In this document: positions 1 through 49,347 of the stretch, in pieces
How the letters are laid out: the number at the start of each line of letters is the position of its first letter
Numbering within the stretch: the first letter of the stretch is position 1
DNA from: a virus
Virus record (IMG/VR): IMGVR_UViG_3300024518_000002
Span: 1 to 49,347 of that record
Length of the DNA stretch: 49,347 bases
Reading direction: 5' to 3' (one strand)
Notes under the pieces: model-generated
Database searches by the model: none
What the model saw: only the letters and a program-made list of their open reading frames with translations
Told to the model about the DNA's origin: nothing
Made by a program: the position numbers and the translations under genes

Positions 1-2612
1 TAGACGATAACGGCGGATCGTTGACGATTGATAACGCTGATATAACCACCATCGCAGGTGCGGTTTCTGGCTCTGAAATGCAGGTGGACGTAATAACATC
101 TGCCCTGCCCACGGGTGCGGCAACAGCAGCTAACCAGTTGGCAGACGGTCATAACGTGACGATTGACAATGCCTCTGGCGGTTCGGCCGTCAATATTCAA
201 GACGGTGGAAATTCGATTACAGTTGATAATGGCGGTACGTTTGTGGTACAGGAAGATGGTGCAGCTTTAACCGCCTTGCAATTGATAGACGACGCGGTAG
301 CTACGCTAGGGACTTCTACTTATTCAGAAGCAACAACCAAAGGAAATATCATTGGTGCGGTTCGCAATGACACATTGGCCGCACTCGCAAATACAGATAA
401 CGAGATTGCACCTTTGCAGGTAAACGCCTCTGGCGCACTATACATTCAGGAAGGCACGGCACTAGATGTAAGTGGGGCAACGGTAATAGTAGACGGGTCT
501 GGGGTTACGCAGCCAATAAGTGCGGCAAGTTTACCGTTGCCAAGCGGGGCAGCTACAGCGGCGAATCAATCCACTGGTAACACAAGCCTGTCAACTATTG
601 CGGGGGCGGTTTCTGGCACCGAAATGCAGGTCGATGTTTTAACGATGCCATCGACGGCCGTTACCAACACAGGTACTTTTGCGGTGCAAGAGGATGGCGC
701 GGCATTAACGGCTTTACAGTTGATTGATGATACCGTCTATACCGACGATACAAGCACACATGCCACCGGAACCAGCAAAGGGCTGGGCATGATGGCGGCA
801 GCAACGCCAACCGATGGGTCGGTTGATGCAAATGACATTGGGATGCTTTCCATGTCAACCGACAGACGGCTGTTAGTTGATTCTCAAATTGTAGGCACGG
901 ATGCGGCTCTTGACGTAAGCGCGGCAACGGTAACGGTTGACGGCTCGGGGGTTACGCAACCAATAAGCGGAACAGTTACCGCTAATCTATCGGCAACTGA
1001 CAATGCAGTTTTGGATCAAATAGAAGTCAATACCAGCTATGGAGACAACACGGGCGGCGGTGTTGAGTCCGGCTCGTTGCGGGTTACGTTAGCAAATGAT
1101 TCAACGGGATTACTATCTGTAGACGATAACGGCGGATCGTTGACGATTGATAACGCTGATATAACCACCATCGCAGGTGCGGTTTCTGGCTCTGAAATGC
1201 AGGTGGACGTAATAACATCTGCCCTGCCCACGGGTGCGGCAACAGCCGCTAATCAATTGGCAGATGGTCACAATGTAACTGTTGATAATGCCTCTGGCGG
1301 TTCGGCCGTCAACATTCAAGACGGTGGTAATTCGATAACGGTTGACAATGGTGGTACGTTTGCCGTTCAGGTTGACAACATGGGGAGCGCGGTTGATACC
1401 AATAACTCAACTACAACGCCATTAGGGGGCAGTGCAACTTACACCGGAACCGGAACCGATATGTTGGGATATGCCGCCGTTGCCATTACGCTATACGCCG
1501 ATGTGGACAGCGCGACCGATGGCATGACGTTTCAATTTAGCACGGATAACACAAATTGGGATGATATTTATACCTTTACGATGGATGTCTCCGCCAGCGA
1601 TACGCGACGTTTTCAATTCTCCGTAACGGCTCAATATTTTAGAGTCGTTTATACCAACGGCGGCGGTGCACAATCTGCATTTAGAGTACAAACAATTTTG
1701 CACACGGTTGACATTGACACGTCAATCCACAGGTTGGTTGATAATGTATCGCCTGACAGATCGGCAAATGTTGTTAAATCGGCACTCATTGCACAGGCAG
1801 CGGGATCGGGCAATTTTGTACCAGTGGCGGCGACGTCAGGCGGCAACCTGAAAATGTCTGTACAAGAATTTTCAGACGGGGTTGACGTTGGCAATGGGGC
1901 GGTAGGTTCTGAAACATTACGGGTCACGATTGCAAGCGATAGCACGGGTCTGATTTCTGTTGACGACAACGGAGGTAGCCTCACAGTTGACAACGCAGCC
2001 CTAAGCATCGCGGGCGGCGGGGTTGAGGCTTCAGCTTTGCGTGTGACGTTGGCAAGCGACAGCACAGGGTTGTTGTCAGTCGATGATAACGGCGGATCAT
2101 TGACGGTTGACGGTACGATTACGGCTAGTAATGCGGCGGGTGATGTAGCCCACGATGCGGCTGATTCTGGAAATCCCATCAAAACGGGCGCAAAGGCGGT
2201 CAACTTTGACGGCACGGCTCCAGGAACGGCCGTGGCAGAGAATGACAGAGTAAATCATATTGCTGATGTTTACGGCCGTCAATTTGTGGAAACGGCACAC
2301 CCCAACCATTGGCATGTTTCGGCAGATTACGCAAGCGCACAAACAAACACAACCGTCAAGGCCGCACCAGGGGCAGGGCTTAAACTATACATTACCGACA
2401 TTGTAATTAGCAATGGGGCAACGGCTGGAAATATTACGTTGCTTGACGGTTCCGGTGGATCGGTTGTGTTTGAATTATACCCAGCAGTCAGTGGCGGGGC
2501 AGCTATGCCATGGAGAACGCCGATTGATCTAACTGCTAATACGCTATTGGCAATTACCAGCACGACAGTAACAACACACTCAGTCACGATTAGCGGATAC
2601 ACGGCTCCATAA
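1..2612 (+). CDS. Tail fibre / receptor-binding protein, 3' part (gene starts at 48893 and crosses the circular junction)
   Basis: Frame open from base 3 to TAA 2610-2612 and continuous with 48893..49347 through the 106-nt terminal overlap. G/T/A/D-rich with SVDDNGGSLT(I/V)D x4 and ALTALQLIDD x2. Adjacent to tail genes. Confidence 0.75.
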   Translation, partial: DDNGGSLTIDNADITTIAGAVSGSEMQVDVITSALPTGAATAANQLADGHNVTIDNASGGSAVNIQDGGNSITVDNGGTFVVQEDGAALTALQLIDDAVATLGTSTYSEATTKGNIIGAVRNDTLAALANTDNEIAPLQVNASGALYIQEGTALDVSGATVIVDGSGVTQPISAASLPLPSGAATAANQSTGNTSLSTIAGAVSGTEMQVDVLTMPSTAVTNTGTFAVQEDGAALTALQLIDDTVYTDDTSTHATGTSKGLGMMAAATPTDGSVDANDIGMLSMSTDRRLLVDSQIVGTDAALDVSAATVTVDGSGVTQPISGTVTANLSATDNAVLDQIEVNTSYGDNTGGGVESGSLRVTLANDSTGLLSVDDNGGSLTIDNADITTIAGAVSGSEMQVDVITSALPTGAATAANQLADGHNVTVDNASGGSAVNIQDGGNSITVDNGGTFAVQVDNMGSAVDTNNSTTTPLGGSATYTGTGTDMLGYAAVAITLYADVDSATDGMTFQFSTDNTNWDDIYTFTMDVSASDTRRFQFSVTAQYFRVVYTNGGGAQSAFRVQTILHTVDIDTSIHRLVDNVSPDRSANVVKSALIAQAAGSGNFVPVAATSGGNLKMSVQEFSDGVDVGNGAVGSETLRVTIASDSTGLISVDDNGGSLTVDNAALSIAGGGVEASALRVTLASDSTGLLSVDDNGGSLTVDGTITASNAAGDVAHDAADSGNPIKTGAKAVNFDGTAPGTAVAENDRVNHIADVYGRQFVETAHPNHWHVSADYASAQTNTTVKAAPGAGLKLYITDIVISNGATAGNITLLDGSGGSVVFELYPAVSGGAAMPWRTPIDLTANTLLAITSTTVTTHSVTISGYTAP
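1101..1246. repeat. 146-bp perfect direct repeat of 49223..49347+1..127, embedded in a ~385-bp diverged duplication inside the tail-fibre gene
   Basis: Base-by-base comparison. Identity starts after the c/t mismatch at 49222/1100 and ends at the a/c mismatch at 128/1247. Flanks differ mostly at synonymous sites. Confidence 0.9.
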
Positions 2613-2800
2613 TGACGCTTTTAATATTATTTGCCGGCTCAGATAGCGCAGTAGTTGTCATTATTGTCGGCGCGGCCGAAGATGCGGCGTTTGTGAGAAA
2701 GGCAAAATTGGCCGCTAATGTCAATAATGAGAGTGTGCTATATGGATTTGTCACAAAAGAAGAGGCGGCTAATGTGGATGAAGGTTTTGCGAGTAGCTAA
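2612..2800 (+). CDS. Hypothetical small protein
   Basis: 62-aa ORF. Its ATG overlaps the tail-fibre stop (TAATG). No recognisable motif. Confidence 0.45.
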   Translation: MTLLILFAGSDSAVVVIIVGAAEDAAFVRKAKLAANVNNESVLYGFVTKEEAANVDEGFASS

Positions 2801-2812
2801 TCAGAGGCAACT

Positions 2813-3157
2813 ATGGCGACAAAAGTAAAAGAATTACACAATGCAGATGTTGATTTTAGATATGTTATCTGGTGCGACCTGGACAGCACAAACGACGGCA
2901 CGGCGGCAGATAATGGCTATCTGCAAGGGGCAACTATTAGCACATCCGTGTGGACGCTGGAAACGGGATTAACTGAGGTGTCAGAGGACAGCGCATCTGT
3001 CACGATTGGCGGCATAACCTACGACGTTAATACGGTGGCGACGATAAAGGTTAGCACGTCTAGTACCTATGTCGGGCAAACATTGACGGCAACCAACAAA
3101 ATCGTAACATCTGATGCCCGGACATTGAATCATACATTATTGATTCCTATTGTATAA
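2813..3157 (+). CDS. Hypothetical protein, possibly tail-fibre associated
   Basis: 114-aa ORF with AGAGG upstream of the ATG, immediately after the fibre gene. Confidence 0.55.
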   Translation: MATKVKELHNADVDFRYVIWCDLDSTNDGTAADNGYLQGATISTSVWTLETGLTEVSEDSASVTIGGITYDVNTVATIKVSTSSTYVGQTLTATNKIVTSDARTLNHTLLIPIV

Positions 3158-3229
3158 TTAAAGGTATTTAACAGGTGATTGATAGGTGGTTGATAGACAA
3201 TTGCCATATAATTAAAGGAGATTTGAAAG

Positions 3230-3499
3230 ATGGATATTTTGGGAACGGCACTATTATTAGCAGTGGCAAATACAAAAATTGTGGATTTTTTTGCAAATCC
3301 CGCTAAACAAAAATACGCAAATGTAGATTTTTGGTGGCTTATTTATGTCGCACTAGCAACGGGGGCAGCAATTGCCTGGTTTGCTGACATCAATTTGTTT
3401 GCTGATGTAATCGCGGATGTATTAGCAGGTCGAATTTTGACGGCTGTATTAATTGGCGGAGGGTCTAGCTTAATCCATGACGTATTTGATAATTCATAA
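3230..3499 (+). CDS. Putative holin-like small membrane protein
   Basis: 89 aa with strong RBS AAAGGAG. Has hydrophobic helices (LGTALLLAVA, WWLIYVALATGAAIAWF, ILTAVLIGGG) and a polar C-terminus. Confidence 0.5.
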   Translation: MDILGTALLLAVANTKIVDFFANPAKQKYANVDFWWLIYVALATGAAIAWFADINLFADVIADVLAGRILTAVLIGGGSSLIHDVFDNS

Positions 3500-3509
3500 T
3501 GGATAATGA

Positions 3510-3719
3510 ATGGACACGGCCGCTTACGCTTTGCTGGATGAATCATTGCAGCAACTATCGGAGTACAGTCAGCGAGCGAAAGGCGGCTTGTCTTTTATAC
3601 AACGCCAACAAATTTGTACTGAAATGATTAACATCCTATATCGTGTTGAGGTTTTGGTGGAATCAATCATAGGCGAGATGGGATGCGAGGAAGATAGATA
3701 TGACCCCTGCCGAGATTAA
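3510..3719 (+). CDS. Hypothetical protein
   Basis: 69-aa ORF in a tightly packed same-strand series. Confidence 0.45.
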   Translation: MDTAAYALLDESLQQLSEYSQRAKGGLSFIQRQQICTEMINILYRVEVLVESIIGEMGCEEDRYDPCRD

Positions 3720-3948
3720 ACAAGCGTTTATGACTGATCATGAATTTCAAATACAAGAAGAAGTGTTAGACTTTGATGAATTAACCAATAGGCTGATCGC
3801 GCTGGAGCAGCAACACGAAATATCTTCGTTAGAGATATTCAAGAAATATTTACGTGGTGAACTGACAGATGACGTTATGACAGAGGCGTGGACAGGCTTG
3901 TTTTTCCTTTACCTAGGTACGGCTGAAATTAGATCGTATTCTTGTTAG
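3700..3948 (+). CDS. Hypothetical protein, paralog of the 3961 gene (shared N-terminus MTPAEIKQAF)
   Basis: 82-aa ORF. The first 10 aa are identical to the ORF at 3961, while the DNA differs at synonymous sites. Confidence 0.5.
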   Translation: MTPAEIKQAFMTDHEFQIQEEVLDFDELTNRLIALEQQHEISSLEIFKKYLRGELTDDVMTEAWTGLFFLYLGTAEIRSYSC

Positions 3949-3960
3949 ATGGGGTAATGT

Positions 3961-4435
3961 ATGACACCGGCTGAAATCAAACAAGCATTTGCTAGTATCT
4001 TTGCTGAAATCAAAAAAACACAGGAGCTAATCAGTCAAGAGCTAACATACAACCGGCTTCTTGCTGAAAAAAGGTTTCGAGATTTTGGAGAAAACAGTCA
4101 GGAATCAGGCATTATCTATCGCAAAACTTCAGGAACAAGTTGATAAACAGGCGAGATACTGGCAAGCAATTGGCGAGCCTGTACGTAAGAAGCATGACAC
4201 GGGATACTTTCAAGATCGGGGCAAACTTCTAGCGCAGATTGTGGAATTATTCTCAATGGATGAGCTAACGGCCGTATGCTTTGAGATTGGTGTCTTTTGG
4301 GATACATTGGCAGGGGATACGCTTCAATACAAAACGCGGTCACTGATTGAAAGTTTGGAGCGGGAAGGGCAACTGTACAAACTGCTAGACGAATGTGGAC
4401 GGCAGAGACCTGAGGCAGAATGGCCTATGCTATAG
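3961..4435 (+). CDS. Coiled-coil protein with C-terminal EAD-like helical domain; reading frame broken (+1) at A6 run 4067-4072
   Basis: ORF 3961..4143 and ORF 4061..4435 overlap. The downstream ORF has no ATG or RBS near its start. Coiled-coil character continues across the A6 run. The C-terminus reads FSMDELTAVCFEIGVFWDTLAGD...LIESLEREGQLYKLLDECGRQRP. Confidence 0.5.
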
Positions 4436-4450
4436 GCAAGAAAAGAGCCC

Positions 4451-4597
4451 TTAGTGACAACGTTCGCATAATTCGCAATCATTGCAGATTGCCGTGATTC
4501 TGCCACACAATGCACAATTTTCGTCATAGCGAGTACCGCCCCATTTACAACCAGGCCGTTCTTCGATTACCAGCTCCCCACTGGCGATCATATCCAT
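4451..4597 (-). CDS. Small Cys-rich (zinc-ribbon-like) protein, 48 aa
   Basis: Hand translation of the minus strand gives MDMIASGELVIEERPGCKWGGTRYDENCALCGRITAICNDCELCERCH. It is below the 60-aa cutoff of the ORF track. The competing + ORF 4510..4710 has an R/H/P-rich implausible composition. Confidence 0.4.
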   Translation of the reverse strand: MDMIASGELVIEERPGCKWGGTRYDENCALCGRITAICNDCELCERCH

Positions 4598-4711
4598 CAC
4601 TTCACCCTGCACGGGGGATTCCCCGTCATAGGGTGATAGGGGAATGGGTAATTGATGACGCCGTAGGATTAGTTGATGAATTCGTCGAATTAGAAAAACA
4701 AAGGAGATAAA

Positions 4712-5011
4712 ATGGATAACCTAGAAAAAGCAAAGCAGTTGGCAAACAGACCCTATGTGGTGGAAATGTATCGGGACAACACAACAGATGGTAAGGGCTT
4801 TGTGTTTTTAGCAGTTAATCCAGAAATTAAACGTTGTAAAGCTCAAGGTCTAACAATGGAGGAGGCCTTAAGTAACCTAGATGATGTTCGCATTATCCTT
4901 TTTGAGCATTTTCTTGACCATAACTTGATTATTCCTGCCCCAGCATGGGAACCGGATTCAACCAAATCTGACTATTTCATAATATCTTTCAATGCCGTTT
5001 CCAATAATTGA
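4712..5011 (+). CDS. hicB: HicB-like (UPF0150) antitoxin-fold protein
   Basis: RBS AAGGAG. RPYVVEMYRDNTTDGKGFVFLAVNPEIKRCKAQGLTMEEALSNLDDVRIILFEHFL matches the HicB N-domain pattern (Y-x-V ... G-x-x-A-x-x-PE ... G-x-T-x-EEA ... I). Confidence 0.55.
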   Translation: MDNLEKAKQLANRPYVVEMYRDNTTDGKGFVFLAVNPEIKRCKAQGLTMEEALSNLDDVRIILFEHFLDHNLIIPAPAWEPDSTKSDYFIISFNAVSNN

Positions 5012-5210
5012 TCATCCGTTAAACAAGTGTCAAGCAAAGATTAGATACCCGAGCCGGCGTACTGCTAATCGTGACGCGAAATACAGAACCCAAAAAAGCG
5101 GGATTATTTTTGAGCCATATGAATGTCCTGTCTGTTTTTGGTATCACCTAACATCATTTGGATTTGTGGGGCAAGATCAAAAAGAAATAAAGAGGCTTTT
5201 ACGGAGGTAG
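4992..5210 (+). CDS. Small zinc-ribbon protein
   Basis: 72 aa. The motif YECPVCFWYHLTS resembles the C-x-x-C...WHLTS small phage proteins. Confidence 0.5.
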   Translation: MPFPIIDHPLNKCQAKIRYPSRRTANRDAKYRTQKSGIIFEPYECPVCFWYHLTSFGFVGQDQKEIKRLLRR

Positions 5211-5212
5211 AA

Positions 5213-5383
5213 ATGTGGCAAAAAATATTGTGGTATCTAAAGCAATTGATTCCATTATCATATTGGACAACATACACACAAAACGGCAACCGGATCATTG
5301 TATTTTGGCGCATGTGGTTTGGACATAGCTATGACATCCTCGAATTTAATGTTGAGCCTGTGTCCGAGCAAGAAGCTGCATGA
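5213..5383 (+). CDS. Hypothetical small protein
   Basis: GGAGG at 5203-5207 precedes the ATG at 5213. I trimmed this from track ORF 5123..5383. Confidence 0.5.
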   Translation: MWQKILWYLKQLIPLSYWTTYTQNGNRIIVFWRMWFGHSYDILEFNVEPVSEQEAA

Positions 5384-5802
5384 TCCACATCTGTCTCTGT
5401 CTTGTCACGATTTCCCTTGCCCTTGCCCCCTCCCCGCCGCCGCTTGATACATTGCCGCTATTAGTCACCGTGTACGATACCGCGCTGTGTGCGCCAAATA
5501 CACCTTGTCTGCAAGGCAACGGAGATGGGTACTTTGCCAGCATGATACCTGTGTCTGGCGAATGGTATGGCCGCATGGCAGCATGTAACCCATCTCTATT
5601 CGGTCGCTGGCTTTCAATTGACGGCATTGGTGAGGTTTATTGTGGTGATAATTTTGGTATGATTGATGGCGTTCCTGTTGAAACAATTGTCATGATTGAC
5701 GGGGAATGGGTGGCACGGATAGATACTTTTTGGCCTGTTGCAGAGCAAGGTTATCCTGATTGGAATTATTACAGGTTTTACAATTGGCGGGTGTTACCAT
5801 GA
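5380..5802 (+). CDS. Secreted protein, possibly 3D/DPBB-like cell-wall enzyme
   Basis: ATGA overlap with the previous gene. Has a hydrophobic N-terminal signal (ICLCLVTISLALAPS). The motif GEVYCGDNFGMIDG...ARIDTFW is vaguely 3D-domain-like. Confidence 0.45.
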   Translation: MIHICLCLVTISLALAPSPPPLDTLPLLVTVYDTALCAPNTPCLQGNGDGYFASMIPVSGEWYGRMAACNPSLFGRWLSIDGIGEVYCGDNFGMIDGVPVETIVMIDGEWVARIDTFWPVAEQGYPDWNYYRFYNWRVLP

Positions 5803-6026
5803 GGCATAAATTAAGCATCATAAATCATGTAGACGATACGCTGAAGATGATCGGCTGTGAAACGTGTAGCCTCCGTTTTATGGTAGAGATTGCCGAGAAC
5901 GGCCGTTTCGTTTCGGGCTCAAAGATAAACATCAATCCAGGTGATGTTGACGCGGCACATACCCTATTTTTAACGCCTGACGTTGATTTGGTTATGGATG
6001 TCAGGGTTGGGGTCGAACAGCCTTAA
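5799..6026 (+). CDS. Hypothetical protein
   Basis: ATG 5799 overlaps the upstream stop (ATGA). 75 aa. Confidence 0.5.
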   Translation: MRHKLSIINHVDDTLKMIGCETCSLRFMVEIAENGRFVSGSKININPGDVDAAHTLFLTPDVDLVMDVRVGVEQP

Positions 6027-6049
6027 AAATCTTCGTCATTTTCTCATGA

Positions 6050-6253
6050 TCAATTAGCAACAGGAAAATCACCTATGATTTGACCGCAATCTAAGCACCA
6101 TTCAAACCAGATATAGTCTCCTGCCCCGATGCCAATATCATCTGGCACATAGCCCTCGAATTCAACCCCATCAATTTCACCACTATTTCTATCACTGCTT
6201 TTTGCCGCAATTGATGCAGATCGTTCACTGCTGCATTGTTTGCATTTCGCCAT
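6050..6253 (-). CDS. Small zinc-ribbon protein
   Basis: 67 aa with CKQC...CLDC cysteine pairs. GGAAGGG RBS on the minus strand. Confidence 0.6.
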   Translation of the reverse strand: MAKCKQCSSERSASIAAKSSDRNSGEIDGVEFEGYVPDDIGIGAGDYIWFEWCLDCGQIIGDFPVAN

Positions 6254-6440
6254 CTCGCCCTTCCTTCGCCTTCTTCAACAACCTACGGACAATAATAATA
6301 TCATCCAAGCCCGCACTGAATACTGCATCTATGAATTCCTTTTTCGCCGTCTTGCCGTGAAAGCCGAGTGCCGCCAATGTGGATGATAGCTTTTGGCGGT
6401 ATTCAGCCGAACGTTGCTTGCCTGATTTTGGTTTACTCAT
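6225..6440 (-). CDS. Hypothetical protein
   Basis: 71-aa ORF in the minus-strand cluster. Confidence 0.5.
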   Translation of the reverse strand: MSKPKSGKQRSAEYRQKLSSTLAALGFHGKTAKKEFIDAVFSAGLDDIIIVRRLLKKAKEGRDGEMQTMQQ

Positions 6441-6526
6441 CTAATGCCTCCATTACTTCATTGCAATCTTCATAGTGCGAACGAGTTTTCTTGTCATCGT
6501 TCGCTTTCTACGCTTTTGTGACTTGC

Positions 6527-6730
6527 TCAGGTTTTTTGTTGATCTAACTCTTCGTAAATTGAGTTTGCCAGTTTTTCGTTTTCATCGGTCGGCCATACCC
6601 TGTCACATTCTGCCAGAATCTCTTTTTTTGATTTATTAGCAAACCAATCTTCTATCCAATTCCACCCACCCTCGGCAGAGCCAGTATATTCAATTATCTC
6701 ATCTCGGTTATAAATGTCGCTTGAATTCAT
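6527..6730 (-). CDS. Hypothetical protein
   Basis: 67 aa. Its RBS context AAAGGAGATTTGAA-ATG is the same as the holin-like gene. Confidence 0.6.
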   Translation of the reverse strand: MNSSDIYNRDEIIEYTGSAEGGWNWIEDWFANKSKKEILAECDRVWPTDENEKLANSIYEELDQQKT

Positions 6731-6832
6731 TTCAAATCTCCTTTTGTGTTAGTTGTTCGTTTCTTAATTAACTACAGTATACCACCTGTTACGTAACGAC
6801 AGTGTAAACTACTTTACACTTGACACCTCAAT

Positions 6833-6838
6833 TATAAT
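6833..6838 (+). promoter_or_regulatory. -10 element TATAAT placed 6 nt before ATG 6845 (predicts leaderless transcript)
   Basis: Perfect TATAAT, with the A of the ATG at +7 from the hexamer end. No properly spaced -35. Confidence 0.35.
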
Positions 6839-6844
6839 ATTCAT

Positions 6845-9343
6845 ATGGTTACTTCGTTTCACGTTGGGATTGGTGGCAATAAAGACGGTATCGGGCAATG
6901 GATGCGTTCTCTAAACGATGCTGGTATCCCCTTCCCGCTTAAATCCGTTGACGAATACGGCGTATTATTTGAGGCATTGACGGTTGGCATCGAGCGCAAT
7001 ATTACCAACTGGCTTGTCTACCGCATGAGTGAATTTGAACACAGCGCGGCGGGCGTGCGAGAAACGCCCGACTATACCCTCCCCCCCTACGATGCGGCCG
7101 TTAAACATTGGCTACCTATCGAAGCTGCCCTCCCTCCTGAGTTTGATAAGATGGCCGTTTACATAGAACCGTTTAACGAAATCCGCATGAAAAAATCGCC
7201 CGACGATGTGCAATATAAGGATATGAACGCCGCCGACTGGATGGGTGAATGTTGTTATCATCTGGCGACATTTGCCAATGAACGTGGGTATAAGGTTGCC
7301 TTGCCAGCGATTAACAGCGGGGAACCTGGCGAAAAAGACGCTGGCATGATGGATGTCGTCACTCAGTACAGTCAACCGGGGATGCTAAAACTCATCGCCT
7401 ACGCCGCCGAACATCCTGATATGTGCCTCCTGTCAATTCACGAGTACATTTGGGACAGATATTTGCATGAGGATGAATCGTGGGCAGACTGGTATCCATA
7501 TTTATTTGGGCGTTTTGAGGGGTTGATAGCCGCCGCTGACAATGCGGGGATACCACGGACATTCAAGTGCATTGTAAGCGAGTGGGGATTTGACCGCGAA
7601 AAAGCACCGCGCTGGAATGAGGCCAAGCCGATCATAGAACAATACACGGCATGGATGGTACGATGGGCGCAAATCATCGTCGGCACTACCGCTTGGACAT
7701 TACAAAACGGAGAGGGCGGGGTTGACAATGACGTACAGACATGGATAGAGCCACTCATCCATTACACGATATATGAACGGCCGTTACCCGCCGAACAGCC
7801 GCAAATCACACATGAATTATTTGGATCCACCCTACCGCAACAGGAGAAACCACCGATGATTAACACGCAAACAATAGACATCCCTGAGGATGCTACAAAT
7901 TTTGAGATTGGCATTGTAAACAAAAGCGGGGAGATTATCGACCCTACGATATTTTATGATGGCGAAAACCTCCCTATTCAGATCATGGTTACTAGCACAC
8001 TGAGCGGCGAGATACCGCCGCCACAATTCCCCGCTATTGTCCCAAATGCTTTAGGTGTCGATGTGTCCGCTCATCAGGGCAAATTTGATTGGGAAACGGC
8101 CGTTTCCAATGGTGTCACCTATGCCATTATCAGATCATCAAATGGACTAGGCAGTACGTCAACAGATCAAAACGGCCGTGACGAACAGCTATTCAGAAAC
8201 GCAGGTAGATTGACGGAGCGAAATATGCCGTGGGCAGTCTATCACTTTTTGCAGGATGGGCAGAGCATTGTCAAACAGGCGGAACTTGTCAATGATATTC
8301 TGGCAGAATTAAAGGCATTGCATATGTATCCAAAAACGGCCGTCTTTAACAATGGCGTGACATTGCCAACGCTGTTTATTGACGTTGAAAAGGCGACATT
8401 GACACCCGATCAAATTAAACTATTTGCTGATAATATCCCGTTTAGATACGGCATCTACACACGTAAATCATTATGGAATCCTATCATGGCAGGAACGGCC
8501 GTTTGGTGGGAAAATATTTGTTGCTGGGTAGCTGCATATGGTAAAAACGATGGCAGTGTTCCGCCGTGGAAACCTGGAACGCCATATGGATTTAAGCGTA
8601 ATACAATTTGGCAATACACAAGTCAGGGCGGGCATATCATCGGCTCAACCGCTGGCCTGGATTTGAATATAGCAACCCCATTTGAACAGGAAACCGAACC
8701 GCCTGACATTGACCCCCCTACTGGCAAAACATACGATTTGTTGGGCTACATGATGGGCGACGGCCGTTTATTCGAGTTCCAGCTATCTGATGCCAACAGA
8801 AACGCCACAAACCAAGAGCGCAATCAAACGCAGTCTGAGGGTGAATTATTTTATATTGTCAAGGGGGAGAATCAGGGCGTGTGGGAGCGATACCATTACA
8901 ATGACGAATACATTTTACAAGATACGGATACATCACCAGCCAACGCCAGCGACGGTACAGAACGATATTACCAAGTGCGGAGAGCGGATGGCGTGACTCT
9001 GGTTCCGTATACCAAACGACATATGAAAATTGGCGAGAAGTTTATCGGTTCCCCCCACTGGGTACAATTCTACAGAAAATCAGATTGTGAGCTGCATCCT
9101 GAAAACAGCGGTGAAGCCACAAATGTGACGACGCTAATTGCTCATTATGATTTTTATGAATTTGATAAATTAACAGTTGCAGATGTAGTTGTGGTTGAGT
9201 CGGGCGGAGAAACACACTGGTTTGCACGGGGATACGGCCGTGTCGCCTGGTATTCAATCTGGGGTAATGCTGAAATCAGCGAGGAGCATGCGCCAGGGCA
9301 ACGGCCGGATATAGTGAGGGAGGTTATCGGGTGCTTGGATTAG
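6845..9343 (+). CDS. Multi-domain endolysin: N-terminal clan-A-like glycosidase, central GH25 muramidase, unknown C-terminal domain
   Basis: GVDVSAHQGKFDWETAVSNGVTYAIIRSS...AVYHFL is a classic GH25 signature. The N-terminal domain has EPFNE and VSEWG motifs typical of TIM-barrel glycosidases. The last ~210 aa are unassigned. Confidence 0.8.
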   Translation: MVTSFHVGIGGNKDGIGQWMRSLNDAGIPFPLKSVDEYGVLFEALTVGIERNITNWLVYRMSEFEHSAAGVRETPDYTLPPYDAAVKHWLPIEAALPPEFDKMAVYIEPFNEIRMKKSPDDVQYKDMNAADWMGECCYHLATFANERGYKVALPAINSGEPGEKDAGMMDVVTQYSQPGMLKLIAYAAEHPDMCLLSIHEYIWDRYLHEDESWADWYPYLFGRFEGLIAAADNAGIPRTFKCIVSEWGFDREKAPRWNEAKPIIEQYTAWMVRWAQIIVGTTAWTLQNGEGGVDNDVQTWIEPLIHYTIYERPLPAEQPQITHELFGSTLPQQEKPPMINTQTIDIPEDATNFEIGIVNKSGEIIDPTIFYDGENLPIQIMVTSTLSGEIPPPQFPAIVPNALGVDVSAHQGKFDWETAVSNGVTYAIIRSSNGLGSTSTDQNGRDEQLFRNAGRLTERNMPWAVYHFLQDGQSIVKQAELVNDILAELKALHMYPKTAVFNNGVTLPTLFIDVEKATLTPDQIKLFADNIPFRYGIYTRKSLWNPIMAGTAVWWENICCWVAAYGKNDGSVPPWKPGTPYGFKRNTIWQYTSQGGHIIGSTAGLDLNIATPFEQETEPPDIDPPTGKTYDLLGYMMGDGRLFEFQLSDANRNATNQERNQTQSEGELFYIVKGENQGVWERYHYNDEYILQDTDTSPANASDGTERYYQVRRADGVTLVPYTKRHMKIGEKFIGSPHWVQFYRKSDCELHPENSGEATNVTTLIAHYDFYEFDKLTVADVVVVESGGETHWFARGYGRVAWYSIWGNAEISEEHAPGQRPDIVREVIGCLD

Positions 9344-9560
9344 TAAGACGGCCGTTCAATTCGCGGCGTATGTATTCCTGCGAATCACTCACGCCCCTCA
9401 GAACAGCAATAGCAGCTTGTGCCATAAATGTATGAACATCACCTCCGACAACTGGCATCATTGACCATTCGAGGTCATTACTATCCTGTATTTTGTCCCA
9501 CCATTCACCAACTGCGGCGGTTAGCGACACTTCCAACTGTGCAATATCTGAAACTTTCAT
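9324..9560 (-). CDS. Hypothetical protein
   Basis: 78 aa with GGGAGA RBS. Convergent 20-nt overlap with the endolysin. Confidence 0.55.
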   Translation of the reverse strand: MKVSDIAQLEVSLTAAVGEWWDKIQDSNDLEWSMMPVVGGDVHTFMAQAAIAVLRGVSDSQEYIRRELNGRLTNPSTR

Positions 9561-9614
9561 GATTTCTCCCTGACTTCAGTACGAGGCCGCAGAAACGGCC
9601 GTTTATTGGGTTGT

Positions 9615-10433
9615 TTACTCATAGGTAAACAAATCATCATTATCCCCGTATTCCTCTTCCCAATCGGGGGATGGGGGTGGTTCTAACAATGGCTGGCTTG
9701 AGACTTCTTCCGTTTCTGCATCGTCGTTAAATTCCAAAATACGTATATTGCTTGGCTGCTTGCTGGCAAAATTCTCATTAATCAGACTGAGGGCGCGGTA
9801 TACATCCTGCTCTGCTCGTTTGTTTGCCACCCACTCCCATGTTCGGCCGTTTGGCGGATCAATGGGGTCGCCCTTTGCCCTGCTTTTGGTTGCCTTTCTG
9901 GCGACCATATCCGCCTTTTTGATGACACCGATCCCCGTTCTACATACCATCTGTTGAGCAACTAGCCAGGGGACGCCCGATTCAACTAATTTCAGATACT
10001 CGCTCAGGCGGTACGCTTTGCAAATTGAAGCGACGTCACCAGCTAAAATATGGTACTGCTGCCGTTCCTCGCCTACCATTGTACGCGGTTCATAAACGCG
10101 CCGCGTCTGGTCGGTGTCCTCATTGTCAATATACCAGATGGGTGTATCAACTTCCCGCGCCTTGCGTCGCCAGAAAGCAATTCCCAACATGACGACATTT
10201 TTCCCCTTCCAGTCCTTCCAAATATGAATTTCCCCCGTTGTCGGCAGGGGATTAGCCCCCGACATAATAGCCAACTGAGCGGCTGCAATCATACCGCTCT
10301 TGCCTACATCTTCATAGGCGGGATGAAATGCCATCATGCGATCTGATAATTCCCTAATCTCATTACGCTCCCCGTAATTCGCCAATGCCGTACCGTCTAC
10401 CTTTTCTAATGCCTGCGTATTATTTTCACTCAT
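9615..10433 (-). CDS. RecT-like single-strand annealing protein (tentative)
   Basis: Start moved to the ATG preceded by GGAGGA (MSENNTQ). AAAQLAIMSGANPLPTTGEIHIW...LGIAFWRRKA and NGRTWEWVANKRAEQDVYRAL resemble RecT core motifs. Confidence 0.5.
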   Translation of the reverse strand: MSENNTQALEKVDGTALANYGERNEIRELSDRMMAFHPAYEDVGKSGMIAAAQLAIMSGANPLPTTGEIHIWKDWKGKNVVMLGIAFWRRKAREVDTPIWYIDNEDTDQTRRVYEPRTMVGEERQQYHILAGDVASICKAYRLSEYLKLVESGVPWLVAQQMVCRTGIGVIKKADMVARKATKSRAKGDPIDPPNGRTWEWVANKRAEQDVYRALSLINENFASKQPSNIRILEFNDDAETEEVSSQPLLEPPPSPDWEEEYGDNDDLFTYE

Positions 10434-10434
10434 G

Positions 10435-10701
10435 TTATCCTCCATAGATTGACGCATCGTTTACCGTCGCGTCATAATCCTGCTCAATTAACATCTCGTC
10501 CAATTCGACTGGCGGAAGCAAATCTTTGATCTTTTGCTCTGCCTGTTCTACATAAATAACCGCTTCAGTATCTTTTTGAGCATACTCTCTTAGGGCTTTG
10601 AGTTCCCGCTGATAATGATTTGCCCATCGTGCCTTGTATGCCCTTTGTTTGGTTGTTCCTGTGAATTGACTTGCAACGTAGTGATGTGTTACTGTTGTCA
10701 T
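10435..10701 (-). CDS. Hypothetical protein (first gene of leftward operon)
   Basis: 88 aa with AGGAG RBS. Stop lies 1 nt before the next ATG. Confidence 0.6.
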   Translation of the reverse strand: MTTVTHHYVASQFTGTTKQRAYKARWANHYQRELKALREYAQKDTEAVIYVEQAEQKIKDLLPPVELDEMLIEQDYDATVNDASIYGG

Positions 10702-10725
10702 GTGATTTCTCCTGTTGTGAGAACT

Positions 10726-10758
10726 AGCCCGATCTTTTCTGGGAGGTCGGGCTTTTTT
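10726..10758 (+). terminator. Stem-loop AGCCCGA/TCGGGCT followed by T6 (in the 5' leader of the leftward operon, terminator-like only on + strand)
   Basis: 7-bp stem 10726-10732/10747-10753, 14-nt loop, T-run 10753-10758. Confidence 0.35.
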
Positions 10759-10778
10759 GTTGCCTGTGTCTACCTATT

Positions 10779-10806
10779 ATTATACACATTTTGGACTGTT
10801 TGTCAA
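10779..10806 (-). promoter_or_regulatory. Leftward sigma70-type promoter TTGACA-16-TATAAT
   Basis: Minus strand reads TTGACA (10801-10806), a 16-nt spacer, then TATAAT (10779-10784). Confidence 0.6.
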
Positions 10807-10834
10807 GTCGGCTTTACGCAGAGGGACATTGCCC

Positions 10835-10863
10835 TTGACAAACTATGTAATATCCATTAGTAT
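10835..10863 (+). promoter_or_regulatory. Rightward promoter TTGACA-17-TAGTAT, start codon 10871 lies 7-8 nt after the -10
   Basis: TTGACA 10835-10840 and TAGTAT 10858-10863. Forms a 10-bp inverted repeat (GTTTGTCAAG/CTTGACAAAC) with the leftward -35. Confidence 0.5.
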
Positions 10864-10870
10864 AGAGGGC

Positions 10871-11119
10871 ATGAGTAATGAAAAAGTATTAAAAAATGAC
10901 ATTGCCTATATTTTAGGCATAACTCGCCAGTATTTTTATATGCTAGGGCGCGATGGGGTTTTATCCAGTGGTGATATAACCGTTAGTGAGTTACAAACAA
11001 TCGTGTCTGAGTTTGTCAAAATTAAGCAAATGCGACTGGATAAGGAAAAGGAGCAAATTGAGCGGCGGCTCAAGATAATTCAGCAGCGATACACACCCAA
11101 GCTAGAAGTAACTATGTAG
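10871..11119 (+). CDS. HTH DNA-binding regulator (repressor/Cro-like position)
   Basis: 82 aa. DIAYILGITRQYFYMLGRDG looks like a helix-turn-helix. Sits at the divergent promoter region. Confidence 0.55.
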   Translation: MSNEKVLKNDIAYILGITRQYFYMLGRDGVLSSGDITVSELQTIVSEFVKIKQMRLDKEKEQIERRLKIIQQRYTPKLEVTM

Positions 11120-11350
11120 GATTATCCGCATCGTCGGGATACTTGTTCCCTCTTATCCCTCCCCCTCTTGACTGGCGATGCGATCATCAATTTTGTTGTG
11201 GGGCTGCCTACCTTCTCTGGCGGCTTCACAGCAAAGCGGGTGATGTAGTCCGCTTATTGTTTACCTCCTTTTTGTTGAGGGGGCGGTTGAGATGACGGCC
11301 GTTCCCCCATTAAGGAGTAGTCTACTTTGGAGTATGTAACGTGAAATCAA

Positions 11351-11424
11351 GCCAGTGAGTCACAAAATTGTCAAGCAGACTTGTCTGCAACGGTGGCAAC
11401 CATCTGCAATTGATGGCACTGGCT
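11351..11424 (+). ncRNA. tRNA-shaped module 1 (74 nt) without anticodon loop
   Basis: Perfect 7-bp acceptor-like helix GCCAGTG/CACTGGC. Adjacent T-like arm CCATC-TGCAATT-GATGG. Central hairpin GCAGA-CTTG-TCTGC. No clear D-arm. Confidence 0.35.
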
Positions 11425-11519
11425 CATGGGTATATACCGATTTTTGATGGTACGTGATCTGCAACACGCCCCTTTGCGGAGATGTTTCCGGATCATCGCA
11501 AAACCGGATTTAACAACAC

Positions 11520-11664
11520 GCCACCGGTGGCGAAAGTGGTCGCCACAATACCACCTGAGACTGAACGAGATTTGACGGCGAAAGTCAGATAGAAAGCCGC
11601 TCGGCTCTACTCAAGGTCTGATGGATTTACCAGTTGGTTCGGTTCGACTCCGGCCGGTGGCTCA
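11520..11664 (+). ncRNA. tRNA-like module 2 (~145 nt): acceptor, D-arm and T-arm canonical, anticodon arm replaced by ~95-nt insert
   Basis: GCCACCGG/CCGGTGGC 8-bp helix. D-arm GGCG-AAAGTGGT-CGCC. T-loop TTCGACT. Insert hairpins at 11570-11590 and 11595-11606. Confidence 0.45.
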
Positions 11665-12037
11665 CACTGCGGAAACCATGACCGCCGTGTAAAACTATCC
11701 CAAATTGGTGACAGCCGGAGAGTACGGCATTACAGTATGGTTGGGTACATTTACCGCTGTTCTTAGGAAATGCCAGTGGACGCTACTTAGTGCGAGTGGG
11801 GATGGCGACTTGCGACCGCCATCTTAAATGAGCAACGTTAAACCGCCCATATTAACAGAATAATAGCGGCATAAGAAACGGACTATGCAAAATCTCATGC
11901 GGGAGATTCAAGAGGCGTCGGCCACACTGTCTCCGAGTGCAAGCGAGTGTACATAGCTGGATAGGAGTATACGCAGCCAAATTAGCGACTGGCCTATTAT
12001 TCTGTTTTTAATACCTTTCCTTGCAGGAGCGATTGAA

Positions 12038-12262
12038 ATGTATACACTTGAACTTGCGAACTGTGAACAAATACTGCTGGATGAGATTGCCGACAAGGCG
12101 ATGAGGCAAAAAGACGTTGCCCAGAGCTATGCACTGGCAATACTGTCTAGCGAAAAGCCTGACTGGATAGTTGTGAATAGGGCTATCATAGGACGCTGGT
12201 CACATTCAGGATTACAGCGCATAAAAAGGATGGCGTGGTCTGGTAAATGTTTTGATGATTAA
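12038..12262 (+). CDS. Hypothetical protein
   Basis: 74 aa with AGGAG RBS 8 nt upstream. Confidence 0.55.
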   Translation: MYTLELANCEQILLDEIADKAMRQKDVAQSYALAILSSEKPDWIVVNRAIIGRWSHSGLQRIKRMAWSGKCFDD

Positions 12263-12297
12263 CAATTTAGTCACTCGAGTAAATAAACAACACAATA

Positions 12298-12540
12298 ATG
12301 AAATACACAATTGTACGACCCAACAAAAGAATAACCCCTTCAATGACATTTGATCGTATAATGTTGCTTCACATAATCATTATACCAAACACAACCACAT
12401 GTTGCGGCCGAAATGCCGAAGGGTGGGACTTGCCATTCAGGTATACAAAGCGTGGTATGCCATCGCTCAATGAAATAATAAAAAATGAGAAGGAGTTTTG
12501 CCTAAGCTGTATTCAATCAATCAAAAAATCGCTCGAATAA
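12298..12540 (+). CDS. Hypothetical protein in AT-rich islet
   Basis: 80-aa ORF with no obvious RBS. Locally AT-rich compared with its neighbours. Confidence 0.35.
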   Translation: MKYTIVRPNKRITPSMTFDRIMLLHIIIIPNTTTCCGRNAEGWDLPFRYTKRGMPSLNEIIKNEKEFCLSCIQSIKKSLE

Positions 12541-12573
12541 ATAAACAGTGTCGGAAATAAAGTATACAATTAG

Positions 12574-12601
12574 TTGGTGTCTGTGAGCCACCGAAGCGGC
12601 T
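12574..12601 (+). promoter_or_regulatory. Copy 1 of conserved intergenic motif TTGGTGTnnnTGAGCCACCGARGCGGCT
   Basis: Near-identical to 12950..12976. Contains hairpin AGCC-A-C-CGAA-G-C-GGCT. Ends 22 nt before ATG 12623. Confidence 0.5.
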
Positions 12602-12622
12602 GTATAAACTTTGAAGGACAAA

Positions 12623-12937
12623 ATGAATAAGAATCAGCTTCCCTTGAACATTAGAGTACAAAAATTTATAGTTGGTTATTTGGAAAATCATTATCATACT
12701 GATATTTGTGACACTCAACTCCACGATGAGTTTTTCCAGGAGTTTGGGGGAAAGAGGAAACGCGCAAATTGGGGAGCAGAGCGTGTATACAAAATATCCT
12801 TTTGGTTAAAAAGACTTTTTGACGAAGGCGTTTTGGATCGGGGCATCGTCTCTCTCTCCGGAAGCTGGCACCCTGGATTTCCGAAGTGGGTATATGGATA
12901 CACACTGTCAAAATCGTGGAAAGCAAATGTCAAATAG
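12623..12937 (+). CDS. Hypothetical protein
   Basis: GAAGGA RBS before ATG 12623. 104 aa. Confidence 0.5.
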   Translation: MNKNQLPLNIRVQKFIVGYLENHYHTDICDTQLHDEFFQEFGGKRKRANWGAERVYKISFWLKRLFDEGVLDRGIVSLSGSWHPGFPKWVYGYTLSKSWKANVK

Positions 12938-12949
12938 ACCACACTCCTT

Positions 12950-12976
12950 TTGGTGTGATGAGCCACCGAGGCGGCT
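12950..12976 (+). promoter_or_regulatory. Copy 2 of the conserved intergenic motif
   Basis: TTGGTGTGATGAGCCACCGAGGCGGCT followed by AAAT7. Ends 16 nt before ATG 12992. Confidence 0.5.
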
Positions 12977-12991
12977 AAATTTTTTTGGGGA

Positions 12992-13396
12992 ATGGAAGTG
13001 ATGGATGAAAACAAGTACGAAAGGGCACCGTGCGTGAAATGCGGAGGAACATGGTTTTATAAAAGCCATAATAGTTGCGTTGCCTGCAATAGGTTAAGAT
13101 CGCGCAAGTGGCACCATAATAACTATGTATCAGTTGGTATATATAGAAAATACGATACGGATGATATTTTGAAATTCATCATTGATTCATGGCAAGAAAA
13201 TGGGTTCCCCCCGACAATTAGGGAGATATGTCGCGGATGTAACATCTCATCGACAAGCGTCGTGTCCTATCATTTGGATATTTTGGAAAGGCGCGGCGAG
13301 ATAGAGCGCAATCCGGCCGTGTCTCGTGGGATTCGATTGTGTAACTGGCGTGTTGTTTTGGAGCCAGTAGCACAAGAGAAACTTTTGACACCATAA
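12992..13396 (+). CDS. Zinc-ribbon + LexA-type winged-helix DNA-binding domain protein (no S24 peptidase domain)
   Basis: CVKCGG...CVACN, then ILKFIIDSWQENGFPPTIREICRGCNISSTSVVSYHLDILERRGEIERNPAVSRGIRL, which matches the LexA N-terminal domain pattern. Confidence 0.65.
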   Translation: MEVMDENKYERAPCVKCGGTWFYKSHNSCVACNRLRSRKWHHNNYVSVGIYRKYDTDDILKFIIDSWQENGFPPTIREICRGCNISSTSVVSYHLDILERRGEIERNPAVSRGIRLCNWRVVLEPVAQEKLLTP

Positions 13397-13414
13397 CGTC
13401 AAATTTAGTATAAT
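13385..13414 (+). promoter_or_regulatory. Consensus sigma70 promoter TTGACA-18-TATAAT
   Basis: Both hexamers perfect (13385-13390, 13409-13414). Overlaps the stop of the upstream gene. Confidence 0.7.
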
Positions 13415-13420
13415 GTAGGA

Positions 13421-13608
13421 AGCTCGTAGGGATGGCGAACCTACAGATGAGCATTAAAAATAAGAGTGTGCGGCATCATACAAGGCATCTACCTTGTGCG
13501 CTGCGGTTTACCCCTACCAATTAGCCGTTGGTAGCTATTAAATCGCACACTCGCTTAAACCGCAGCGCACAGAGCAGATGTTTTTTTGTTACCTATCGGA
13601 GGAAAGCC
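13421..13608 (+). ncRNA. Highly structured ~190-nt leader / cis-regulatory RNA
   Basis: Interleaved perfect helices: 9 bp (13464-72/13544-52) and 15 bp (13496-510/13556-70). Inner hairpin 13514-13534. T7 run at 13581-13587. Confidence 0.5.
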
Positions 13609-13824
13609 ATGAATAAACCAACAATGAAGCGAGAATTAGCCGTATCGTGTTCATATCCATCGACAGGAACTATTCATTTTTCAGCAACAAACGACGCAGC
13701 CAGTGATGTAGCGCAATTCGGTGTTTTGCATAGCTTTGGCGATGGTAATTACCATCTAATCGTTGATCCTCGCTATGATTTTGAGGAGGTCGAGGCGTGG
13801 ATTAGGGGATATGGCGAAAATTAG
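13609..13824 (+). CDS. Hypothetical protein
   Basis: GGAGGA RBS before ATG 13609. 71 aa. Trimmed from the TTG-start track ORF. Confidence 0.6.
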   Translation: MNKPTMKRELAVSCSYPSTGTIHFSATNDAASDVAQFGVLHSFGDGNYHLIVDPRYDFEEVEAWIRGYGEN

Positions 13825-13829
13825 CGGGG

Positions 13830-14114
13830 GTGATCATGAAGATAACACTGGATGACGGTCAACTAAATGTCGATGCTGTTAGAGCGATGTGGGAGCAGCC
13901 AAAATTAGCAAGTCTTGAAGATGTTCTGACGGCAGTTATTTATTTTATGGATGACATCGGTCGTGACGGATACATCGGTCATGATGGGTATATAAACTAT
14001 GATCGTATTTCTGCTGCCGGCATGTTGAGATATTTGTGCAATGTAGCTATATCAGAATTGCCCTCAGAAGATAGATCCGAGGCGATGGAAGGGGCAATCT
14101 ATGACACAATATGA
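13830..14114 (+). CDS. Hypothetical protein
   Basis: 94-aa ORF (GTG start, or ATG at 13836). Confidence 0.5.
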   Translation: MIMKITLDDGQLNVDAVRAMWEQPKLASLEDVLTAVIYFMDDIGRDGYIGHDGYINYDRISAAGMLRYLCNVAISELPSEDRSEAMEGAIYDTI

Positions 14115-14451
14115 CGACTATATACAGTCTGATGAATGGGACATAAGGCGCAAAGAACGGTTGGCAATTGATGAGTATACATGTCAGGATTGCGGGGTGA
14201 CGGGTGTCTCGTTAGATGTTCATCATTTAACGTATGATCGTCTGGGCAACGAGCCAATGTATGATTTACTTTCTCTCTGCCGTCAATGCCACAACATAGA
14301 GCACGGATTAGAGGCGCGGGAGTATGGCATCTGTCAAACGTGTGGCGAGTATTTAATGATAGTCATCAAAAAAATTAAAGTGCTGGGTGTCAAGTGGGTT
14401 GATTATATCTGCCAAGATGGGCATTTTTGGAGCCATAAAAATGATGAATAA
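14101..14451 (+). CDS. HNH endonuclease
   Basis: CQDCG...LDVHHLTYDRLGNE...LLSLCRQCHNIEH is a typical HNH/YajD-like motif. Confidence 0.8.
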   Translation: MTQYDDYIQSDEWDIRRKERLAIDEYTCQDCGVTGVSLDVHHLTYDRLGNEPMYDLLSLCRQCHNIEHGLEAREYGICQTCGEYLMIVIKKIKVLGVKWVDYICQDGHFWSHKNDE

Positions 14452-15409
14452 ACGGCCGTTACCCTCAGACATCATTGATCGCTTTGGTCATTTACCAGAT
14501 GCTACACACAGAACGGGCGATGAATTTTCGTCATCTTGCCCCCAATGTGGCGGCGGCCGGGGCGGGAATGATTTATCAGACCGCTTTAGAATGTGGGAGA
14601 GGCAGGGACAAGCTAGTAGCTTTTGGTGCCGTCGATGTGGGTATCAGGGATTTACAGATGATAACCAACCTAACCAAAAACCAGACCCAGCGCGTATTTT
14701 AGAATTAGAAGAAATCAGGCAACGCGAAGCCACAAAAGAAGAACAGCGATTAAAAAACCTCATTTGTGATTTACGAGAAAAAGCATACTGGCAGGGGTGG
14801 CACGATGCAATGGGGGAGAGCCAGCGGCAGCTATGGCGCAACGAGGGCATCCCTGACGAATTCCAGGCATATTGGCAGCTAGGGTACAAAGCAGAGTATC
14901 GGGGCAGGGGGTTTGTTTCCCCTGCTATGACCATCCCTCACTTTAACGACGAGTGGGAAGCATTGACAATACAATACCGTCTATTGTCTCCGCCAACGCC
15001 ATCGGATAAATATAGATTCCAGGCGGGGTTACACTCTGCCTTATGGCAAGCAGACCCGTCAACCGAAATCAAAAATAGCGTTATTGTGTGCGAAGGGATG
15101 AAAAAAGCGGCCGTTACCTTTATTGAGTTAGTAGCAAGAGGAAACGGCCGTTTTTGTATTGTCTCTGTCCCTAGCAAGATGCCAAGCCAAGAATTGATCG
15201 ACGTGTTGAATAATGCAGACCCACTTTACATTGTATTAGACCCCGATGCGTTTACAGGTAGGAAGCCGGCAATAAACCGATTTGCCAAAATGGTGGCAGC
15301 ACCTAAACGTATTGTAAAACTCCCCGTCAAGGCAGATGACTTTTTTACGCTACACGGTGGGATGCCAATTGATTTTATCAATTATCTGAATGTAGGAAAG
15401 CCAGTATAG
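14441..15409 (+). CDS. DNA primase (zinc-ribbon + Toprim)
   Basis: CPQCGG...CRRCGY zinc motif. Toprim-like VIVCEGMKKA and YIVLDPDA. Start set to ATG 14441. Confidence 0.7.
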   Translation: MMNKRPLPSDIIDRFGHLPDATHRTGDEFSSSCPQCGGGRGGNDLSDRFRMWERQGQASSFWCRRCGYQGFTDDNQPNQKPDPARILELEEIRQREATKEEQRLKNLICDLREKAYWQGWHDAMGESQRQLWRNEGIPDEFQAYWQLGYKAEYRGRGFVSPAMTIPHFNDEWEALTIQYRLLSPPTPSDKYRFQAGLHSALWQADPSTEIKNSVIVCEGMKKAAVTFIELVARGNGRFCIVSVPSKMPSQELIDVLNNADPLYIVLDPDAFTGRKPAINRFAKMVAAPKRIVKLPVKADDFFTLHGGMPIDFINYLNVGKPV

Positions 15410-15417
15410 AGGTTGCC

Positions 15418-16077
15418 ATGAGTAATCAAAGATTTAGCATAACGCCAGCCAGCGCAGTATCAGATGAGAGTTTAACAGACAGCATTTATAGAACGCTGGC
15501 AGCAATTGGCCTATATGGTGATAAAAACGGGTGGTGTTGGCCGCGCCAGACTACGCTTGCAAAAATCAGGGGAGTATCAAGAAAGACAATCAATATCCAC
15601 ATTAAAGAATTAACTGGATTGGGCTACTTAAATATTCAGCCGCGCTACGATGAAGAAACAGGAGCGCAAAAAAGCAATATGATGCAGGTCAAATTCGATA
15701 ATAATTATCAAAACGTTACGGGGGGTGTAACCCCTAGGAGGTTACAGGGGGGGGGAAGTCCAGGAGGTTACAGGGGGGGGGAAGTCCAGGAGGTTACACA
15801 TAACGCCCTAAAGAACGACCCAATAGAAGAGCTGATAACTTATTTTCTTGACGAAACAAAATGTAGGCCACCTAACGGGAATATGAAGGAAAAGTGGTTA
15901 GACCCGCTGGTGGCGATTTATCAAGCGTCTAGTGACGACTTTGATGAGACAAAAAGACGGATTAAAGATGCGGCTGAATTATTACGGGAAAAAGGATTTA
16001 CAATCGCCAACCCTGGCAGCATCCAGAACACGGCCGTTGCAATGACATCCAGAAAGTTGGAGATAAGCTACCGATGA
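15418..16077 (+). CDS. Replication initiator / replisome organiser with winged-helix N-domain
   Basis: CWPRQTTLAKIRGVSRKTINIHIKELTGLGYL looks like an HTH. The gene contains iteron-like tandem repeats and sits directly upstream of the helicase. Confidence 0.6.
   Translation: MSNQRFSITPASAVSDESLTDSIYRTLAAIGLYGDKNGWCWPRQTTLAKIRGVSRKTINIHIKELTGLGYLNIQPRYDEETGAQKSNMMQVKFDNNYQNVTGGVTPRRLQGGGSPGGYRGGEVQEVTHNALKNDPIEELITYFLDETKCRPPNGNMKEKWLDPLVAIYQASSDDFDETKRRIKDAAELLREKGFTIANPGSIQNTAVAMTSRKLEISYR
15711..15800. repeat. Iteron cluster / candidate origin: 26-bp unit AGGAGGTTACA-G9-AAGTCC x2.4 plus flanking GTTAC(A/G)GGGGG and inverted TGTAACC copies
   Basis: Units 15736-15761 and 15762-15787 are identical, with a partial third at 15788-15798. 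The unit length is not a multiple of 3, so the repeat is at DNA level rather than peptide level. Confidence 0.6.
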
Positions 16078-17057
16078 CAAAACAGATAGATAATAAAGAA
16101 ATAGCGCGACGGTTTTTTGTCCACAGTCCGGCAGATTTATCACAATCCTATGTAAGATGGGCAGAACAGTTGAAAAACAACCCTGGCATAAGATACGGGT
16201 GTGTAATGGACAACCACGTCATCCCTCTGCACCCTGGCGATTTGATGGCTGTACTGGCGCGGCCGGGACATGGTAAGTCCTCATGGATGGCCTACATGGC
16301 AAAGCACACGGCGCGGCAAATTGTCCGACGTGGTGTAACCGATGAGGTGGTGGTCTATGTGACATGGGAACAAACGGCTGAAGAGATAGAGGCATTTTTT
16401 CAAAGCGGGGGTGATTATACCAGTACGGATATGGCATGGGGACGGGCATCAATGGATGCTATCAAAAACAAGGCCGTCAAGCGTGCGAACTTACCCATAT
16501 GGACGTTTGGAGAAAGCAAACGCCATGAAGGGATAGACCGGCCAAAAATGACGGTAGGGTATGTATACGATGCAATAGAGGCAATGAGAGAGGATTACGG
16601 TGTTAAGCCTGTTTTGATGTGCCTTGACTATGTACAAATCATGCCAACAAACAATAACGGCAGAAACGACAGGATTATGCAGGTACATGAGGCCGTCAAC
16701 AATGCAAAGCAGCTAGCCATACGGATGGGATTACCAATTATCATTGGGGTGCAGGCAGGGAGAATGGTTGATACGTATCGTAACCCAATACCTACGATGT
16801 CAGATGCTCAGTGGTCAAGCTCAATTGAGCAGGTTGTTGATAAATTGATTGCACTATGGCGACCGTCTAAAACGCATGGCGATGAGCCGACTATAAATAT
16901 CGCTGGTGTTGAGTATAAAAATGATGAAGAGTTATTCGTTATCAAGCTACTGAAGCAAAGATTTGATGCTGGCTTTGGGACGTGGGCAACTCGCTTTAAG
17001 CCACAGACACTAGAACTGTACGATTGCGATCCAACGGGCAGGGAGTTCAAATTATGA
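16074..17057 (+). CDS. DnaB-family replicative helicase (RecA-like C-domain only)
   Basis: Walker A ARPGHGKSS and Walker B-like VLMCLDYVQIM. 327 aa. Confidence 0.75.
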   Translation: MTKQIDNKEIARRFFVHSPADLSQSYVRWAEQLKNNPGIRYGCVMDNHVIPLHPGDLMAVLARPGHGKSSWMAYMAKHTARQIVRRGVTDEVVVYVTWEQTAEEIEAFFQSGGDYTSTDMAWGRASMDAIKNKAVKRANLPIWTFGESKRHEGIDRPKMTVGYVYDAIEAMREDYGVKPVLMCLDYVQIMPTNNNGRNDRIMQVHEAVNNAKQLAIRMGLPIIIGVQAGRMVDTYRNPIPTMSDAQWSSSIEQVVDKLIALWRPSKTHGDEPTINIAGVEYKNDEELFVIKLLKQRFDAGFGTWATRFKPQTLELYDCDPTGREFKL

Positions 17058-17257
17058 TCCACTTCCCCGCATTCCCTCAGCGTCGCAATATCACGCGACG
17101 TAAAAACGAGTTCACGGCCGTTGTTGTTGGAAAGAGAATAAATCCGAAAGTTCTGGCCGCAAACCAGGCCAAAATGAGACGGCTACAAACGGCCGTAATG
17201 GATGGCAAGATAACGGCCGTTTACCTACCGATAGGACAAAGACACCATGAAAAATAA
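17054..17257 (+). CDS. Hypothetical basic protein
   Basis: ATGA overlap with the helicase stop. 67 aa. Confidence 0.5.
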   Translation: MIHFPAFPQRRNITRRKNEFTAVVVGKRINPKVLAANQAKMRRLQTAVMDGKITAVYLPIGQRHHEK

Positions 17258-17351
17258 TAATAATCCACTGGGCGGCTGTCAGGCTTTGATGGTTGCGGTC
17301 GTGGTAGCGGCTATCTTGTGGACACTTATTTTTATTTTGGCGGTAGGGTAG
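17247..17351 (+). CDS. Small single-pass membrane protein, 34 aa
   Basis: Hand translation gives MKNNNNPLGGCQALMVAVVVAAILWTLIFILAVG. Fills the gap exactly between its neighbours. Confidence 0.4.
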   Translation: MKNNNNPLGGCQALMVAVVVAAILWTLIFILAVG

Positions 17352-17352
17352 T

Positions 17353-17616
17353 ATGTACAAATCCCCTAGCGTATGCTGGCACTGTTCAGATCGTCGCGTT
17401 TCTGCCTGGGGCAACTCAACGGATTGTCCCCACTGCACCGAAATTCCGTATTTAGAACATATGACATTGGCGTATCAATCCCAAATGAATGTGGGGAATC
17501 GTGAATTTGCGGAGCGGCGGCTCAGGGGGCAGGTTATAGGGGGATACATGAGTGTGAATGATGCGGCAGAGATACGGGCGACGGCTGGAATCGGGCAGCA
17601 AATGAGGTTGATATGA
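17353..17616 (+). CDS. Hypothetical Cys-motif protein
   Basis: CWHC...CPHC. 87 aa. Confidence 0.55.
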   Translation: MYKSPSVCWHCSDRRVSAWGNSTDCPHCTEIPYLEHMTLAYQSQMNVGNREFAERRLRGQVIGGYMSVNDAAEIRATAGIGQQMRLI

Positions 17617-18281
17617 TAGCGCAAGCAAACATCAAAAATCTACCATTGCGAGATGACAGCATTGATATGATTTTTACAGACCCACCCTATCTAAAAGAAT
17701 ATCTATATACCTATGAATATTTAGTTTTGACGGCAGCGCGTGTTTTGAAGCCTGGCGGTTTTGTTCTGGCAATGTGTGGGGGGGCATATTTGGATAAAAT
17801 ATTACAATATTTTAGCAGTACTGATTTGCGATATTATTGGCTGTACGCCAATGGCATGTCGGGGAAAAAGGGGGGCGTTGTGTGGAGGCATTCAGAGGCG
17901 AAAAACCAGCCCATACAAATCAGAAACAAGCACATCTTGGCCTATTATAAGCCAGATGATAGTGACAGGGGTAGTAGAGCAGTATCCAGAACGCCGACCT
18001 GTAGTTGGTATGACGGTAACGGTAAAAACAAGATTTTCCACGCATGGGGGCAAGATGTAGAAAGCGCACGATATTATATAGATTGCTTCACGCGCCAGGG
18101 GGATATAGTTTTAGATCCATTCATTGGCGGAGGCACAACGGCCGCTGCTTGTGACGTTATCAATCGGCGGTGTGTATCGTTTGATATTGATTATGCGGCG
18201 GCGATTACAACAAAATATCGCATGGAACAGGATCATGCCTATTTGAGAAATTTACCGATATTTAACGGCACTGTGACATGA
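17613..18281 (+). CDS. DNA methyltransferase (beta-class N6A/N4C, DPPY)
   Basis: Motif IV FTDPPY, then ~140 aa, then motif I LDPFIGGGTT. Confidence 0.85.
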   Translation: MIAQANIKNLPLRDDSIDMIFTDPPYLKEYLYTYEYLVLTAARVLKPGGFVLAMCGGAYLDKILQYFSSTDLRYYWLYANGMSGKKGGVVWRHSEAKNQPIQIRNKHILAYYKPDDSDRGSRAVSRTPTCSWYDGNGKNKIFHAWGQDVESARYYIDCFTRQGDIVLDPFIGGGTTAAACDVINRRCVSFDIDYAAAITTKYRMEQDHAYLRNLPIFNGTVT

Positions 18282-18643
18282 AAATCATCTTAGACGGTGA
18301 ACGGCCGTTATCCTGGAACACACTAAAACGTATGCACTGGCGCAAATGGCAGAATGAAGTTGATCGTGTAAAGTGGCTTGTTCGGGCAGAGCTTGACCCC
18401 AGTGAGCCGCCGCTGAATGGGCAGGTCATTATTAGGGTGACGGCATACTTCGCCCATCATCCACAGGATGCCAGTAATATCGGAGCTAAGTTGTATGAAG
18501 ATGGTTTAATCGGCACGGTGCTGATTGATGACAACCCGACTTATGTATCGGAAGTGCGGACACGTAGCATGATAGATAAAAAGCGGCCGCGTGTTGAAAT
18601 TGAAATTATGGGAGATGTAAATGACAGCAAAAATAATTATTAA
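18278..18643 (+). CDS. rusA: RusA-like Holliday junction resolvase
   Basis: PQDASNIGAKLYEDGLIGTVLIDDNPTYV resembles the RusA D-x-D-N...K...D-x-L...DD motif. 121 aa. Confidence 0.6.
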   Translation: MKIILDGERPLSWNTLKRMHWRKWQNEVDRVKWLVRAELDPSEPPLNGQVIIRVTAYFAHHPQDASNIGAKLYEDGLIGTVLIDDNPTYVSEVRTRSMIDKKRPRVEIEIMGDVNDSKNNY

Positions 18644-18845
18644 ATCCTACTCGGTTGGTTTGATACTAAAAAAGCTACGTGAAGATACGGGAATCTCACA
18701 ATCTGATTTAGCACGGGGGCTTGGCTTTAGATCGCCCGCTTCTATATCTCAGTTTGAGTCTAGTGCGCGGCGTGTGAAAATCGAAACCCTAGAAATGTAT
18801 TCAAAGTTCTTTACTGTTTTGTTTATTGTGGGAGGTGATGCCTGA
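18621..18845 (+). CDS. XRE-family HTH protein
   Basis: LKKLREDTGISQSDLARGLGFRSPASISQFESS is a typical Cro/C1 HTH. Confidence 0.7.
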   Translation: MTAKIIIKSYSVGLILKKLREDTGISQSDLARGLGFRSPASISQFESSARRVKIETLEMYSKFFTVLFIVGGDA

Positions 18846-18898
18846 CAATTGACTATCATCATATCAATTCTGCATATTGGGCTTATGATGAATTGAGG

Positions 18899-18930
18899 AA
18901 AGCCGTGCTAGTCATGGCGCGGCTTTTTTT
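18899..18930 (+). terminator. Rho-independent terminator
   Basis: 8-bp stem AGCCGTGC/GCGCGGCT (one G-U) with an 8-nt loop and T7 tail. Confidence 0.8.
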
Positions 18931-18934
18931 ATAC

Positions 18935-18963
18935 TTGACAACCGCATGTTTCTACATTAACAT
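18935..18963 (+). promoter_or_regulatory. Promoter TTGACA-17-TAACAT, 8 nt before ATG 18972
   Basis: Perfect -35. The -10 matches TAnnnT. Confidence 0.5.
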
Positions 18964-18971
18964 ATAGCATT

Positions 18972-19145
18972 ATGGTAAATAAAAAACAAACAACAGTAAG
19001 TATTGACAAAGAACAGCATGAGGCACTACTCAATATAAGAGATGTTGATGGCGTTTCTATCACTTTTTCAGTGCGCCGCGCTATTGCTGAGTATTTACTT
19101 CGACGCAAAAAGAAAGAAACGGAAAACAAACGCGCATCTGATTAG
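18972..19145 (+). CDS. Ribbon-helix-helix (CopG/Arc-like) protein, 57 aa
   Basis: Hand translation gives MVNKKQTTVSIDKEQHEALLNIRDVDGVSITFSVRRAIAEYLLRRKKKETENKRASD. Below the ORF-track cutoff. The antisense track ORF 18929..19129 looks spurious. Confidence 0.55.
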   Translation: MVNKKQTTVSIDKEQHEALLNIRDVDGVSITFSVRRAIAEYLLRRKKKETENKRASD

Positions 19146-19162
19146 ATGCAAAGGAAGTGCTT

Positions 19163-19651
19163 ATGAATAATCATTGTAACTGCCCCGAGTGTTCACCCCA
19201 CCTATATAAAAAGTCAGGATTGAATGGCGGGGTGATTGCAGCCATCATTATTGTTGGTCTGATATTTATTGGGCTTGAATTGGGATTTGTCGGACTGAGG
19301 GACAACCAGCAGCGAGTTGAGCCTGTGCGTATGCAATCAGCACAGCCGCGCCAACTGCCAACCGCCCCGCCATTGCCTGAGCCATCATACATAAATGAGG
19401 CGGGCAGTCCTGTATATGATTTTCGCGATAATCCCGTCATGCCAGCAGAATCGGTACAGATAGAATTAGATACGCCATTGTCTGGCACGGGTGTATTGCC
19501 TGTTCAAACCTATACGGGCGAGTTGTCAAACCAGGACGATGGTGTAATCACACCCAGCGAATTTAGGGATACATTTGGGTGGGGGCCATTGCCAATAAAC
19601 AGTAATTGCAATGTGCGAGCCCCATTGGCATGTCCGGACGCGGGGGAATAA
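19163..19651 (+). CDS. Membrane-anchored protein
   Basis: N-terminal CNCPEC, one TM helix (VIAAIIIVGLIFIGLELGFVGL) and a P-rich linker. GTG 19157 is an alternative start. Confidence 0.6.
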   Translation: MNNHCNCPECSPHLYKKSGLNGGVIAAIIIVGLIFIGLELGFVGLRDNQQRVEPVRMQSAQPRQLPTAPPLPEPSYINEAGSPVYDFRDNPVMPAESVQIELDTPLSGTGVLPVQTYTGELSNQDDGVITPSEFRDTFGWGPLPINSNCNVRAPLACPDAGE

Positions 19652-20313
19652 TGAAACAATCAGACCTGATAACTATTGATGGATTCAAAGAGGTGGCTGG
19701 TACAAGCGGTCGCATTGGTGGCTTTATTGCCTGCTTTGCTAATATCCTGAATTCGCTATATCAACCGTATGATTTTGCCGCCAAAGATGTTGGGATTGCA
19801 ATTGTATTTGGCCTCTTAATTGGTGGCATTGTTTGGGCGTTTGTTTACGCGGTGTTGACAATGACGCTAATCAGCAAATCGGTAAAGAGTCAAAAGCCAA
19901 AAAGTAAAAACAATGGGCGCCAACAGGCAGAATCGAAGCGGCGCGTATCGGGGCAGATTGATAGTATAATGTTACCGAACGGATTGACGCTTGAAGATGC
20001 GAGTGCTGTTTATGCGGCCGTTAATCGTGTCGAGATTGGCGTAGATGGAAATGGGCAACCGGCGGCCGTTACTCAGCGCGCTCTGGATGCGGTAGGAATT
20101 GGTCGATTTGGCAATCCAAATAAAGCGCAGCAAGCAATTATTTTCTTGAAGCAAAACGGGGTTATTGATGACAATGGATACCCTACCGGTTCCCCCCTAC
20201 CCCACTTTAACCTATTACAGGAGCGTGGGGGCGGTGGTAGTCGAGATACCACCAGTCACCACCAGTCCACCACCGCCAATTATGGGGTGGGGGAGGTTAT
20301 GAACTATGGCTAA
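19651..20313 (+). CDS. Membrane protein
   Basis: TAATG overlap with the previous gene. TM segments, then a basic linker and a soluble C-domain. Confidence 0.6.
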   Translation: MKQSDLITIDGFKEVAGTSGRIGGFIACFANILNSLYQPYDFAAKDVGIAIVFGLLIGGIVWAFVYAVLTMTLISKSVKSQKPKSKNNGRQQAESKRRVSGQIDSIMLPNGLTLEDASAVYAAVNRVEIGVDGNGQPAAVTQRALDAVGIGRFGNPNKAQQAIIFLKQNGVIDDNGYPTGSPLPHFNLLQERGGGGSRDTTSHHQSTTANYGVGEVMNYG

Positions 20314-20992
20314 TATGTTTGATGTAGCAGCAAAGAAACTGAAGGGCAGCCCCATCATTTTATTGTTTTTTGTGGTCGCCCTTATCATGTTTGGACTGGG
20401 CGTTGTGTTTTTTGTAGAGGATACGATCAGCTCGTTCAATGGTGTCAAGCAGCTTGAGGCGGTATATGGAATCAAGCCCGTCAATCATTGGGTAACGTAT
20501 ATTGCAATCAGTATAGCTCCTCAAATCGCCCAACTAGGGCTGATGTATTTCTTTTTAACAAATCCACGTAAAAATGGATGGATGCCTATAATGGCGTTTC
20601 TGTTTTTGCTGGTTGATTTTGCCAGTGATTTACAGGATCGGAGTAACGGACAGTTTGTGATTTTCAACGGCGGCATTGTTGAGCTTGCCTGGAATCCAAC
20701 AATCATAGCATCTGCATTTTTCACGCTGATGTATTTTACTATTGGTAGTGAACTGTTTATCAGCGTATCGGTTGGTTTGCTCCTGTCATTATTCCCTGAT
20801 GCAATCAATCAATATACGCAGACGTTTACACGTACCCGCGCCGCATTAAAAAAGGCAAATGCAGATATTAAAAAAGCACATCGAGCGCACGGCACGCCAA
20901 GAAAGAAGCAAAAGCAGAATGGGCAGCATGTGGGACAGCGACATAGTCGGCATGAGCAACATACCCGCCATAATCAGGGAGGGCGGTGGTGA
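20306..20992 (+). CDS. Multi-pass membrane protein
   Basis: 228 aa with about 5 hydrophobic helices and a basic C-tail. Confidence 0.6.
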   Translation: MANMFDVAAKKLKGSPIILLFFVVALIMFGLGVVFFVEDTISSFNGVKQLEAVYGIKPVNHWVTYIAISIAPQIAQLGLMYFFLTNPRKNGWMPIMAFLFLLVDFASDLQDRSNGQFVIFNGGIVELAWNPTIIASAFFTLMYFTIGSELFISVSVGLLLSLFPDAINQYTQTFTRTRAALKKANADIKKAHRAHGTPRKKQKQNGQHVGQRHSRHEQHTRHNQGGRW

Positions 20993-21561
20993 GTCAACTC
21001 GCAAGAGATTTTTTCACACGGCGGCAGCAAATTGATGACCAGATAGCCGCTGTTTGGTTCGGTGTTCCTAATCCCCCTGCATCGGTGATGGTGCGGCAGG
21101 AACAGCAACATCTGCCCACACCCATCAGACCCCAGCCGCTGCATATCCACAGTGGACAAACGGCCGTTCACCAAGAACCTCATACGCGCATGGTCGGGAT
21201 GAAAATAGTACGCGTTTCCATCACCATTGGCTGGGGCGGTAAAACGCGCTTTTTCAGCACATTCGATAACACAGAGTACACAATAGGACAACGCAAATAC
21301 CAGGAGGCGCGGGCGAATCATGGCGGTGGTTACTTCGTTTATCGTGGCGACGTTGCGGAAACGACGCGCCTGTTTCATGAGAGAAAAATAATCAACAGAG
21401 ACTTCCATACACGATATGGCTTGCTGGCATGTGAAGTCGAACCGCCGTTTGTCGCCTATGACTGGGAAGGCGGAATGATAGTTGGGTGTGCTGAAGCTCA
21501 GAATATTAAAAAAGTAGCTGTTTCCGGCATTACGCCGTTGGAATATCTAGGGTGTATTTGA
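20986..21561 (+). CDS. Hypothetical protein (start uncertain)
   Basis: Preferred over antisense ORF 20974..21408 because of strand continuity and the more protein-like C-terminal half. Confidence 0.45.
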   Translation: MVSQLARDFFTRRQQIDDQIAAVWFGVPNPPASVMVRQEQQHLPTPIRPQPLHIHSGQTAVHQEPHTRMVGMKIVRVSITIGWGGKTRFFSTFDNTEYTIGQRKYQEARANHGGGYFVYRGDVAETTRLFHERKIINRDFHTRYGLLACEVEPPFVAYDWEGGMIVGCAEAQNIKKVAVSGITPLEYLGCI

Positions 21562-21596
21562 TTTATCGCCACCCTAAAGGCAGAAAGGATAAGAAA

Positions 21597-21842
21597 ATGA
21601 GGAAACTTTCAGATGAGTTTGAATTGATTGATCCTTCATTCATTACTAGGATTGAAGTGAAGATCACATTTGCGCTTTTGTGGTCAATTACTAAATGTAT
21701 CTTTCAGCGCAAGGATTTGAAGATCACCCACACATTTACTGAAAACCCACTCATAAATCATGACATGTCAGCAGAAGACTACCTTGAGATGGCATTGGGC
21801 GATGATTGGGAAGATGTGATGTTTGAAGGCGAGCTTGAATGA
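21597..21842 (+). CDS. Hypothetical protein
   Basis: AAGGAT RBS before ATG 21597. Track ORF starts at 21552. Confidence 0.5.
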   Translation: MRKLSDEFELIDPSFITRIEVKITFALLWSITKCIFQRKDLKITHTFTENPLINHDMSAEDYLEMALGDDWEDVMFEGELE

Positions 21843-22045
21843 ATAAAACCAACTGGAAAATAATTATTTCTTTATGTTCTTTAATACTCAAAAATATGGG
21901 CGTACGTTTGATTGTGTTTGTGCTGACGTTTTTAATTGTTGTCGCGTATCTCGCACATGCTGACTTGAAGTGTCGAAAGTATGGCTATGATTCAATTGTA
22001 TACAAATATCCCAGCCTGTATTGTATAGAAGAAGAAAATGAATAA
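21839..22045 (+). CDS. Small membrane protein (N-terminus MNKTNW)
   Basis: 68 aa with one TM. The first ~27 nt are nearly identical to the start of the next gene. Confidence 0.55.
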   Translation: MNKTNWKIIISLCSLILKNMGVRLIVFVLTFLIVVAYLAHADLKCRKYGYDSIVYKYPSLYCIEEENE

Positions 22046-22802
22046 AACCAACTGGACAAATAAAATTCTATGGCTTGTCTATATCGGCTTGTTGGCTGTG
22101 CTATTACCTCATACGGCGTGGATGTTTTTACAATTTGAACCGGTGGGGGATTTTTCCACTTATGTCGCGTGGGCAGCGGCTTTTACATTTGAGGCGGCTA
22201 TCGCTGTACTGACCCACAAATTGGCACAACACATTGACAAGACCCCTCGGTACTCTGTGGGGCGGGTGTGGTTAAAGCGACTGGGATACCGATATGCAAA
22301 CGCCTACGCATTCAGCCTGATAACGGCCGTCGCTGTATCCACCATTGCCAATGTCTCACATGCTATGCAATATGCAACAGAGGGGTTTGGTACACCCTGG
22401 CACGTTGCGGCGTTCGGCGGTGTGTTACCGTTTGCGTCTCTCATGTTCGCACGGGTATTGTCAAGCGCGAGTGATGAGGTGCAAGAGGTTGACGTTAAGG
22501 CGCAAAAGATGCGAAAGGATTTACAAGAGGTGCGAAAGAACTTGCAAGGTAAAATTGAGTTACTAAAAGTTGCTGAAATCGAACGCGCGGAGATTGAAAG
22601 TCAATTACAACAGACAGCAAGCCAACTTCAAGAAATGACACAATATCGAAACTACTGGCAAACGATAAACCCAAAGACGCAAGTGGCAATTATGTATAAT
22701 GCGGGTGAAATCAAGACCCTGCAAGAGGCCGCAAATGGCGTTAATTTGAGTGAAAGCACAATTAGTAGGATTGCAAGTAGCATCAATGGGAGAGGATCAT
22801 GA
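22038..22802 (+). CDS. Membrane protein with coiled coil and C-terminal HTH-like segment
   Basis: 254 aa with an N-terminal TM bundle, QKMRKDLQEVRKNLQGKIELLK coiled coil, and NLSESTISRIASSI. Confidence 0.6.
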   Translation: MNKTNWTNKILWLVYIGLLAVLLPHTAWMFLQFEPVGDFSTYVAWAAAFTFEAAIAVLTHKLAQHIDKTPRYSVGRVWLKRLGYRYANAYAFSLITAVAVSTIANVSHAMQYATEGFGTPWHVAAFGGVLPFASLMFARVLSSASDEVQEVDVKAQKMRKDLQEVRKNLQGKIELLKVAEIERAEIESQLQQTASQLQEMTQYRNYWQTINPKTQVAIMYNAGEIKTLQEAANGVNLSESTISRIASSINGRGS

Positions 22803-23146
22803 TTACAAAGGCAACCGTCTCCTTTGAGACATCACTCCATAATATATCACTATTAACTACTCTGTATGATTTACTTGAAAACACAAAAATCACCGATAGC
22901 GCACATGACGATCTTGCTCCCGCATCCCTCGATATGTATTTTTGTTTGTTGGATACTATTCTGGATACAATGCCGGGGGTAGTTGAGGAAATGATTGTGG
23001 GCTATGGTAATCTCGAAAACGAAGCAGACATCAAACCTCCGATTTTGCTTTCAGTATACAAATTAGCGATGGAGCGGCGTGGTTATCAGATGCGTACAGC
23101 GGAACAGGCGTATCCGTTGAGGGATGTGATAAATGATAAAAAATGA
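22799..23146 (+). CDS. Hypothetical protein
   Basis: 115-aa ORF with overlapping start/stop. Confidence 0.55.
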   Translation: MITKATVSFETSLHNISLLTTLYDLLENTKITDSAHDDLAPASLDMYFCLLDTILDTMPGVVEEMIVGYGNLENEADIKPPILLSVYKLAMERRGYQMRTAEQAYPLRDVINDKK

Positions 23147-23414
23147 AGGTGTAATCAAGCGTATTTTGGAGGCGTATGAAATATATGAATCAAACCGACG
23201 TGAAGAAAATAAATTGCAGCGTCAGGCGGGAAATAAGAGAATCGCACGAAATTATTCACCTACAAGCCACTTGATTATGCGGCTTGGAGCAATTGAGGAT
23301 TTAGGAAACACCCCAACACACGATCTAGTGTTTGTTATTAGGAGATTGGCGGAAGCTGAAAACATGGGGAATGTCGAATATGTGATGTCGTTTTTGCAGG
23401 ATTGTGTTGAATGA
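23133..23414 (+). CDS. Hypothetical protein
   Basis: 93-aa ORF. Confidence 0.55.
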   Translation: MIKNEGVIKRILEAYEIYESNRREENKLQRQAGNKRIARNYSPTSHLIMRLGAIEDLGNTPTHDLVFVIRRLAEAENMGNVEYVMSFLQDCVE

Positions 23415-23463
23415 GCACCGCCTATGCTATACTCCCCCTATGTATACAAGCGAGAATTCACAC
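23411..23463 (+). repeat. 53-bp direct repeat R1 (extended -10 promoter TGcTATACT + ATG 7 nt downstream)
   Basis: 47/53 identical to 24584..24636. TG 23425-26, TATACT 23428-33, ATG 23440. Confidence 0.8.
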
Positions 23464-23556
23464 GCGAAGCAGAGCAAGATGACAGAAGCCACCTGTAATT
23501 TTCTAATAAAACAAAGGGGAATAGATGACAAAACACATAAGGGCGTGTTACGATGA
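23440..23556 (+). CDS. Possible 38-aa leaderless ORF (MYTSENSH...), coupled by ATGA to the next gene
   Basis: Hand translation. The N-terminus is shared with gene 24613. Confidence 0.3.
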   Translation: MYTSENSHAKQSKMTEATCNFLIKQRGIDDKTHKGVLR

Positions 23557-23864
23557 TTTTTGAGACATTGTACGAATCGGCAAAACGCAATGAGCTAATT
23601 TTAATTGATGGTGGTATTTGTCACTGGCATTTGCGCCGTGACAAGCAATTGACCATCCGCGAAATTATCAGCACACGACCTGGTGCTGGTTCCGAGATGC
23701 TGGCGCAATTGACAGCCGTTCCTGGTGCTGAATCTATATTTGCTAAATGCCCCGCTGATTTACTGGCAAACGATTGGTATAAAAAACGTGGTTTTGTCTG
23801 CGAAGGAACGCAAACAACTAAAGGCGGAAGGAAACTGAAATTGTGGCGGCTGATATTGAACTAA
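23553..23864 (+). CDS. Small GNAT-like protein (tentative)
   Basis: ISTRPGAGSEMLAQL...ANDWYKKRGF resembles GNAT motif A plus the Y-x-x-x-GF tail. Only 103 aa. Confidence 0.4.
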   Translation: MIFETLYESAKRNELILIDGGICHWHLRRDKQLTIREIISTRPGAGSEMLAQLTAVPGAESIFAKCPADLLANDWYKKRGFVCEGTQTTKGGRKLKLWRLILN

Positions 23865-24577
23865 TCTATTGTGCTGGTAGTAACCGAATGTTTGCCCAAA
23901 TTGCCATTGATGCTGGTTTTTTGTATGGCGCACAGTTACCGAGCACGGTTTACCACTCACTCCATTTTGCGGATCAGAACTGGAAAAACCCAGATCGCGG
24001 AAAATACATATCAGCATTAGCAAAACATCGGCCGTTCATGGCCTCAGTGCTGGACTTTGAGCGTATGGAACAGTTGCCAGAGGTGTTGGCATGGGCAGAG
24101 GATGCGGCGCAGTATATTGAGGTCGTGATAATTATACCTAAGGTGTTTGGTGGCATCTCAAAATTACCTAGCGTGATTGGTGGCAAACCAATTCGTCTTG
24201 GTTATTCCGTACCGACAAAACACGGTGGAACATCCGTTGGTTATTCAGAGTTCGTCGGCTGGCCTGTGCATCTGTTAGGTGGCAGTCCGCAGAAGCAGAT
24301 GAGATTGACGCGATACTTAAATGTTGTCAGCATAGATGGCAATATGCACATGAAAATGGCGATAAGATATAATGCGTTTTTTGATCCTGAGAAAATAACA
24401 GTGCGTGGATATTGGCCGACGCTTAAAGATTACGACGGTCAAAAATGGGGGGACGGGAGCAAGAAATCAGGTGCTCCATATGAAGCCTTTAGACGTTCGT
24501 GCGTAAACATCATGTCGTTTTGGCAAGACCGTTTTATTTACAGTGGCATTAATGGAGGGTTTGAAGTGGCAGCGTAA
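23843..24577 (+). CDS. TGT-fold / DpdA-like transglycosylase candidate (function tentative)
   Basis: WPVHLLGGSPQKQM resembles the (R/K)P-x-(Y/H)-L-(M/F)-G-x-G-x-P motif of tRNA-guanine transglycosylases. The following VVSIDGNMHMKMA resembles the F-D-(S/C) catalytic segment. Confidence 0.4.
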   Translation: MAADIELIYCAGSNRMFAQIAIDAGFLYGAQLPSTVYHSLHFADQNWKNPDRGKYISALAKHRPFMASVLDFERMEQLPEVLAWAEDAAQYIEVVIIIPKVFGGISKLPSVIGGKPIRLGYSVPTKHGGTSVGYSEFVGWPVHLLGGSPQKQMRLTRYLNVVSIDGNMHMKMAIRYNAFFDPEKITVRGYWPTLKDYDGQKWGDGSKKSGAPYEAFRRSCVNIMSFWQDRFIYSGINGGFEVAA

Positions 24578-24583
24578 TATCGA

Positions 24584-24636
24584 ATGAGCACCTCTTGTGC
24601 TATACTCCCCCCATGTATACGAACGAGAATTCACAC
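24584..24636 (+). repeat. 53-bp direct repeat R2 (extended -10 promoter + ATG 24613)
   Basis: TG 24598-99, TATACT 24601-06, ATG 24613 at +7. Confidence 0.8.
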
Positions 24637-24981
24637 CGCATCTTCACGAGAAGCGGAAAACAGCGGGCATTATGGCAGCGGTTATTCCATATGGATACCC
24701 TGCCCGTCACATCCGCATTCCCGCACGAGGGTGCAGACATTTACGGCCGTTCAGCATGGCACTATACGCTAGACGTTGCACGTATGAATCCCCGATATAT
24801 GCGGCGGCTGGCAAATCATGTCGCTAAATGGAGCAGGGATTATGCAGAGACACTTGACCGCATACAGCGCGAGGGTTGGCAGATTGATGCAATTGATTGT
24901 TTTTTAGTTGAGGCGGCGGAGGGCGAAAGCCTGAAGCCGTCTTTTTATTTGGGGCGGGAATTGTTGCTTGACCCAATATGA
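24613..24981 (+). CDS. Hypothetical protein (MYTNENSH...), probably leaderless
   Basis: In frame with track ORF 24595..24981. Start chosen at the ATG positioned 7 nt after the -10. Confidence 0.5.
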   Translation: MYTNENSHRIFTRSGKQRALWQRLFHMDTLPVTSAFPHEGADIYGRSAWHYTLDVARMNPRYMRRLANHVAKWSRDYAETLDRIQREGWQIDAIDCFLVEAAEGESLKPSFYLGRELLLDPI

Positions 24982-24995
24982 TACAATGAAGCTGT

Positions 24996-25082
24996 CCTGA
25001 AGGTCGCTCTGGGTGTGGCGATGATAAATCGGTTTATCAAAAATAGCGGCGGCTATGTGGGTTCAATTCCCATCCTTCGGGA
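24996..25082 (+). tRNA. tRNA-like gene with long extra arm; anticodon loop non-canonical (tetraloop or 8-nt loop AAUCGGUU), isotype undetermined
   Basis: Intergenic. Acceptor CCTGAAGG/CCTTCGGG. D-like arm TCGC-TCTGGGTGTG-GCGA. Hairpins TGATAAA-TCGG-TTTATCA and ATAGC-GGCG-GCTAT. Canonical T-arm GTGGG-TTCAATT-CCCAT. Confidence 0.4.
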
Positions 25083-25100
25083 ATATTAAGGAATAGACAA

Positions 25101-25343
25101 ATGGCACAGAAGGTAATCCAGATCATACCGCTAGTTGATTGGTATGTTTCTTTTGATAATGGCGACGGTACATATTACTCTGTGCCATTAACTGGCGCAT
25201 GGCTAGATGATAACGGGGAAATAGGCGTTTTTGATATAGATGCCTCCGGCCATGTGGAACTATATCCTAGGAAAGAGATGGATTGTGTTGGGATATGGCA
25301 CAGGTCACAAATACCAGGTGCTTATAAAAACAAAGGGGAATAG
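25101..25343 (+). CDS. Hypothetical protein
   Basis: AAGGAA RBS. 80 aa. Confidence 0.6.
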   Translation: MAQKVIQIIPLVDWYVSFDNGDGTYYSVPLTGAWLDDNGEIGVFDIDASGHVELYPRKEMDCVGIWHRSQIPGAYKNKGE

Positions 25344-25481
25344 ATGGCAAAATATAAATGCGATTCATGCAAAAAGACATTCAAAACGCTGGGCGGAATT
25401 AGGCGACACAGGGAGCCTTTTCCCCGCGAGTACCAGAATAAAAACAATCGTGTAAGATGCGTACCAAGGAAGGCGAGATGA
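25344..25481 (+). CDS. Small zinc-finger-like protein, 45 aa
   Basis: Hand translation gives MAKYKCDSCKKTFKTLGGIRRHRE... Has an AGGGGAA RBS. Its stop overlaps the next ATG (ATGA). Confidence 0.45.
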   Translation: MAKYKCDSCKKTFKTLGGIRRHREPFPREYQNKNNRVRCVPRKAR

Positions 25482-25741
25482 AAAATCAGTTGGTGTGGAA
25501 AGAGGTGATTAAAGATTATAGTATTCTTGCCTGTAAAACTCCTTATGGAGCCGTTATAATGATTGCAAATCATGTATCCTTTGGTGATATTTTTAGCCAG
25601 ACGCAGTGGTTGGGGGGATTTGTTGATTTAGATCATGCAAAGCGTGTATGTTACGAATGGATAGATAAGGACATAAAACTTGAGAAAAGAATGCAGCGGG
25701 CAGAAGAAGCGTATAATGCTATTATGCAGGGCGGCGAATAA
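25478..25741 (+). CDS. Hypothetical protein
   Basis: ATG 25478 is coupled to the upstream stop. 87 aa. Confidence 0.55.
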   Translation: MKNQLVWKEVIKDYSILACKTPYGAVIMIANHVSFGDIFSQTQWLGGFVDLDHAKRVCYEWIDKDIKLEKRMQRAEEAYNAIMQGGE

Positions 25742-25782
25742 CTTGTCCATATGTTATCAGTATGTACGCCAATGGGTGAAAA

Positions 25783-26292
25783 ATGGGTGAGAAAAAGAAA
25801 ACTGAAGGGAAGTTTCAAATTAACTTTACGGAATGGGATGCCGACAAAGAGGTATTTGTTTCTGCTCCCCAGGTTGGCACGTACCACGAGATAACTTCGG
25901 ACTTTGACTGGTCAGGTATATCTAACCCCATTAAAAATTATATTCTTGACAGCATGGACAAAGAAGATGAGATAAAAAACGACATTGAATTTATTATAAC
26001 GGCGATAAAAAAGGGTGTGATAGCGGCAGATGAAATAGAAACAAGGGAAAAACTAGCCGCCTATGCCCATGAGGCGTGGGCTGGCTGGAAAAGGCATGAA
26101 TTTGGTAAGGGGGATTTTAACGCAGACGGCACATGGACAATGCCAGCATGGGCAGTAACCCGATGGACGCGACAAATGAATACGCCGTATGACGAACTGT
26201 CAGAAAGCGAAAAGGAATCAGACAGGAAAGAAGCGCGTAAAATGATGGCGATAATGGGGGGCGAGAATGACCCAAAAACAACCCCACTATAA
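25783..26292 (+). CDS. RyR-domain-like protein (tentative)
   Basis: LAAYAHEAWAGWKRHEF...TPYDELSESEKESDRKEARKMM resembles the RyR repeat seen in phages. Confidence 0.45.
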   Translation: MGEKKKTEGKFQINFTEWDADKEVFVSAPQVGTYHEITSDFDWSGISNPIKNYILDSMDKEDEIKNDIEFIITAIKKGVIAADEIETREKLAAYAHEAWAGWKRHEFGKGDFNADGTWTMPAWAVTRWTRQMNTPYDELSESEKESDRKEARKMMAIMGGENDPKTTPL

Positions 26293-26491
26293 CCTAATCG
26301 ACATGATAGAAGCGGTTCAGGGTTTTGGCAATTCTGCCTATACCGTTATCCCCAGCGGTATCGCACGAGACATTTTGCGAGAATTGAAGCGGTTGTATGA
26401 GTTGGAAACGGCCGTCACTAAACTTGCACAGATACCCGTCAATTCAGCTACAGCCATTACGCCGCACATGTTGCATGAGCTGCTGACATGA
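26267..26491 (+). CDS. Hypothetical protein
   Basis: 74-aa ORF. Confidence 0.5.
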   Translation: MTQKQPHYNLIDMIEAVQGFGNSAYTVIPSGIARDILRELKRLYELETAVTKLAQIPVNSATAITPHMLHELLT

Positions 26492-26703
26492 TAGTAAAGC
26501 AATTAGAGATAACTTATAGAGACTATGATGGGATAACATCGCTCAAATTATGTGGGGAGTTGAAAAACCTGCTATTGGCAAAACAAGTCCTGAGGGGTGA
26601 CGGATTTATACAGGTTGGTTTTAATGGGAGCGTTATTGAAATTCCGTCCGAATGTGTAATTGATGCCAACTATATCTATTATGACGAGTCGGGGCATGAG
26701 TAA
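26488..26703 (+). CDS. Hypothetical protein
   Basis: 71-aa ORF with ATGA overlap. Confidence 0.55.
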   Translation: MIVKQLEITYRDYDGITSLKLCGELKNLLLAKQVLRGDGFIQVGFNGSVIEIPSECVIDANYIYYDESGHE

Positions 26704-26890
26704 GCGGGCTATTCGCAGGCATCATTATCAAAGACTAAAGAAAAAAAGGCGGCATTGGTGGGGTGGTGTTGACGACGAAACGGCCGCCTTTCTAGTGACT
26801 ACCCCTACTCCGTGCAGTTGCCCAATGTGCGGGAATCCGAGGCGGCATTTTGGAAAGCAGACAAGACAAGAATTACTGATTTACTTGTGA
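26696..26890 (+). CDS. Small basic Cys-motif protein
   Basis: MSKRAIRRHHYQRLKKKRRHWWGG...PCSCPMCGNPRRHFG. Start set at ATG 26696. Confidence 0.55.
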   Translation: MSKRAIRRHHYQRLKKKRRHWWGGVDDETAAFLVTTPTPCSCPMCGNPRRHFGKQTRQELLIYL

Positions 26891-26910
26891 GTAGCTAACT
26901 ATTAAACCCC

Positions 26911-27798
26911 ATGAAACCATACCATAAAAACCCACGCACTATATCAGATTCTCAAAAGGAACAGCTCGCCTCCTCGCTTTTTGAATTAGGCGATCTTTCC
27001 GGCATCATCCACGACCTAAACAGTGACCAGGTGATCGGCGGCAATCAACGCAGCGGTGTATTTGATATTAACGAGTGTGAGATTGAATTGACGCATACAT
27101 CAGATGAGCCAGATGAGCAGGGAACGATAGCACATGGTTTTATCAAATGGCAAGGCCACCGATACGCATATCGACAGGTGCAATGGACAAGCGAACAGTG
27201 TGAAATTGCAAATATCAGAGCAAATAAATTGGGCGGGGAGTTTGACCTTGAGGCGTTGACGCGGGATTTTGAAACGGCCGTATTGATTGATAGTGGGTAT
27301 GGGCAGATAGAGATTGATGAGATTTTGGCAGAGCTTAAAGCGGGGATGCCATCAGAGGAAAGCAAAGACGCGGAGCCGCAAATATCCCGTGCCGATGAAT
27401 TACAAAAGGAGTGGCAGGTTGAAGCGGGGCAGATGTGGCGATTACCAAGCCGAACGGAGGGACAAGAGCATAGGCTGATTTGTGGGGATTGTACAGACGC
27501 GGATGTGGTGGCGCGGGTGATGGGTGGGGGTATGGCTGAAATGGTATGGACAGATCCCCCCTACGGCGTGGCGGTAGGTGATAAAAATAAATACCTCAAC
27601 TCGATTGCTCCGAGCAATCGAGTTGAGGAGAATGGCGAAATTATCTTGGATCCTTTCTCTGGTTCTGGCACAACCATCATAGCCGCCGAAAACCTTTCCC
27701 GTCAATGCCGCGCCTGCGAGATAAGCCCACCATATGTTGCGGTAACATTGCAACGCTACCAAGACGCATTCAACATTACGCCGGAGTTAGTATCATGA
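26911..27798 (+). CDS. ParB-like nuclease domain fused to a DNA methyltransferase whose central region is missing
   Basis: N-terminal ParB-like domain (IHDLNSDQVIGGNQR). Motif IV TDPPYG is followed after only ~25 aa by motif I LDPFSGSGTT. The intact paralog at 17613 has ~140 aa between these motifs. Confidence 0.75.
   Translation: MKPYHKNPRTISDSQKEQLASSLFELGDLSGIIHDLNSDQVIGGNQRSGVFDINECEIELTHTSDEPDEQGTIAHGFIKWQGHRYAYRQVQWTSEQCEIANIRANKLGGEFDLEALTRDFETAVLIDSGYGQIEIDEILAELKAGMPSEESKDAEPQISRADELQKEWQVEAGQMWRLPSRTEGQEHRLICGDCTDADVVARVMGGGMAEMVWTDPPYGVAVGDKNKYLNSIAPSNRVEENGEIILDPFSGSGTTIIAAENLSRQCRACEISPPYVAVTLQRYQDAFNITPELVS
27595..27627. repeat. Perfect 15-bp inverted repeat with 3-nt loop inside the methyltransferase gene
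   Basis: CTCAACTCGATTGCT-CCG-AGCAATCGAGTTGAG, exactly between motif IV and motif I. Confidence 0.9.
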
Positions 27799-28397
27799 CC
27801 CCCCAACACGATGCCATTCTGGCGGCAGGGCAGGAATATGTTAAACGCCTTGCAGAATGGTTGCAAAAAAACCCAAATGCAAACGAGGCAACCGTCGCCC
27901 TTGCGATGGCAAATGGCGAGATTCCGATAGGTGAGCCAAGAGGAGACGGCCGTCCTACAAAACTAAACGAAACGACACACCAGATCATTATTGATGCTGT
28001 GAGAGAGGGGGCGTATTATGAAGATGCGGCGAATGCGGCGGGGGTTGAATATAGAACACTCCGCAATTGGTGTACACGAGGTGAGAGAGAATCAGAACGG
28101 CGCAAAAGCAAACGCGTAAAAGACGGTACAAAACAATGGGAACATGAGGAAAAATACTTTCAGTTTTTTCACGCCTTAAAAAAAGCAGAAGGGGATGCGG
28201 TCATTGGGAATCTTGCTGGAATAGGCAAGGCGGCGAAAGATGGACATTGGCAGGCTTACGCCTGGAAACTGGAGCGACGATACCCGAAACGATACGGCCG
28301 TCATCACCATACAGCAGATATTACCAGCGATGGAAAACCTATTCCTATTGCTATTGTCAACATGGACGTATCAAAATTAAAGGGTAGTGACGAATGA
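27795..28397 (+). CDS. terS: Terminase small subunit
   Basis: ATGA overlap with the upstream gene. GRPTKLNETTHQIIIDAVREGAYYEDAANAAGVEYRTLRNW is an HTH typical of TerS. Directly upstream of TerL. Confidence 0.7.
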   Translation: MTPQHDAILAAGQEYVKRLAEWLQKNPNANEATVALAMANGEIPIGEPRGDGRPTKLNETTHQIIIDAVREGAYYEDAANAAGVEYRTLRNWCTRGERESERRKSKRVKDGTKQWEHEEKYFQFFHALKKAEGDAVIGNLAGIGKAAKDGHWQAYAWKLERRYPKRYGRHHHTADITSDGKPIPIAIVNMDVSKLKGSDE

Positions 28398-29782
28398 CGG
28401 CCGTTATTGCTATTTCAGAAGCAGGATTTATTACCTATGGCGGAGCGCGTGAAGCGTTTTATGATACCTCGCCAGAGGTTATGTTATCGGGGCCATACGA
28501 TACGGGGAAAACACTATCGGCATTGCACAAATTAAACATCTTAATGGGCATGTTTCCAAACGCCCGCGCCTTAATGGTTCGCAAAACCTATAAATCACTT
28601 ATCAATTCTGTTGTTGTGACGTGGGAACGAAAGGTGCATAATGAACGTATCGGGCTTGATCCTACCTATCCAATAACCAAACATGGGGGTAGCAAGCCAG
28701 AATGGTATGACTATCCCAACGGTTCGCGCATCGTTTTAGGCGGGATGGATAACCCGCAAAAAACGCTATCAGCAGAGTATGATTTTATTTATGTGTCACA
28801 AGCCGAAGAATTAATAGAGGATGAATGGCAAGCGTTGACCCGTGCCGCCTCAGGGCGTGCGGGGAATATGCCCTACACTCAGGTCATGGGGGATTGCAAT
28901 CCAGACGTACCCGAACACTGGATTTTGCAGCGGGAAAGAATAAACCTTTATGAGTCTCGCCACGAAGATAACCCCACTATTTTTGAGCGAGATGAGTTTG
29001 GAGAGTTGACGGGTGAGTATGAAATGGGGGGCGGTTCACGAATGGCAGCACTTGACGCCATGACAGGGGTGAGGTACAAGCGTGGCCGATTGGGTTTGTG
29101 GGTTGGGCGTGAGGGGCAGGTGTACGAATATGATCCGGCCGTTCATTTGATCAACTTGAAAGACTGCCCCCTATTCGTGAACCGTTACCGTGTTGTTGAT
29201 TTTGGATTTACAAACCCATTTGTTTGTCAATGGTGGGGAGAAGATGGAGACGGCCGTTTGTATATGTATCGTGAAATATATATGAGCCAACGTACAGTTA
29301 AGGTACACGCAGAACAAATCAACAAACTGAGCGAGGGCGAACGGTATGCCTTGCCGTCTATTTGCGATCATGACGCAGAAGATCGGGCAACTCTGGAAGA
29401 AAACGGGATTCCTACTATCCCGGCGATTAAATCAGTACGGCAGGGTATTGACGAAGTAACAGAAAGGCTTAAGATATTAAGAGATGGCAAACCACGTTTG
29501 TATATTTGCCGTGACGCACTGGCTGAAGCCGATCCTGCTATGAAAGCATCGCGGCGACCGACTTCTACTGAACGCGAATTTTCGGGATATGTTTGGCCTA
29601 CTGTGAAAACTGGCAGGGCGGCAGACGAAAAACCCGTAAAGTCGGACGATCACGGGATGGATGCCATGCGGTATATGGTTATGCAGTTTGCTAATAAAAT
29701 AGACTATGATGTTTACAGAGGGTTGGGCGAGCTTGACAATAAACCTATTTTTGACAGGGGAGTAAGTGACAGATGGCGATAA
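28394..29782 (+). CDS. terL: Terminase large subunit
   Basis: Walker A-like SGPYDTGKT. 462 aa with a C-terminal nuclease-like region (DDHGMDAMRY). Confidence 0.85.
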   Translation: MTAVIAISEAGFITYGGAREAFYDTSPEVMLSGPYDTGKTLSALHKLNILMGMFPNARALMVRKTYKSLINSVVVTWERKVHNERIGLDPTYPITKHGGSKPEWYDYPNGSRIVLGGMDNPQKTLSAEYDFIYVSQAEELIEDEWQALTRAASGRAGNMPYTQVMGDCNPDVPEHWILQRERINLYESRHEDNPTIFERDEFGELTGEYEMGGGSRMAALDAMTGVRYKRGRLGLWVGREGQVYEYDPAVHLINLKDCPLFVNRYRVVDFGFTNPFVCQWWGEDGDGRLYMYREIYMSQRTVKVHAEQINKLSEGERYALPSICDHDAEDRATLEENGIPTIPAIKSVRQGIDEVTERLKILRDGKPRLYICRDALAEADPAMKASRRPTSTEREFSGYVWPTVKTGRAADEKPVKSDDHGMDAMRYMVMQFANKIDYDVYRGLGELDNKPIFDRGVSDRWR

Positions 29783-31557
29783 GACGAAACGACAACGGGA
29801 CAGTATTAAACAGGCCACAAACGCAAAAGAAACGGGCGGGCGTATTTGGCGAGATAGGTACATCGGGAATTGAAGCGTGGTCGGGTATTATCCGCCAGGC
29901 ATACATTGCCGATCTAACGTGGCCGAGTGCATGGCCTACGTACAGTCGGCTCTATCGCGCTGACGATGAAATTACGATTATCCGCCAGGGTTATACCATG
30001 TTTGCACGGCGACTTGACCTGACAGTAGAGCCGCCAAAAGACCCCAGTGATGACGATTTGGCTGTCGCCGAATATGGCTTGCAGATGTTTGGTGAAATGG
30101 AGGGCGGGTCACATTCGTTTATTGAAACGGTAATCAAGACGGCATTCTATGGATGGACATGGTTTGAAACGGTGATGGGGATGCGAAACGGCCGTAACTT
30201 TGATGGCTGGGTTAGTCAGTACGATGACGGATTGCCGGCTATCCGCAAATTGGCATTCCGCGATCATTCCTCATTTGTCCGGTGGGATATGGATGATGCG
30301 ACGGGTACACTTCACGGGATGGAACAGATGGATGCACCTAACCCGTCTATCGTTATTCCGCTAGACCGATCAATACACGTCACTTACGGCGACCCCAGCA
30401 ATCCAGAGGGATTGTCACCTATGGAGGCACTATACAGATTAGAGCGCATCAAATGGGGATTGACGAATATTTTTGGTATTGGTTCTGAGCATACAGCGGG
30501 GCATTTGTCCGTTACTAGCGAGAAGCCGTTGGGAGACCTAGACACGCCTGTCATTCGTCAAGCGGCGCAATCAATACAGGCGGCACAAGAGAACAACTTT
30601 GCTATGTGGCCGCCTGGTGTGAATGGCGAACTTATCGACACTCCATTCTCGGCAGCGGCTGTGCTTTTGGAAGGAATCAAACACTGGGGCATGTTGAAGC
30701 TCCAAATATATAATATGCAACATGTCGCTATGAGCACCACCTCTGGCGCGGGTTCGTTTGCCGCCATGAGCGACGCGTCCGCAATGGCTGTCATGATGTT
30801 TAACGGCATGATGGAAGGGATGTTCAAACAGGTGAGCCAGCAGGTGGGCGAACAATTATTTAATCATCCGCTTGTGAGGAAACGCTATCCAGGCATGACC
30901 GGACTCCCCACTGTTGGCGTGACAAAGATTGAAAAGTCAATCTCACTCACAGAGCTGTCAACATTCGCCAATCAAATGTTCCCCATCATGCCGATGGGTG
31001 ACGATGATATTATCGCCATTAGAAAAAAATCAGAATTTTTGCCAACAACGCTACCAGAGGAAACGGCCGTTTCCCCCACCCCGCCAGCATCGCAACCAGA
31101 CGATGAACCAGAAGAGGGTGAGCCAGATGAAGATGACAGTGCAGAATTCCACGTCTCCGATTGGTGGGCTTTGCGACAAGAGATTTTTACAGATCGCAAC
31201 CTGCAACAGGATGATTTAATTAAATTATTAGACGCTGCAACAACGCGCGGGGACTTGAAGATGATTCGGCATGAATTGGCGCAATCGAAAACAGATAAAA
31301 AAATTGTCAATGATTATGGTGATGAAATCGCATTGCTGGTTATGAAGGCGGACGACAGGAGATTGACCAAGCAAGAATTTATAGGCAAGATGCGCGAAAC
31401 TGTATTCAATAATATTGAATTGATGTTTAGGCGCGGAGCGAATATAGATTCACGACAGTTATTATTGCCACATGAAATCGATGTATTAAACGAAGAACTT
31501 GAAACTCACTTTGACAGCATTGAAAAAATGGCAGACGAATTATATGACAATGAATAA
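29773..31557 (+). CDS. Portal protein
   Basis: 594 aa immediately after TerL, with an acidic C-terminal tail. Confidence 0.75.
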   Translation: MAIRRNDNGTVLNRPQTQKKRAGVFGEIGTSGIEAWSGIIRQAYIADLTWPSAWPTYSRLYRADDEITIIRQGYTMFARRLDLTVEPPKDPSDDDLAVAEYGLQMFGEMEGGSHSFIETVIKTAFYGWTWFETVMGMRNGRNFDGWVSQYDDGLPAIRKLAFRDHSSFVRWDMDDATGTLHGMEQMDAPNPSIVIPLDRSIHVTYGDPSNPEGLSPMEALYRLERIKWGLTNIFGIGSEHTAGHLSVTSEKPLGDLDTPVIRQAAQSIQAAQENNFAMWPPGVNGELIDTPFSAAAVLLEGIKHWGMLKLQIYNMQHVAMSTTSGAGSFAAMSDASAMAVMMFNGMMEGMFKQVSQQVGEQLFNHPLVRKRYPGMTGLPTVGVTKIEKSISLTELSTFANQMFPIMPMGDDDIIAIRKKSEFLPTTLPEETAVSPTPPASQPDDEPEEGEPDEDDSAEFHVSDWWALRQEIFTDRNLQQDDLIKLLDAATTRGDLKMIRHELAQSKTDKKIVNDYGDEIALLVMKADDRRLTKQEFIGKMRETVFNNIELMFRRGANIDSRQLLLPHEIDVLNEELETHFDSIEKMADELYDNE

Positions 31558-31897
31558 TGACGCGATTGAATTGGGTCGCTTGCTGGATGCCTTGAAGAAA
31601 AGGTTGCCTAACCTTGCAAACCGCATACGCATTTGGAAAAATAAACTTTTTGGCGTGCGCACTCGGGGGCAGGTTCAAATAAGGACAGAGGTGTTTCTTA
31701 TGTGGGAGTTGGGTCTTACCGAAAAGCATTGCGTTGATTGTCTTAGATTGAACGGACAAATACATAGTGCTTCGGCATGGCGCGGCGCAGGCATTCAACC
31801 GCAATCACCCGATCTTGAATGTGGGGGCTGGCACTGTGATTGTGAGTTGATTCAAATGCCAAGCGATTATGACGGTGGGGAATCGGGAGAATTTTAA
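31544..31897 (+). CDS. Head morphogenesis (Mu F / SPP1 gp7-like) domain protein
   Basis: CVDCLRLNGQ...GGWHCDCEL motif typical of this family. Follows the portal. Confidence 0.5.
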   Translation: MTMNNDAIELGRLLDALKKRLPNLANRIRIWKNKLFGVRTRGQVQIRTEVFLMWELGLTEKHCVDCLRLNGQIHSASAWRGAGIQPQSPDLECGGWHCDCELIQMPSDYDGGESGEF

Positions 31898-31900
31898 TTT

Positions 31901-32092
31901 ATGTATACCAAACCTACCATAACAAAAGAGAAACGGCCGTTGTCTCCCGCCGAAATCAATCTAATAAGGCGCGCCCGCAGTCTCGCCCGCACGGGCGATA
32001 GTATACATAATTTACAGTTTGTTGTGACGAATAGGGTTTGGAGCTTGTCTGTCGATGGTGGCAAGCTGGAGAGGTTGGGCAATAATGAATGA
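31901..32092 (+). CDS. Hypothetical protein
   Basis: 63-aa ORF. Confidence 0.45.
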   Translation: MYTKPTITKEKRPLSPAEINLIRRARSLARTGDSIHNLQFVVTNRVWSLSVDGGKLERLGNNE

Positions 32093-32369
32093 CGTAGCAC
32101 ATGACCTTAAAAGTTTTGTTGTAGATACTAATGCTATTGAAAATCTTCGTGAGGTAATGATTACCACATTTCCTACTATAAAAATGTACGGGGTTACCGT
32201 ATCGCAGATGGATATAGATGAGAAGATGACGGAATATGGGCGGTCATTTAATCACGGCCGTCCACGGAAGGTATCTCTTAAACGGCCGTCTCCTCAACTG
32301 AGTCGTAGAAAATTAGAGACTTTCAGGGCATTGGCAATATTGGAAAGCACTATGAGGCAAAATGAATAG
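32085..32369 (+). CDS. Hypothetical protein
   Basis: ATG 32085 overlaps the upstream stop. 94 aa. Confidence 0.5.
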   Translation: MNDVAHDLKSFVVDTNAIENLREVMITTFPTIKMYGVTVSQMDIDEKMTEYGRSFNHGRPRKVSLKRPSPQLSRRKLETFRALAILESTMRQNE

Positions 32370-32676
32370 GTGTAAATCGTGCAAACACTGGACAGAATCG
32401 GAAGATCATTTCCTCTCGCACTTGATGAAACCCTATGATTGGGAGGCTGAGGAACCTATGAAATTTGACTTTGAGGTGCGCTACTGTGATTCACCCTCGC
32501 TTTTGTTTTCTCAGCGACCGCTATATGCAAATGAGGCAGCCGTTGCAGACGCAAGCGACTATATGGCATCTATGCTGACAGCAGAAGGGTTTGGGTGCGT
32601 GAACTGGGAGGAATCGGGAAACAATGAACGACAGAAAAGCCAGAAAGAAGAAAAAAGAACGAAACAAACATTTTAG
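32362..32676 (+). CDS. Hypothetical Cys-containing protein
   Basis: 104-aa ORF. Confidence 0.55.
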   Translation: MNRCKSCKHWTESEDHFLSHLMKPYDWEAEEPMKFDFEVRYCDSPSLLFSQRPLYANEAAVADASDYMASMLTAEGFGCVNWEESGNNERQKSQKEEKRTKQTF

Positions 32677-32941
32677 ACGCTTGCAGCAATCTAACGAGAT
32701 ACTGCAAAGGGCGGGTATGTCCGATGAGGACATTGTAACCGGACGATTGCAGAATCAAATGCAACAGACGATGAATGACACGCTGTTGATAGGTAGGCTT
32801 ATGACCGCCTGTGGTGAGGTGTTGCGTGATGATTTTGGATTTAGTCAGGGGCAATTACGAGAGTTTGCAACGGCCGTTTCTGTGAAGGGACGAGAAATGG
32901 CAAAGGATCGGAATGATGGCGCAGCAACTAACGGCGGATGA
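32624..32941 (+). CDS. Hypothetical protein (start uncertain)
   Basis: 105-aa ORF with an alternative ATG at 32717. Confidence 0.45.
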   Translation: MNDRKARKKKKERNKHFRRLQQSNEILQRAGMSDEDIVTGRLQNQMQQTMNDTLLIGRLMTACGEVLRDDFGFSQGQLREFATAVSVKGREMAKDRNDGAATNGG

Positions 32942-33131
32942 GTTTCTTTTGATTGCTATCAAAAAAGAGTTTGTTACCAAGAAGGTAGCCAGGGTTAAAG
33001 TCAGATTGCAGCTTGGCGATCTTACCATCGAAGAGTCGGGTGTTGAACTGGCGTTTTTTCTTAGAGAGATGGGTAGCATTACTACCCTCGAGGAGATGGG
33101 CAAGTGGAAAGATCGGCAGCATTGGTTATAG
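32913..33131 (+). CDS. Hypothetical protein
   Basis: 72-aa ORF. Confidence 0.5.
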   Translation: MMAQQLTADEFLLIAIKKEFVTKKVARVKVRLQLGDLTIEESGVELAFFLREMGSITTLEEMGKWKDRQHWL

Positions 33132-33135
33132 ATGC

Positions 33136-33165
33136 TTGACACTATCCCCCTCCCTACTGTAAAAT
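33136..33165 (+). promoter_or_regulatory. Promoter TTGACA-18-TAAAAT
   Basis: Perfect -35 at 33136-33141 and TAAAAT at 33160-33165. Confidence 0.5.
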
Positions 33166-33171
33166 AAGAAC

Positions 33172-33259
33172 AAGCGAATATTAACGGCCGTCCACCATAG
33201 CGGCAAGACTGGCGACACAATGACACAGCCCGTATCTAATTTAGATACGGGCTGTTTTT
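33172..33259 (+). ncRNA. Candidate ~90-nt small RNA bounded by promoter and terminator
   Basis: No plausible ORF between the promoter at 33136-33165 and the strong terminator. Confidence 0.4.
33226..33259 (+). terminator. Rho-independent terminator
   Basis: Perfect 13-bp stem CAGCCCGTATCTA/TAGATACGGGCTG with a 3-nt loop and T5 tail. Confidence 0.85.
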
Positions 33260-33271
33260 GTTTGGAGTGCT

Positions 33272-34591
33272 ATGACTACTAATTTATTTATGATTGATTT
33301 GGCAGGGGTTGACTTGACAGAAGGTCAACCGTTTGACGGTATGGCGTTTGGCGAATTCATTGACATGATGGGTAGAGAGGTAGAGCTATCCATCGACGAT
33401 GCAGATACATTTGTCACCAATACACAAGCCGCTATTGATGCCACAAAAACAGAGGGCGGCGAGTTGGTTGGGTTGCCTATTGATGCCGGAAACCATGACA
33501 AGGGGGATGCGGCTGGTTGGATTGTAGCCGTTGAACTAGTAGATAAAATCATCCGCTTTACTCCCAAATGGACAAAGATCGGCATTGAATTGATAGGTGA
33601 GGGATTACGACGTTTCTTCTCCCCCACCGTCAATAATCGGGATAAGGTCGTTCTGGGTGGGGCGTTAGTAAATTGGCCTGCCACAACCGACGCAACGGGC
33701 AAGGTGCTACTTCGCCCGATTGAACTATCACAAGAGTTGCAATCATTCCAGCATTTTGATGACGGCGCACCCCCTACAAAAGAGATGACGGGGGGGGAGC
33801 ATGACTTTGAAATGGTCGTTGGTAACGGCGTGACTTATGCTCAGGTTGGCACACAAGAGCCGCTTCCATTTTCTGTTACAACTACATCGGACAGCACCAC
33901 TGGCTATATAAACGTAAGTGCTTTTGACAATGTGAATAGCGGGGGCAATGAGCCACCCGATAATGATGTCGGTGACATCGAAGAGGAAGATATTATGACA
34001 ATTGAATTAACACAAGAGGCTCTTGACGAACTTGTGGACACGCGAGTACGTGAAGCCCTCGAAAATCATGAGCCGGATGGCGATACGGTTGATTTGAATC
34101 AATTGGCGGAGTTGATGGGTATCAACATTGACAGTGCGGCCGATGGACAAATTAATCATTACAAGGAGCTGGCAGAGCTGGCACAGCAGCAGGCTGAAAT
34201 GAAATTCAAAAATCAGCTTGCAGAGTTGCAGCGGTCTAATCGTTACGCCGAACTGGCGCAGCGAGTGACGGGCGGGTCGCCAGACGTACCGCGCGGCGTT
34301 CCTGTTGATCCCGATACGCTTAAATCTGAATTGATGAAATTGAATCCAGAGCAAGCGGAATTTTGGGGCGGGTTGCTTAGTACCATCACCAAAGCTGGTT
34401 TGACGGAGTTTACAGAGTTGGGGCATGGCAAGCAGGTCAAACAATTGTATCCCGTGCCTGAACATGCCGAACGGATTTTGGAAACGGCCGTCAAGGGCAA
34501 TCCAAACCTTGATTTTGAGGCATGGTTTGAAGCTGCTGGGTTAGATAGCCCGTCCAACTACGATCTTAGTAAATATAGGGAGGTGAAATAA
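33272..34591 (+). CDS. Mu gpI-like prohead protease / scaffold
   Basis: HDKGDAAGWIVAVEL...FTPKWTKIGIELIGEGLRRFFSP resembles the Mu I-protein family. The C-terminal half is coiled-coil rich. Confidence 0.6.
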   Translation: MTTNLFMIDLAGVDLTEGQPFDGMAFGEFIDMMGREVELSIDDADTFVTNTQAAIDATKTEGGELVGLPIDAGNHDKGDAAGWIVAVELVDKIIRFTPKWTKIGIELIGEGLRRFFSPTVNNRDKVVLGGALVNWPATTDATGKVLLRPIELSQELQSFQHFDDGAPPTKEMTGGEHDFEMVVGNGVTYAQVGTQEPLPFSVTTTSDSTTGYINVSAFDNVNSGGNEPPDNDVGDIEEEDIMTIELTQEALDELVDTRVREALENHEPDGDTVDLNQLAELMGINIDSAADGQINHYKELAELAQQQAEMKFKNQLAELQRSNRYAELAQRVTGGSPDVPRGVPVDPDTLKSELMKLNPEQAEFWGGLLSTITKAGLTEFTELGHGKQVKQLYPVPEHAERILETAVKGNPNLDFEAWFEAAGLDSPSNYDLSKYREVK

Positions 34592-35046
34592 TGGCTGATT
34601 TAACAGCAGATGCATATGTCAAAATTCAGGGTGAGGCTACATCCGAAATGTGGGTGTTGGATAATTCAGTCGCTCAGACAATCTACAAGGGTCAGCCGAT
34701 GATTCTGGACATATCGGCAGATACGGTTTATGTGCGTGGCTTTGTAGATGCGACCGTCGTCGCCTCCGATGATATTTTCATCGGTATCGCGGCCGAAGGG
34801 GCAACCGTCGCCACCGCTGATACTGAAACGGATAATGAAATTGAAATTTTTATCGAGCCTACAATCGTAGGGATTCCGGGTAGCACTTTCACCGACGCCG
34901 ATGTCGGTGACACGATGTACATGAGTGACAGTGCTACATTATCGGCTACAGCAGCCGATAATCCAGAATTAGGGACATTAAAACGGGTGCGAGACGGTTT
35001 TCAGTATGTGCGTCTTGTTAGTCCGAAAGTGACAACGGGAGCATAA
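34591..35046 (+). CDS. Head decoration / DUF2190-like protein (tentative)
   Basis: 151 aa, located between the scaffold and the capsid gene. Confidence 0.5.
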   Translation: MADLTADAYVKIQGEATSEMWVLDNSVAQTIYKGQPMILDISADTVYVRGFVDATVVASDDIFIGIAAEGATVATADTETDNEIEIFIEPTIVGIPGSTFTDADVGDTMYMSDSATLSATAADNPELGTLKRVRDGFQYVRLVSPKVTTGA

Positions 35047-35048
35047 TT

Positions 35049-35942
35049 ATGGCTATTTCTGGAAACTTACCGAAACACCTTGAAGTCGCCGCACGCACGG
35101 GCGTACTGGGGGCAGTTGCACAAGATGATATGCCATATCGGCGTGTCGCTCTGGAGGTTGACCTAACAGCCGCTTCGACTACGTTTGTTGATTTGGGCGG
35201 GATGCCAATCCCAACCGAAGATCCAGCGGCGGTTGATACGATGATTGAGAAGGGGAAAACGGTTGCGCCTGAGGATTGGCATTTGACCGTTTCTATTTCT
35301 CAAAATGCGATTGACGATGATCAAACAGGAATGCTAGAAAGTCGTTTTCGTAATGTCTTACCAGCGTTTCAGCGACATATCAATGATCGGACATTTGTTG
35401 TATTAAATGCTGGCGATACGTCAACATACGGCACGGGCATCACCAATGAGACAGAATTTTTTGCCGATGCTCATTTGTATGTGGGTGCCAAGAATACCAC
35501 CTCACAAGACAACCTGGCGGCGTTAACCTTATCTCTTGACAACTTCAATACGGCATGGGTCGCCTTCTCTCAATTCAAAGACGATCAAAGCAACTACTAC
35601 AATTTGAACGGCAGTTTACTGGTTTGCCACCCGACCAACAATGTCATAGCGGCCAACATCACAGGCAACAACCAGGCAATGGATACCGCCAATCGTGAAA
35701 TGAATCCATATACAGGAACGCAGTATTTTACCGTTCCTCAATTTGATACAACCGCATGGGTTTTGATTGATGAGGGTTATCCCGTGAAGCCAATTTTTGT
35801 AGCAATTCGCAAGCGGCCAGAATTACAGGATATGTGGTTTGATTCGCAGCAGCCAGACGGCGGCAAGCATTATTTCAAATATCACGGCCGTTATGTGGTT
35901 GACTACGGCGATCCTTTGCTCGCATATATGGGAAATTCATAG
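35049..35942 (+). CDS. Major capsid protein
   Basis: 297 aa in the position after protease/scaffold, a size typical of Mu gpT-like capsids. Confidence 0.7.
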   Translation: MAISGNLPKHLEVAARTGVLGAVAQDDMPYRRVALEVDLTAASTTFVDLGGMPIPTEDPAAVDTMIEKGKTVAPEDWHLTVSISQNAIDDDQTGMLESRFRNVLPAFQRHINDRTFVVLNAGDTSTYGTGITNETEFFADAHLYVGAKNTTSQDNLAALTLSLDNFNTAWVAFSQFKDDQSNYYNLNGSLLVCHPTNNVIAANITGNNQAMDTANREMNPYTGTQYFTVPQFDTTAWVLIDEGYPVKPIFVAIRKRPELQDMWFDSQQPDGGKHYFKYHGRYVVDYGDPLLAYMGNS

Positions 35943-35951
35943 GAGGCAATC

Positions 35952-36512
35952 ATGGCGGTAACAAACTTGGATTCTCTTACTCTGTCCGATACGCTTATCT
36001 ATGGTACGTTGAATGACGGCACGACCGCATTAACCGCATCGGTTGCTGAGCTTAACGCCGTTGCTGATGTTTCGGCAGGTGGTATTGTAGACGCGACGGC
36101 CGCAACATTAACGGTAACGGCCGCTCTTCATGCCAATAAAATCGTCACGCTAAACCGAGCGGCGGGCGTGACCGTAACATTGCCCGCTGCAACGGCCACC
36201 GGACACATTTATCGTTTTGTTATTGGCACTGCCGCAACGTCAAACGCAAACATCATTGAAACTTCTGCTACCTCTGAACACATGACCGGCTCATTACGAG
36301 CGGTTGACGATGACGTAGAGGGGGCAACGGGCTTCCAATGGAACGCCGAAACAAGCGACGATACCATCACAATGGATGGCACGGCAACGGGCGGCAAGGC
36401 TGGCGATACGATTACCATTATCGACTATGAAGCTACAAACTTCACAGTTGACGGACACCTAACGCAAAGCGGTGGCTCAGAGGTTACACCATTTAGCGCG
36501 GCGGTGAGCTAA
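35952..36512 (+). CDS. Structural protein, unknown role
   Basis: 186 aa, A/T/G-rich. Confidence 0.6.
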   Translation: MAVTNLDSLTLSDTLIYGTLNDGTTALTASVAELNAVADVSAGGIVDATAATLTVTAALHANKIVTLNRAAGVTVTLPAATATGHIYRFVIGTAATSNANIIETSATSEHMTGSLRAVDDDVEGATGFQWNAETSDDTITMDGTATGGKAGDTITIIDYEATNFTVDGHLTQSGGSEVTPFSAAVS

Positions 36513-36820
36513 TGAAGATGCGCGTAAGGCCGGACTGTAAACATTCAATAATCAATGCCTTTGCGGGTCGGGAGTTTGTAAAATACGAATGGCGTGACGT
36601 TCCTGTTGGAAATGAGGTAGAGGCAGGAAGTCACCCATTCTTGGAAATTCAATCGCCCGACGACGAAGTTGATTTCACTCTTCCCCCTGGCTCTATAGAT
36701 GACGCTTATCCTAAAGCCACGCCGTCAAAGCCCGCAGCTAAAAAAACGGCCGTTAAGAAGCCACCGGTTAGACGCAAGCGCAAACCAAAGAAGGCAGCAA
36801 AAGGGCGTGGTAATGGTTAA
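36512..36820 (+). CDS. Hypothetical protein with lysine-rich tail
   Basis: 102 aa with a PAAKKTAVKKPPVRRKRKPKKAAKG tail. Confidence 0.55.
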   Translation: MKMRVRPDCKHSIINAFAGREFVKYEWRDVPVGNEVEAGSHPFLEIQSPDDEVDFTLPPGSIDDAYPKATPSKPAAKKTAVKKPPVRRKRKPKKAAKGRGNG

Positions 36821-37187
36821 ATCACAGTATCTATCAGGCACGACAGACGCAGCAGGCGACGCCACGATCAACGCGACAGTTCCGGCTTACGGCCGTTTGG
36901 TGGCTGTTGAATGGATTGATGGTGACTTGGCCGATGGCGTTGACGCGGTGCTATCCGTTACGTCAACAGATAGCAGCGTTGATAATACGCTGTTGACTTT
37001 GACTGATGCCAATATCGACGCCTGGTATTACCCTCTCGCAGCCGCACATGATAACGCGGGCGCGGGCGTGACGTTTGACGGCGCAAATGAAATATATGTG
37101 CAGCAGGTTGTCAATGGAATGCTTAAGCTGGTTATCTCTAGTGGCGGTGATACCAAGACCGGCGGCGCGGTTGTCTACTATGAGTAA
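36813..37187 (+). CDS. Hypothetical structural protein
   Basis: ATG 36813 overlaps the upstream stop. 124 aa. Confidence 0.6.
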   Translation: MVKSQYLSGTTDAAGDATINATVPAYGRLVAVEWIDGDLADGVDAVLSVTSTDSSVDNTLLTLTDANIDAWYYPLAAAHDNAGAGVTFDGANEIYVQQVVNGMLKLVISSGGDTKTGGAVVYYE

Positions 37188-37190
37188 GCG

Positions 37191-37703
37191 ATGGCTCTAG
37201 CTACTAATTCATACGGTTCATTGGCTGAAGTTGCGGCATTGGTGCCACGATATGCAAACAAGGCGGGGATGTTTGATGCGACTACAAACCCACCAGCTAT
37301 TCGTGTTGAGCTAATGGTTGATCGCATTTCTGCATTGGTAAATGGATGCCTGGCATCTATCGGATTTCAAATACCGATTACGCAAACGGACGCCGCCCTG
37401 ATTATGGACAATATCGTCGTAGAACATGTGGCGATAATGGTTGAGGGTGTCAACGGCACGGGTCGATATGCTCCGCAATCCAAAGCGATAGCCAAGCGTT
37501 CCCCGATTGCCATCATTGATGAAGAGATAAAAACGTTTTTAGAGGGCATTGCACCAGGATTAGAGGATTTGGGCGCAAGTCGTGAAACGTCGGTCATGGG
37601 TCGCATGGGATTCCGTCAATTCGATAACGCTGGGGATGAGGTTACGCCAATGTTCCAGCGTAAGGCGTTTGGTAATAAGATTAAGGATTGGGATACGGCA
37701 TGA
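37191..37703 (+). CDS. Head-tail connector candidate
   Basis: 170 aa. Call is based on position. Confidence 0.55.
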   Translation: MALATNSYGSLAEVAALVPRYANKAGMFDATTNPPAIRVELMVDRISALVNGCLASIGFQIPITQTDAALIMDNIVVEHVAIMVEGVNGTGRYAPQSKAIAKRSPIAIIDEEIKTFLEGIAPGLEDLGASRETSVMGRMGFRQFDNAGDEVTPMFQRKAFGNKIKDWDTA

Positions 37704-38233
37704 TATATTGGGAATTTCTCAAGTCGCTAATGAGGCATAAATATTATGTATTTTTGGCTGGATTAAAAACGGGCGTTCCTATCTGGCGGCTAATTATCCA
37801 TGATTGGCAAAAGTTTACGTTGTCTGAATTCCCCCAGTATGCCCGTTATTTTTTTGGTGGCAAGCAGGAAAAGGACAAAGAATCTTTTATGTTGGCTTGG
37901 TTGCATCATGTTCATTACGGAAAGCATCACTGGGAACATTGGCTATTAAACCCTAACTATAATTTTTCAACGGGTATCAACGGGAAATTACCAATGCCAG
38001 AAACCTATGTGCGAGAAATGGTAGCGGACTGGATGGGCGCAAGTAAAACTTATACAGGTTCCTGGAATATGGCTGTATGGTTGTCTAACAATGGGTCACG
38101 CATGGAAGCGAATATGCACAAAGATACGATAGATTTGGTTCATAAGGTTTTAATCGAACTAGACTACTTTTTTACAGATAACGCACCTTGGATTTGCATG
38201 TATGGGCATATTGATAATGCGGAGATGGCATGA
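37700..38233 (+). CDS. His-rich HD-like protein inserted in the structural module
   Basis: IIHDWQKFTLSEF and WLHHVHYGKHHWEHW. ATGA overlap with the upstream gene. Confidence 0.55.
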   Translation: MIYWEFLKSLMRHKYYVFLAGLKTGVPIWRLIIHDWQKFTLSEFPQYARYFFGGKQEKDKESFMLAWLHHVHYGKHHWEHWLLNPNYNFSTGINGKLPMPETYVREMVADWMGASKTYTGSWNMAVWLSNNGSRMEANMHKDTIDLVHKVLIELDYFFTDNAPWICMYGHIDNAEMA

Positions 38234-38763
38234 CGCGCTTTACCGTCGAATCGAGGCCGACCTTTAGGGATTTAGGCGGGCGGTTTGCAAGGGCAAATGA
38301 TGACTTGCTTGATATTCGACGCGAAGAGCTACGAACAGAGGGGCGGTTTCTTGTCAACCTTACCAAGAAGAAACTAAAAGACAAAACCGCTCCATACAGT
38401 AGCTCTAAATTAGAAAATGCTATTCGCTTCAATACGCGCAGCGACGGTCAAACGGTACGCTTGTCGGTGACAACGCCATCACAGGCGGGGCCACATAAAA
38501 TCGCGCCACTAAACGCGCAGGCATTGGCATTTAACTGGCCGCGTGTCGGCATGATGACTTTTGTCCCACGCGGCGGCGGCTTCAAAACGCACGTCAGGGC
38601 GGGGCAACTGTGGGTAGGTAAAGGTTATGTAGATCATCCTGGCGGGTCGCTTGTACCCCTATTTACGCCATTGCTAGAAGATGCGAATAGTGAGTGGAGT
38701 AACACGCGCGGGCGCGCGGTATTGAATCGGATTAGCTTGCGTTACGTGAAGTCAATTACATAA
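38230..38763 (+). CDS. Head-tail joining / tail completion candidate
   Basis: 177 aa. Call is based on position. Confidence 0.55.
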   Translation: MTRFTVESRPTFRDLGGRFARANDDLLDIRREELRTEGRFLVNLTKKKLKDKTAPYSSSKLENAIRFNTRSDGQTVRLSVTTPSQAGPHKIAPLNAQALAFNWPRVGMMTFVPRGGGFKTHVRAGQLWVGKGYVDHPGGSLVPLFTPLLEDANSEWSNTRGRAVLNRISLRYVKSIT

Positions 38764-39218
38764 TGGCTACTGAAAAACAGGTAGAAGAGGGTATGCGGGA
38801 TAGTTTCTTAGAAATATCAGAATATTTTGACGGCGATTCCGTGCTGATTAATGAGGCTATATTTCTTGATAAATCAATTCAGTATATGCCCGCCGTCAAC
38901 ATTTTAACAAGCGATGAATTTACAATCATTCAGGATGCACCAACGGCAGAATTATCATATCCAAAGCCTGTATTACTATACGTCGCTTTTGTAGATTGGA
39001 AAGTTTCCCGTGACCAATTCAGGGATGTCAGGCAGGCGGTGTTTGATAAATATAACGAGGTAGGGACGGCACGAAGCGCGGGCGGTCTGGATGGCGTGAC
39101 GATTGATAACATCCGCAACGTATCAAATATTATCGGCATGGGATACGCAGGTGAACCTGCCCCCGTGCAGCCCGTCTATCTGGTGCAGGAACTTGTTTTC
39201 GAGGTGAATTTGTTCTAA
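38763..39218 (+). CDS. Tail completion candidate
   Basis: 151 aa. Call is based on position. Confidence 0.55.
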   Translation: MATEKQVEEGMRDSFLEISEYFDGDSVLINEAIFLDKSIQYMPAVNILTSDEFTIIQDAPTAELSYPKPVLLYVAFVDWKVSRDQFRDVRQAVFDKYNEVGTARSAGGLDGVTIDNIRNVSNIIGMGYAGEPAPVQPVYLVQELVFEVNLF

Positions 39219-39394
39219 TGGCAAAAAAGAAATCATTATCATTTATCACCTATGAGGTATTGATACCTATCAAAAACGACAAAACGGCCGTTTCCTTTGA
39301 CGTTGGCGAGACGGTAACGGTAAAGGATTTTAGTGCAAAGGTGATTAAAAACTGGCTGGATATAACGCCACCGGTTTTAAGGATTAAAAAATAA
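39218..39394 (+). CDS. Small hypothetical protein, 58 aa
   Basis: Hand translation gives MAKKKSLSFITYEVLIPIKNDKTAVSFDVGETVTVKDF... TAATG overlaps at both ends. Confidence 0.5.
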   Translation: MAKKKSLSFITYEVLIPIKNDKTAVSFDVGETVTVKDFSAKVIKNWLDITPPVLRIKK

Positions 39395-39675
39395 TGGCGA
39401 GTCAAGCTGTTAATAAAATTCGAATTACGCCAATAATAGATGAAAATGTGCGCATGGGTATGTACAACGTATTTTTGAATGACATTGATATATCATCATG
39501 TGTGCGTGGTGTAACGTTTGATCATGAGGTGGGAATGGCTCCAATGATAACGCTAAAATTGATACCTGCATTTTTTGAAATCTCAGAAAACATGGGAATG
39601 CACGTAAGGGGTCATATTGATGGAAGTGATTTTATTTCTAGTGCAATTGAGGAAATAAAAGAGGCTGTAAAATAA
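39394..39675 (+). CDS. Hypothetical protein
   Basis: 93-aa ORF. Confidence 0.55.
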   Translation: MASQAVNKIRITPIIDENVRMGMYNVFLNDIDISSCVRGVTFDHEVGMAPMITLKLIPAFFEISENMGMHVRGHIDGSDFISSAIEEIKEAVK

Positions 39676-40424
39676 TGGCGGCTACCGCATCTGGAAAAGA
39701 CAAGATATTACGCTGGACGCGGATATATGTCGGTGGCTACGACCTCTCCGGTGATTCTCGCACGTTTTCAAGTGCTGACATCATTTATGGCGAGGCAGAC
39801 GTGACGGGATGGTCGGAGGCGGTGACGAATTTTCTAAGAGACGGCCGTCTCGCAACGGGCATCCGTGGCTATCAAGCATTGTTAAACGATGCGACAGGAC
39901 GCGCCTATACCATCCTTCAGGCGGGCAATGCTCAAAACGTCTCATTGCTATTTGGCGGCGGTGGGGAGCCAGCCATCCCCGATCCAGCGTACCTAATTCC
40001 ATCTGTACAAATGATGGATAACGCAACTATAGACGGCAATGTGGCAATGATTAACGCCGATTTTATCCCACAGGCGGGGGCGGTTGATACGGCCGTCGCC
40101 AATCCTTTTGGGGTTCTGCTTTCACCTGCAACGTCAATCAGCAGCACAACGACGGGAGCAAGTCATGACAATGAGGGTGCAACGACAGGCGGCTGGCATT
40201 CAATTATTCATATTACGGCCACCTCATCGGGTAATTTTGCATTTACGATTGAACACTCAACAGACGACAGCGCATGGGCAACACTAGGAACATTTACAAC
40301 GACAGGCGGCAGCGTGACAAGCGAATATCTGTCAGGTAGTGGAACCGTTAATCAATATACTAGATTTTTAGCAACACGAACGGCAGGAACGGTTACGCCT
40401 GTTGTTTCATTTGCAAGGGGTTAA
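39675..40424 (+). CDS. Major tail (tube) protein candidate
   Basis: 249 aa. Shares DLSGD...TGWSEAVTNFLR with the next gene. Confidence 0.55.
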   Translation: MAATASGKDKILRWTRIYVGGYDLSGDSRTFSSADIIYGEADVTGWSEAVTNFLRDGRLATGIRGYQALLNDATGRAYTILQAGNAQNVSLLFGGGGEPAIPDPAYLIPSVQMMDNATIDGNVAMINADFIPQAGAVDTAVANPFGVLLSPATSISSTTTGASHDNEGATTGGWHSIIHITATSSGNFAFTIEHSTDDSAWATLGTFTTTGGSVTSEYLSGSGTVNQYTRFLATRTAGTVTPVVSFARG

Positions 40425-40427
40425 AAG

Positions 40428-40892
40428 ATGGCAACCGGAAAAAACAAAGTTGAACGAGGTTTTAGACTTCTTTTTGATGACAGCGGCGGTACAGCGCGCG
40501 ACTTAAGCGGGGATTTAGTCCCTGGCAGCGTATCGGGCGGCGGATTGACATTTGATGAGGCAAACATGACGGGCGTGAGTGAGGCGGTAAATAATTTCTT
40601 GCGCGGTCATGCGACCAGCGAGATAGCCGCAAACTTCCACATGAATGACACGGCCACGACGGGGGCGACTACCGTCCTGAATGGTCAATCACTGCCATCT
40701 GTGGCAGGAACTGGAACGCTTACGCTTCAGTGGGGGGCGTCTAGCGCAGCCCCCACAAATCCAGATCCTGAGTGGGAGGGTGAATATATTTTATTGTCTA
40801 GTAATATCGCCCTTGAGGGTAATAAACATGTGCATCAGGTCGTGTTCAAACCTACCGGTAGCACGGCTCCCGCATTTGGAACCGTCGCATAA
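40428..40892 (+). CDS. Tail tube paralog
   Basis: 154 aa. DLSGD...TGVSEAVNNFLR is paralogous to 39675..40424. Confidence 0.55.
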   Translation: MATGKNKVERGFRLLFDDSGGTARDLSGDLVPGSVSGGGLTFDEANMTGVSEAVNNFLRGHATSEIAANFHMNDTATTGATTVLNGQSLPSVAGTGTLTLQWGASSAAPTNPDPEWEGEYILLSSNIALEGNKHVHQVVFKPTGSTAPAFGTVA

Positions 40893-41251
40893 TGATCATT
40901 CCCTGCCCCGTCGATGGTTTCACCGAACAAACGGCCGATAACAAACCCGTCTATTTTTTAGACGTGCCGGACGAATGGCTAGGTAAGCATCTATCTGTTC
41001 GTGACACGGCCGTAACTGGGTTGGCAAACGGTGAAGCGGCAGGGATGCCCATCGAGTTCAAAACATTTGCCATTTCATTAGCCCTTGCCGACAACTGGAA
41101 CCTGCCAGGCGTAACGGGCAAAATGGAAAGCGTTGATTTTAATATGCTCAATTTGTCCATAATGGCGTGGGTGAATTATACGGTGTGGGGGAGCTTTAAT
41201 AGGTGTTTTAATGTCCCAAAAAACTCATCACCTCCGTTACCGAATGGGTAG
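40892..41251 (+). CDS. Tail assembly chaperone (G-like)
   Basis: Immediately upstream of the tape measure. Contains a slippery heptamer near its 3' end. Confidence 0.6.
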   Translation: MIIPCPVDGFTEQTADNKPVYFLDVPDEWLGKHLSVRDTAVTGLANGEAAGMPIEFKTFAISLALADNWNLPGVTGKMESVDFNMLNLSIMAWVNYTVWGSFNRCFNVPKNSSPPLPNG

Positions 41252-41538
41252 ACGGAGGGGTAGGGAAAGGGGAAAGCGTCTGGACGTTTGATAATGGTGG
41301 GGCAATGGCATATATGAGCGGTAGCGTGTTTTCGATGTGGCAAGCATACAGGTACAAAAACATTCTACCCAGATCGGGCGGCTGGGAGAATCAGCCGCTT
41401 TTTGTTTTAGCACAGATTGAGGCGATAGATTTGATATACAGCACATGGCGATATATCAGATCGGATAATTCTGATTGGGGCAAATTATCAGCGACACAAA
41501 CGGAGATTGTTAAACAGGTTGAGTTATGGCTAGTATAA
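41218..41538 (+). CDS. -1 frameshift extension of the tail chaperone (GT-like product)
   Basis: A_AAA_AAC at 41218-41224 in the zero frame. The -1 frame is open from 41212 to 41538 and contains track ORF 41305..41538. Confidence 0.55.
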   Translation, partial: KKLITSVTEWVDGGVGKGESVWTFDNGGAMAYMSGSVFSMWQAYRYKNILPRSGGWENQPLFVLAQIEAIDLIYSTWRYIRSDNSDWGKLSATQTEIVKQVELWLV

Positions 41539-43418
41539 AAACCGAACTAATCATCAGCGCAGTTACAAAAGGCTTCAAGGCCGTTGAAACTTCCGTTAAG
41601 GGTTTGGGGAAATCATTTGAAACGGCCGCCGAAAAAGCATCTACGGCTGGCAAGAAACTTGACGGATTAGATGTAGCCGCCAAAAATATCGCCAAAGCTG
41701 GATTAGCGGCAGGTGGTGCGGCTTTGCTTGCTTTTGGCAAGGCATCCATAACGGCCGCCTCTGATGTTGAAGAAATGCAGTCAAAGTTTGACACTGTTTT
41801 TGGTTCATTGGGCGGAGAAGTCACCGACGATTTGCAGGGATTTGCAGATGCTGCCAATCGTTCCATTTTTGACCTACAGGGATTCGCCGCCACGCTACAA
41901 GACACCTTTAAGCCGTTAGGGTTTGCCGGTGATGCAGCCGCCGACATGTCGGTCAATATGGTGCAACTGGCAACTGATTTGGGGAGCTTTAACAATATTG
42001 ACACGGCGACGGTTGTCAACGATCTTCAATCTGCACTGGTTGGAAATACCGAAACTCTCCGCAAATACGGGATTGTTGCCAGTCAGTCAGCTATTGATAA
42101 CGAGGCTTATGCACTCGGCCTGAACTTTACAAAAGGCAGAATGGACGCTCTGACAAAGGCAACGGCTATCCAGTCTATCATTATGAAGTCAACCGTTGAC
42201 GCGCAAGGTGATGCGATTAAAACGGCCGATAGTTTTGCTAATCAGATGGTTGGACTAAAAGCCGCCGTGCAAGAATTGAGCGTCACATTTGGCGGGGCAT
42301 TATTACCAGCGGCAACGGCCGTTGTCGGTAAATTGACGGAAGCGACCGATGTCGTCAAGGGTTTGCAGGGGCAAATGGGGCAGATGGCGGAAGCATCAGA
42401 CGACGGCACCTCTGCATTTTCTAACGTGCTAGTTGTCATGAATGAAATTAATAAGGCGGTGGGTGGTATCCCCGTCGATGATTGGATTGCAGGGATACGC
42501 GGCGGCGAGAGAGCCGCTAATGCAGGGGCAATTGCTACAGCTGAACTAGCGGCGGAGATTGAAGAATCCGACAGCGTATTGGCAGCATTGACGCAAACAA
42601 CGCTTGACAACATTGCGGCCGATGAAAGAGCTGCTGCCGCACATGATTTACTTGTATTATCAATACGCGACGGGTTAGATGATGGTGAGCGTTTAGCCGT
42701 TACATGGCAGGATGTGAAGGCGGCGGAAGAAGCGCGGCTTGAGACTGCCGAACGAATGAAAGAAGCTGATGAGGAAAGTGCATTGGCTTTATTTGAATTA
42801 GAACAGGCACAGGCGGGATATTTTCAAACGGCACTTGATGGCTCGCTGGTGCAAGACGATCTTAATAACGCCATCTTTGACGCAGCCGCAGCAGCGGGGG
42901 CAAGTGCGACAGAGTTAGCTTTACTTGGTGGGGCGTTGGGATTGTATAGTGAGGATGCTGTAAATGCCGCGCTTCAATCGGCGTTGATTCAGGCAAAGAT
43001 AGCTGAATTGGCGGGGTCATTTGCACGGGGCGAAACCACTATCACCGAAATGAGGGCAGAGCTGAACGGGTTTATTTCTGACATCCAAAACGTTCCAACG
43101 TCAAAGACAATTGATTTTCATTTGAATATACCCAAGATACCGCCATCGTTAGGCGGTAGCGTTGTTCCTGGCGGTAGTGCCGTTGCAGCGGCTGGCGGGG
43201 CAGATTTTACCGTCCCCGCTGGCTTTCCCAACGATTCATTTCCGATTCTTGCACAATCAGGCGAGCATGTAAAGATTACACCAGCAGGGCAAAATGGAGG
43301 CGTTGGTGGGCTTACCGCCAATATAAACATTAGTATTCAAAACGGCGACCCTGCTACCGTCAGAGGGTCAGTGACTGACGGATTGCTAGAAGCGTATCGA
43401 CGTAAGGGGGAGGTATAA
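41526..43418 (+). CDS. Tape measure protein
   Basis: 630 aa, Ala/Gly/helix-rich, downstream of the chaperone pair. Confidence 0.85.
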   Translation: MASIKTELIISAVTKGFKAVETSVKGLGKSFETAAEKASTAGKKLDGLDVAAKNIAKAGLAAGGAALLAFGKASITAASDVEEMQSKFDTVFGSLGGEVTDDLQGFADAANRSIFDLQGFAATLQDTFKPLGFAGDAAADMSVNMVQLATDLGSFNNIDTATVVNDLQSALVGNTETLRKYGIVASQSAIDNEAYALGLNFTKGRMDALTKATAIQSIIMKSTVDAQGDAIKTADSFANQMVGLKAAVQELSVTFGGALLPAATAVVGKLTEATDVVKGLQGQMGQMAEASDDGTSAFSNVLVVMNEINKAVGGIPVDDWIAGIRGGERAANAGAIATAELAAEIEESDSVLAALTQTTLDNIAADERAAAAHDLLVLSIRDGLDDGERLAVTWQDVKAAEEARLETAERMKEADEESALALFELEQAQAGYFQTALDGSLVQDDLNNAIFDAAAAAGASATELALLGGALGLYSEDAVNAALQSALIQAKIAELAGSFARGETTITEMRAELNGFISDIQNVPTSKTIDFHLNIPKIPPSLGGSVVPGGSAVAAAGGADFTVPAGFPNDSFPILAQSGEHVKITPAGQNGGVGGLTANINISIQNGDPATVRGSVTDGLLEAYRRKGEV

Positions 43419-43421
43419 ACA

Positions 43422-43838
43422 GTGGGTAAGGCGGTATTTTTGGCCTCATTTGGAGCGCAAACGCTAAAAGATGGCACGGATTTTAAGCAGAAATCTGTAG
43501 ACGACGGCGGAGACGTGCCGCGTACTAGTTTATACGAAACGATTGACGGCTCATGGTTTGATGCGGCCGCATCGGGTGCAAATACATTAGTGCCTGGTAC
43601 TGTCTCGTGTGAGATAGCCGTTACAGGATCAAGCGATGCCAACTTCAAAACCAATACCAATCTGATTGACGCTCTGAACGGTACGAAGGCCACCTTGACG
43701 GGGACATATGCAGATGCGACCACAGTGACATGCACAGCGCGCTGTACTGTTGGCTCCGTTTCAATCAATACATCCTCTCATCTAATCCCCGTCGCATTTT
43801 ATAGGTTGAGTTTTCAAAAAACAACAAGCTGGGCGTAA
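43422..43838 (+). CDS. Distal tail protein candidate
   Basis: 138 aa with a GTG start, directly after the tape measure. Confidence 0.5.
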   Translation: MGKAVFLASFGAQTLKDGTDFKQKSVDDGGDVPRTSLYETIDGSWFDAAASGANTLVPGTVSCEIAVTGSSDANFKTNTNLIDALNGTKATLTGTYADATTVTCTARCTVGSVSINTSSHLIPVAFYRLSFQKTTSWA

Positions 43839-43841
43839 ATT

Positions 43842-46724
43842 ATGGGTAATGTCACCAACGTACAGGTAGAAATCTTCAACGGCTCCGATGTCAGTCAGGG
43901 GACGATTGACGGTGACAAACTGTTGAGTTTCAAAACTAAAGCCATGTTGAGCGGCATCGGGAAAGGCGAGTTTGTTGTCGCGCTAGATGATACGGAAAGC
44001 ACGGCCTTGGTGACAAGAAACGCTATAGCCGTTCTGTCATTAGATACAACGCGCATCTCGGGCATCATTGTACAAGCATTTATTATTCAGGAAATCAAGC
44101 AGGATATTTTAGCAAGCGGCCGTGCCGTCTTGCGCGTGTCCGGTGCTGACATGCTCTATGAATGGACATATACCAACCTGGGTTATACGGTCATTGATGA
44201 TGGTGCGGGGGGTGAAATATCAAATATTGTTGATAATATTGTAACCAATTTCGACCCAGGCATTGGCGGCGGCTGGGGTCATACCAATTTCCATTTTTCA
44301 GCGGGACAAGGCGATGGGTATCACGTCCCAAGCGCGGAGACAGCATGGCAAGCAATTAGTCAGCTTGGTGGGGCGCGGGGGATTTATTATTCGCTAGGAT
44401 TAAATGATGCCTCTTATTCTGGCGTAGGCATTCCCGACCGCCGCATCATTGAGTGGGGTAGCTTCCAGGTCACAAACAGCCCCCCGCCGGCCTCTGTATT
44501 TGATACGATGATCCTGATGTTAGCTCCATCTGCAACGGGTGAGCGGCCAATTCTTGACGGTACGTTTAGGATTATCAATGAACCAAGTGAGGTTGTGACG
44601 CGGGTATATGTTTATGGCGCGGGGCAGGGTAATGACCGTTTTACATTGGCAGATAAAACAGACGCTGATCCTACCGGATTCACAACCACGGCAGCCGATT
44701 CTCTCATTGTAAATACAACGCTGGAAGCCGTTTCAGACCAGCCGCAAATCACGCGCGTGACTCATTTCTCGTCTATCAAGCCAGAGGATATTAGCGATGC
44801 CACAATGAGGGCAACGGCCGCCAACCAATTGTTACAAGCAGGCGTGTCCTATCTAACCGAACGTGATGGTTCTAATAAAGTTTATTATCAAATGGACACG
44901 CTCCCAGACGGCCGTCATATACCAGGCCAACTTGTCACCCTGACATACACACGCACTTCGCCGTGGGATAGTGCGGGGGCAGAGATCGATACAGACATTA
45001 TATCAATCAGCGATACGTTTTTACTCCTCGAATATAGCACGACGATGGATAGTAATAACAACTGGGTAGCTACCGTTTTGTTGGGTGACGTGCCGGAATT
45101 ACCAGAGCAGGGCGATAGCATGACGGCCAAGCGGATTGTCAAACTGGAGGAGACGCTTAGACATTCAACCTCTGGACAATCATCACCCACAAAACCCGTG
45201 GACGGTGATACTTACCTTAAATCAGCAGGATCGCCGCCGAACCTGACGGGTAACATGGTGGTTGATGCTGGCATCACGATTGACACGGTAGACATTAGTG
45301 CCGCCAATGCACAATCATTTTTGATGGTGAATGCAAGTAGCGAACATGAATTTGAACGCAGCGTTAACTTTAGTGCCGACTTTACCATTACCGATAACGG
45401 CGCAAACAGCACTTATGACATTGACCTCAACGCAGGATCGGGGGCATTGCATGACGCCTTAACGTTGGGTACAAATGCGTCCGCATTTCTTGAATTGACC
45501 GGCCAACTTTTAGGATTAGACACACAAACAGCCAATACGGGTTTCTTTGGCCCCACTACTGGCGTCGCGGCCGATCCCGCCTTTCGGGCGATGGTATTTG
45601 CCGATGTGCCAACAGACAGCGACCCCACGGGCGAGGCGGTATTAGCGAGTGATAGCAACGGCCGTTTAGGATTGGAGGGGTTGGGCATCCTGACCGCACC
45701 TGACGGCGACTATATCAAAATTACCAGCGGTGTGACGGCTATCGGGCTGGCGAATTCAGGCGCGGCGCGGTTGGAATTTACAAACGCGGTCACCGATTTA
45801 CTAGAATTACATGACGGCAACTTTAACCTAGTAAACAGCGGCGTGACCAAATTGCAATTGCGATTTGGCGGGGATGTATCAGCGACAGAAAGCGACATAT
45901 ACGCCGCCGATGCAATGGGGTTAGCTGCTGACGATGATATAGCTGTATTCATAGATGCAAGCAATGGCAGTACTGCCCGTTCATTTAAGGTAATGAAAGA
46001 CGCCGAGGATGTAGCCAGCGCAACCGAGCTGATGCGCGTAAATGAGAGTGGCGAATTATTGTTAGGGGCAACGGGCAACAGCGGAACTACTGTAGGGGTT
46101 ACTATCAATCAGGCCAACCTTGATGACGAGGCTCTCGCATTGCAGGATTCAACCCAGATCGCCACCGGACATACAGCATTTACAAAAACGGAAACATACG
46201 GCCGTCTCTTAAAATGGGTGGGTGCATCGGGCGGCTTACGGGTTGAGGGGTTTACAGAGGCATCGGGCGGGTTGGTATTAATTGGACGCGCCACAAATGA
46301 AGTGACGACCGATACATCCGCCTCAACAGGGAACGTCATTTTACGCGCCGCATTAAAAAGCGGCGTATCGTCTACTACACACGGCAGTACCGGCAATTTA
46401 TTGGTTGTTCAAAACAACGCCACGACACGATTCTTAATCAAAGGCAACGGAGACATTCATGCAACCAATACCGTCATAACGGCACTTGATGATTATGATG
46501 ACGTAGCGTTGTTGCGAACACTTGACAGAGAAACAACTTTATCTGGTATGATAGAATCTAGTTGGGATAAATTTATAAATTATAATCGCTCTCATTTGGA
46601 AGAGGCGGGCGTAATTGTTGGTGATTTTATCAGTATGCAGGGACACCAACGATTAACGAGCGGAGCTATCTGGCAGCTTCACGAGCGATTGGCGGAAATG
46701 GAGGCGAAAATTGGCAACGTCTAA
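43842..46724 (+). CDS. Large tail tip / baseplate-fibre protein
   Basis: 960 aa following the Dit position. The C-terminal segment (DDYDDVALLRTL...GAIWQLHERLAEMEAKI) resembles chaperone-like tails of fibre proteins. Confidence 0.7.
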   Translation: MGNVTNVQVEIFNGSDVSQGTIDGDKLLSFKTKAMLSGIGKGEFVVALDDTESTALVTRNAIAVLSLDTTRISGIIVQAFIIQEIKQDILASGRAVLRVSGADMLYEWTYTNLGYTVIDDGAGGEISNIVDNIVTNFDPGIGGGWGHTNFHFSAGQGDGYHVPSAETAWQAISQLGGARGIYYSLGLNDASYSGVGIPDRRIIEWGSFQVTNSPPPASVFDTMILMLAPSATGERPILDGTFRIINEPSEVVTRVYVYGAGQGNDRFTLADKTDADPTGFTTTAADSLIVNTTLEAVSDQPQITRVTHFSSIKPEDISDATMRATAANQLLQAGVSYLTERDGSNKVYYQMDTLPDGRHIPGQLVTLTYTRTSPWDSAGAEIDTDIISISDTFLLLEYSTTMDSNNNWVATVLLGDVPELPEQGDSMTAKRIVKLEETLRHSTSGQSSPTKPVDGDTYLKSAGSPPNLTGNMVVDAGITIDTVDISAANAQSFLMVNASSEHEFERSVNFSADFTITDNGANSTYDIDLNAGSGALHDALTLGTNASAFLELTGQLLGLDTQTANTGFFGPTTGVAADPAFRAMVFADVPTDSDPTGEAVLASDSNGRLGLEGLGILTAPDGDYIKITSGVTAIGLANSGAARLEFTNAVTDLLELHDGNFNLVNSGVTKLQLRFGGDVSATESDIYAADAMGLAADDDIAVFIDASNGSTARSFKVMKDAEDVASATELMRVNESGELLLGATGNSGTTVGVTINQANLDDEALALQDSTQIATGHTAFTKTETYGRLLKWVGASGGLRVEGFTEASGGLVLIGRATNEVTTDTSASTGNVILRAALKSGVSSTTHGSTGNLLVVQNNATTRFLIKGNGDIHATNTVITALDDYDDVALLRTLDRETTLSGMIESSWDKFINYNRSHLEEAGVIVGDFISMQGHQRLTSGAIWQLHERLAEMEAKIGNV

Positions 46725-46968
46725 AGTAATAACATTAACTGACATCACGCAGGGGCGGCTATACATTGATCCGCTAAGCGACGGCAATCTAACCGTGCAA
46801 CGCGACTACTCATTTGTGAGTGGCGATCCGCTTGTGGCAGAGTTATCAGATCGGGCGTTTGCTGCTGTCGTACCGTGGGCTGACGTGCCTGCAAATATCC
46901 AACAAGCACTAATTGATATTGACGCATGGACATATGAGCAGATTTTAGAAAGCGAGGACATGACATGA
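46711..46968 (+). CDS. Hypothetical protein (TTG start)
   Basis: 85-aa ORF. Confidence 0.45.
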   Translation: MATSKVITLTDITQGRLYIDPLSDGNLTVQRDYSFVSGDPLVAELSDRAFAAVVPWADVPANIQQALIDIDAWTYEQILESEDMT

Positions 46969-47180
46969 ACGATTTAGAGGAATTGATTAATAAGTGGATA
47001 GCAAAACGAGATGATTTTATCGTGCAGGCAAATAATGAAATTGCATTAATTAACGGCCGTATAGCACAGTTGAAGGATTTGATTGAAGCTCAAGGGCAAG
47101 CGCAAGAATCCCAAAACGGCCGTGTAGATGATACGACAGCCATCGGTACGTTACCAGAGGAACTTGTCAATGAGGGCTAG
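46965..47180 (+). CDS. Small coiled-coil protein
   Basis: 71 aa with ATGA overlap. Confidence 0.55.
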   Translation: MNDLEELINKWIAKRDDFIVQANNEIALINGRIAQLKDLIEAQGQAQESQNGRVDDTTAIGTLPEELVNEG

Positions 47181-48204
47181 GTTCGGGGTAGTTATTGGTC
47201 TACTGTCAATCGTCTTCGTTATCATGAGTATTGACGTATTGGCGGTTGATTATACCGAACCTATCCCCCTGCCCCAGCTAGGAACAGACACCTATTTGGG
47301 TGTAGTCGGCGGTCTATATCCGAATGGTTCCAACAATGTACCGAACGGGTATGCTGACGATGCATTTCTCGCCTTGCAAAATGACGACGATATACACGTT
47401 CTCTGTTTAGGTATGTCGAACATGAAATCTACGTGCGAGAATTTCATCAATAAGGCGGCGGGGGAAACGGCCGTTGCCAACAATGTTACAATCCACAATG
47501 GGGGTAGACCCGGACGCGCTCAGCAGGCATGGGGCGGCGGGGTAAGCGATCTCTATACCAACCTGAAGCGGGCGGGTGTATCGGTTCCAGAGGTCGATGT
47601 AGTGATCTATTTCAACGCGTGGGGGTATCCGTCTGGCGATTTTCAAAGCCATTATGACGAAATGTATGGCAGCTTAACAGAGACAATGGCGAATATCAAT
47701 AGCGTCTATCCCAATCTGAAACTAATTTACGTCACATCCCGTGAATATGCCCCACCATGGGCAGCGTCGTTAAATCCTAACCCGTATGCCTATGAGGAGG
47801 GGTTTGCTTTTCGGGATATTGTGACGGGTCGAATCAATGGCAATCTGTCAGGCGTTCCGATTCTGTGGGGTGCATACCAGTACGATCCATCATGGCCTGA
47901 TTCTTACTTCAAGGCATCGGACGGGGTGCATTTAAGCAGCGCGGGGCTAGATGTGGCCGGGCAACTGTGGCTTGATTTTTATTTAACACAGAGTTGGTTT
48001 GTTGACGGCAATCCGTCACCGACAGCAACGCCAACGGCCGTTTCCACAGCTACGCCGACAGGGGGGGCGACGGCAACCCCGACCCCCTTTCCAGCTACGC
48101 CTACCCCTGATGTTGAGCCAACCATGACGGCAACCAGTGGCGGGTGGCCTCCCCCCGATTGGTGTGAGACTCATCCACAATTACGGATGTGTCAGGAGAA
48201 ATAG
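47170..48204 (+). CDS. Membrane-anchored/secreted SGNH- or SASA-like esterase with Pro/Thr linker (tentative)
   Basis: N-terminal hydrophobic segment. LCLGMSNMKS resembles the GQSNM esterase motif. PT-rich linker PSPTATPTAVSTATPTGGATATPTPFPATPTP. Confidence 0.5.
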   Translation: MRARFGVVIGLLSIVFVIMSIDVLAVDYTEPIPLPQLGTDTYLGVVGGLYPNGSNNVPNGYADDAFLALQNDDDIHVLCLGMSNMKSTCENFINKAAGETAVANNVTIHNGGRPGRAQQAWGGGVSDLYTNLKRAGVSVPEVDVVIYFNAWGYPSGDFQSHYDEMYGSLTETMANINSVYPNLKLIYVTSREYAPPWAASLNPNPYAYEEGFAFRDIVTGRINGNLSGVPILWGAYQYDPSWPDSYFKASDGVHLSSAGLDVAGQLWLDFYLTQSWFVDGNPSPTATPTAVSTATPTGGATATPTPFPATPTPDVEPTMTATSGGWPPPDWCETHPQLRMCQEK

Positions 48205-48207
48205 TAA

Positions 48208-48882
48208 ATGGCTATTGTTGTCACGGCCGTTGGCGTAGGTACAAATACGAGTAGTAGCACTGTCGTTTCTGGTTCAGTGACTCATGACTCTGCCTCTGTA
48301 TTTGTAGCTATAGTTTCCATTTATGATGTATCTGATACTGTATCTGGTGTGTCTGGAATGGGATTAACCTGGAACGAGGTTCCAACGGATAGTCCGCAGG
48401 CTATAAGCAATATGGAGCACGCCGTATTTGTTGCTTACGGCTCGGGTTCTAACGGTGCGGTAACCGGTACTGCTACCGGTACATCCAATAGTTTGCTAAT
48501 TAGAATAATAGAAATTACGGGAGTGATTCAGCAAGCCGCTGAAGCAGACGAAGGTGCTACTGGCACTTCTACGTCATCTACAGACGATATAACGACCGTT
48601 ACGGACGGGGCAGTAATCATTAGTTCACAGGTTTCTGCAAGAGCAATTACGAGCATTGATGATGGATTTACGACCTTAGATATTACAACAACGGCTGGCA
48701 GTGGCCCGACACTAATCAATCACGGGTCGGGTTATTTAATATTGGCAACGGCAGGTGCACAAACAAGCTCATATACTCTGGCGGGTAGTGCCAGGGATTG
48801 GGCTATAATTCTGATTGCTTTTGAGGAAGAGGCGGTGGGCGGCGCAGTAGCGATTATGACACCGAATAGGGGCATATGGTGA
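48208..48882 (+). CDS. Hypothetical structural protein
   Basis: 224 aa, S/T/G/V-rich. Confidence 0.55.
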   Translation: MAIVVTAVGVGTNTSSSTVVSGSVTHDSASVFVAIVSIYDVSDTVSGVSGMGLTWNEVPTDSPQAISNMEHAVFVAYGSGSNGAVTGTATGTSNSLLIRIIEITGVIQQAAEADEGATGTSTSSTDDITTVTDGAVIISSQVSARAITSIDDGFTTLDITTTAGSGPTLINHGSGYLILATAGAQTSSYTLAGSARDWAIILIAFEEEAVGGAVAIMTPNRGIW

Positions 48883-48892
48883 GGATAATATT

Positions 48893-49347
48893 ATGAGTGA
48901 CAATTTGATCACGCAGACAACTGTGTCAACAGTACCGAGCGGCAGCGTTATAGCAACAGAGGATATAGGCTCTGCTCATTATCAAAAAGTCGTAGTTGCA
49001 TTAACCGACGGCACAACAATCAACGGCTTGCTTGACGTTGGGCAGTTGGCAATGGCGGCATCTATTCCCGTCGTCATTGCCTCCGATCAATCTTCGATTA
49101 CCGTTGATTTATCAGCAACCGATAACGCGGTATTAGACCAGATTGAAGTTAATACCAGTTATGGAGACAACACGGGCGGCGGTGTTGAAGCTGGTTCATT
49201 GCGAGTTACGTTAGCAAATGACTCAACGGGATTACTATCTGTAGACGATAACGGCGGATCGTTGACGATTGATAACGCTGATATAACCACCATCGCAGGT
49301 GCGGTTTCTGGCTCTGAAATGCAGGTGGACGTAATAACATCTGCCCT
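48893..49347 (+). CDS. Tail fibre gene, 5' part (runs off the window end and continues at base 1)
   Basis: ATG 48893 with GAGGA upstream. Hand translation gives MSDNLITQTTVSTVPSGSVIATEDIGSAHYQKVVVALTDG...SVDDNGGSLTIDNADITT with no stop before the window end. Confidence 0.75.
   Translation, partial: MSDNLITQTTVSTVPSGSVIATEDIGSAHYQKVVVALTDGTTINGLLDVGQLAMAASIPVVIASDQSSITVDLSATDNAVLDQIEVNTSYGDNTGGGVEAGSLRVTLANDSTGLLSVDDNGGSLTIDNADITTIAGAVSGSEMQVDVITSA

Follow-up and report, generated by a model that had tools for sequence, protein, structure and literature searches.

The 8-base palindrome ACGGCCGT occurs in 55 exact copies in the 49,347-nt stretch of phage DNA that we analysed (the window, taken at its full length). 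We consider it likely that ACGGCCGT is a hyper-abundant palindrome of the HIP1 kind, which belongs to the host lineage and is imposed on resident DNA, the phage included. The clade that bears the word is best read, from its sequences and their labels, as probably Chloroflexota of the NCBI class Ardenticatenia (Ardenticatenaceae, Promineifilaceae) together with relatives labelled Anaerolineae. The HIP1 phenomenon of cyanobacteria, which is unexplained, would then gain a second case, in Chloroflexota. We found no earlier report of the ACGGCCGT phenomenon in the literature.

Abundance, phase and independence of the sites

We calculated the expected number of copies under several null models. Dinucleotide shuffles gave 0.65 ± 0.80 copies with a maximum of 3, and Markov models of order 1, 2 and 3 gave 0.66, 1.24 and 2.5, so that the over-representation claimed in a preliminary description of this DNA holds (55 copies vs 0.7-2.5 expected). 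Codon-preserving nulls left 13.7 ± 1.8 copies (within-gene synonymous shuffle), 11.7 ± 1.6 (whole-genome synonymous shuffle) and 9.9 ± 0.9 (codon permutation), about 9 of which are unshufflable in each null, being intergenic or in gene overlaps; the corresponding z-scores were 22 to 50. The word was thus a strong outlier in all the codon-preserving and Markov tests that had been proposed for it. In a ranking of all 8-mers against a shuffle in which proteins and codon usage are preserved, ACGGCCGT came first (z = 21.4), followed by its own overlapping neighbours. The preliminary description had estimated about 55 copies by eye, in agreement with the exact count, and roughly 25 one-off variants, close to the 22 that we counted at outer positions. 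Six of its seven example coordinates were correct, and the copy that it placed at 48233 begins at 48223.

All copies are given below (strand "." throughout); L320, L321 and L325 are relatives of the phage.

654..661: coding, T-A-V
2226..2233: coding, T-A-V
2272..2279: coding, Y-G-R
4268..4275: coding, T-A-V; L325 orthologue CGCGCCAT (R-A-I)
5899..5906: coding, N-G-R
7777..7784: GH25 lysin gene, R-P phase
8096..8103: lysin gene, T-A-V, within GGGAAACGGCCGTTTCC; sole lysin site common to L325
8172..8179: lysin gene, N-G-R; also N-G-R in L325, spelled ACGGGCGC
8336..8343: lysin gene, T-A-V; T-A-T in L325
8495..8502: lysin gene, T-A-V; T-D-S in L325
8760..8767: lysin gene, D-G-R
9234..9241: lysin gene, Y-G-R; R-G-L in L325
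9348..9355: minus-strand ORF, N-G-R
9595..9602: non-coding
11295..11302: non-coding in gene set used
14452..14459: primase-like gene, R-P phase
15144..15151: coding, N-G-R
16030..16037: coding, T-A-V
17114..17121: non-coding, first of three within 110 nt
17189..17196: non-coding
17213..17220: non-coding
18301..18308: coding, R-P phase
21160..21167: coding, T-A-V
22323..22330: coding, T-A-V
24743..24750: coding, Y-G-R
26408..26415: coding, T-A-V
27274..27281: methyltransferase gene 26911-27798, T-A-V
27946..27953: small terminase gene, D-G-R
28294..28301: coding, Y-G-R
28397..28404: TerL codons 2-4, T-A-V, variable family position; shared by L320, not by L321 (K-A-I)
29250..29257: TerL, conserved D-G-R; shared by L320, not by L321
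30188..30195: 594-aa ORF downstream of TerL (portal position), N-G-R
31063..31070: same 594-aa ORF, T-A-V
31933..31940: non-coding
32254..32261: coding, H-G-R; ACGGCAGG in L320
32282..32289: coding, R-P phase; common to L320
32870..32877: coding, T-A-V
33184..33191: non-coding
34484..34491: coding, T-A-V
35884..35891: coding, H-G-R
36746..36753: coding, T-A-V
36889..36896: coding, Y-G-R; R-G-M in L321
39284..39291: coding, T-A-V
39841..39848: coding, D-G-R
40089..40096: coding, T-A-V
41006..41013: coding, T-A-V
42315..42322: coding, T-A-V
44908..44915: coding, D-G-R
45658..45665: coding, N-G-R
46198..46205: coding, Y-G-R
47053..47060: coding, N-G-R
47116..47123: coding, N-G-R
47467..47474: coding, T-A-V
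48034..48041: coding, T-A-V
48223..48230: coding, T-A-V

The sites read T-A-V in 23 cases, x-G-R in 21 and R-P in 4, and 7 are non-coding, which bears out the earlier estimates for the three codon phases (about 23, 20 and 5). Coding sequence (44.9 kb) accounts for 48 of the sites and non-coding DNA (4.5 kb) for 7. No tripeptide is more frequent in the proteome than T-A-V (27 observed vs 6.4 expected), and 24 of the 27 are spelled as ACGGCCGT, where about 8% would be expected from codon usage. Because all three codon phases and non-coding DNA carry the word, the force behind it acts on DNA and not on protein, as had been proposed. The spacing is consistent with a Poisson process (KS p = 0.59), and the positions are uniform along the phage genome (p = 0.84), all modules being alike. 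One dispersed longer repeat had been considered as the source; no repeat family covering the copies was found in the window, and their flanks are unrelated. Thus the copies do not derive from one longer repeat, and the sites are mutually independent.

Distribution, flanks and turnover of the word

The preliminary description had suggested that the word reports the host lineage and that host genomes be searched for it. We scanned genome collections and found at least about 36 fetched stretches in which ACGGCCGT is the commonest 8-mer. Among the matches listed, all but one, a MAG labelled "Bacillota", are labelled Chloroflexota, and the density is 1.4-3.3 per kb in the 32 stretches scored; with the clusters that triggered the hits masked, it is still 1.9 per kb. 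Further lineages may carry the word. The Chloroflexota MAGs concerned belong to Ardenticatenaceae, Promineifilaceae, Ca. Leptovillus and Ca. Leptofilum, and several are labelled Anaerolineae. The cellular Chloroflexi contig L322, which was picked by lysin protein homology and independently of the word, has 27 copies in 19.5 kb (0.3-0.7 expected); ACGGCCGT is its commonest 8-mer too, with phases of 10:12:5. The density in the phage is about 40-60% of that in the sampled Chloroflexota DNA. A few unrelated IMG/VR contigs, in which the word is likewise the commonest 8-mer, have 2-4 copies per kb.

The flanks are also shared. Symmetric flanks, ggAA-ACGGCCGT-TTcc, are common to the phage, its relatives, Chloroflexota DNA and unrelated viral contigs, and in the window the preference exceeds the codon-position expectation on both sides. 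In 33 of the 55 copies the base before the word is A, in 31 the base after it is T, and the extended form AACGGCCGTT, which had been described as frequent, is present 19 times. One-off variants at internal positions are at expectation (observed/expected about 1), and those at outer positions alone are enriched, 3-7-fold, in the phage, host DNA and other viral contigs alike. The core of the word, CGGCCG, is therefore sharply defined. Transition variants, the targets of very-short-patch-type repair, showed no depletion relative to transversion variants, which counts against repair of this type.

Word and flanks are thus common to host chromosomes and unrelated phages, as a host-lineage word would be. 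HIP1 reaches 300-2700 copies per Mb in cyanobacteria, with observed/expected ratios of 55-228 (PMC4390886), and the phage has 1115 copies of ACGGCCGT per Mb with a ratio of about 54-85. Since the same word occurs in Chloroflexota chromosomes and unrelated phages, it appears to be a second example of the HIP1 type, in a different phylum, in line with the earlier proposal of a HIP1-like phenomenon with a different word.

The word is also the commonest 8-mer in L320, L321 and L325 (0.7-0.8 copies per kb), and more distant phage relatives lack it: 80 TerL relatives at ≤63% identity have essentially none. In very small samples, TerL sites were shared in 2 of 2 cases at 80% amino-acid identity and 0 of 2 at 66%, and lysin sites in 1 of 7 at 48%. 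Orthologous positions without the motif differ by at least 2 bases, and often the amino acid is changed too; sites are therefore gained and lost among the relatives through point substitution, often altering amino acids. The D-G-R at 29250-29257 in TerL is conserved (94/120 homologues), so the copy there was made by codon choice.

Origin of the word

Most likely, copies arise singly by point substitution where the sequence tolerates them, some by synonymous choice at conserved residues and others where a variable residue is replaced or the DNA is non-coding. In these cells they would then be retained by a DNA-level process with sequence specificity, which would need the exact CGGCCG core, prefer an adjacent A/T, and weakly favour the symmetric 16-bp context ggAAACGGCCGTTTcc. 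A methyltransferase acts on CGATCG at the HIP1 core, and extensions of the HIP1 word are known (PMC4390886). By analogy, the agent is most likely a host system that recognises CGGCCG; it would be a methyltransferase tied either to biased repair or to some advantage that the methylated mark brings. Phage DNA would be among its targets, as would all other DNA that resides in the cell. Whether methyltransferase, repair or functional signal, the agent is inferred from the pattern of the word, and no CGGCCG-specific enzyme of host or phage was identified; in about 300 kb of Chloroflexota DNA, the methyltransferases used as queries had no homologue.

The phage may have acquired the word passively or under selection. 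Selection is central to a second explanation, which we regard as possible but rather unlikely: ACGGCCGT would be a functional signal of "self", namely an uptake or recombination tag or a Chi-like nuclease stop, that phages are selected to carry because it lets them recombine or spares them from degradation. This explanation overlaps with a host-imposed word and differs in that the copies are adaptive for the phage, not a by-product. Unrelated phages converge on the word (observed/expected 81 and 54, not far from the 106 of the host), and the pressure is strong enough to alter amino acids. TerL sites are kept where nucleotide identity is 70%, a level at which an 8-mer would be retained neutrally with a probability of about 6%. 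Long prophage residence would favour passive acquisition; no integrase was found in the window, so passive prophage amelioration is not established. HIP1 has recently been proposed as a DNA uptake or recombination tag; it raises transformation efficiency in a methylation-dependent manner (10.1101/2024.09.10.611283) and is correlated with DNA-transfer genes (10.64898/2026.06.24.733823). However, Chi is defined by its orientation, and a palindrome has none. Uptake sequences known so far are non-palindromic, and their singly mismatched forms are over-represented too (PMC1939737), whereas the internal variants of ACGGCCGT are not.

Host assignment and the phage's own genes

The host is assigned from lysin homology and from the word and flanks that the phage has in common with Chloroflexota; on this basis, the phage most likely infects a member of the Ardenticatenia/Promineifilaceae-type Chloroflexota clade. 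No CRISPR spacer, tRNA or integration site tying the phage to a host was found. The MAG that contains the closest phage relative bears the label Ketobacter, which is a gammaproteobacterium; two phage-like contigs (TerL 81% identity, lysin 45%) stand under "Ketobacter sp." MAGs. A Ketobacter host, with the word shared with Chloroflexota by coincidence or through a wider distribution, is nevertheless improbable. Both contigs look like phage DNA, which is easily mis-binned in metagenomes, and no proteobacterial motif-rich stretch was among the matches listed in the genome scan. The closest full-length lysin match amid cellular genes is on a ACGGCCGT-bearing Chloroflexi MAG contig, and a lysin domain matches an Ardenticatenaceae protein. 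The lysin itself is an 832-aa GH25 protein with extra domains, a kind that is mostly met in phages whose hosts lack an outer membrane, which also argues against Ketobacter.

The two methyltransferase genes noticed earlier are present (17613-18281 and 26911-27798), and L320 and L321 encode C5-cytosine methyltransferases; the phage's own enzymes might therefore create or require the word, through protection or directed repair. This is very improbable. Both enzymes in the window are of the N6_N4 type with a DPPY motif, which is typical of adenine methyltransferases, yet the CGGCCG core contains no adenine. TerL relatives without a single copy encode orthologues of the 26911-27798 enzyme (40-55% identity), and in the window this enzyme is internally deleted compared with another assembly of the same phage. 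As both are adenine-type and one has orthologues in word-free relatives, the methyltransferases are very probably not the cause of ACGGCCGT. Moreover, the word reaches the same density in cellular chromosomes, and also in unrelated phages, in whose fetched parts no homologous methyltransferase occurs.

That the copies are packaging sites, origin iterons, operators, terminators or other phage cis signals is the least credible reading, because 48 of 55 are intragenic, their Poisson spacing and uniform density ignore module boundaries, and the word is also the commonest 8-mer of host chromosomes. Seven copies are intergenic, three of them within 110 nt of non-coding DNA (17114-17220), and for this local cluster near 17.1 kb only, a cis-acting role could be considered.

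Abundance and structure of the palindrome

We counted the 8-base palindrome ACGGCCGT exactly in the 49,347-base window and found 55 copies, which corresponds to 1115 per Mb and to an observed/expected ratio of 54–85. The preliminary description had estimated about 55 copies by eye; six of its seven example coordinates were correct, and the copy placed at 48233 lies at 48223. The G+C content of the window is 46.9%. Dinucleotide-preserving shuffles of the window gave 0.65 ± 0.80 copies (maximum 3), and Markov models of order 1, 2 and 3 predicted 0.66, 1.24 and 2.5 copies, respectively. Codon nulls were calculated with a rough gene set of 82 ORFs, nearly all on the plus strand, which covers about 91% of the window. 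The expected number was 13.7 ± 1.8 when synonymous codons were shuffled per gene, 11.7 ± 1.6 when they were shuffled genome-wide, and 9.9 ± 0.9 when codons were permuted inside genes; each of these values includes about 9 copies out of reach of the shuffle, being intergenic or located where genes overlap. In the protein-preserving shuffle, ACGGCCGT had the highest z-score of all 8-mers (z = 21.4), and the next ranks were its own overlapping neighbours. Because the observed count so far exceeds the codon nulls and the word has the top z, the possibility raised in the preliminary description that an exact count would be unexceptional against codon-shuffled nulls fails.

The same description had allowed that the copies might derive from one dispersed longer repeat. 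The 12 bases flanking either side of the 55 copies are unrelated among copies, and a repeat finder returned no longer family containing them, merely two or three short chance extensions; thus an origin from one repeat fails, and a dispersed repeat or mobile element is ruled out as the source. REP and MITE elements are imperfect palindromes of 20–40 bp or longer, mostly extragenic and with conserved flanks, whereas the copies of ACGGCCGT have in common only the 8-mer and a weak preference over ±4 bases, and 48 of the 55 lie inside genes. Positions are uniform along the window (p = 0.84). Distances between copies are consistent with an exponential distribution (KS p = 0.59), and quasi-periodic spacing is absent from the window. 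The peak of local density is in the GH25 lysin gene at 6845-9343 (7 copies in 2.5 kb). At 17057-17250, between the helicase gene and the next genes, three copies fall inside 110 nt of non-coding DNA, a clustering that is only marginally unlikely by chance once corrected for the whole window.

We then assigned the copies to codon phases. The word is read as T-A-V in 23 cases, as x-G-R in 21 and as R-P in 4, and 7 copies are non-coding, in agreement with the earlier estimate by eye. Density is equal in coding (48 sites in 44.9 kb) and non-coding DNA (7 in 4.5 kb). T-A-V is the commonest tripeptide in the window proteome (27 vs 6.4 expected), and 24 of the 27 are encoded by ACGGCCGT, for which codon usage predicts about 8%. 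N-G-R and Y-G-R occur at about four times expectation, and GGCCGT encodes 22 of the 75 G-R dipeptides. A protein-level cause of the excess is rejected by the three phases and the non-coding copies, by the codon nulls and by the codon choice at T-A-V. The word has reshaped the phage proteins, and for protein evolution this is a case in which a DNA word put one tripeptide at the head of a phage proteome.

The core CGGCCG occurs 88 times in the window against about 12 expected, and 55 of the 88 are flanked by A...T. One-off variants are enriched at the two outer positions only (GCGGCCGT 5.7-fold, TCGGCCGT 3.7-fold), and internal variants are all at or below expectation; the outer-only enrichment is also true of host DNA, that is, of the word-rich Chloroflexota stretches described below, and of other viral contigs. 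Past the 8-mer there is a weaker symmetric context, gGAA-ACGGCCGT-TTCc. This preference exceeds the codon-position prediction on both sides (p from 4 × 10−6 to 6 × 10−3 at ±1 to ±3, with genes nearly all on one strand), and at ±4 the p-value is 0.006 for the 3' flank and 0.058 for the 5' flank. It is identical in the window, its relatives, host DNA and unrelated viral contigs. As symmetric flanks surround a rigid centre, the unit is a graded palindrome of about 16 bp with a CGGCCG core.

The other palindromes of the window show the avoidance usual for phages. Twelve hexamers are at zero where 5–23 are expected for each (TTTAAA, TGGCCA, GATATC, CGATCG, CCGCGG, GGGCCC, CCCGGG, CTGCAG, GAGCTC, GGTACC, GTCGAC and TCTAGA), GCATGC (1 vs 24 expected) and ATGCAT (2 vs 31) are nearly missing, and GGCC beyond CGGCCG is depleted about 2.5-fold. 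Palindrome avoidance in the Chloroflexota stretches correlates with that in the window (r about 0.5; GGGCCC 3 vs 140, GCATGC 16 vs 159), which suggests strong pressure from restriction systems in this group of hosts.

The phage genome and the turnover of its sites

By gene content (Pfam, PHROGs), the window is a tailed-phage genome with the following features:

21-2612, large first ORF with a weak F5/8 type C domain match
6845-9343, GH25 lysin, whose non-catalytic domains match Chloroflexi and Ardenticatenaceae MAG proteins
9615-10457, minus strand, 280-aa ORF with no family match
12992-13396, protein with a LexA-type DNA-binding domain
26911-27798, one of two N6_N4 methyltransferases in the window
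27705-28397, small terminase
28394-29782, TerL
29773-31557, 594-aa ORF in the portal position, with no family match
33272-34591, Mu-like protease/scaffold gene
within the window, a primase-like gene and a DnaB-like helicase

Pfam and PHROGs gave no integrase in the window, and the LexA-type protein is the sole candidate lysogeny marker; tRNA and Rfam searches of the window found nothing. Just 3' of the LexA-type gene is an inverted repeat (13486-13580; 25-nt arms, 88% complementary, 45-nt spacer) that could be an operator or origin. Two intergenic repeat pairs lie upstream of small genes, one at 23396-23463 and 24569-24636 (68 nt, 82% identity) and one at 23508-23533 and 25327-25352 (26 nt, 96% identity), and both families may be phage promoters or regulatory sites.

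The same phage was independently assembled in ENA ERZ27250004 (49,784 bp) and in Logan SRR7615962, so the window is not an assembly artefact; its TerL protein is also recorded from a JGI source. Repeats of about 250 nt with 91–92% identity (1-252 and 1120-1371; 976-1225 and 49098-49347) occur in the first ORF and once more where the window ends. The window seems to be broken within a repetitive gene, possibly for a tail fibre. Because it ends inside this gene, it is probably a complete genome, circular or, as we consider probable, circularly permuted. A megablast search of positions 1-25000 against 50,697 phage records found nothing, and TerL has at most 46% identity to cultured phages, mainly those of Thermobifida and Streptomyces, a result that is uninformative on the host. 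On these comparisons the phage has no close cultured relative.

Relatives were found outside IMG/VR by protein search: L320 (TerL identity 81%, 47.5% G+C), L321 (TerL 66%) and L325 (lysin 48%). In all three phages ACGGCCGT is the commonest 8-mer, at 0.7–0.8 per kb. Both TerL sites of the window are common to L320 (70% nucleotide identity) and neither to L321 (64%), a comparison of very few sites. L320 has two extra TerL sites, where the window has ATGAACGT (N-E-R, against N-G-R in L320) and GCGACCGA. At the TerL sites of the window, L321 has K-A-I for T-A-V and D-G-V for D-G-R. In an alignment of 120 TerL members, D-G-R is kept in 94, so there the choice of codons produces the word; the T-A-V site belongs to the N-terminal part, which varies. 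For the lysin, a small sample, one of seven window sites is common to L325 (57% nucleotide identity). At one further site L325 retains N-G-R-D with different codons, and at the remaining sites the amino acids differ (T-A-T, T-D-S, R-G-L). The comparison with these three relatives therefore indicates that point substitutions create and erase sites in each lineage and alter amino acids in doing so, and from the few sites compared the sites appear to persist for some time. The word is written site by site through substitution, with a strict CGGCCG core.

The word in other viruses and in Chloroflexota

We explored the distribution of the word in viral and cellular collections. The 80 IMG/VR loci with TerL relatives (identity up to 63%) contain essentially no ACGGCCGT, contrary to expectation, and thus the word was not inherited along with the phage backbone. 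When IMG/VR was scanned for pairs of copies inside a 30-base span, a few contigs emerged in which ACGGCCGT reaches 2–4 per kb, and a stricter three-copy pattern matched only 18 stretches among 2.9 million contigs, about 7 of them truly enriched. As these contigs have merely scattered weak proteins in common with the window, they are unrelated phages.

The three-copy pattern was also searched in 185,579 species genomes, where at least 120 stretches matched. Among the matches listed, actinomycete stretches of 70% G+C were low-density chance matches, and ACGGCCGT was the commonest 8-mer in about 36 stretches, with a density of 1.4–3.3 per kb in the 32 that were scored (50–62% G+C). The word-dominated stretches among the matches listed were all from Chloroflexota except for one MAG labelled 'Bacillota', and the word-rich taxa among them were Ardenticatenaceae MAGs, Ca. 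Leptovillus affinis, a complete Ca. Leptofilum chromosome (NZ_OZ244997.1), Ca. Promineifilaceae and several bins labelled Anaerolineae, Chloroflexia or Chloroflexota. Ardenticatenaceae and Promineifilaceae belong to the class Ardenticatenia (NCBI taxonomy). The trait is lineage-wide, with ACGGCCGT the top 8-mer in stretches of more than 20 Chloroflexota MAGs from several genera. When the triggering clusters were masked, the Chloroflexota stretches still had 1.9 copies per kb.

A full-length homologue of the phage lysin (34% identity) is present on a contig of a 'Chloroflexi bacterium' MAG (L322). This 19.5-kb contig, which carries ordinary cellular genes, served as a control picked through the lysin and independent of the word. 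It has 27 copies of ACGGCCGT against 0.3–0.7 expected, the word is its commonest 8-mer, and the three phases are in the ratio 10:12:5. Two contigs of the Ardenticatenaceae MAG GCA_029979785.1 (L323:1-23336 and L324:1-18002) contain only 2–3 copies of the 8-mer. The core CGGCCG occurs in this MAG 88 times in 23 kb against 12–21 expected (4–7 times), with no flank preference. The MAG represents a variant lineage keeping the core alone, which resembles the HIP1 derivatives described in cyanobacteria (PMC4390886).

ACGGCCGT marks a Chloroflexota lineage at the DNA level. Chromosomes of this lineage and several unrelated phages contain it, and it is missing from the more distant relatives of this phage. 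From the common word, its flanks and the lysin homology, we infer a Chloroflexota host. The L320 relative is a 45.6-kb phage contig (JAAETU010001664.1) in MAG GCA_024228005.1, labelled Ketobacter sp., a gammaproteobacterium, and a second lysin-bearing contig has the same label. The label is most simply explained as a binning error, and it stays a caveat on the host. ACGGCCGT can reveal errors of this kind, and it offers a strong and inexpensive way to recognise phages whose hosts belong to a major group of filamentous bacteria, almost uncultured, from wastewater and marine samples.

Comparison with other genomic words and candidate agents

HIP1 (GCGATCGC) and a few other iterated palindromes have been reported from cyanobacteria, where HIP1 reaches 300–2700 copies per Mb (PMC4390886). 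ACGGCCGT is likewise an 8-base perfect palindrome, with about 1100 copies per Mb in the phage and 1400–3300 in the Chloroflexota stretches, and observed/expected ratios are about 50–100 for both words. Both consist of independent copies in all frames and in non-coding DNA that spread via nucleotide substitution, and both have a 6-base core resembling a type II recognition site (CGGCCG and CGATCG, respectively), weak palindromic extensions past the 8-mer, and lineage variants in which the core is kept and the flanks are altered (here in one Ardenticatenaceae MAG). In the broad HIP class (Elhai 2015), ACGGCCGT finds its place by abundance (1115 per Mb, observed/expected 54–85, top z), by the independence of its copies and by its lineage-wide occurrence. 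Further traits of the class are a methylated core targeted by a DNA methyltransferase, usually an orphan one, conservation of sites beyond the neutral level, and a quasi-periodic distribution along the chromosome, from which the exponential spacing in the phage departs. However, ACGGCCGT is not HIP1 proper, the cyanobacterial word GCGATCGC that goes with the methyltransferases DmtA (GATC) and DmtC (CGATCG); the window has no CGATCG at all. The word and the phylum differ, the core contains GGCC rather than GATC, so that a Dam-type adenine methyltransferase cannot take part, and internal one-off variants are not enriched. In addition, ACGGCCGT is documented here in phage genomes.

Full-text literature searches turned up no mention of ACGGCCGT as a genomic word and no account of an iterated palindrome in Chloroflexota or their phages, and a paper on a wastewater methylome contained nothing relevant. 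This is a HIP1-type phenomenon with a new word, a new core and a new phylum, together with a phage record. To our knowledge, no function of HIP1 has won acceptance in thirty years, in part because the word had been seen in a single phylum. A separate case in Chloroflexota, with a CGGCCG core, permits comparison with HIP1, in which one can ask which methyltransferase, repair, competence and nuclease families track both words across phylogenies.

Maintenance of the word would depend on a host system with specificity for CGGCCG whose action extends to any DNA in the cell. The all-or-nothing core suggests an enzyme as specific as a restriction enzyme rather than a loosely binding protein, and the 16-bp symmetry of the context suggests that the reader is a dimer. 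By analogy with HIP1, the agent is most likely a methylation-linked process, since the HIP1 core is the target of the CGATCG methyltransferase (PMC4390886; PMC6105098). Such a process could be biased repair, or it could act through a benefit from the methylated mark.

The main rival to a methylation-linked agent is that the word is a functional self, uptake or recombination signal, which phages may be selected to imitate. The uptake sequences of Pasteurellaceae (USS) and Neisseriaceae (DUS) are likewise lineage-specific short words at about 1 per kb, lie inside genes in all frames, bias peptide content, and build up by point mutation with a sequence-specific bias. However, they are non-palindromic 9–12-mers with a known receptor and a known uptake bias, and their mismatched forms are gradually over-represented (PMC1939737), whereas ACGGCCGT is a perfect palindrome with internal one-off variants at expectation and an all-or-nothing core. 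Chi sites are also lineage-specific over-represented words (5–8-mers) that mark DNA as self to a host nuclease, and phages can benefit from them. Chi is asymmetric, its orientation is skewed with replication and it is several-fold less dense, whereas ACGGCCGT is its own reverse complement and has no orientation.

Among methylation-linked processes, very-short-patch repair did not show its expected signature. In the Dcm/Vsr system of E. coli (CCWGG), site-specific repair on all cellular DNA likewise shifts the abundance of a methyltransferase site, and the effects of such repair on word abundance are only a few-fold. Vsr removes specific transition variants, whereas here the enrichment is 50–100-fold and the selective loss of C-to-T variants is not seen among the one-off variants.

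A joint reading, which we regard as tentative and rather improbable as a whole, is that Chloroflexota of the Ardenticatenia group evolved a CGGCCG system independently of cyanobacteria and that their phages are positively selected to copy the word as a kind of password. Phage DNA would then be taken for self by a host nuclease, repair or recombination system that senses word density. If this were true, HIP-type words would be a general, convergent self-marking device rather than a cyanobacterial peculiarity, and phage genomes would be a natural experiment on the function of the word. The presence of the word in unrelated phages, its absence from distant relatives and its visible turnover give a handle on selection versus host-imposed drive.

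The preliminary description had also connected the word with the two methyltransferases of the phage. Both carry DPPY, a catalytic motif that typifies N6-adenine enzymes, the CGGCCG core contains no adenine, and orthologues of the 26911-27798 enzyme (40–55% identity) occur in TerL relatives with zero ACGGCCGT; the connection is therefore unsupported. The 26911-27798 enzyme has 295 aa in the window and in the Logan assembly and 429 aa in the ENA assembly (about 130 residues missing), and in the window version just about 25 residues separate DPPY from the FSGSG motif, so its product here is probably an inactive deletion variant. L320 and L321 encode C5-cytosine methyltransferases. Their PDB matches (M.HaeIII, M.HhaI) and the weak matches of the window enzymes (DpnA, CcrM and N4C enzymes) cover catalytic domains only, from which no target can be inferred. 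A tblastn search with five phage methyltransferases found none in the Chloroflexota stretches, whose roughly 300 kb are too small for this result to mean much. At L321:1-1773, a GIY-YIG nuclease gene lies directly upstream of the C5-cytosine methyltransferase gene, and the two may form a phage-borne restriction-modification pair.

Follow-up and report, generated by a model that had tools for sequence, protein, structure and literature searches.

The ORF-free region at positions 11120 to 12037 of the window (i.e., the whole stretch of 49,347 nt that was analysed, the nearly complete genome of a tailed phage that is uncultured) is a real and unusually long orphan noncoding spacer, which contains one convincingly folded plus-strand RNA element and one genuine tRNA-derived module. 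We tentatively interpret the region, with a confidence that stays just short of even, as a transcribed noncoding leader composed of separate cis-acting or tRNA-derived RNA modules. A preliminary description of this DNA had proposed a candidate large structured RNA. The noncoding and partly structured nature of a plus-strand RNA region withstood the analysis, but one ornate RNA of 0.9 kb did not, since 11346-12037 folds at the level of shuffled sequences and tRNA genes are missing from the flanks.

The plus-strand genes of the phage comprise a terminase, a Mu-like protease and capsid, tail genes and an endolysin, and the genome is temperate-looking with a short leftward block and two divergent promoters upstream of the early operon (Table 1). 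An inverted GTTTGTCAAG/CTTGACAAAC pair was found at the divergent promoter region, and the predicted rightward promoter most likely drives early transcription through the spacer. For the first early gene, the gene callers set the start at TTG 10757, which results in a product of 120 aa; the 82-aa protein has no Pfam or PHROG match and no homologue besides itself, and it could be called cro-like by position only. Downstream of the spacer, the plus-strand operon encodes a LexA-DNA-binding-domain protein, a primase, a replication initiator (3.4 kb away from the spacer) and a DnaB-type helicase. Neither gene flanking the spacer is truncated; both have a start and a stop of their own. The same phage is present in three other assemblies, with 100% identity in each case, and the members of the 90% protein clusters are start-codon artefacts or stem from one 654-nt contig only.

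The earlier statement that about 918 bp lack a credible ORF was corroborated. Across the six frames, no ORF inside the region exceeds about 62 aa, the codon-usage score is near zero and flat, and a translation with the stop types marked revealed that TAA, TAG and TGA each interrupt every frame, which rules out a recoded hidden gene. None of the start codons with a Shine-Dalgarno sequence on the plus strand of the spacer yields more than 23 aa, and a PHROG scan of its nine longest pseudo-ORFs returned nothing at an E value of ≤1. The G+C content is 0.498, compared with 0.469 for the window. If stop-to-stop ORFs of 80 codons are taken as the measure, the longest part of the window free of them spans 840 nt (11117-11956), and the next two span 553 and 501 nt. 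The proposal that genes abut everywhere else was accordingly too strict, because other gene-free gaps of 360-550 nt exist, but the spacer does represent the longest ORF-free stretch.

Table 1. Features of the spacer and its surroundings, with predicted secondary structures and the folding strength of selected stretches
Feature	Position	Strand	Description	Folding z-score (shuffles that fold as well)
Endolysin	6845-9343	+	Followed by the short leftward block (9324-10701)	
Leftward gene block	9324-10701	-	Short; after the endolysin, before the divergent promoters	
Divergent sigma-70-type promoter, predicted	10806->10779	-	12/12 consensus positions (perfect)	
Sigma-70-like promoter, predicted	10835..10863	+	TTGACA-17-TAGTAT; 10/12 consensus positions	
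First rightward early gene	10871..11119	+	82 aa from ATG 10871	
ORF-free region	11120..12037	+	918 nt; between the first early gene and gene 12038	-2.7 (0/120)
ORF-free region, opposite strand	11120-12037	-		-1.3 (12/120)
5' stretch	11120-11345	+		-4.68 (0/200)
5' stretch, opposite strand	11120-11345	-		-0.87 (35/200)
H1	11127..11181	+	9-bp outer stem CGCAUCGUC/GGCGAUGCG, 6-bp inner stem GGGAUA/UAUCCC, C/U-rich internal loop; MFE = centroid	
H2	11182..11244	+	About 24 bp (6 + 18 bp), 2x2 internal loop, several G-U pairs	
H3	11245..11335	+	Composite hairpin; outer pairing of ACCUCCUU and AAGGAG, inner stem of 11 bp, G-U-rich	
Remaining stretch	11346-12037	+		-1.05 (17/120)
Remaining stretch, opposite strand	11346-12037	-		-1.51 (10/120)
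Module A	11350..11424	+	75-nt Y-shaped fold, 8-bp closing stem, one long arm; MFE -28.0	-2.96 (2/300)
tRNA-like module, folded stretch	11518-11668	+		-1.62 (12/200)
Module B, tRNA-like	11520..11664	+	ARAGORN -i -ps85 cloverleaf, insertion allowed	
Module B, acceptor stem	11520-11527 / 11657-11664	+	8 bp; GCCACCGG / CCGGUGGC	
Module B, D-like arm	11529-11544	+	GGCGA-AAGUGG-UCGCC, loop AAGUGG	
Module B, structured insert	11553-11616	+	64 nt, in the place of the anticodon loop	
Module B, T arm	11639-11653	+	Loop UUCGACU	
Hairpin	11664..11690	+	9 bp with one mismatch (CACUGCGG...CCGCCGUG)	
Perfect hairpin	11801..11823	+	7 bp; GATGGCG-N9-CGCCATC	
Long-range helix domain, folded stretch	11845-12040	+		-0.32 (70/200)
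Long-range helix	11854-11866 / 11994-12006	+	13 bp, A/U-rich; encloses 127 nt, followed by T5 (12005-12009)	
Shine-Dalgarno sequence AGGAG	12025-12029	+	Precedes gene 12038	
Gene 12038	12038-12262	+	74 aa, 'MAWSGKCF' family	

The strongest structural signal is located at the 5' end of the spacer. Folding z-scores relate the minimum free energy (MFE) to that of shuffled sequences, hairpin counts were compared with dinucleotide shuffles, and the helices were predicted from one sequence, all other copies being 100% identical. On this basis, the thermodynamics support a strongly folded plus-strand RNA of roughly 215 nt, and possibly module A as well. The 5' element (11127-11335) begins 8 nt past the stop codon of the first early gene and is predicted to form three long hairpins (H1 to H3) on the plus strand only. 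The plus-strand MFE of 11120-11345 amounts to -86.6 kcal/mol and is nearly equal to the centroid, and when the genome was scanned in 492 segments of 150 nt each, the segment 11101-11250 showed the second most negative z-score and about the lowest energy. H2 carries a pyrimidine-rich apical loop of 10 nt (UACCUUCUCU), and the predicted hairpin would resemble an RNase III substrate in its general shape, whereas the sequence ACCUCCUU in H3 is anti-Shine-Dalgarno-like. No U run follows H1, H2 or H3, and they are thus not classical terminators. The strand asymmetry of the stability originates from G-U pairs, which argues for RNA rather than duplex DNA.

The z-score of the whole region is owed to the first 215 nt, and the remaining 692 nt reach only -1.05. 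Three quarters of the region (11346-12037) are therefore no stabler than chance and show no strand bias, which points to modules rather than one fold; a continuous RNA architecture of 0.9 kb is not supported by the predicted thermodynamics. Perfect hairpins are nevertheless in excess when counted over the region, with 15 stems of at least 5 bp versus 7.2 +/- 2.5 in dinucleotide shuffles (none of the 300 shuffles reaches 15) and 5 stems of at least 6 bp versus 1.8 (P of about 0.05). The earlier term "hairpin-dense" is consequently apt for the number of perfect hairpins and for the energy signal of 11120-11345, but not for the stability of 11346-12037. The individual elements named in the preliminary description all exist, at most a few bases away from the positions given there, i.e., the perfect hairpins GATGGCG-N9-CGCCATC and AATCTC-N6-GAGATT (11891-11908), the 9-bp stem with one mismatch and the perfect 13-bp pairing with T5 after it. 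Nonetheless, the roughly 400 nt at 11665-12037 contain only chance-level hairpins and one inverted repeat.

The second object that stands out is module B. Two tRNA-shaped modules had been announced, and one of them does possess a T arm, an acceptor stem and a D-like arm, but module A is only a Y-shaped fold, and standard tools detect neither. In module A, a hairpin of 5 bp with a 7-nt loop abuts the 3' strand, and its loop UGCAAUU is not a canonical T loop. The ARAGORN cloverleaf of module B combines the 8-bp acceptor with a 4-bp T stem and the 64-nt anticodon-loop insert. The nominal anticodon arm is a three-way junction, a usable anticodon arm is absent, CCA is not encoded, and U8 and A21 are not conserved. 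The T-arm motif GGTTCGANTCC occurs once in 49 kb, namely in module B, at an expectation of 0.05 copies, and GGTTCGACTCC at 11641-11651 represents the sole canonical T-arm copy of the window. CCGGUGGC directly adjoins the T stem, and its exact complement, GCCACCGG, is located 129 nt upstream; this acceptor pairing at tRNA-like geometry (GCCACCGG...CCGGTGGC) was seen in none of 100 shuffles.

A genuine tRNA provides the external point of reference. The 23 nt at the 3' end of module B are identical to the 3' end of a tRNA-Thr(UGU) from a metagenome-assembled genome (MAG) of the Phycisphaeraceae, and the acceptor 5' strand matches that tRNA at 7 of 7 positions. The 19-mer of T arm and acceptor has 13 matches in 185,579 species genomes, 12 of which are chance matches within genomes of high G+C content, and the other is this tRNA-Thr. 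A covariance model built from the single sequence of module B aligned the acceptor, D and T arms to the tRNA-Thr with an E value of 0.003, which is biased by the fact that the tRNA had been fetched with the module's own sequence; in 277 kb of fetched loci, the model matched nothing other than module B itself and this tRNA-Thr.

Default ARAGORN predicted no tRNA or tmRNA gene in the 49,347-nt window, the Rfam models of tRNA, tmRNA and YrlA found nothing, even on short sub-stretches at an E value of ≤10, and the cloverleaf emerges only if a 64-nt "intron" is allowed and the threshold is lowered to 85%. By the standard definition of a tRNA gene (a 7-nt anticodon loop on a 5-bp stem, recognised by standard finders), module B is none. 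It does exhibit a T arm of the type GTTCRANYC abutting an acceptor stem of 7-8 bp, together with a D arm with GG. Module B is therefore tRNA-derived or tRNA-mimicking but not a decoding tRNA.

Given the lack of a usable anticodon arm, the spacer might instead be decayed DNA, i.e., a non-functional relic of earlier genes, most plausibly of a small phage tRNA cluster together with eroded small ORFs, whose structural signals are leftovers. We regard this explanation as unlikely but worth serious consideration; module B would then be a tRNA-Thr-type gene split by the 64-nt insertion, and module A a more degraded one. A G+C content above the genome mean, as in tRNA DNA, the random-like folding of most of the region and the orphan status of the flanking early genes, which suggests a fast-evolving area, are all compatible with decay. 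However, the strongest signal, i.e., H1-H3 with a z-score of -4.7 on the plus strand only, is unrelated to tRNA, and with all eight acceptor pairs and the whole T loop intact the decay would have to be very recent. Residual coding signals or protein-family matches are absent from every frame, and junk in phage genomes is generally subject to deletion pressure. The decisive test between a functional RNA and leftover sequence is covariation, and all known copies are 100% identical.

A relative suitable for such a comparison was sought at several levels. Neither the 50,697 phage records nor the 72,556 plasmids that were compared with the spacer by distant-mode blastn contain one, a search of IMG/VR with four patterns, exact or degenerate, was equally negative, and the exact T-arm 22-mer has no copy in the JGI metagenomes; GTDB genomes and JGI metagenomes were probed with exact T-arm/acceptor patterns only, with no relevant match. 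The 74-aa family encoded downstream has relatives of up to 67% identity in at least 40 other phage loci, and these loci are tight arrays of small genes, none of them with an upstream gap or similar DNA. The relatives of a 272-aa leftward protein (54-70% identity, nine loci) are likewise not accompanied by similar DNA, and the primase and a 280-aa protein have no relatives in IMG/VR.

Another possibility is one large ornate RNA of about 0.6-0.9 kb analogous to GOLLD or ROOL, e.g., a multimeric RNA particle during infection, which we consider improbable. Its size, phage origin and ORF-free state fit, as do the plus-strand bias of the whole-region z-score (-2.7 versus -1.3), the 13-bp helix that closes a 150-nt domain and the presence of typical building blocks of large RNAs, namely GNRA-type loops (GGCGAAAGU, twice) and a T-loop motif. 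This z-score nevertheless stems from the first 215 nt, tRNA genes are not adjacent, neither a promoter nor a terminator of the spacer's own was predicted with confidence, and a second example is absent from all collections searched. Membership in the GOLLD and ROOL families, which the preliminary description had considered and for which it had proposed a search with the Rfam models of GOLLD, ROOL, tmRNA and YrlA, was rejected by that search: cmscan of the whole window at the gathering score gave no match to any of the 4,227 Rfam models (including GOLLD, ROOL, tRNA, tmRNA, YrlA, OLE and HEARO), and at an E value of ≤10 the stretches 10700-12400, 11110-11440, 11505-11680 and 11660-12045 yielded only chance-level matches of the miRNA/snoRNA type. 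GOLLD and ROOL frequently lie beside tRNA genes of prophages; this siting, which had motivated the comparison, does not apply either, as the window contains no tRNA gene, and the GOLLD/ROOL reading of the spacer can be set aside. Retrons, diversity-generating retroelements (DGRs), group I or II introns and omega-RNAs were also rejected: Pfam/PHROG scans, in which all large ORFs were included, found no reverse transcriptase, IscB or TnpB domain, and no intron or ribozyme model of Rfam matched.

It also seems doubtful, and in our estimation rather improbable, that the region, or module B with its folded insert, is a functional phage noncoding RNA of an undescribed class. Such an RNA could, e.g., be a tRNA mimic that recruits or decoys host enzymes handling or targeting tRNAs, or punctuate the early transcript by way of RNase P, and the 215-nt three-hairpin RNA would accompany it as a partner. 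Taken furthest, this reading would make all of the 0.9 kb a new ornate RNA analogous to GOLLD and ROOL.

A DNA-level element, i.e., an origin, a site of recombination such as an attP, or a control region bound by proteins, is very improbable and the least probable of the alternatives. It would make use of a perfect 12-bp palindrome (GCCACCGGTGGC, 11520-11531), the 13-bp inverted repeat and a promoter/operator-like TTGTCAAG copy at 11368-11382, and attP sites typically carry a tRNA-like segment of the 3' type. An iteron-type origin, one of the earlier alternatives, was rejected: iterons, tandem repeats, an A+T-rich unwinding stretch and a DnaA-box cluster are lacking, one near-DnaA box corresponds to the chance frequency, the G+C content exceeds the genome mean (0.50 versus 0.47), and the direct repeats of the region are two to three short chance copies without a larger family. 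The attP-like region proposed earlier fared no better as an attP at a tRNA gene, because no integrase or other recombinase was present among the ORFs scanned with Pfam and PHROGs, and among 185,579 species genomes the Phycisphaeraceae MAG alone has the tRNA-like 19-mer inside a tRNA, an unsequenced host being conceivable; moreover, an attP would have no reason to retain the 5' acceptor strand and the D arm. The G-U-based, strand-specific stability of the 5' element would be meaningless for duplex DNA, and a MITE was discarded as no target-site duplication borders the 13-bp inverted repeat.

For the preferred interpretation of a modular leader, we infer the following course of transcription, processing and function. 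RNA polymerase starting at the promoter at 10835-10863 would read the first small gene, the spacer and then gene 12038 and the replication genes, and the 918 nt, transcribed but not translated, would form a spacer within the rightward early operon, i.e., a string of modules and not one machine. The 5' hairpins may act in cis on the early transcript, either through RNase III processing or 3'-end protection by H2, and/or through a control of read-through. Module B would be unable to decode, and tRNA-handling enzymes such as RNase P may recognise it and cut the transcript; alternatively, it may represent a phage tRNA gene in decay. The A/U-rich 3' helix and its U run, which immediately precede the ribosome-binding site of gene 12038, and which have the 6-bp hairpin at 11891-11908 inside their domain, could act as an atypical terminator or attenuator that limits entry into the downstream genes, the predicted fold of this domain not being significant.

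If the modules are functional, the early leader would unite a very stable three-hairpin RNA with a tRNA body that carries a folded domain instead of the anticodon loop, a combination that is absent from the Rfam catalogue, and it could represent a new phage strategy for processing or gating early transcripts or for engaging host tRNA enzymes. The spacer is an orphan, known as one sequence of one uncultured phage, and its main value is that it points to two concrete objects, i.e., the 5' element and the tRNA-like module.

With respect to known systems, the region shares with GOLLD and ROOL (PMC12286853; PMC5737381) the location on a phage, a length of several hundred nucleotides and the absence of ORFs, but it differs in that no model matches, tRNA genes are not in the neighbourhood and most of the sequence is not unusually folded. 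YrlA RNAs contain the motif GNCGAAN0-1G, are encoded within about 4 kb of a same-strand Ro60 (TROVE) gene and have a permuted order of T arm, acceptor and D arm (PMC4201824). The motif occurs twice in the spacer, as GGCGAAAG, and would be expected by chance about 0.4 times per strand; YrlA or another Y RNA was nonetheless rejected, since the window has no Ro60/TROVE gene, the arms follow the tRNA-like order D...T with an open acceptor, and Rfam gave no match. A tmRNA was excluded as well, because the acceptor (G1-C72/C2-G71/C3-G70) lacks the G3-U70 pair of the tRNA-Ala-like domain and a tag reading frame is missing; even at a threshold of 60%, ARAGORN produced only junk tmRNA calls with "tag not identified." Module B resembles tRNAs, tRNA-Thr among them, in the canonical T loop UUCGACU including the G53-C61 pair and in a D-like arm with GG in the loop, and its acceptor directly abuts the T stem, which can be read as the 8/4 geometry of "allo-tRNAs" (PMC5389517). 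It departs from tRNAs in lacking a usable anticodon arm, conserved U8 and A21 and an encoded CCA, and neither ARAGORN at default settings nor the tRNA model of Rfam recognises it.

The predicted H2 is comparable to the RNase III processing hairpins in the early transcripts of T7 (R0.3-R1.3) and of lambda (N leader/sib), as it would form a duplex of about 24 bp between two cistrons, interrupted by an internal loop that is small and symmetric; the likeness is one of shape only, there being no sequence family for comparison. Finally, in lambdoid phages, nutR or putR and tR1 directly follow the first rightward early gene, and the cro-cII spacer of lambda measures about 0.3 kb, so that 918 nt is long for a leader. 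The present spacer is three times longer, and it differs from nutR/putR-tR1 of lambda and HK022 in having no similarity to boxA/boxB or put, no Rfam match and much longer hairpins (up to 24 bp); an N-like or Q-like antiterminator was not recognised. It nevertheless occupies the same position, i.e., after the first rightward early gene, downstream of the divergent promoters of the immunity region and before the replication genes, and it would likewise encode a stem-loop RNA that, by analogy, may act in cis on the early transcript.

The window contains a divergent promoter pair (10726-10863), which agrees with the consensus at 12 of 12 positions on the minus strand and at 10 of 12 on the plus strand and is enclosed by the inverted pair GTTTGTCAAG/CTTGACAAAC. 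A terminator-like hairpin of 12 bp lies between the leftward promoter and the first gene served by it. Since the ATG at 10871, the start of the first rightward early gene, follows the -10 box of the plus-strand promoter by only ~7 nt, the mRNA beginning with this codon may be leaderless.

Directly 3' of the 74-aa gene 12038-12262, a second gene-free gap of ~360 nt (12263-12622) is A+T-rich, with a G+C content of 0.37-0.39, and harbors the near-tandem 15-mers AATAAACAACACAAT/AATGAAATACACAAT. This gap bears a closer resemblance to an origin or a promoter than does the ORF-free region 11120-12037. The longest inverted repeat of the window, 25 nt with arms that are 88% complementary and 45 nt apart, directly follows the LexA-domain gene. 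Both perfect palindromes of the table fall within windows of very negative folding z-score, and the lowest value among all 492 windows of 150 nt (-5.8, at 7901-8050) is located inside the coding sequence of the 832-aa endolysin.

Repeat and hairpin features of the phage window and of contig L001
Feature	Position	Structure	Location
Terminator-like hairpin	10726-10753	12 bp	leftward promoter to first gene
GGCGAAAGT, two copies	11528-11536, 11576-11584	9-mer, 48 nt apart	tRNA-like module
AATAAACAACACAAT/AATGAAATACACAAT	12282-12311	near-tandem 15-mers	gap 12263-12622
Inverted repeat	13486-13580	25 nt	3' of LexA-domain gene
Perfect palindrome	27594-27628	17+17 nt, 1-nt spacer	just upstream of terminase region
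Perfect palindrome	33225-33255	15+15 nt, 1-nt spacer	just upstream of gene at 33272
AACGTAGAGGTCAGCGGCGCTTTGGGTGTCCGCTGGAGTGATTGGTTA unit copies in L001	about 5449-5496, 5680-5727, 5940-5990	~48 nt	

With respect to the host, the phage encodes an EAD7-domain protein (4061-4435), and relatives of its 272-aa early protein in three other loci (L052, L057, and L059) have EAD7/nSTAND/WD40 and CHAT genes as neighbors; one contig carrying such a relative beside these genes was binned as Promineofilaceae (Chloroflexota). Taken together, these observations hint weakly at a filamentous host.

The ~48-nt unit AACGTAGAGGTCAGCGGCGCTTTGGGTGTCCGCTGGAGTGATTGGTTA occurs in three copies in the IMG/VR phage contig 3300020171_000022 (L001), which is unrelated to the window phage. 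Each copy directly precedes the start of a small gene, in the manner of a stem-loop or promoter cassette repeated between genes.

Within the tRNA-like module of the ORF-free region, both copies of the 9-mer GGCGAAAGT are positioned in a hairpin loop or adjoin one. No Ro60 gene was found among the window proteins scanned, despite the presence of these 9-mers, which match the GNCGAAN0-1G motif that has been linked to Ro60 binding (PMC4201824).
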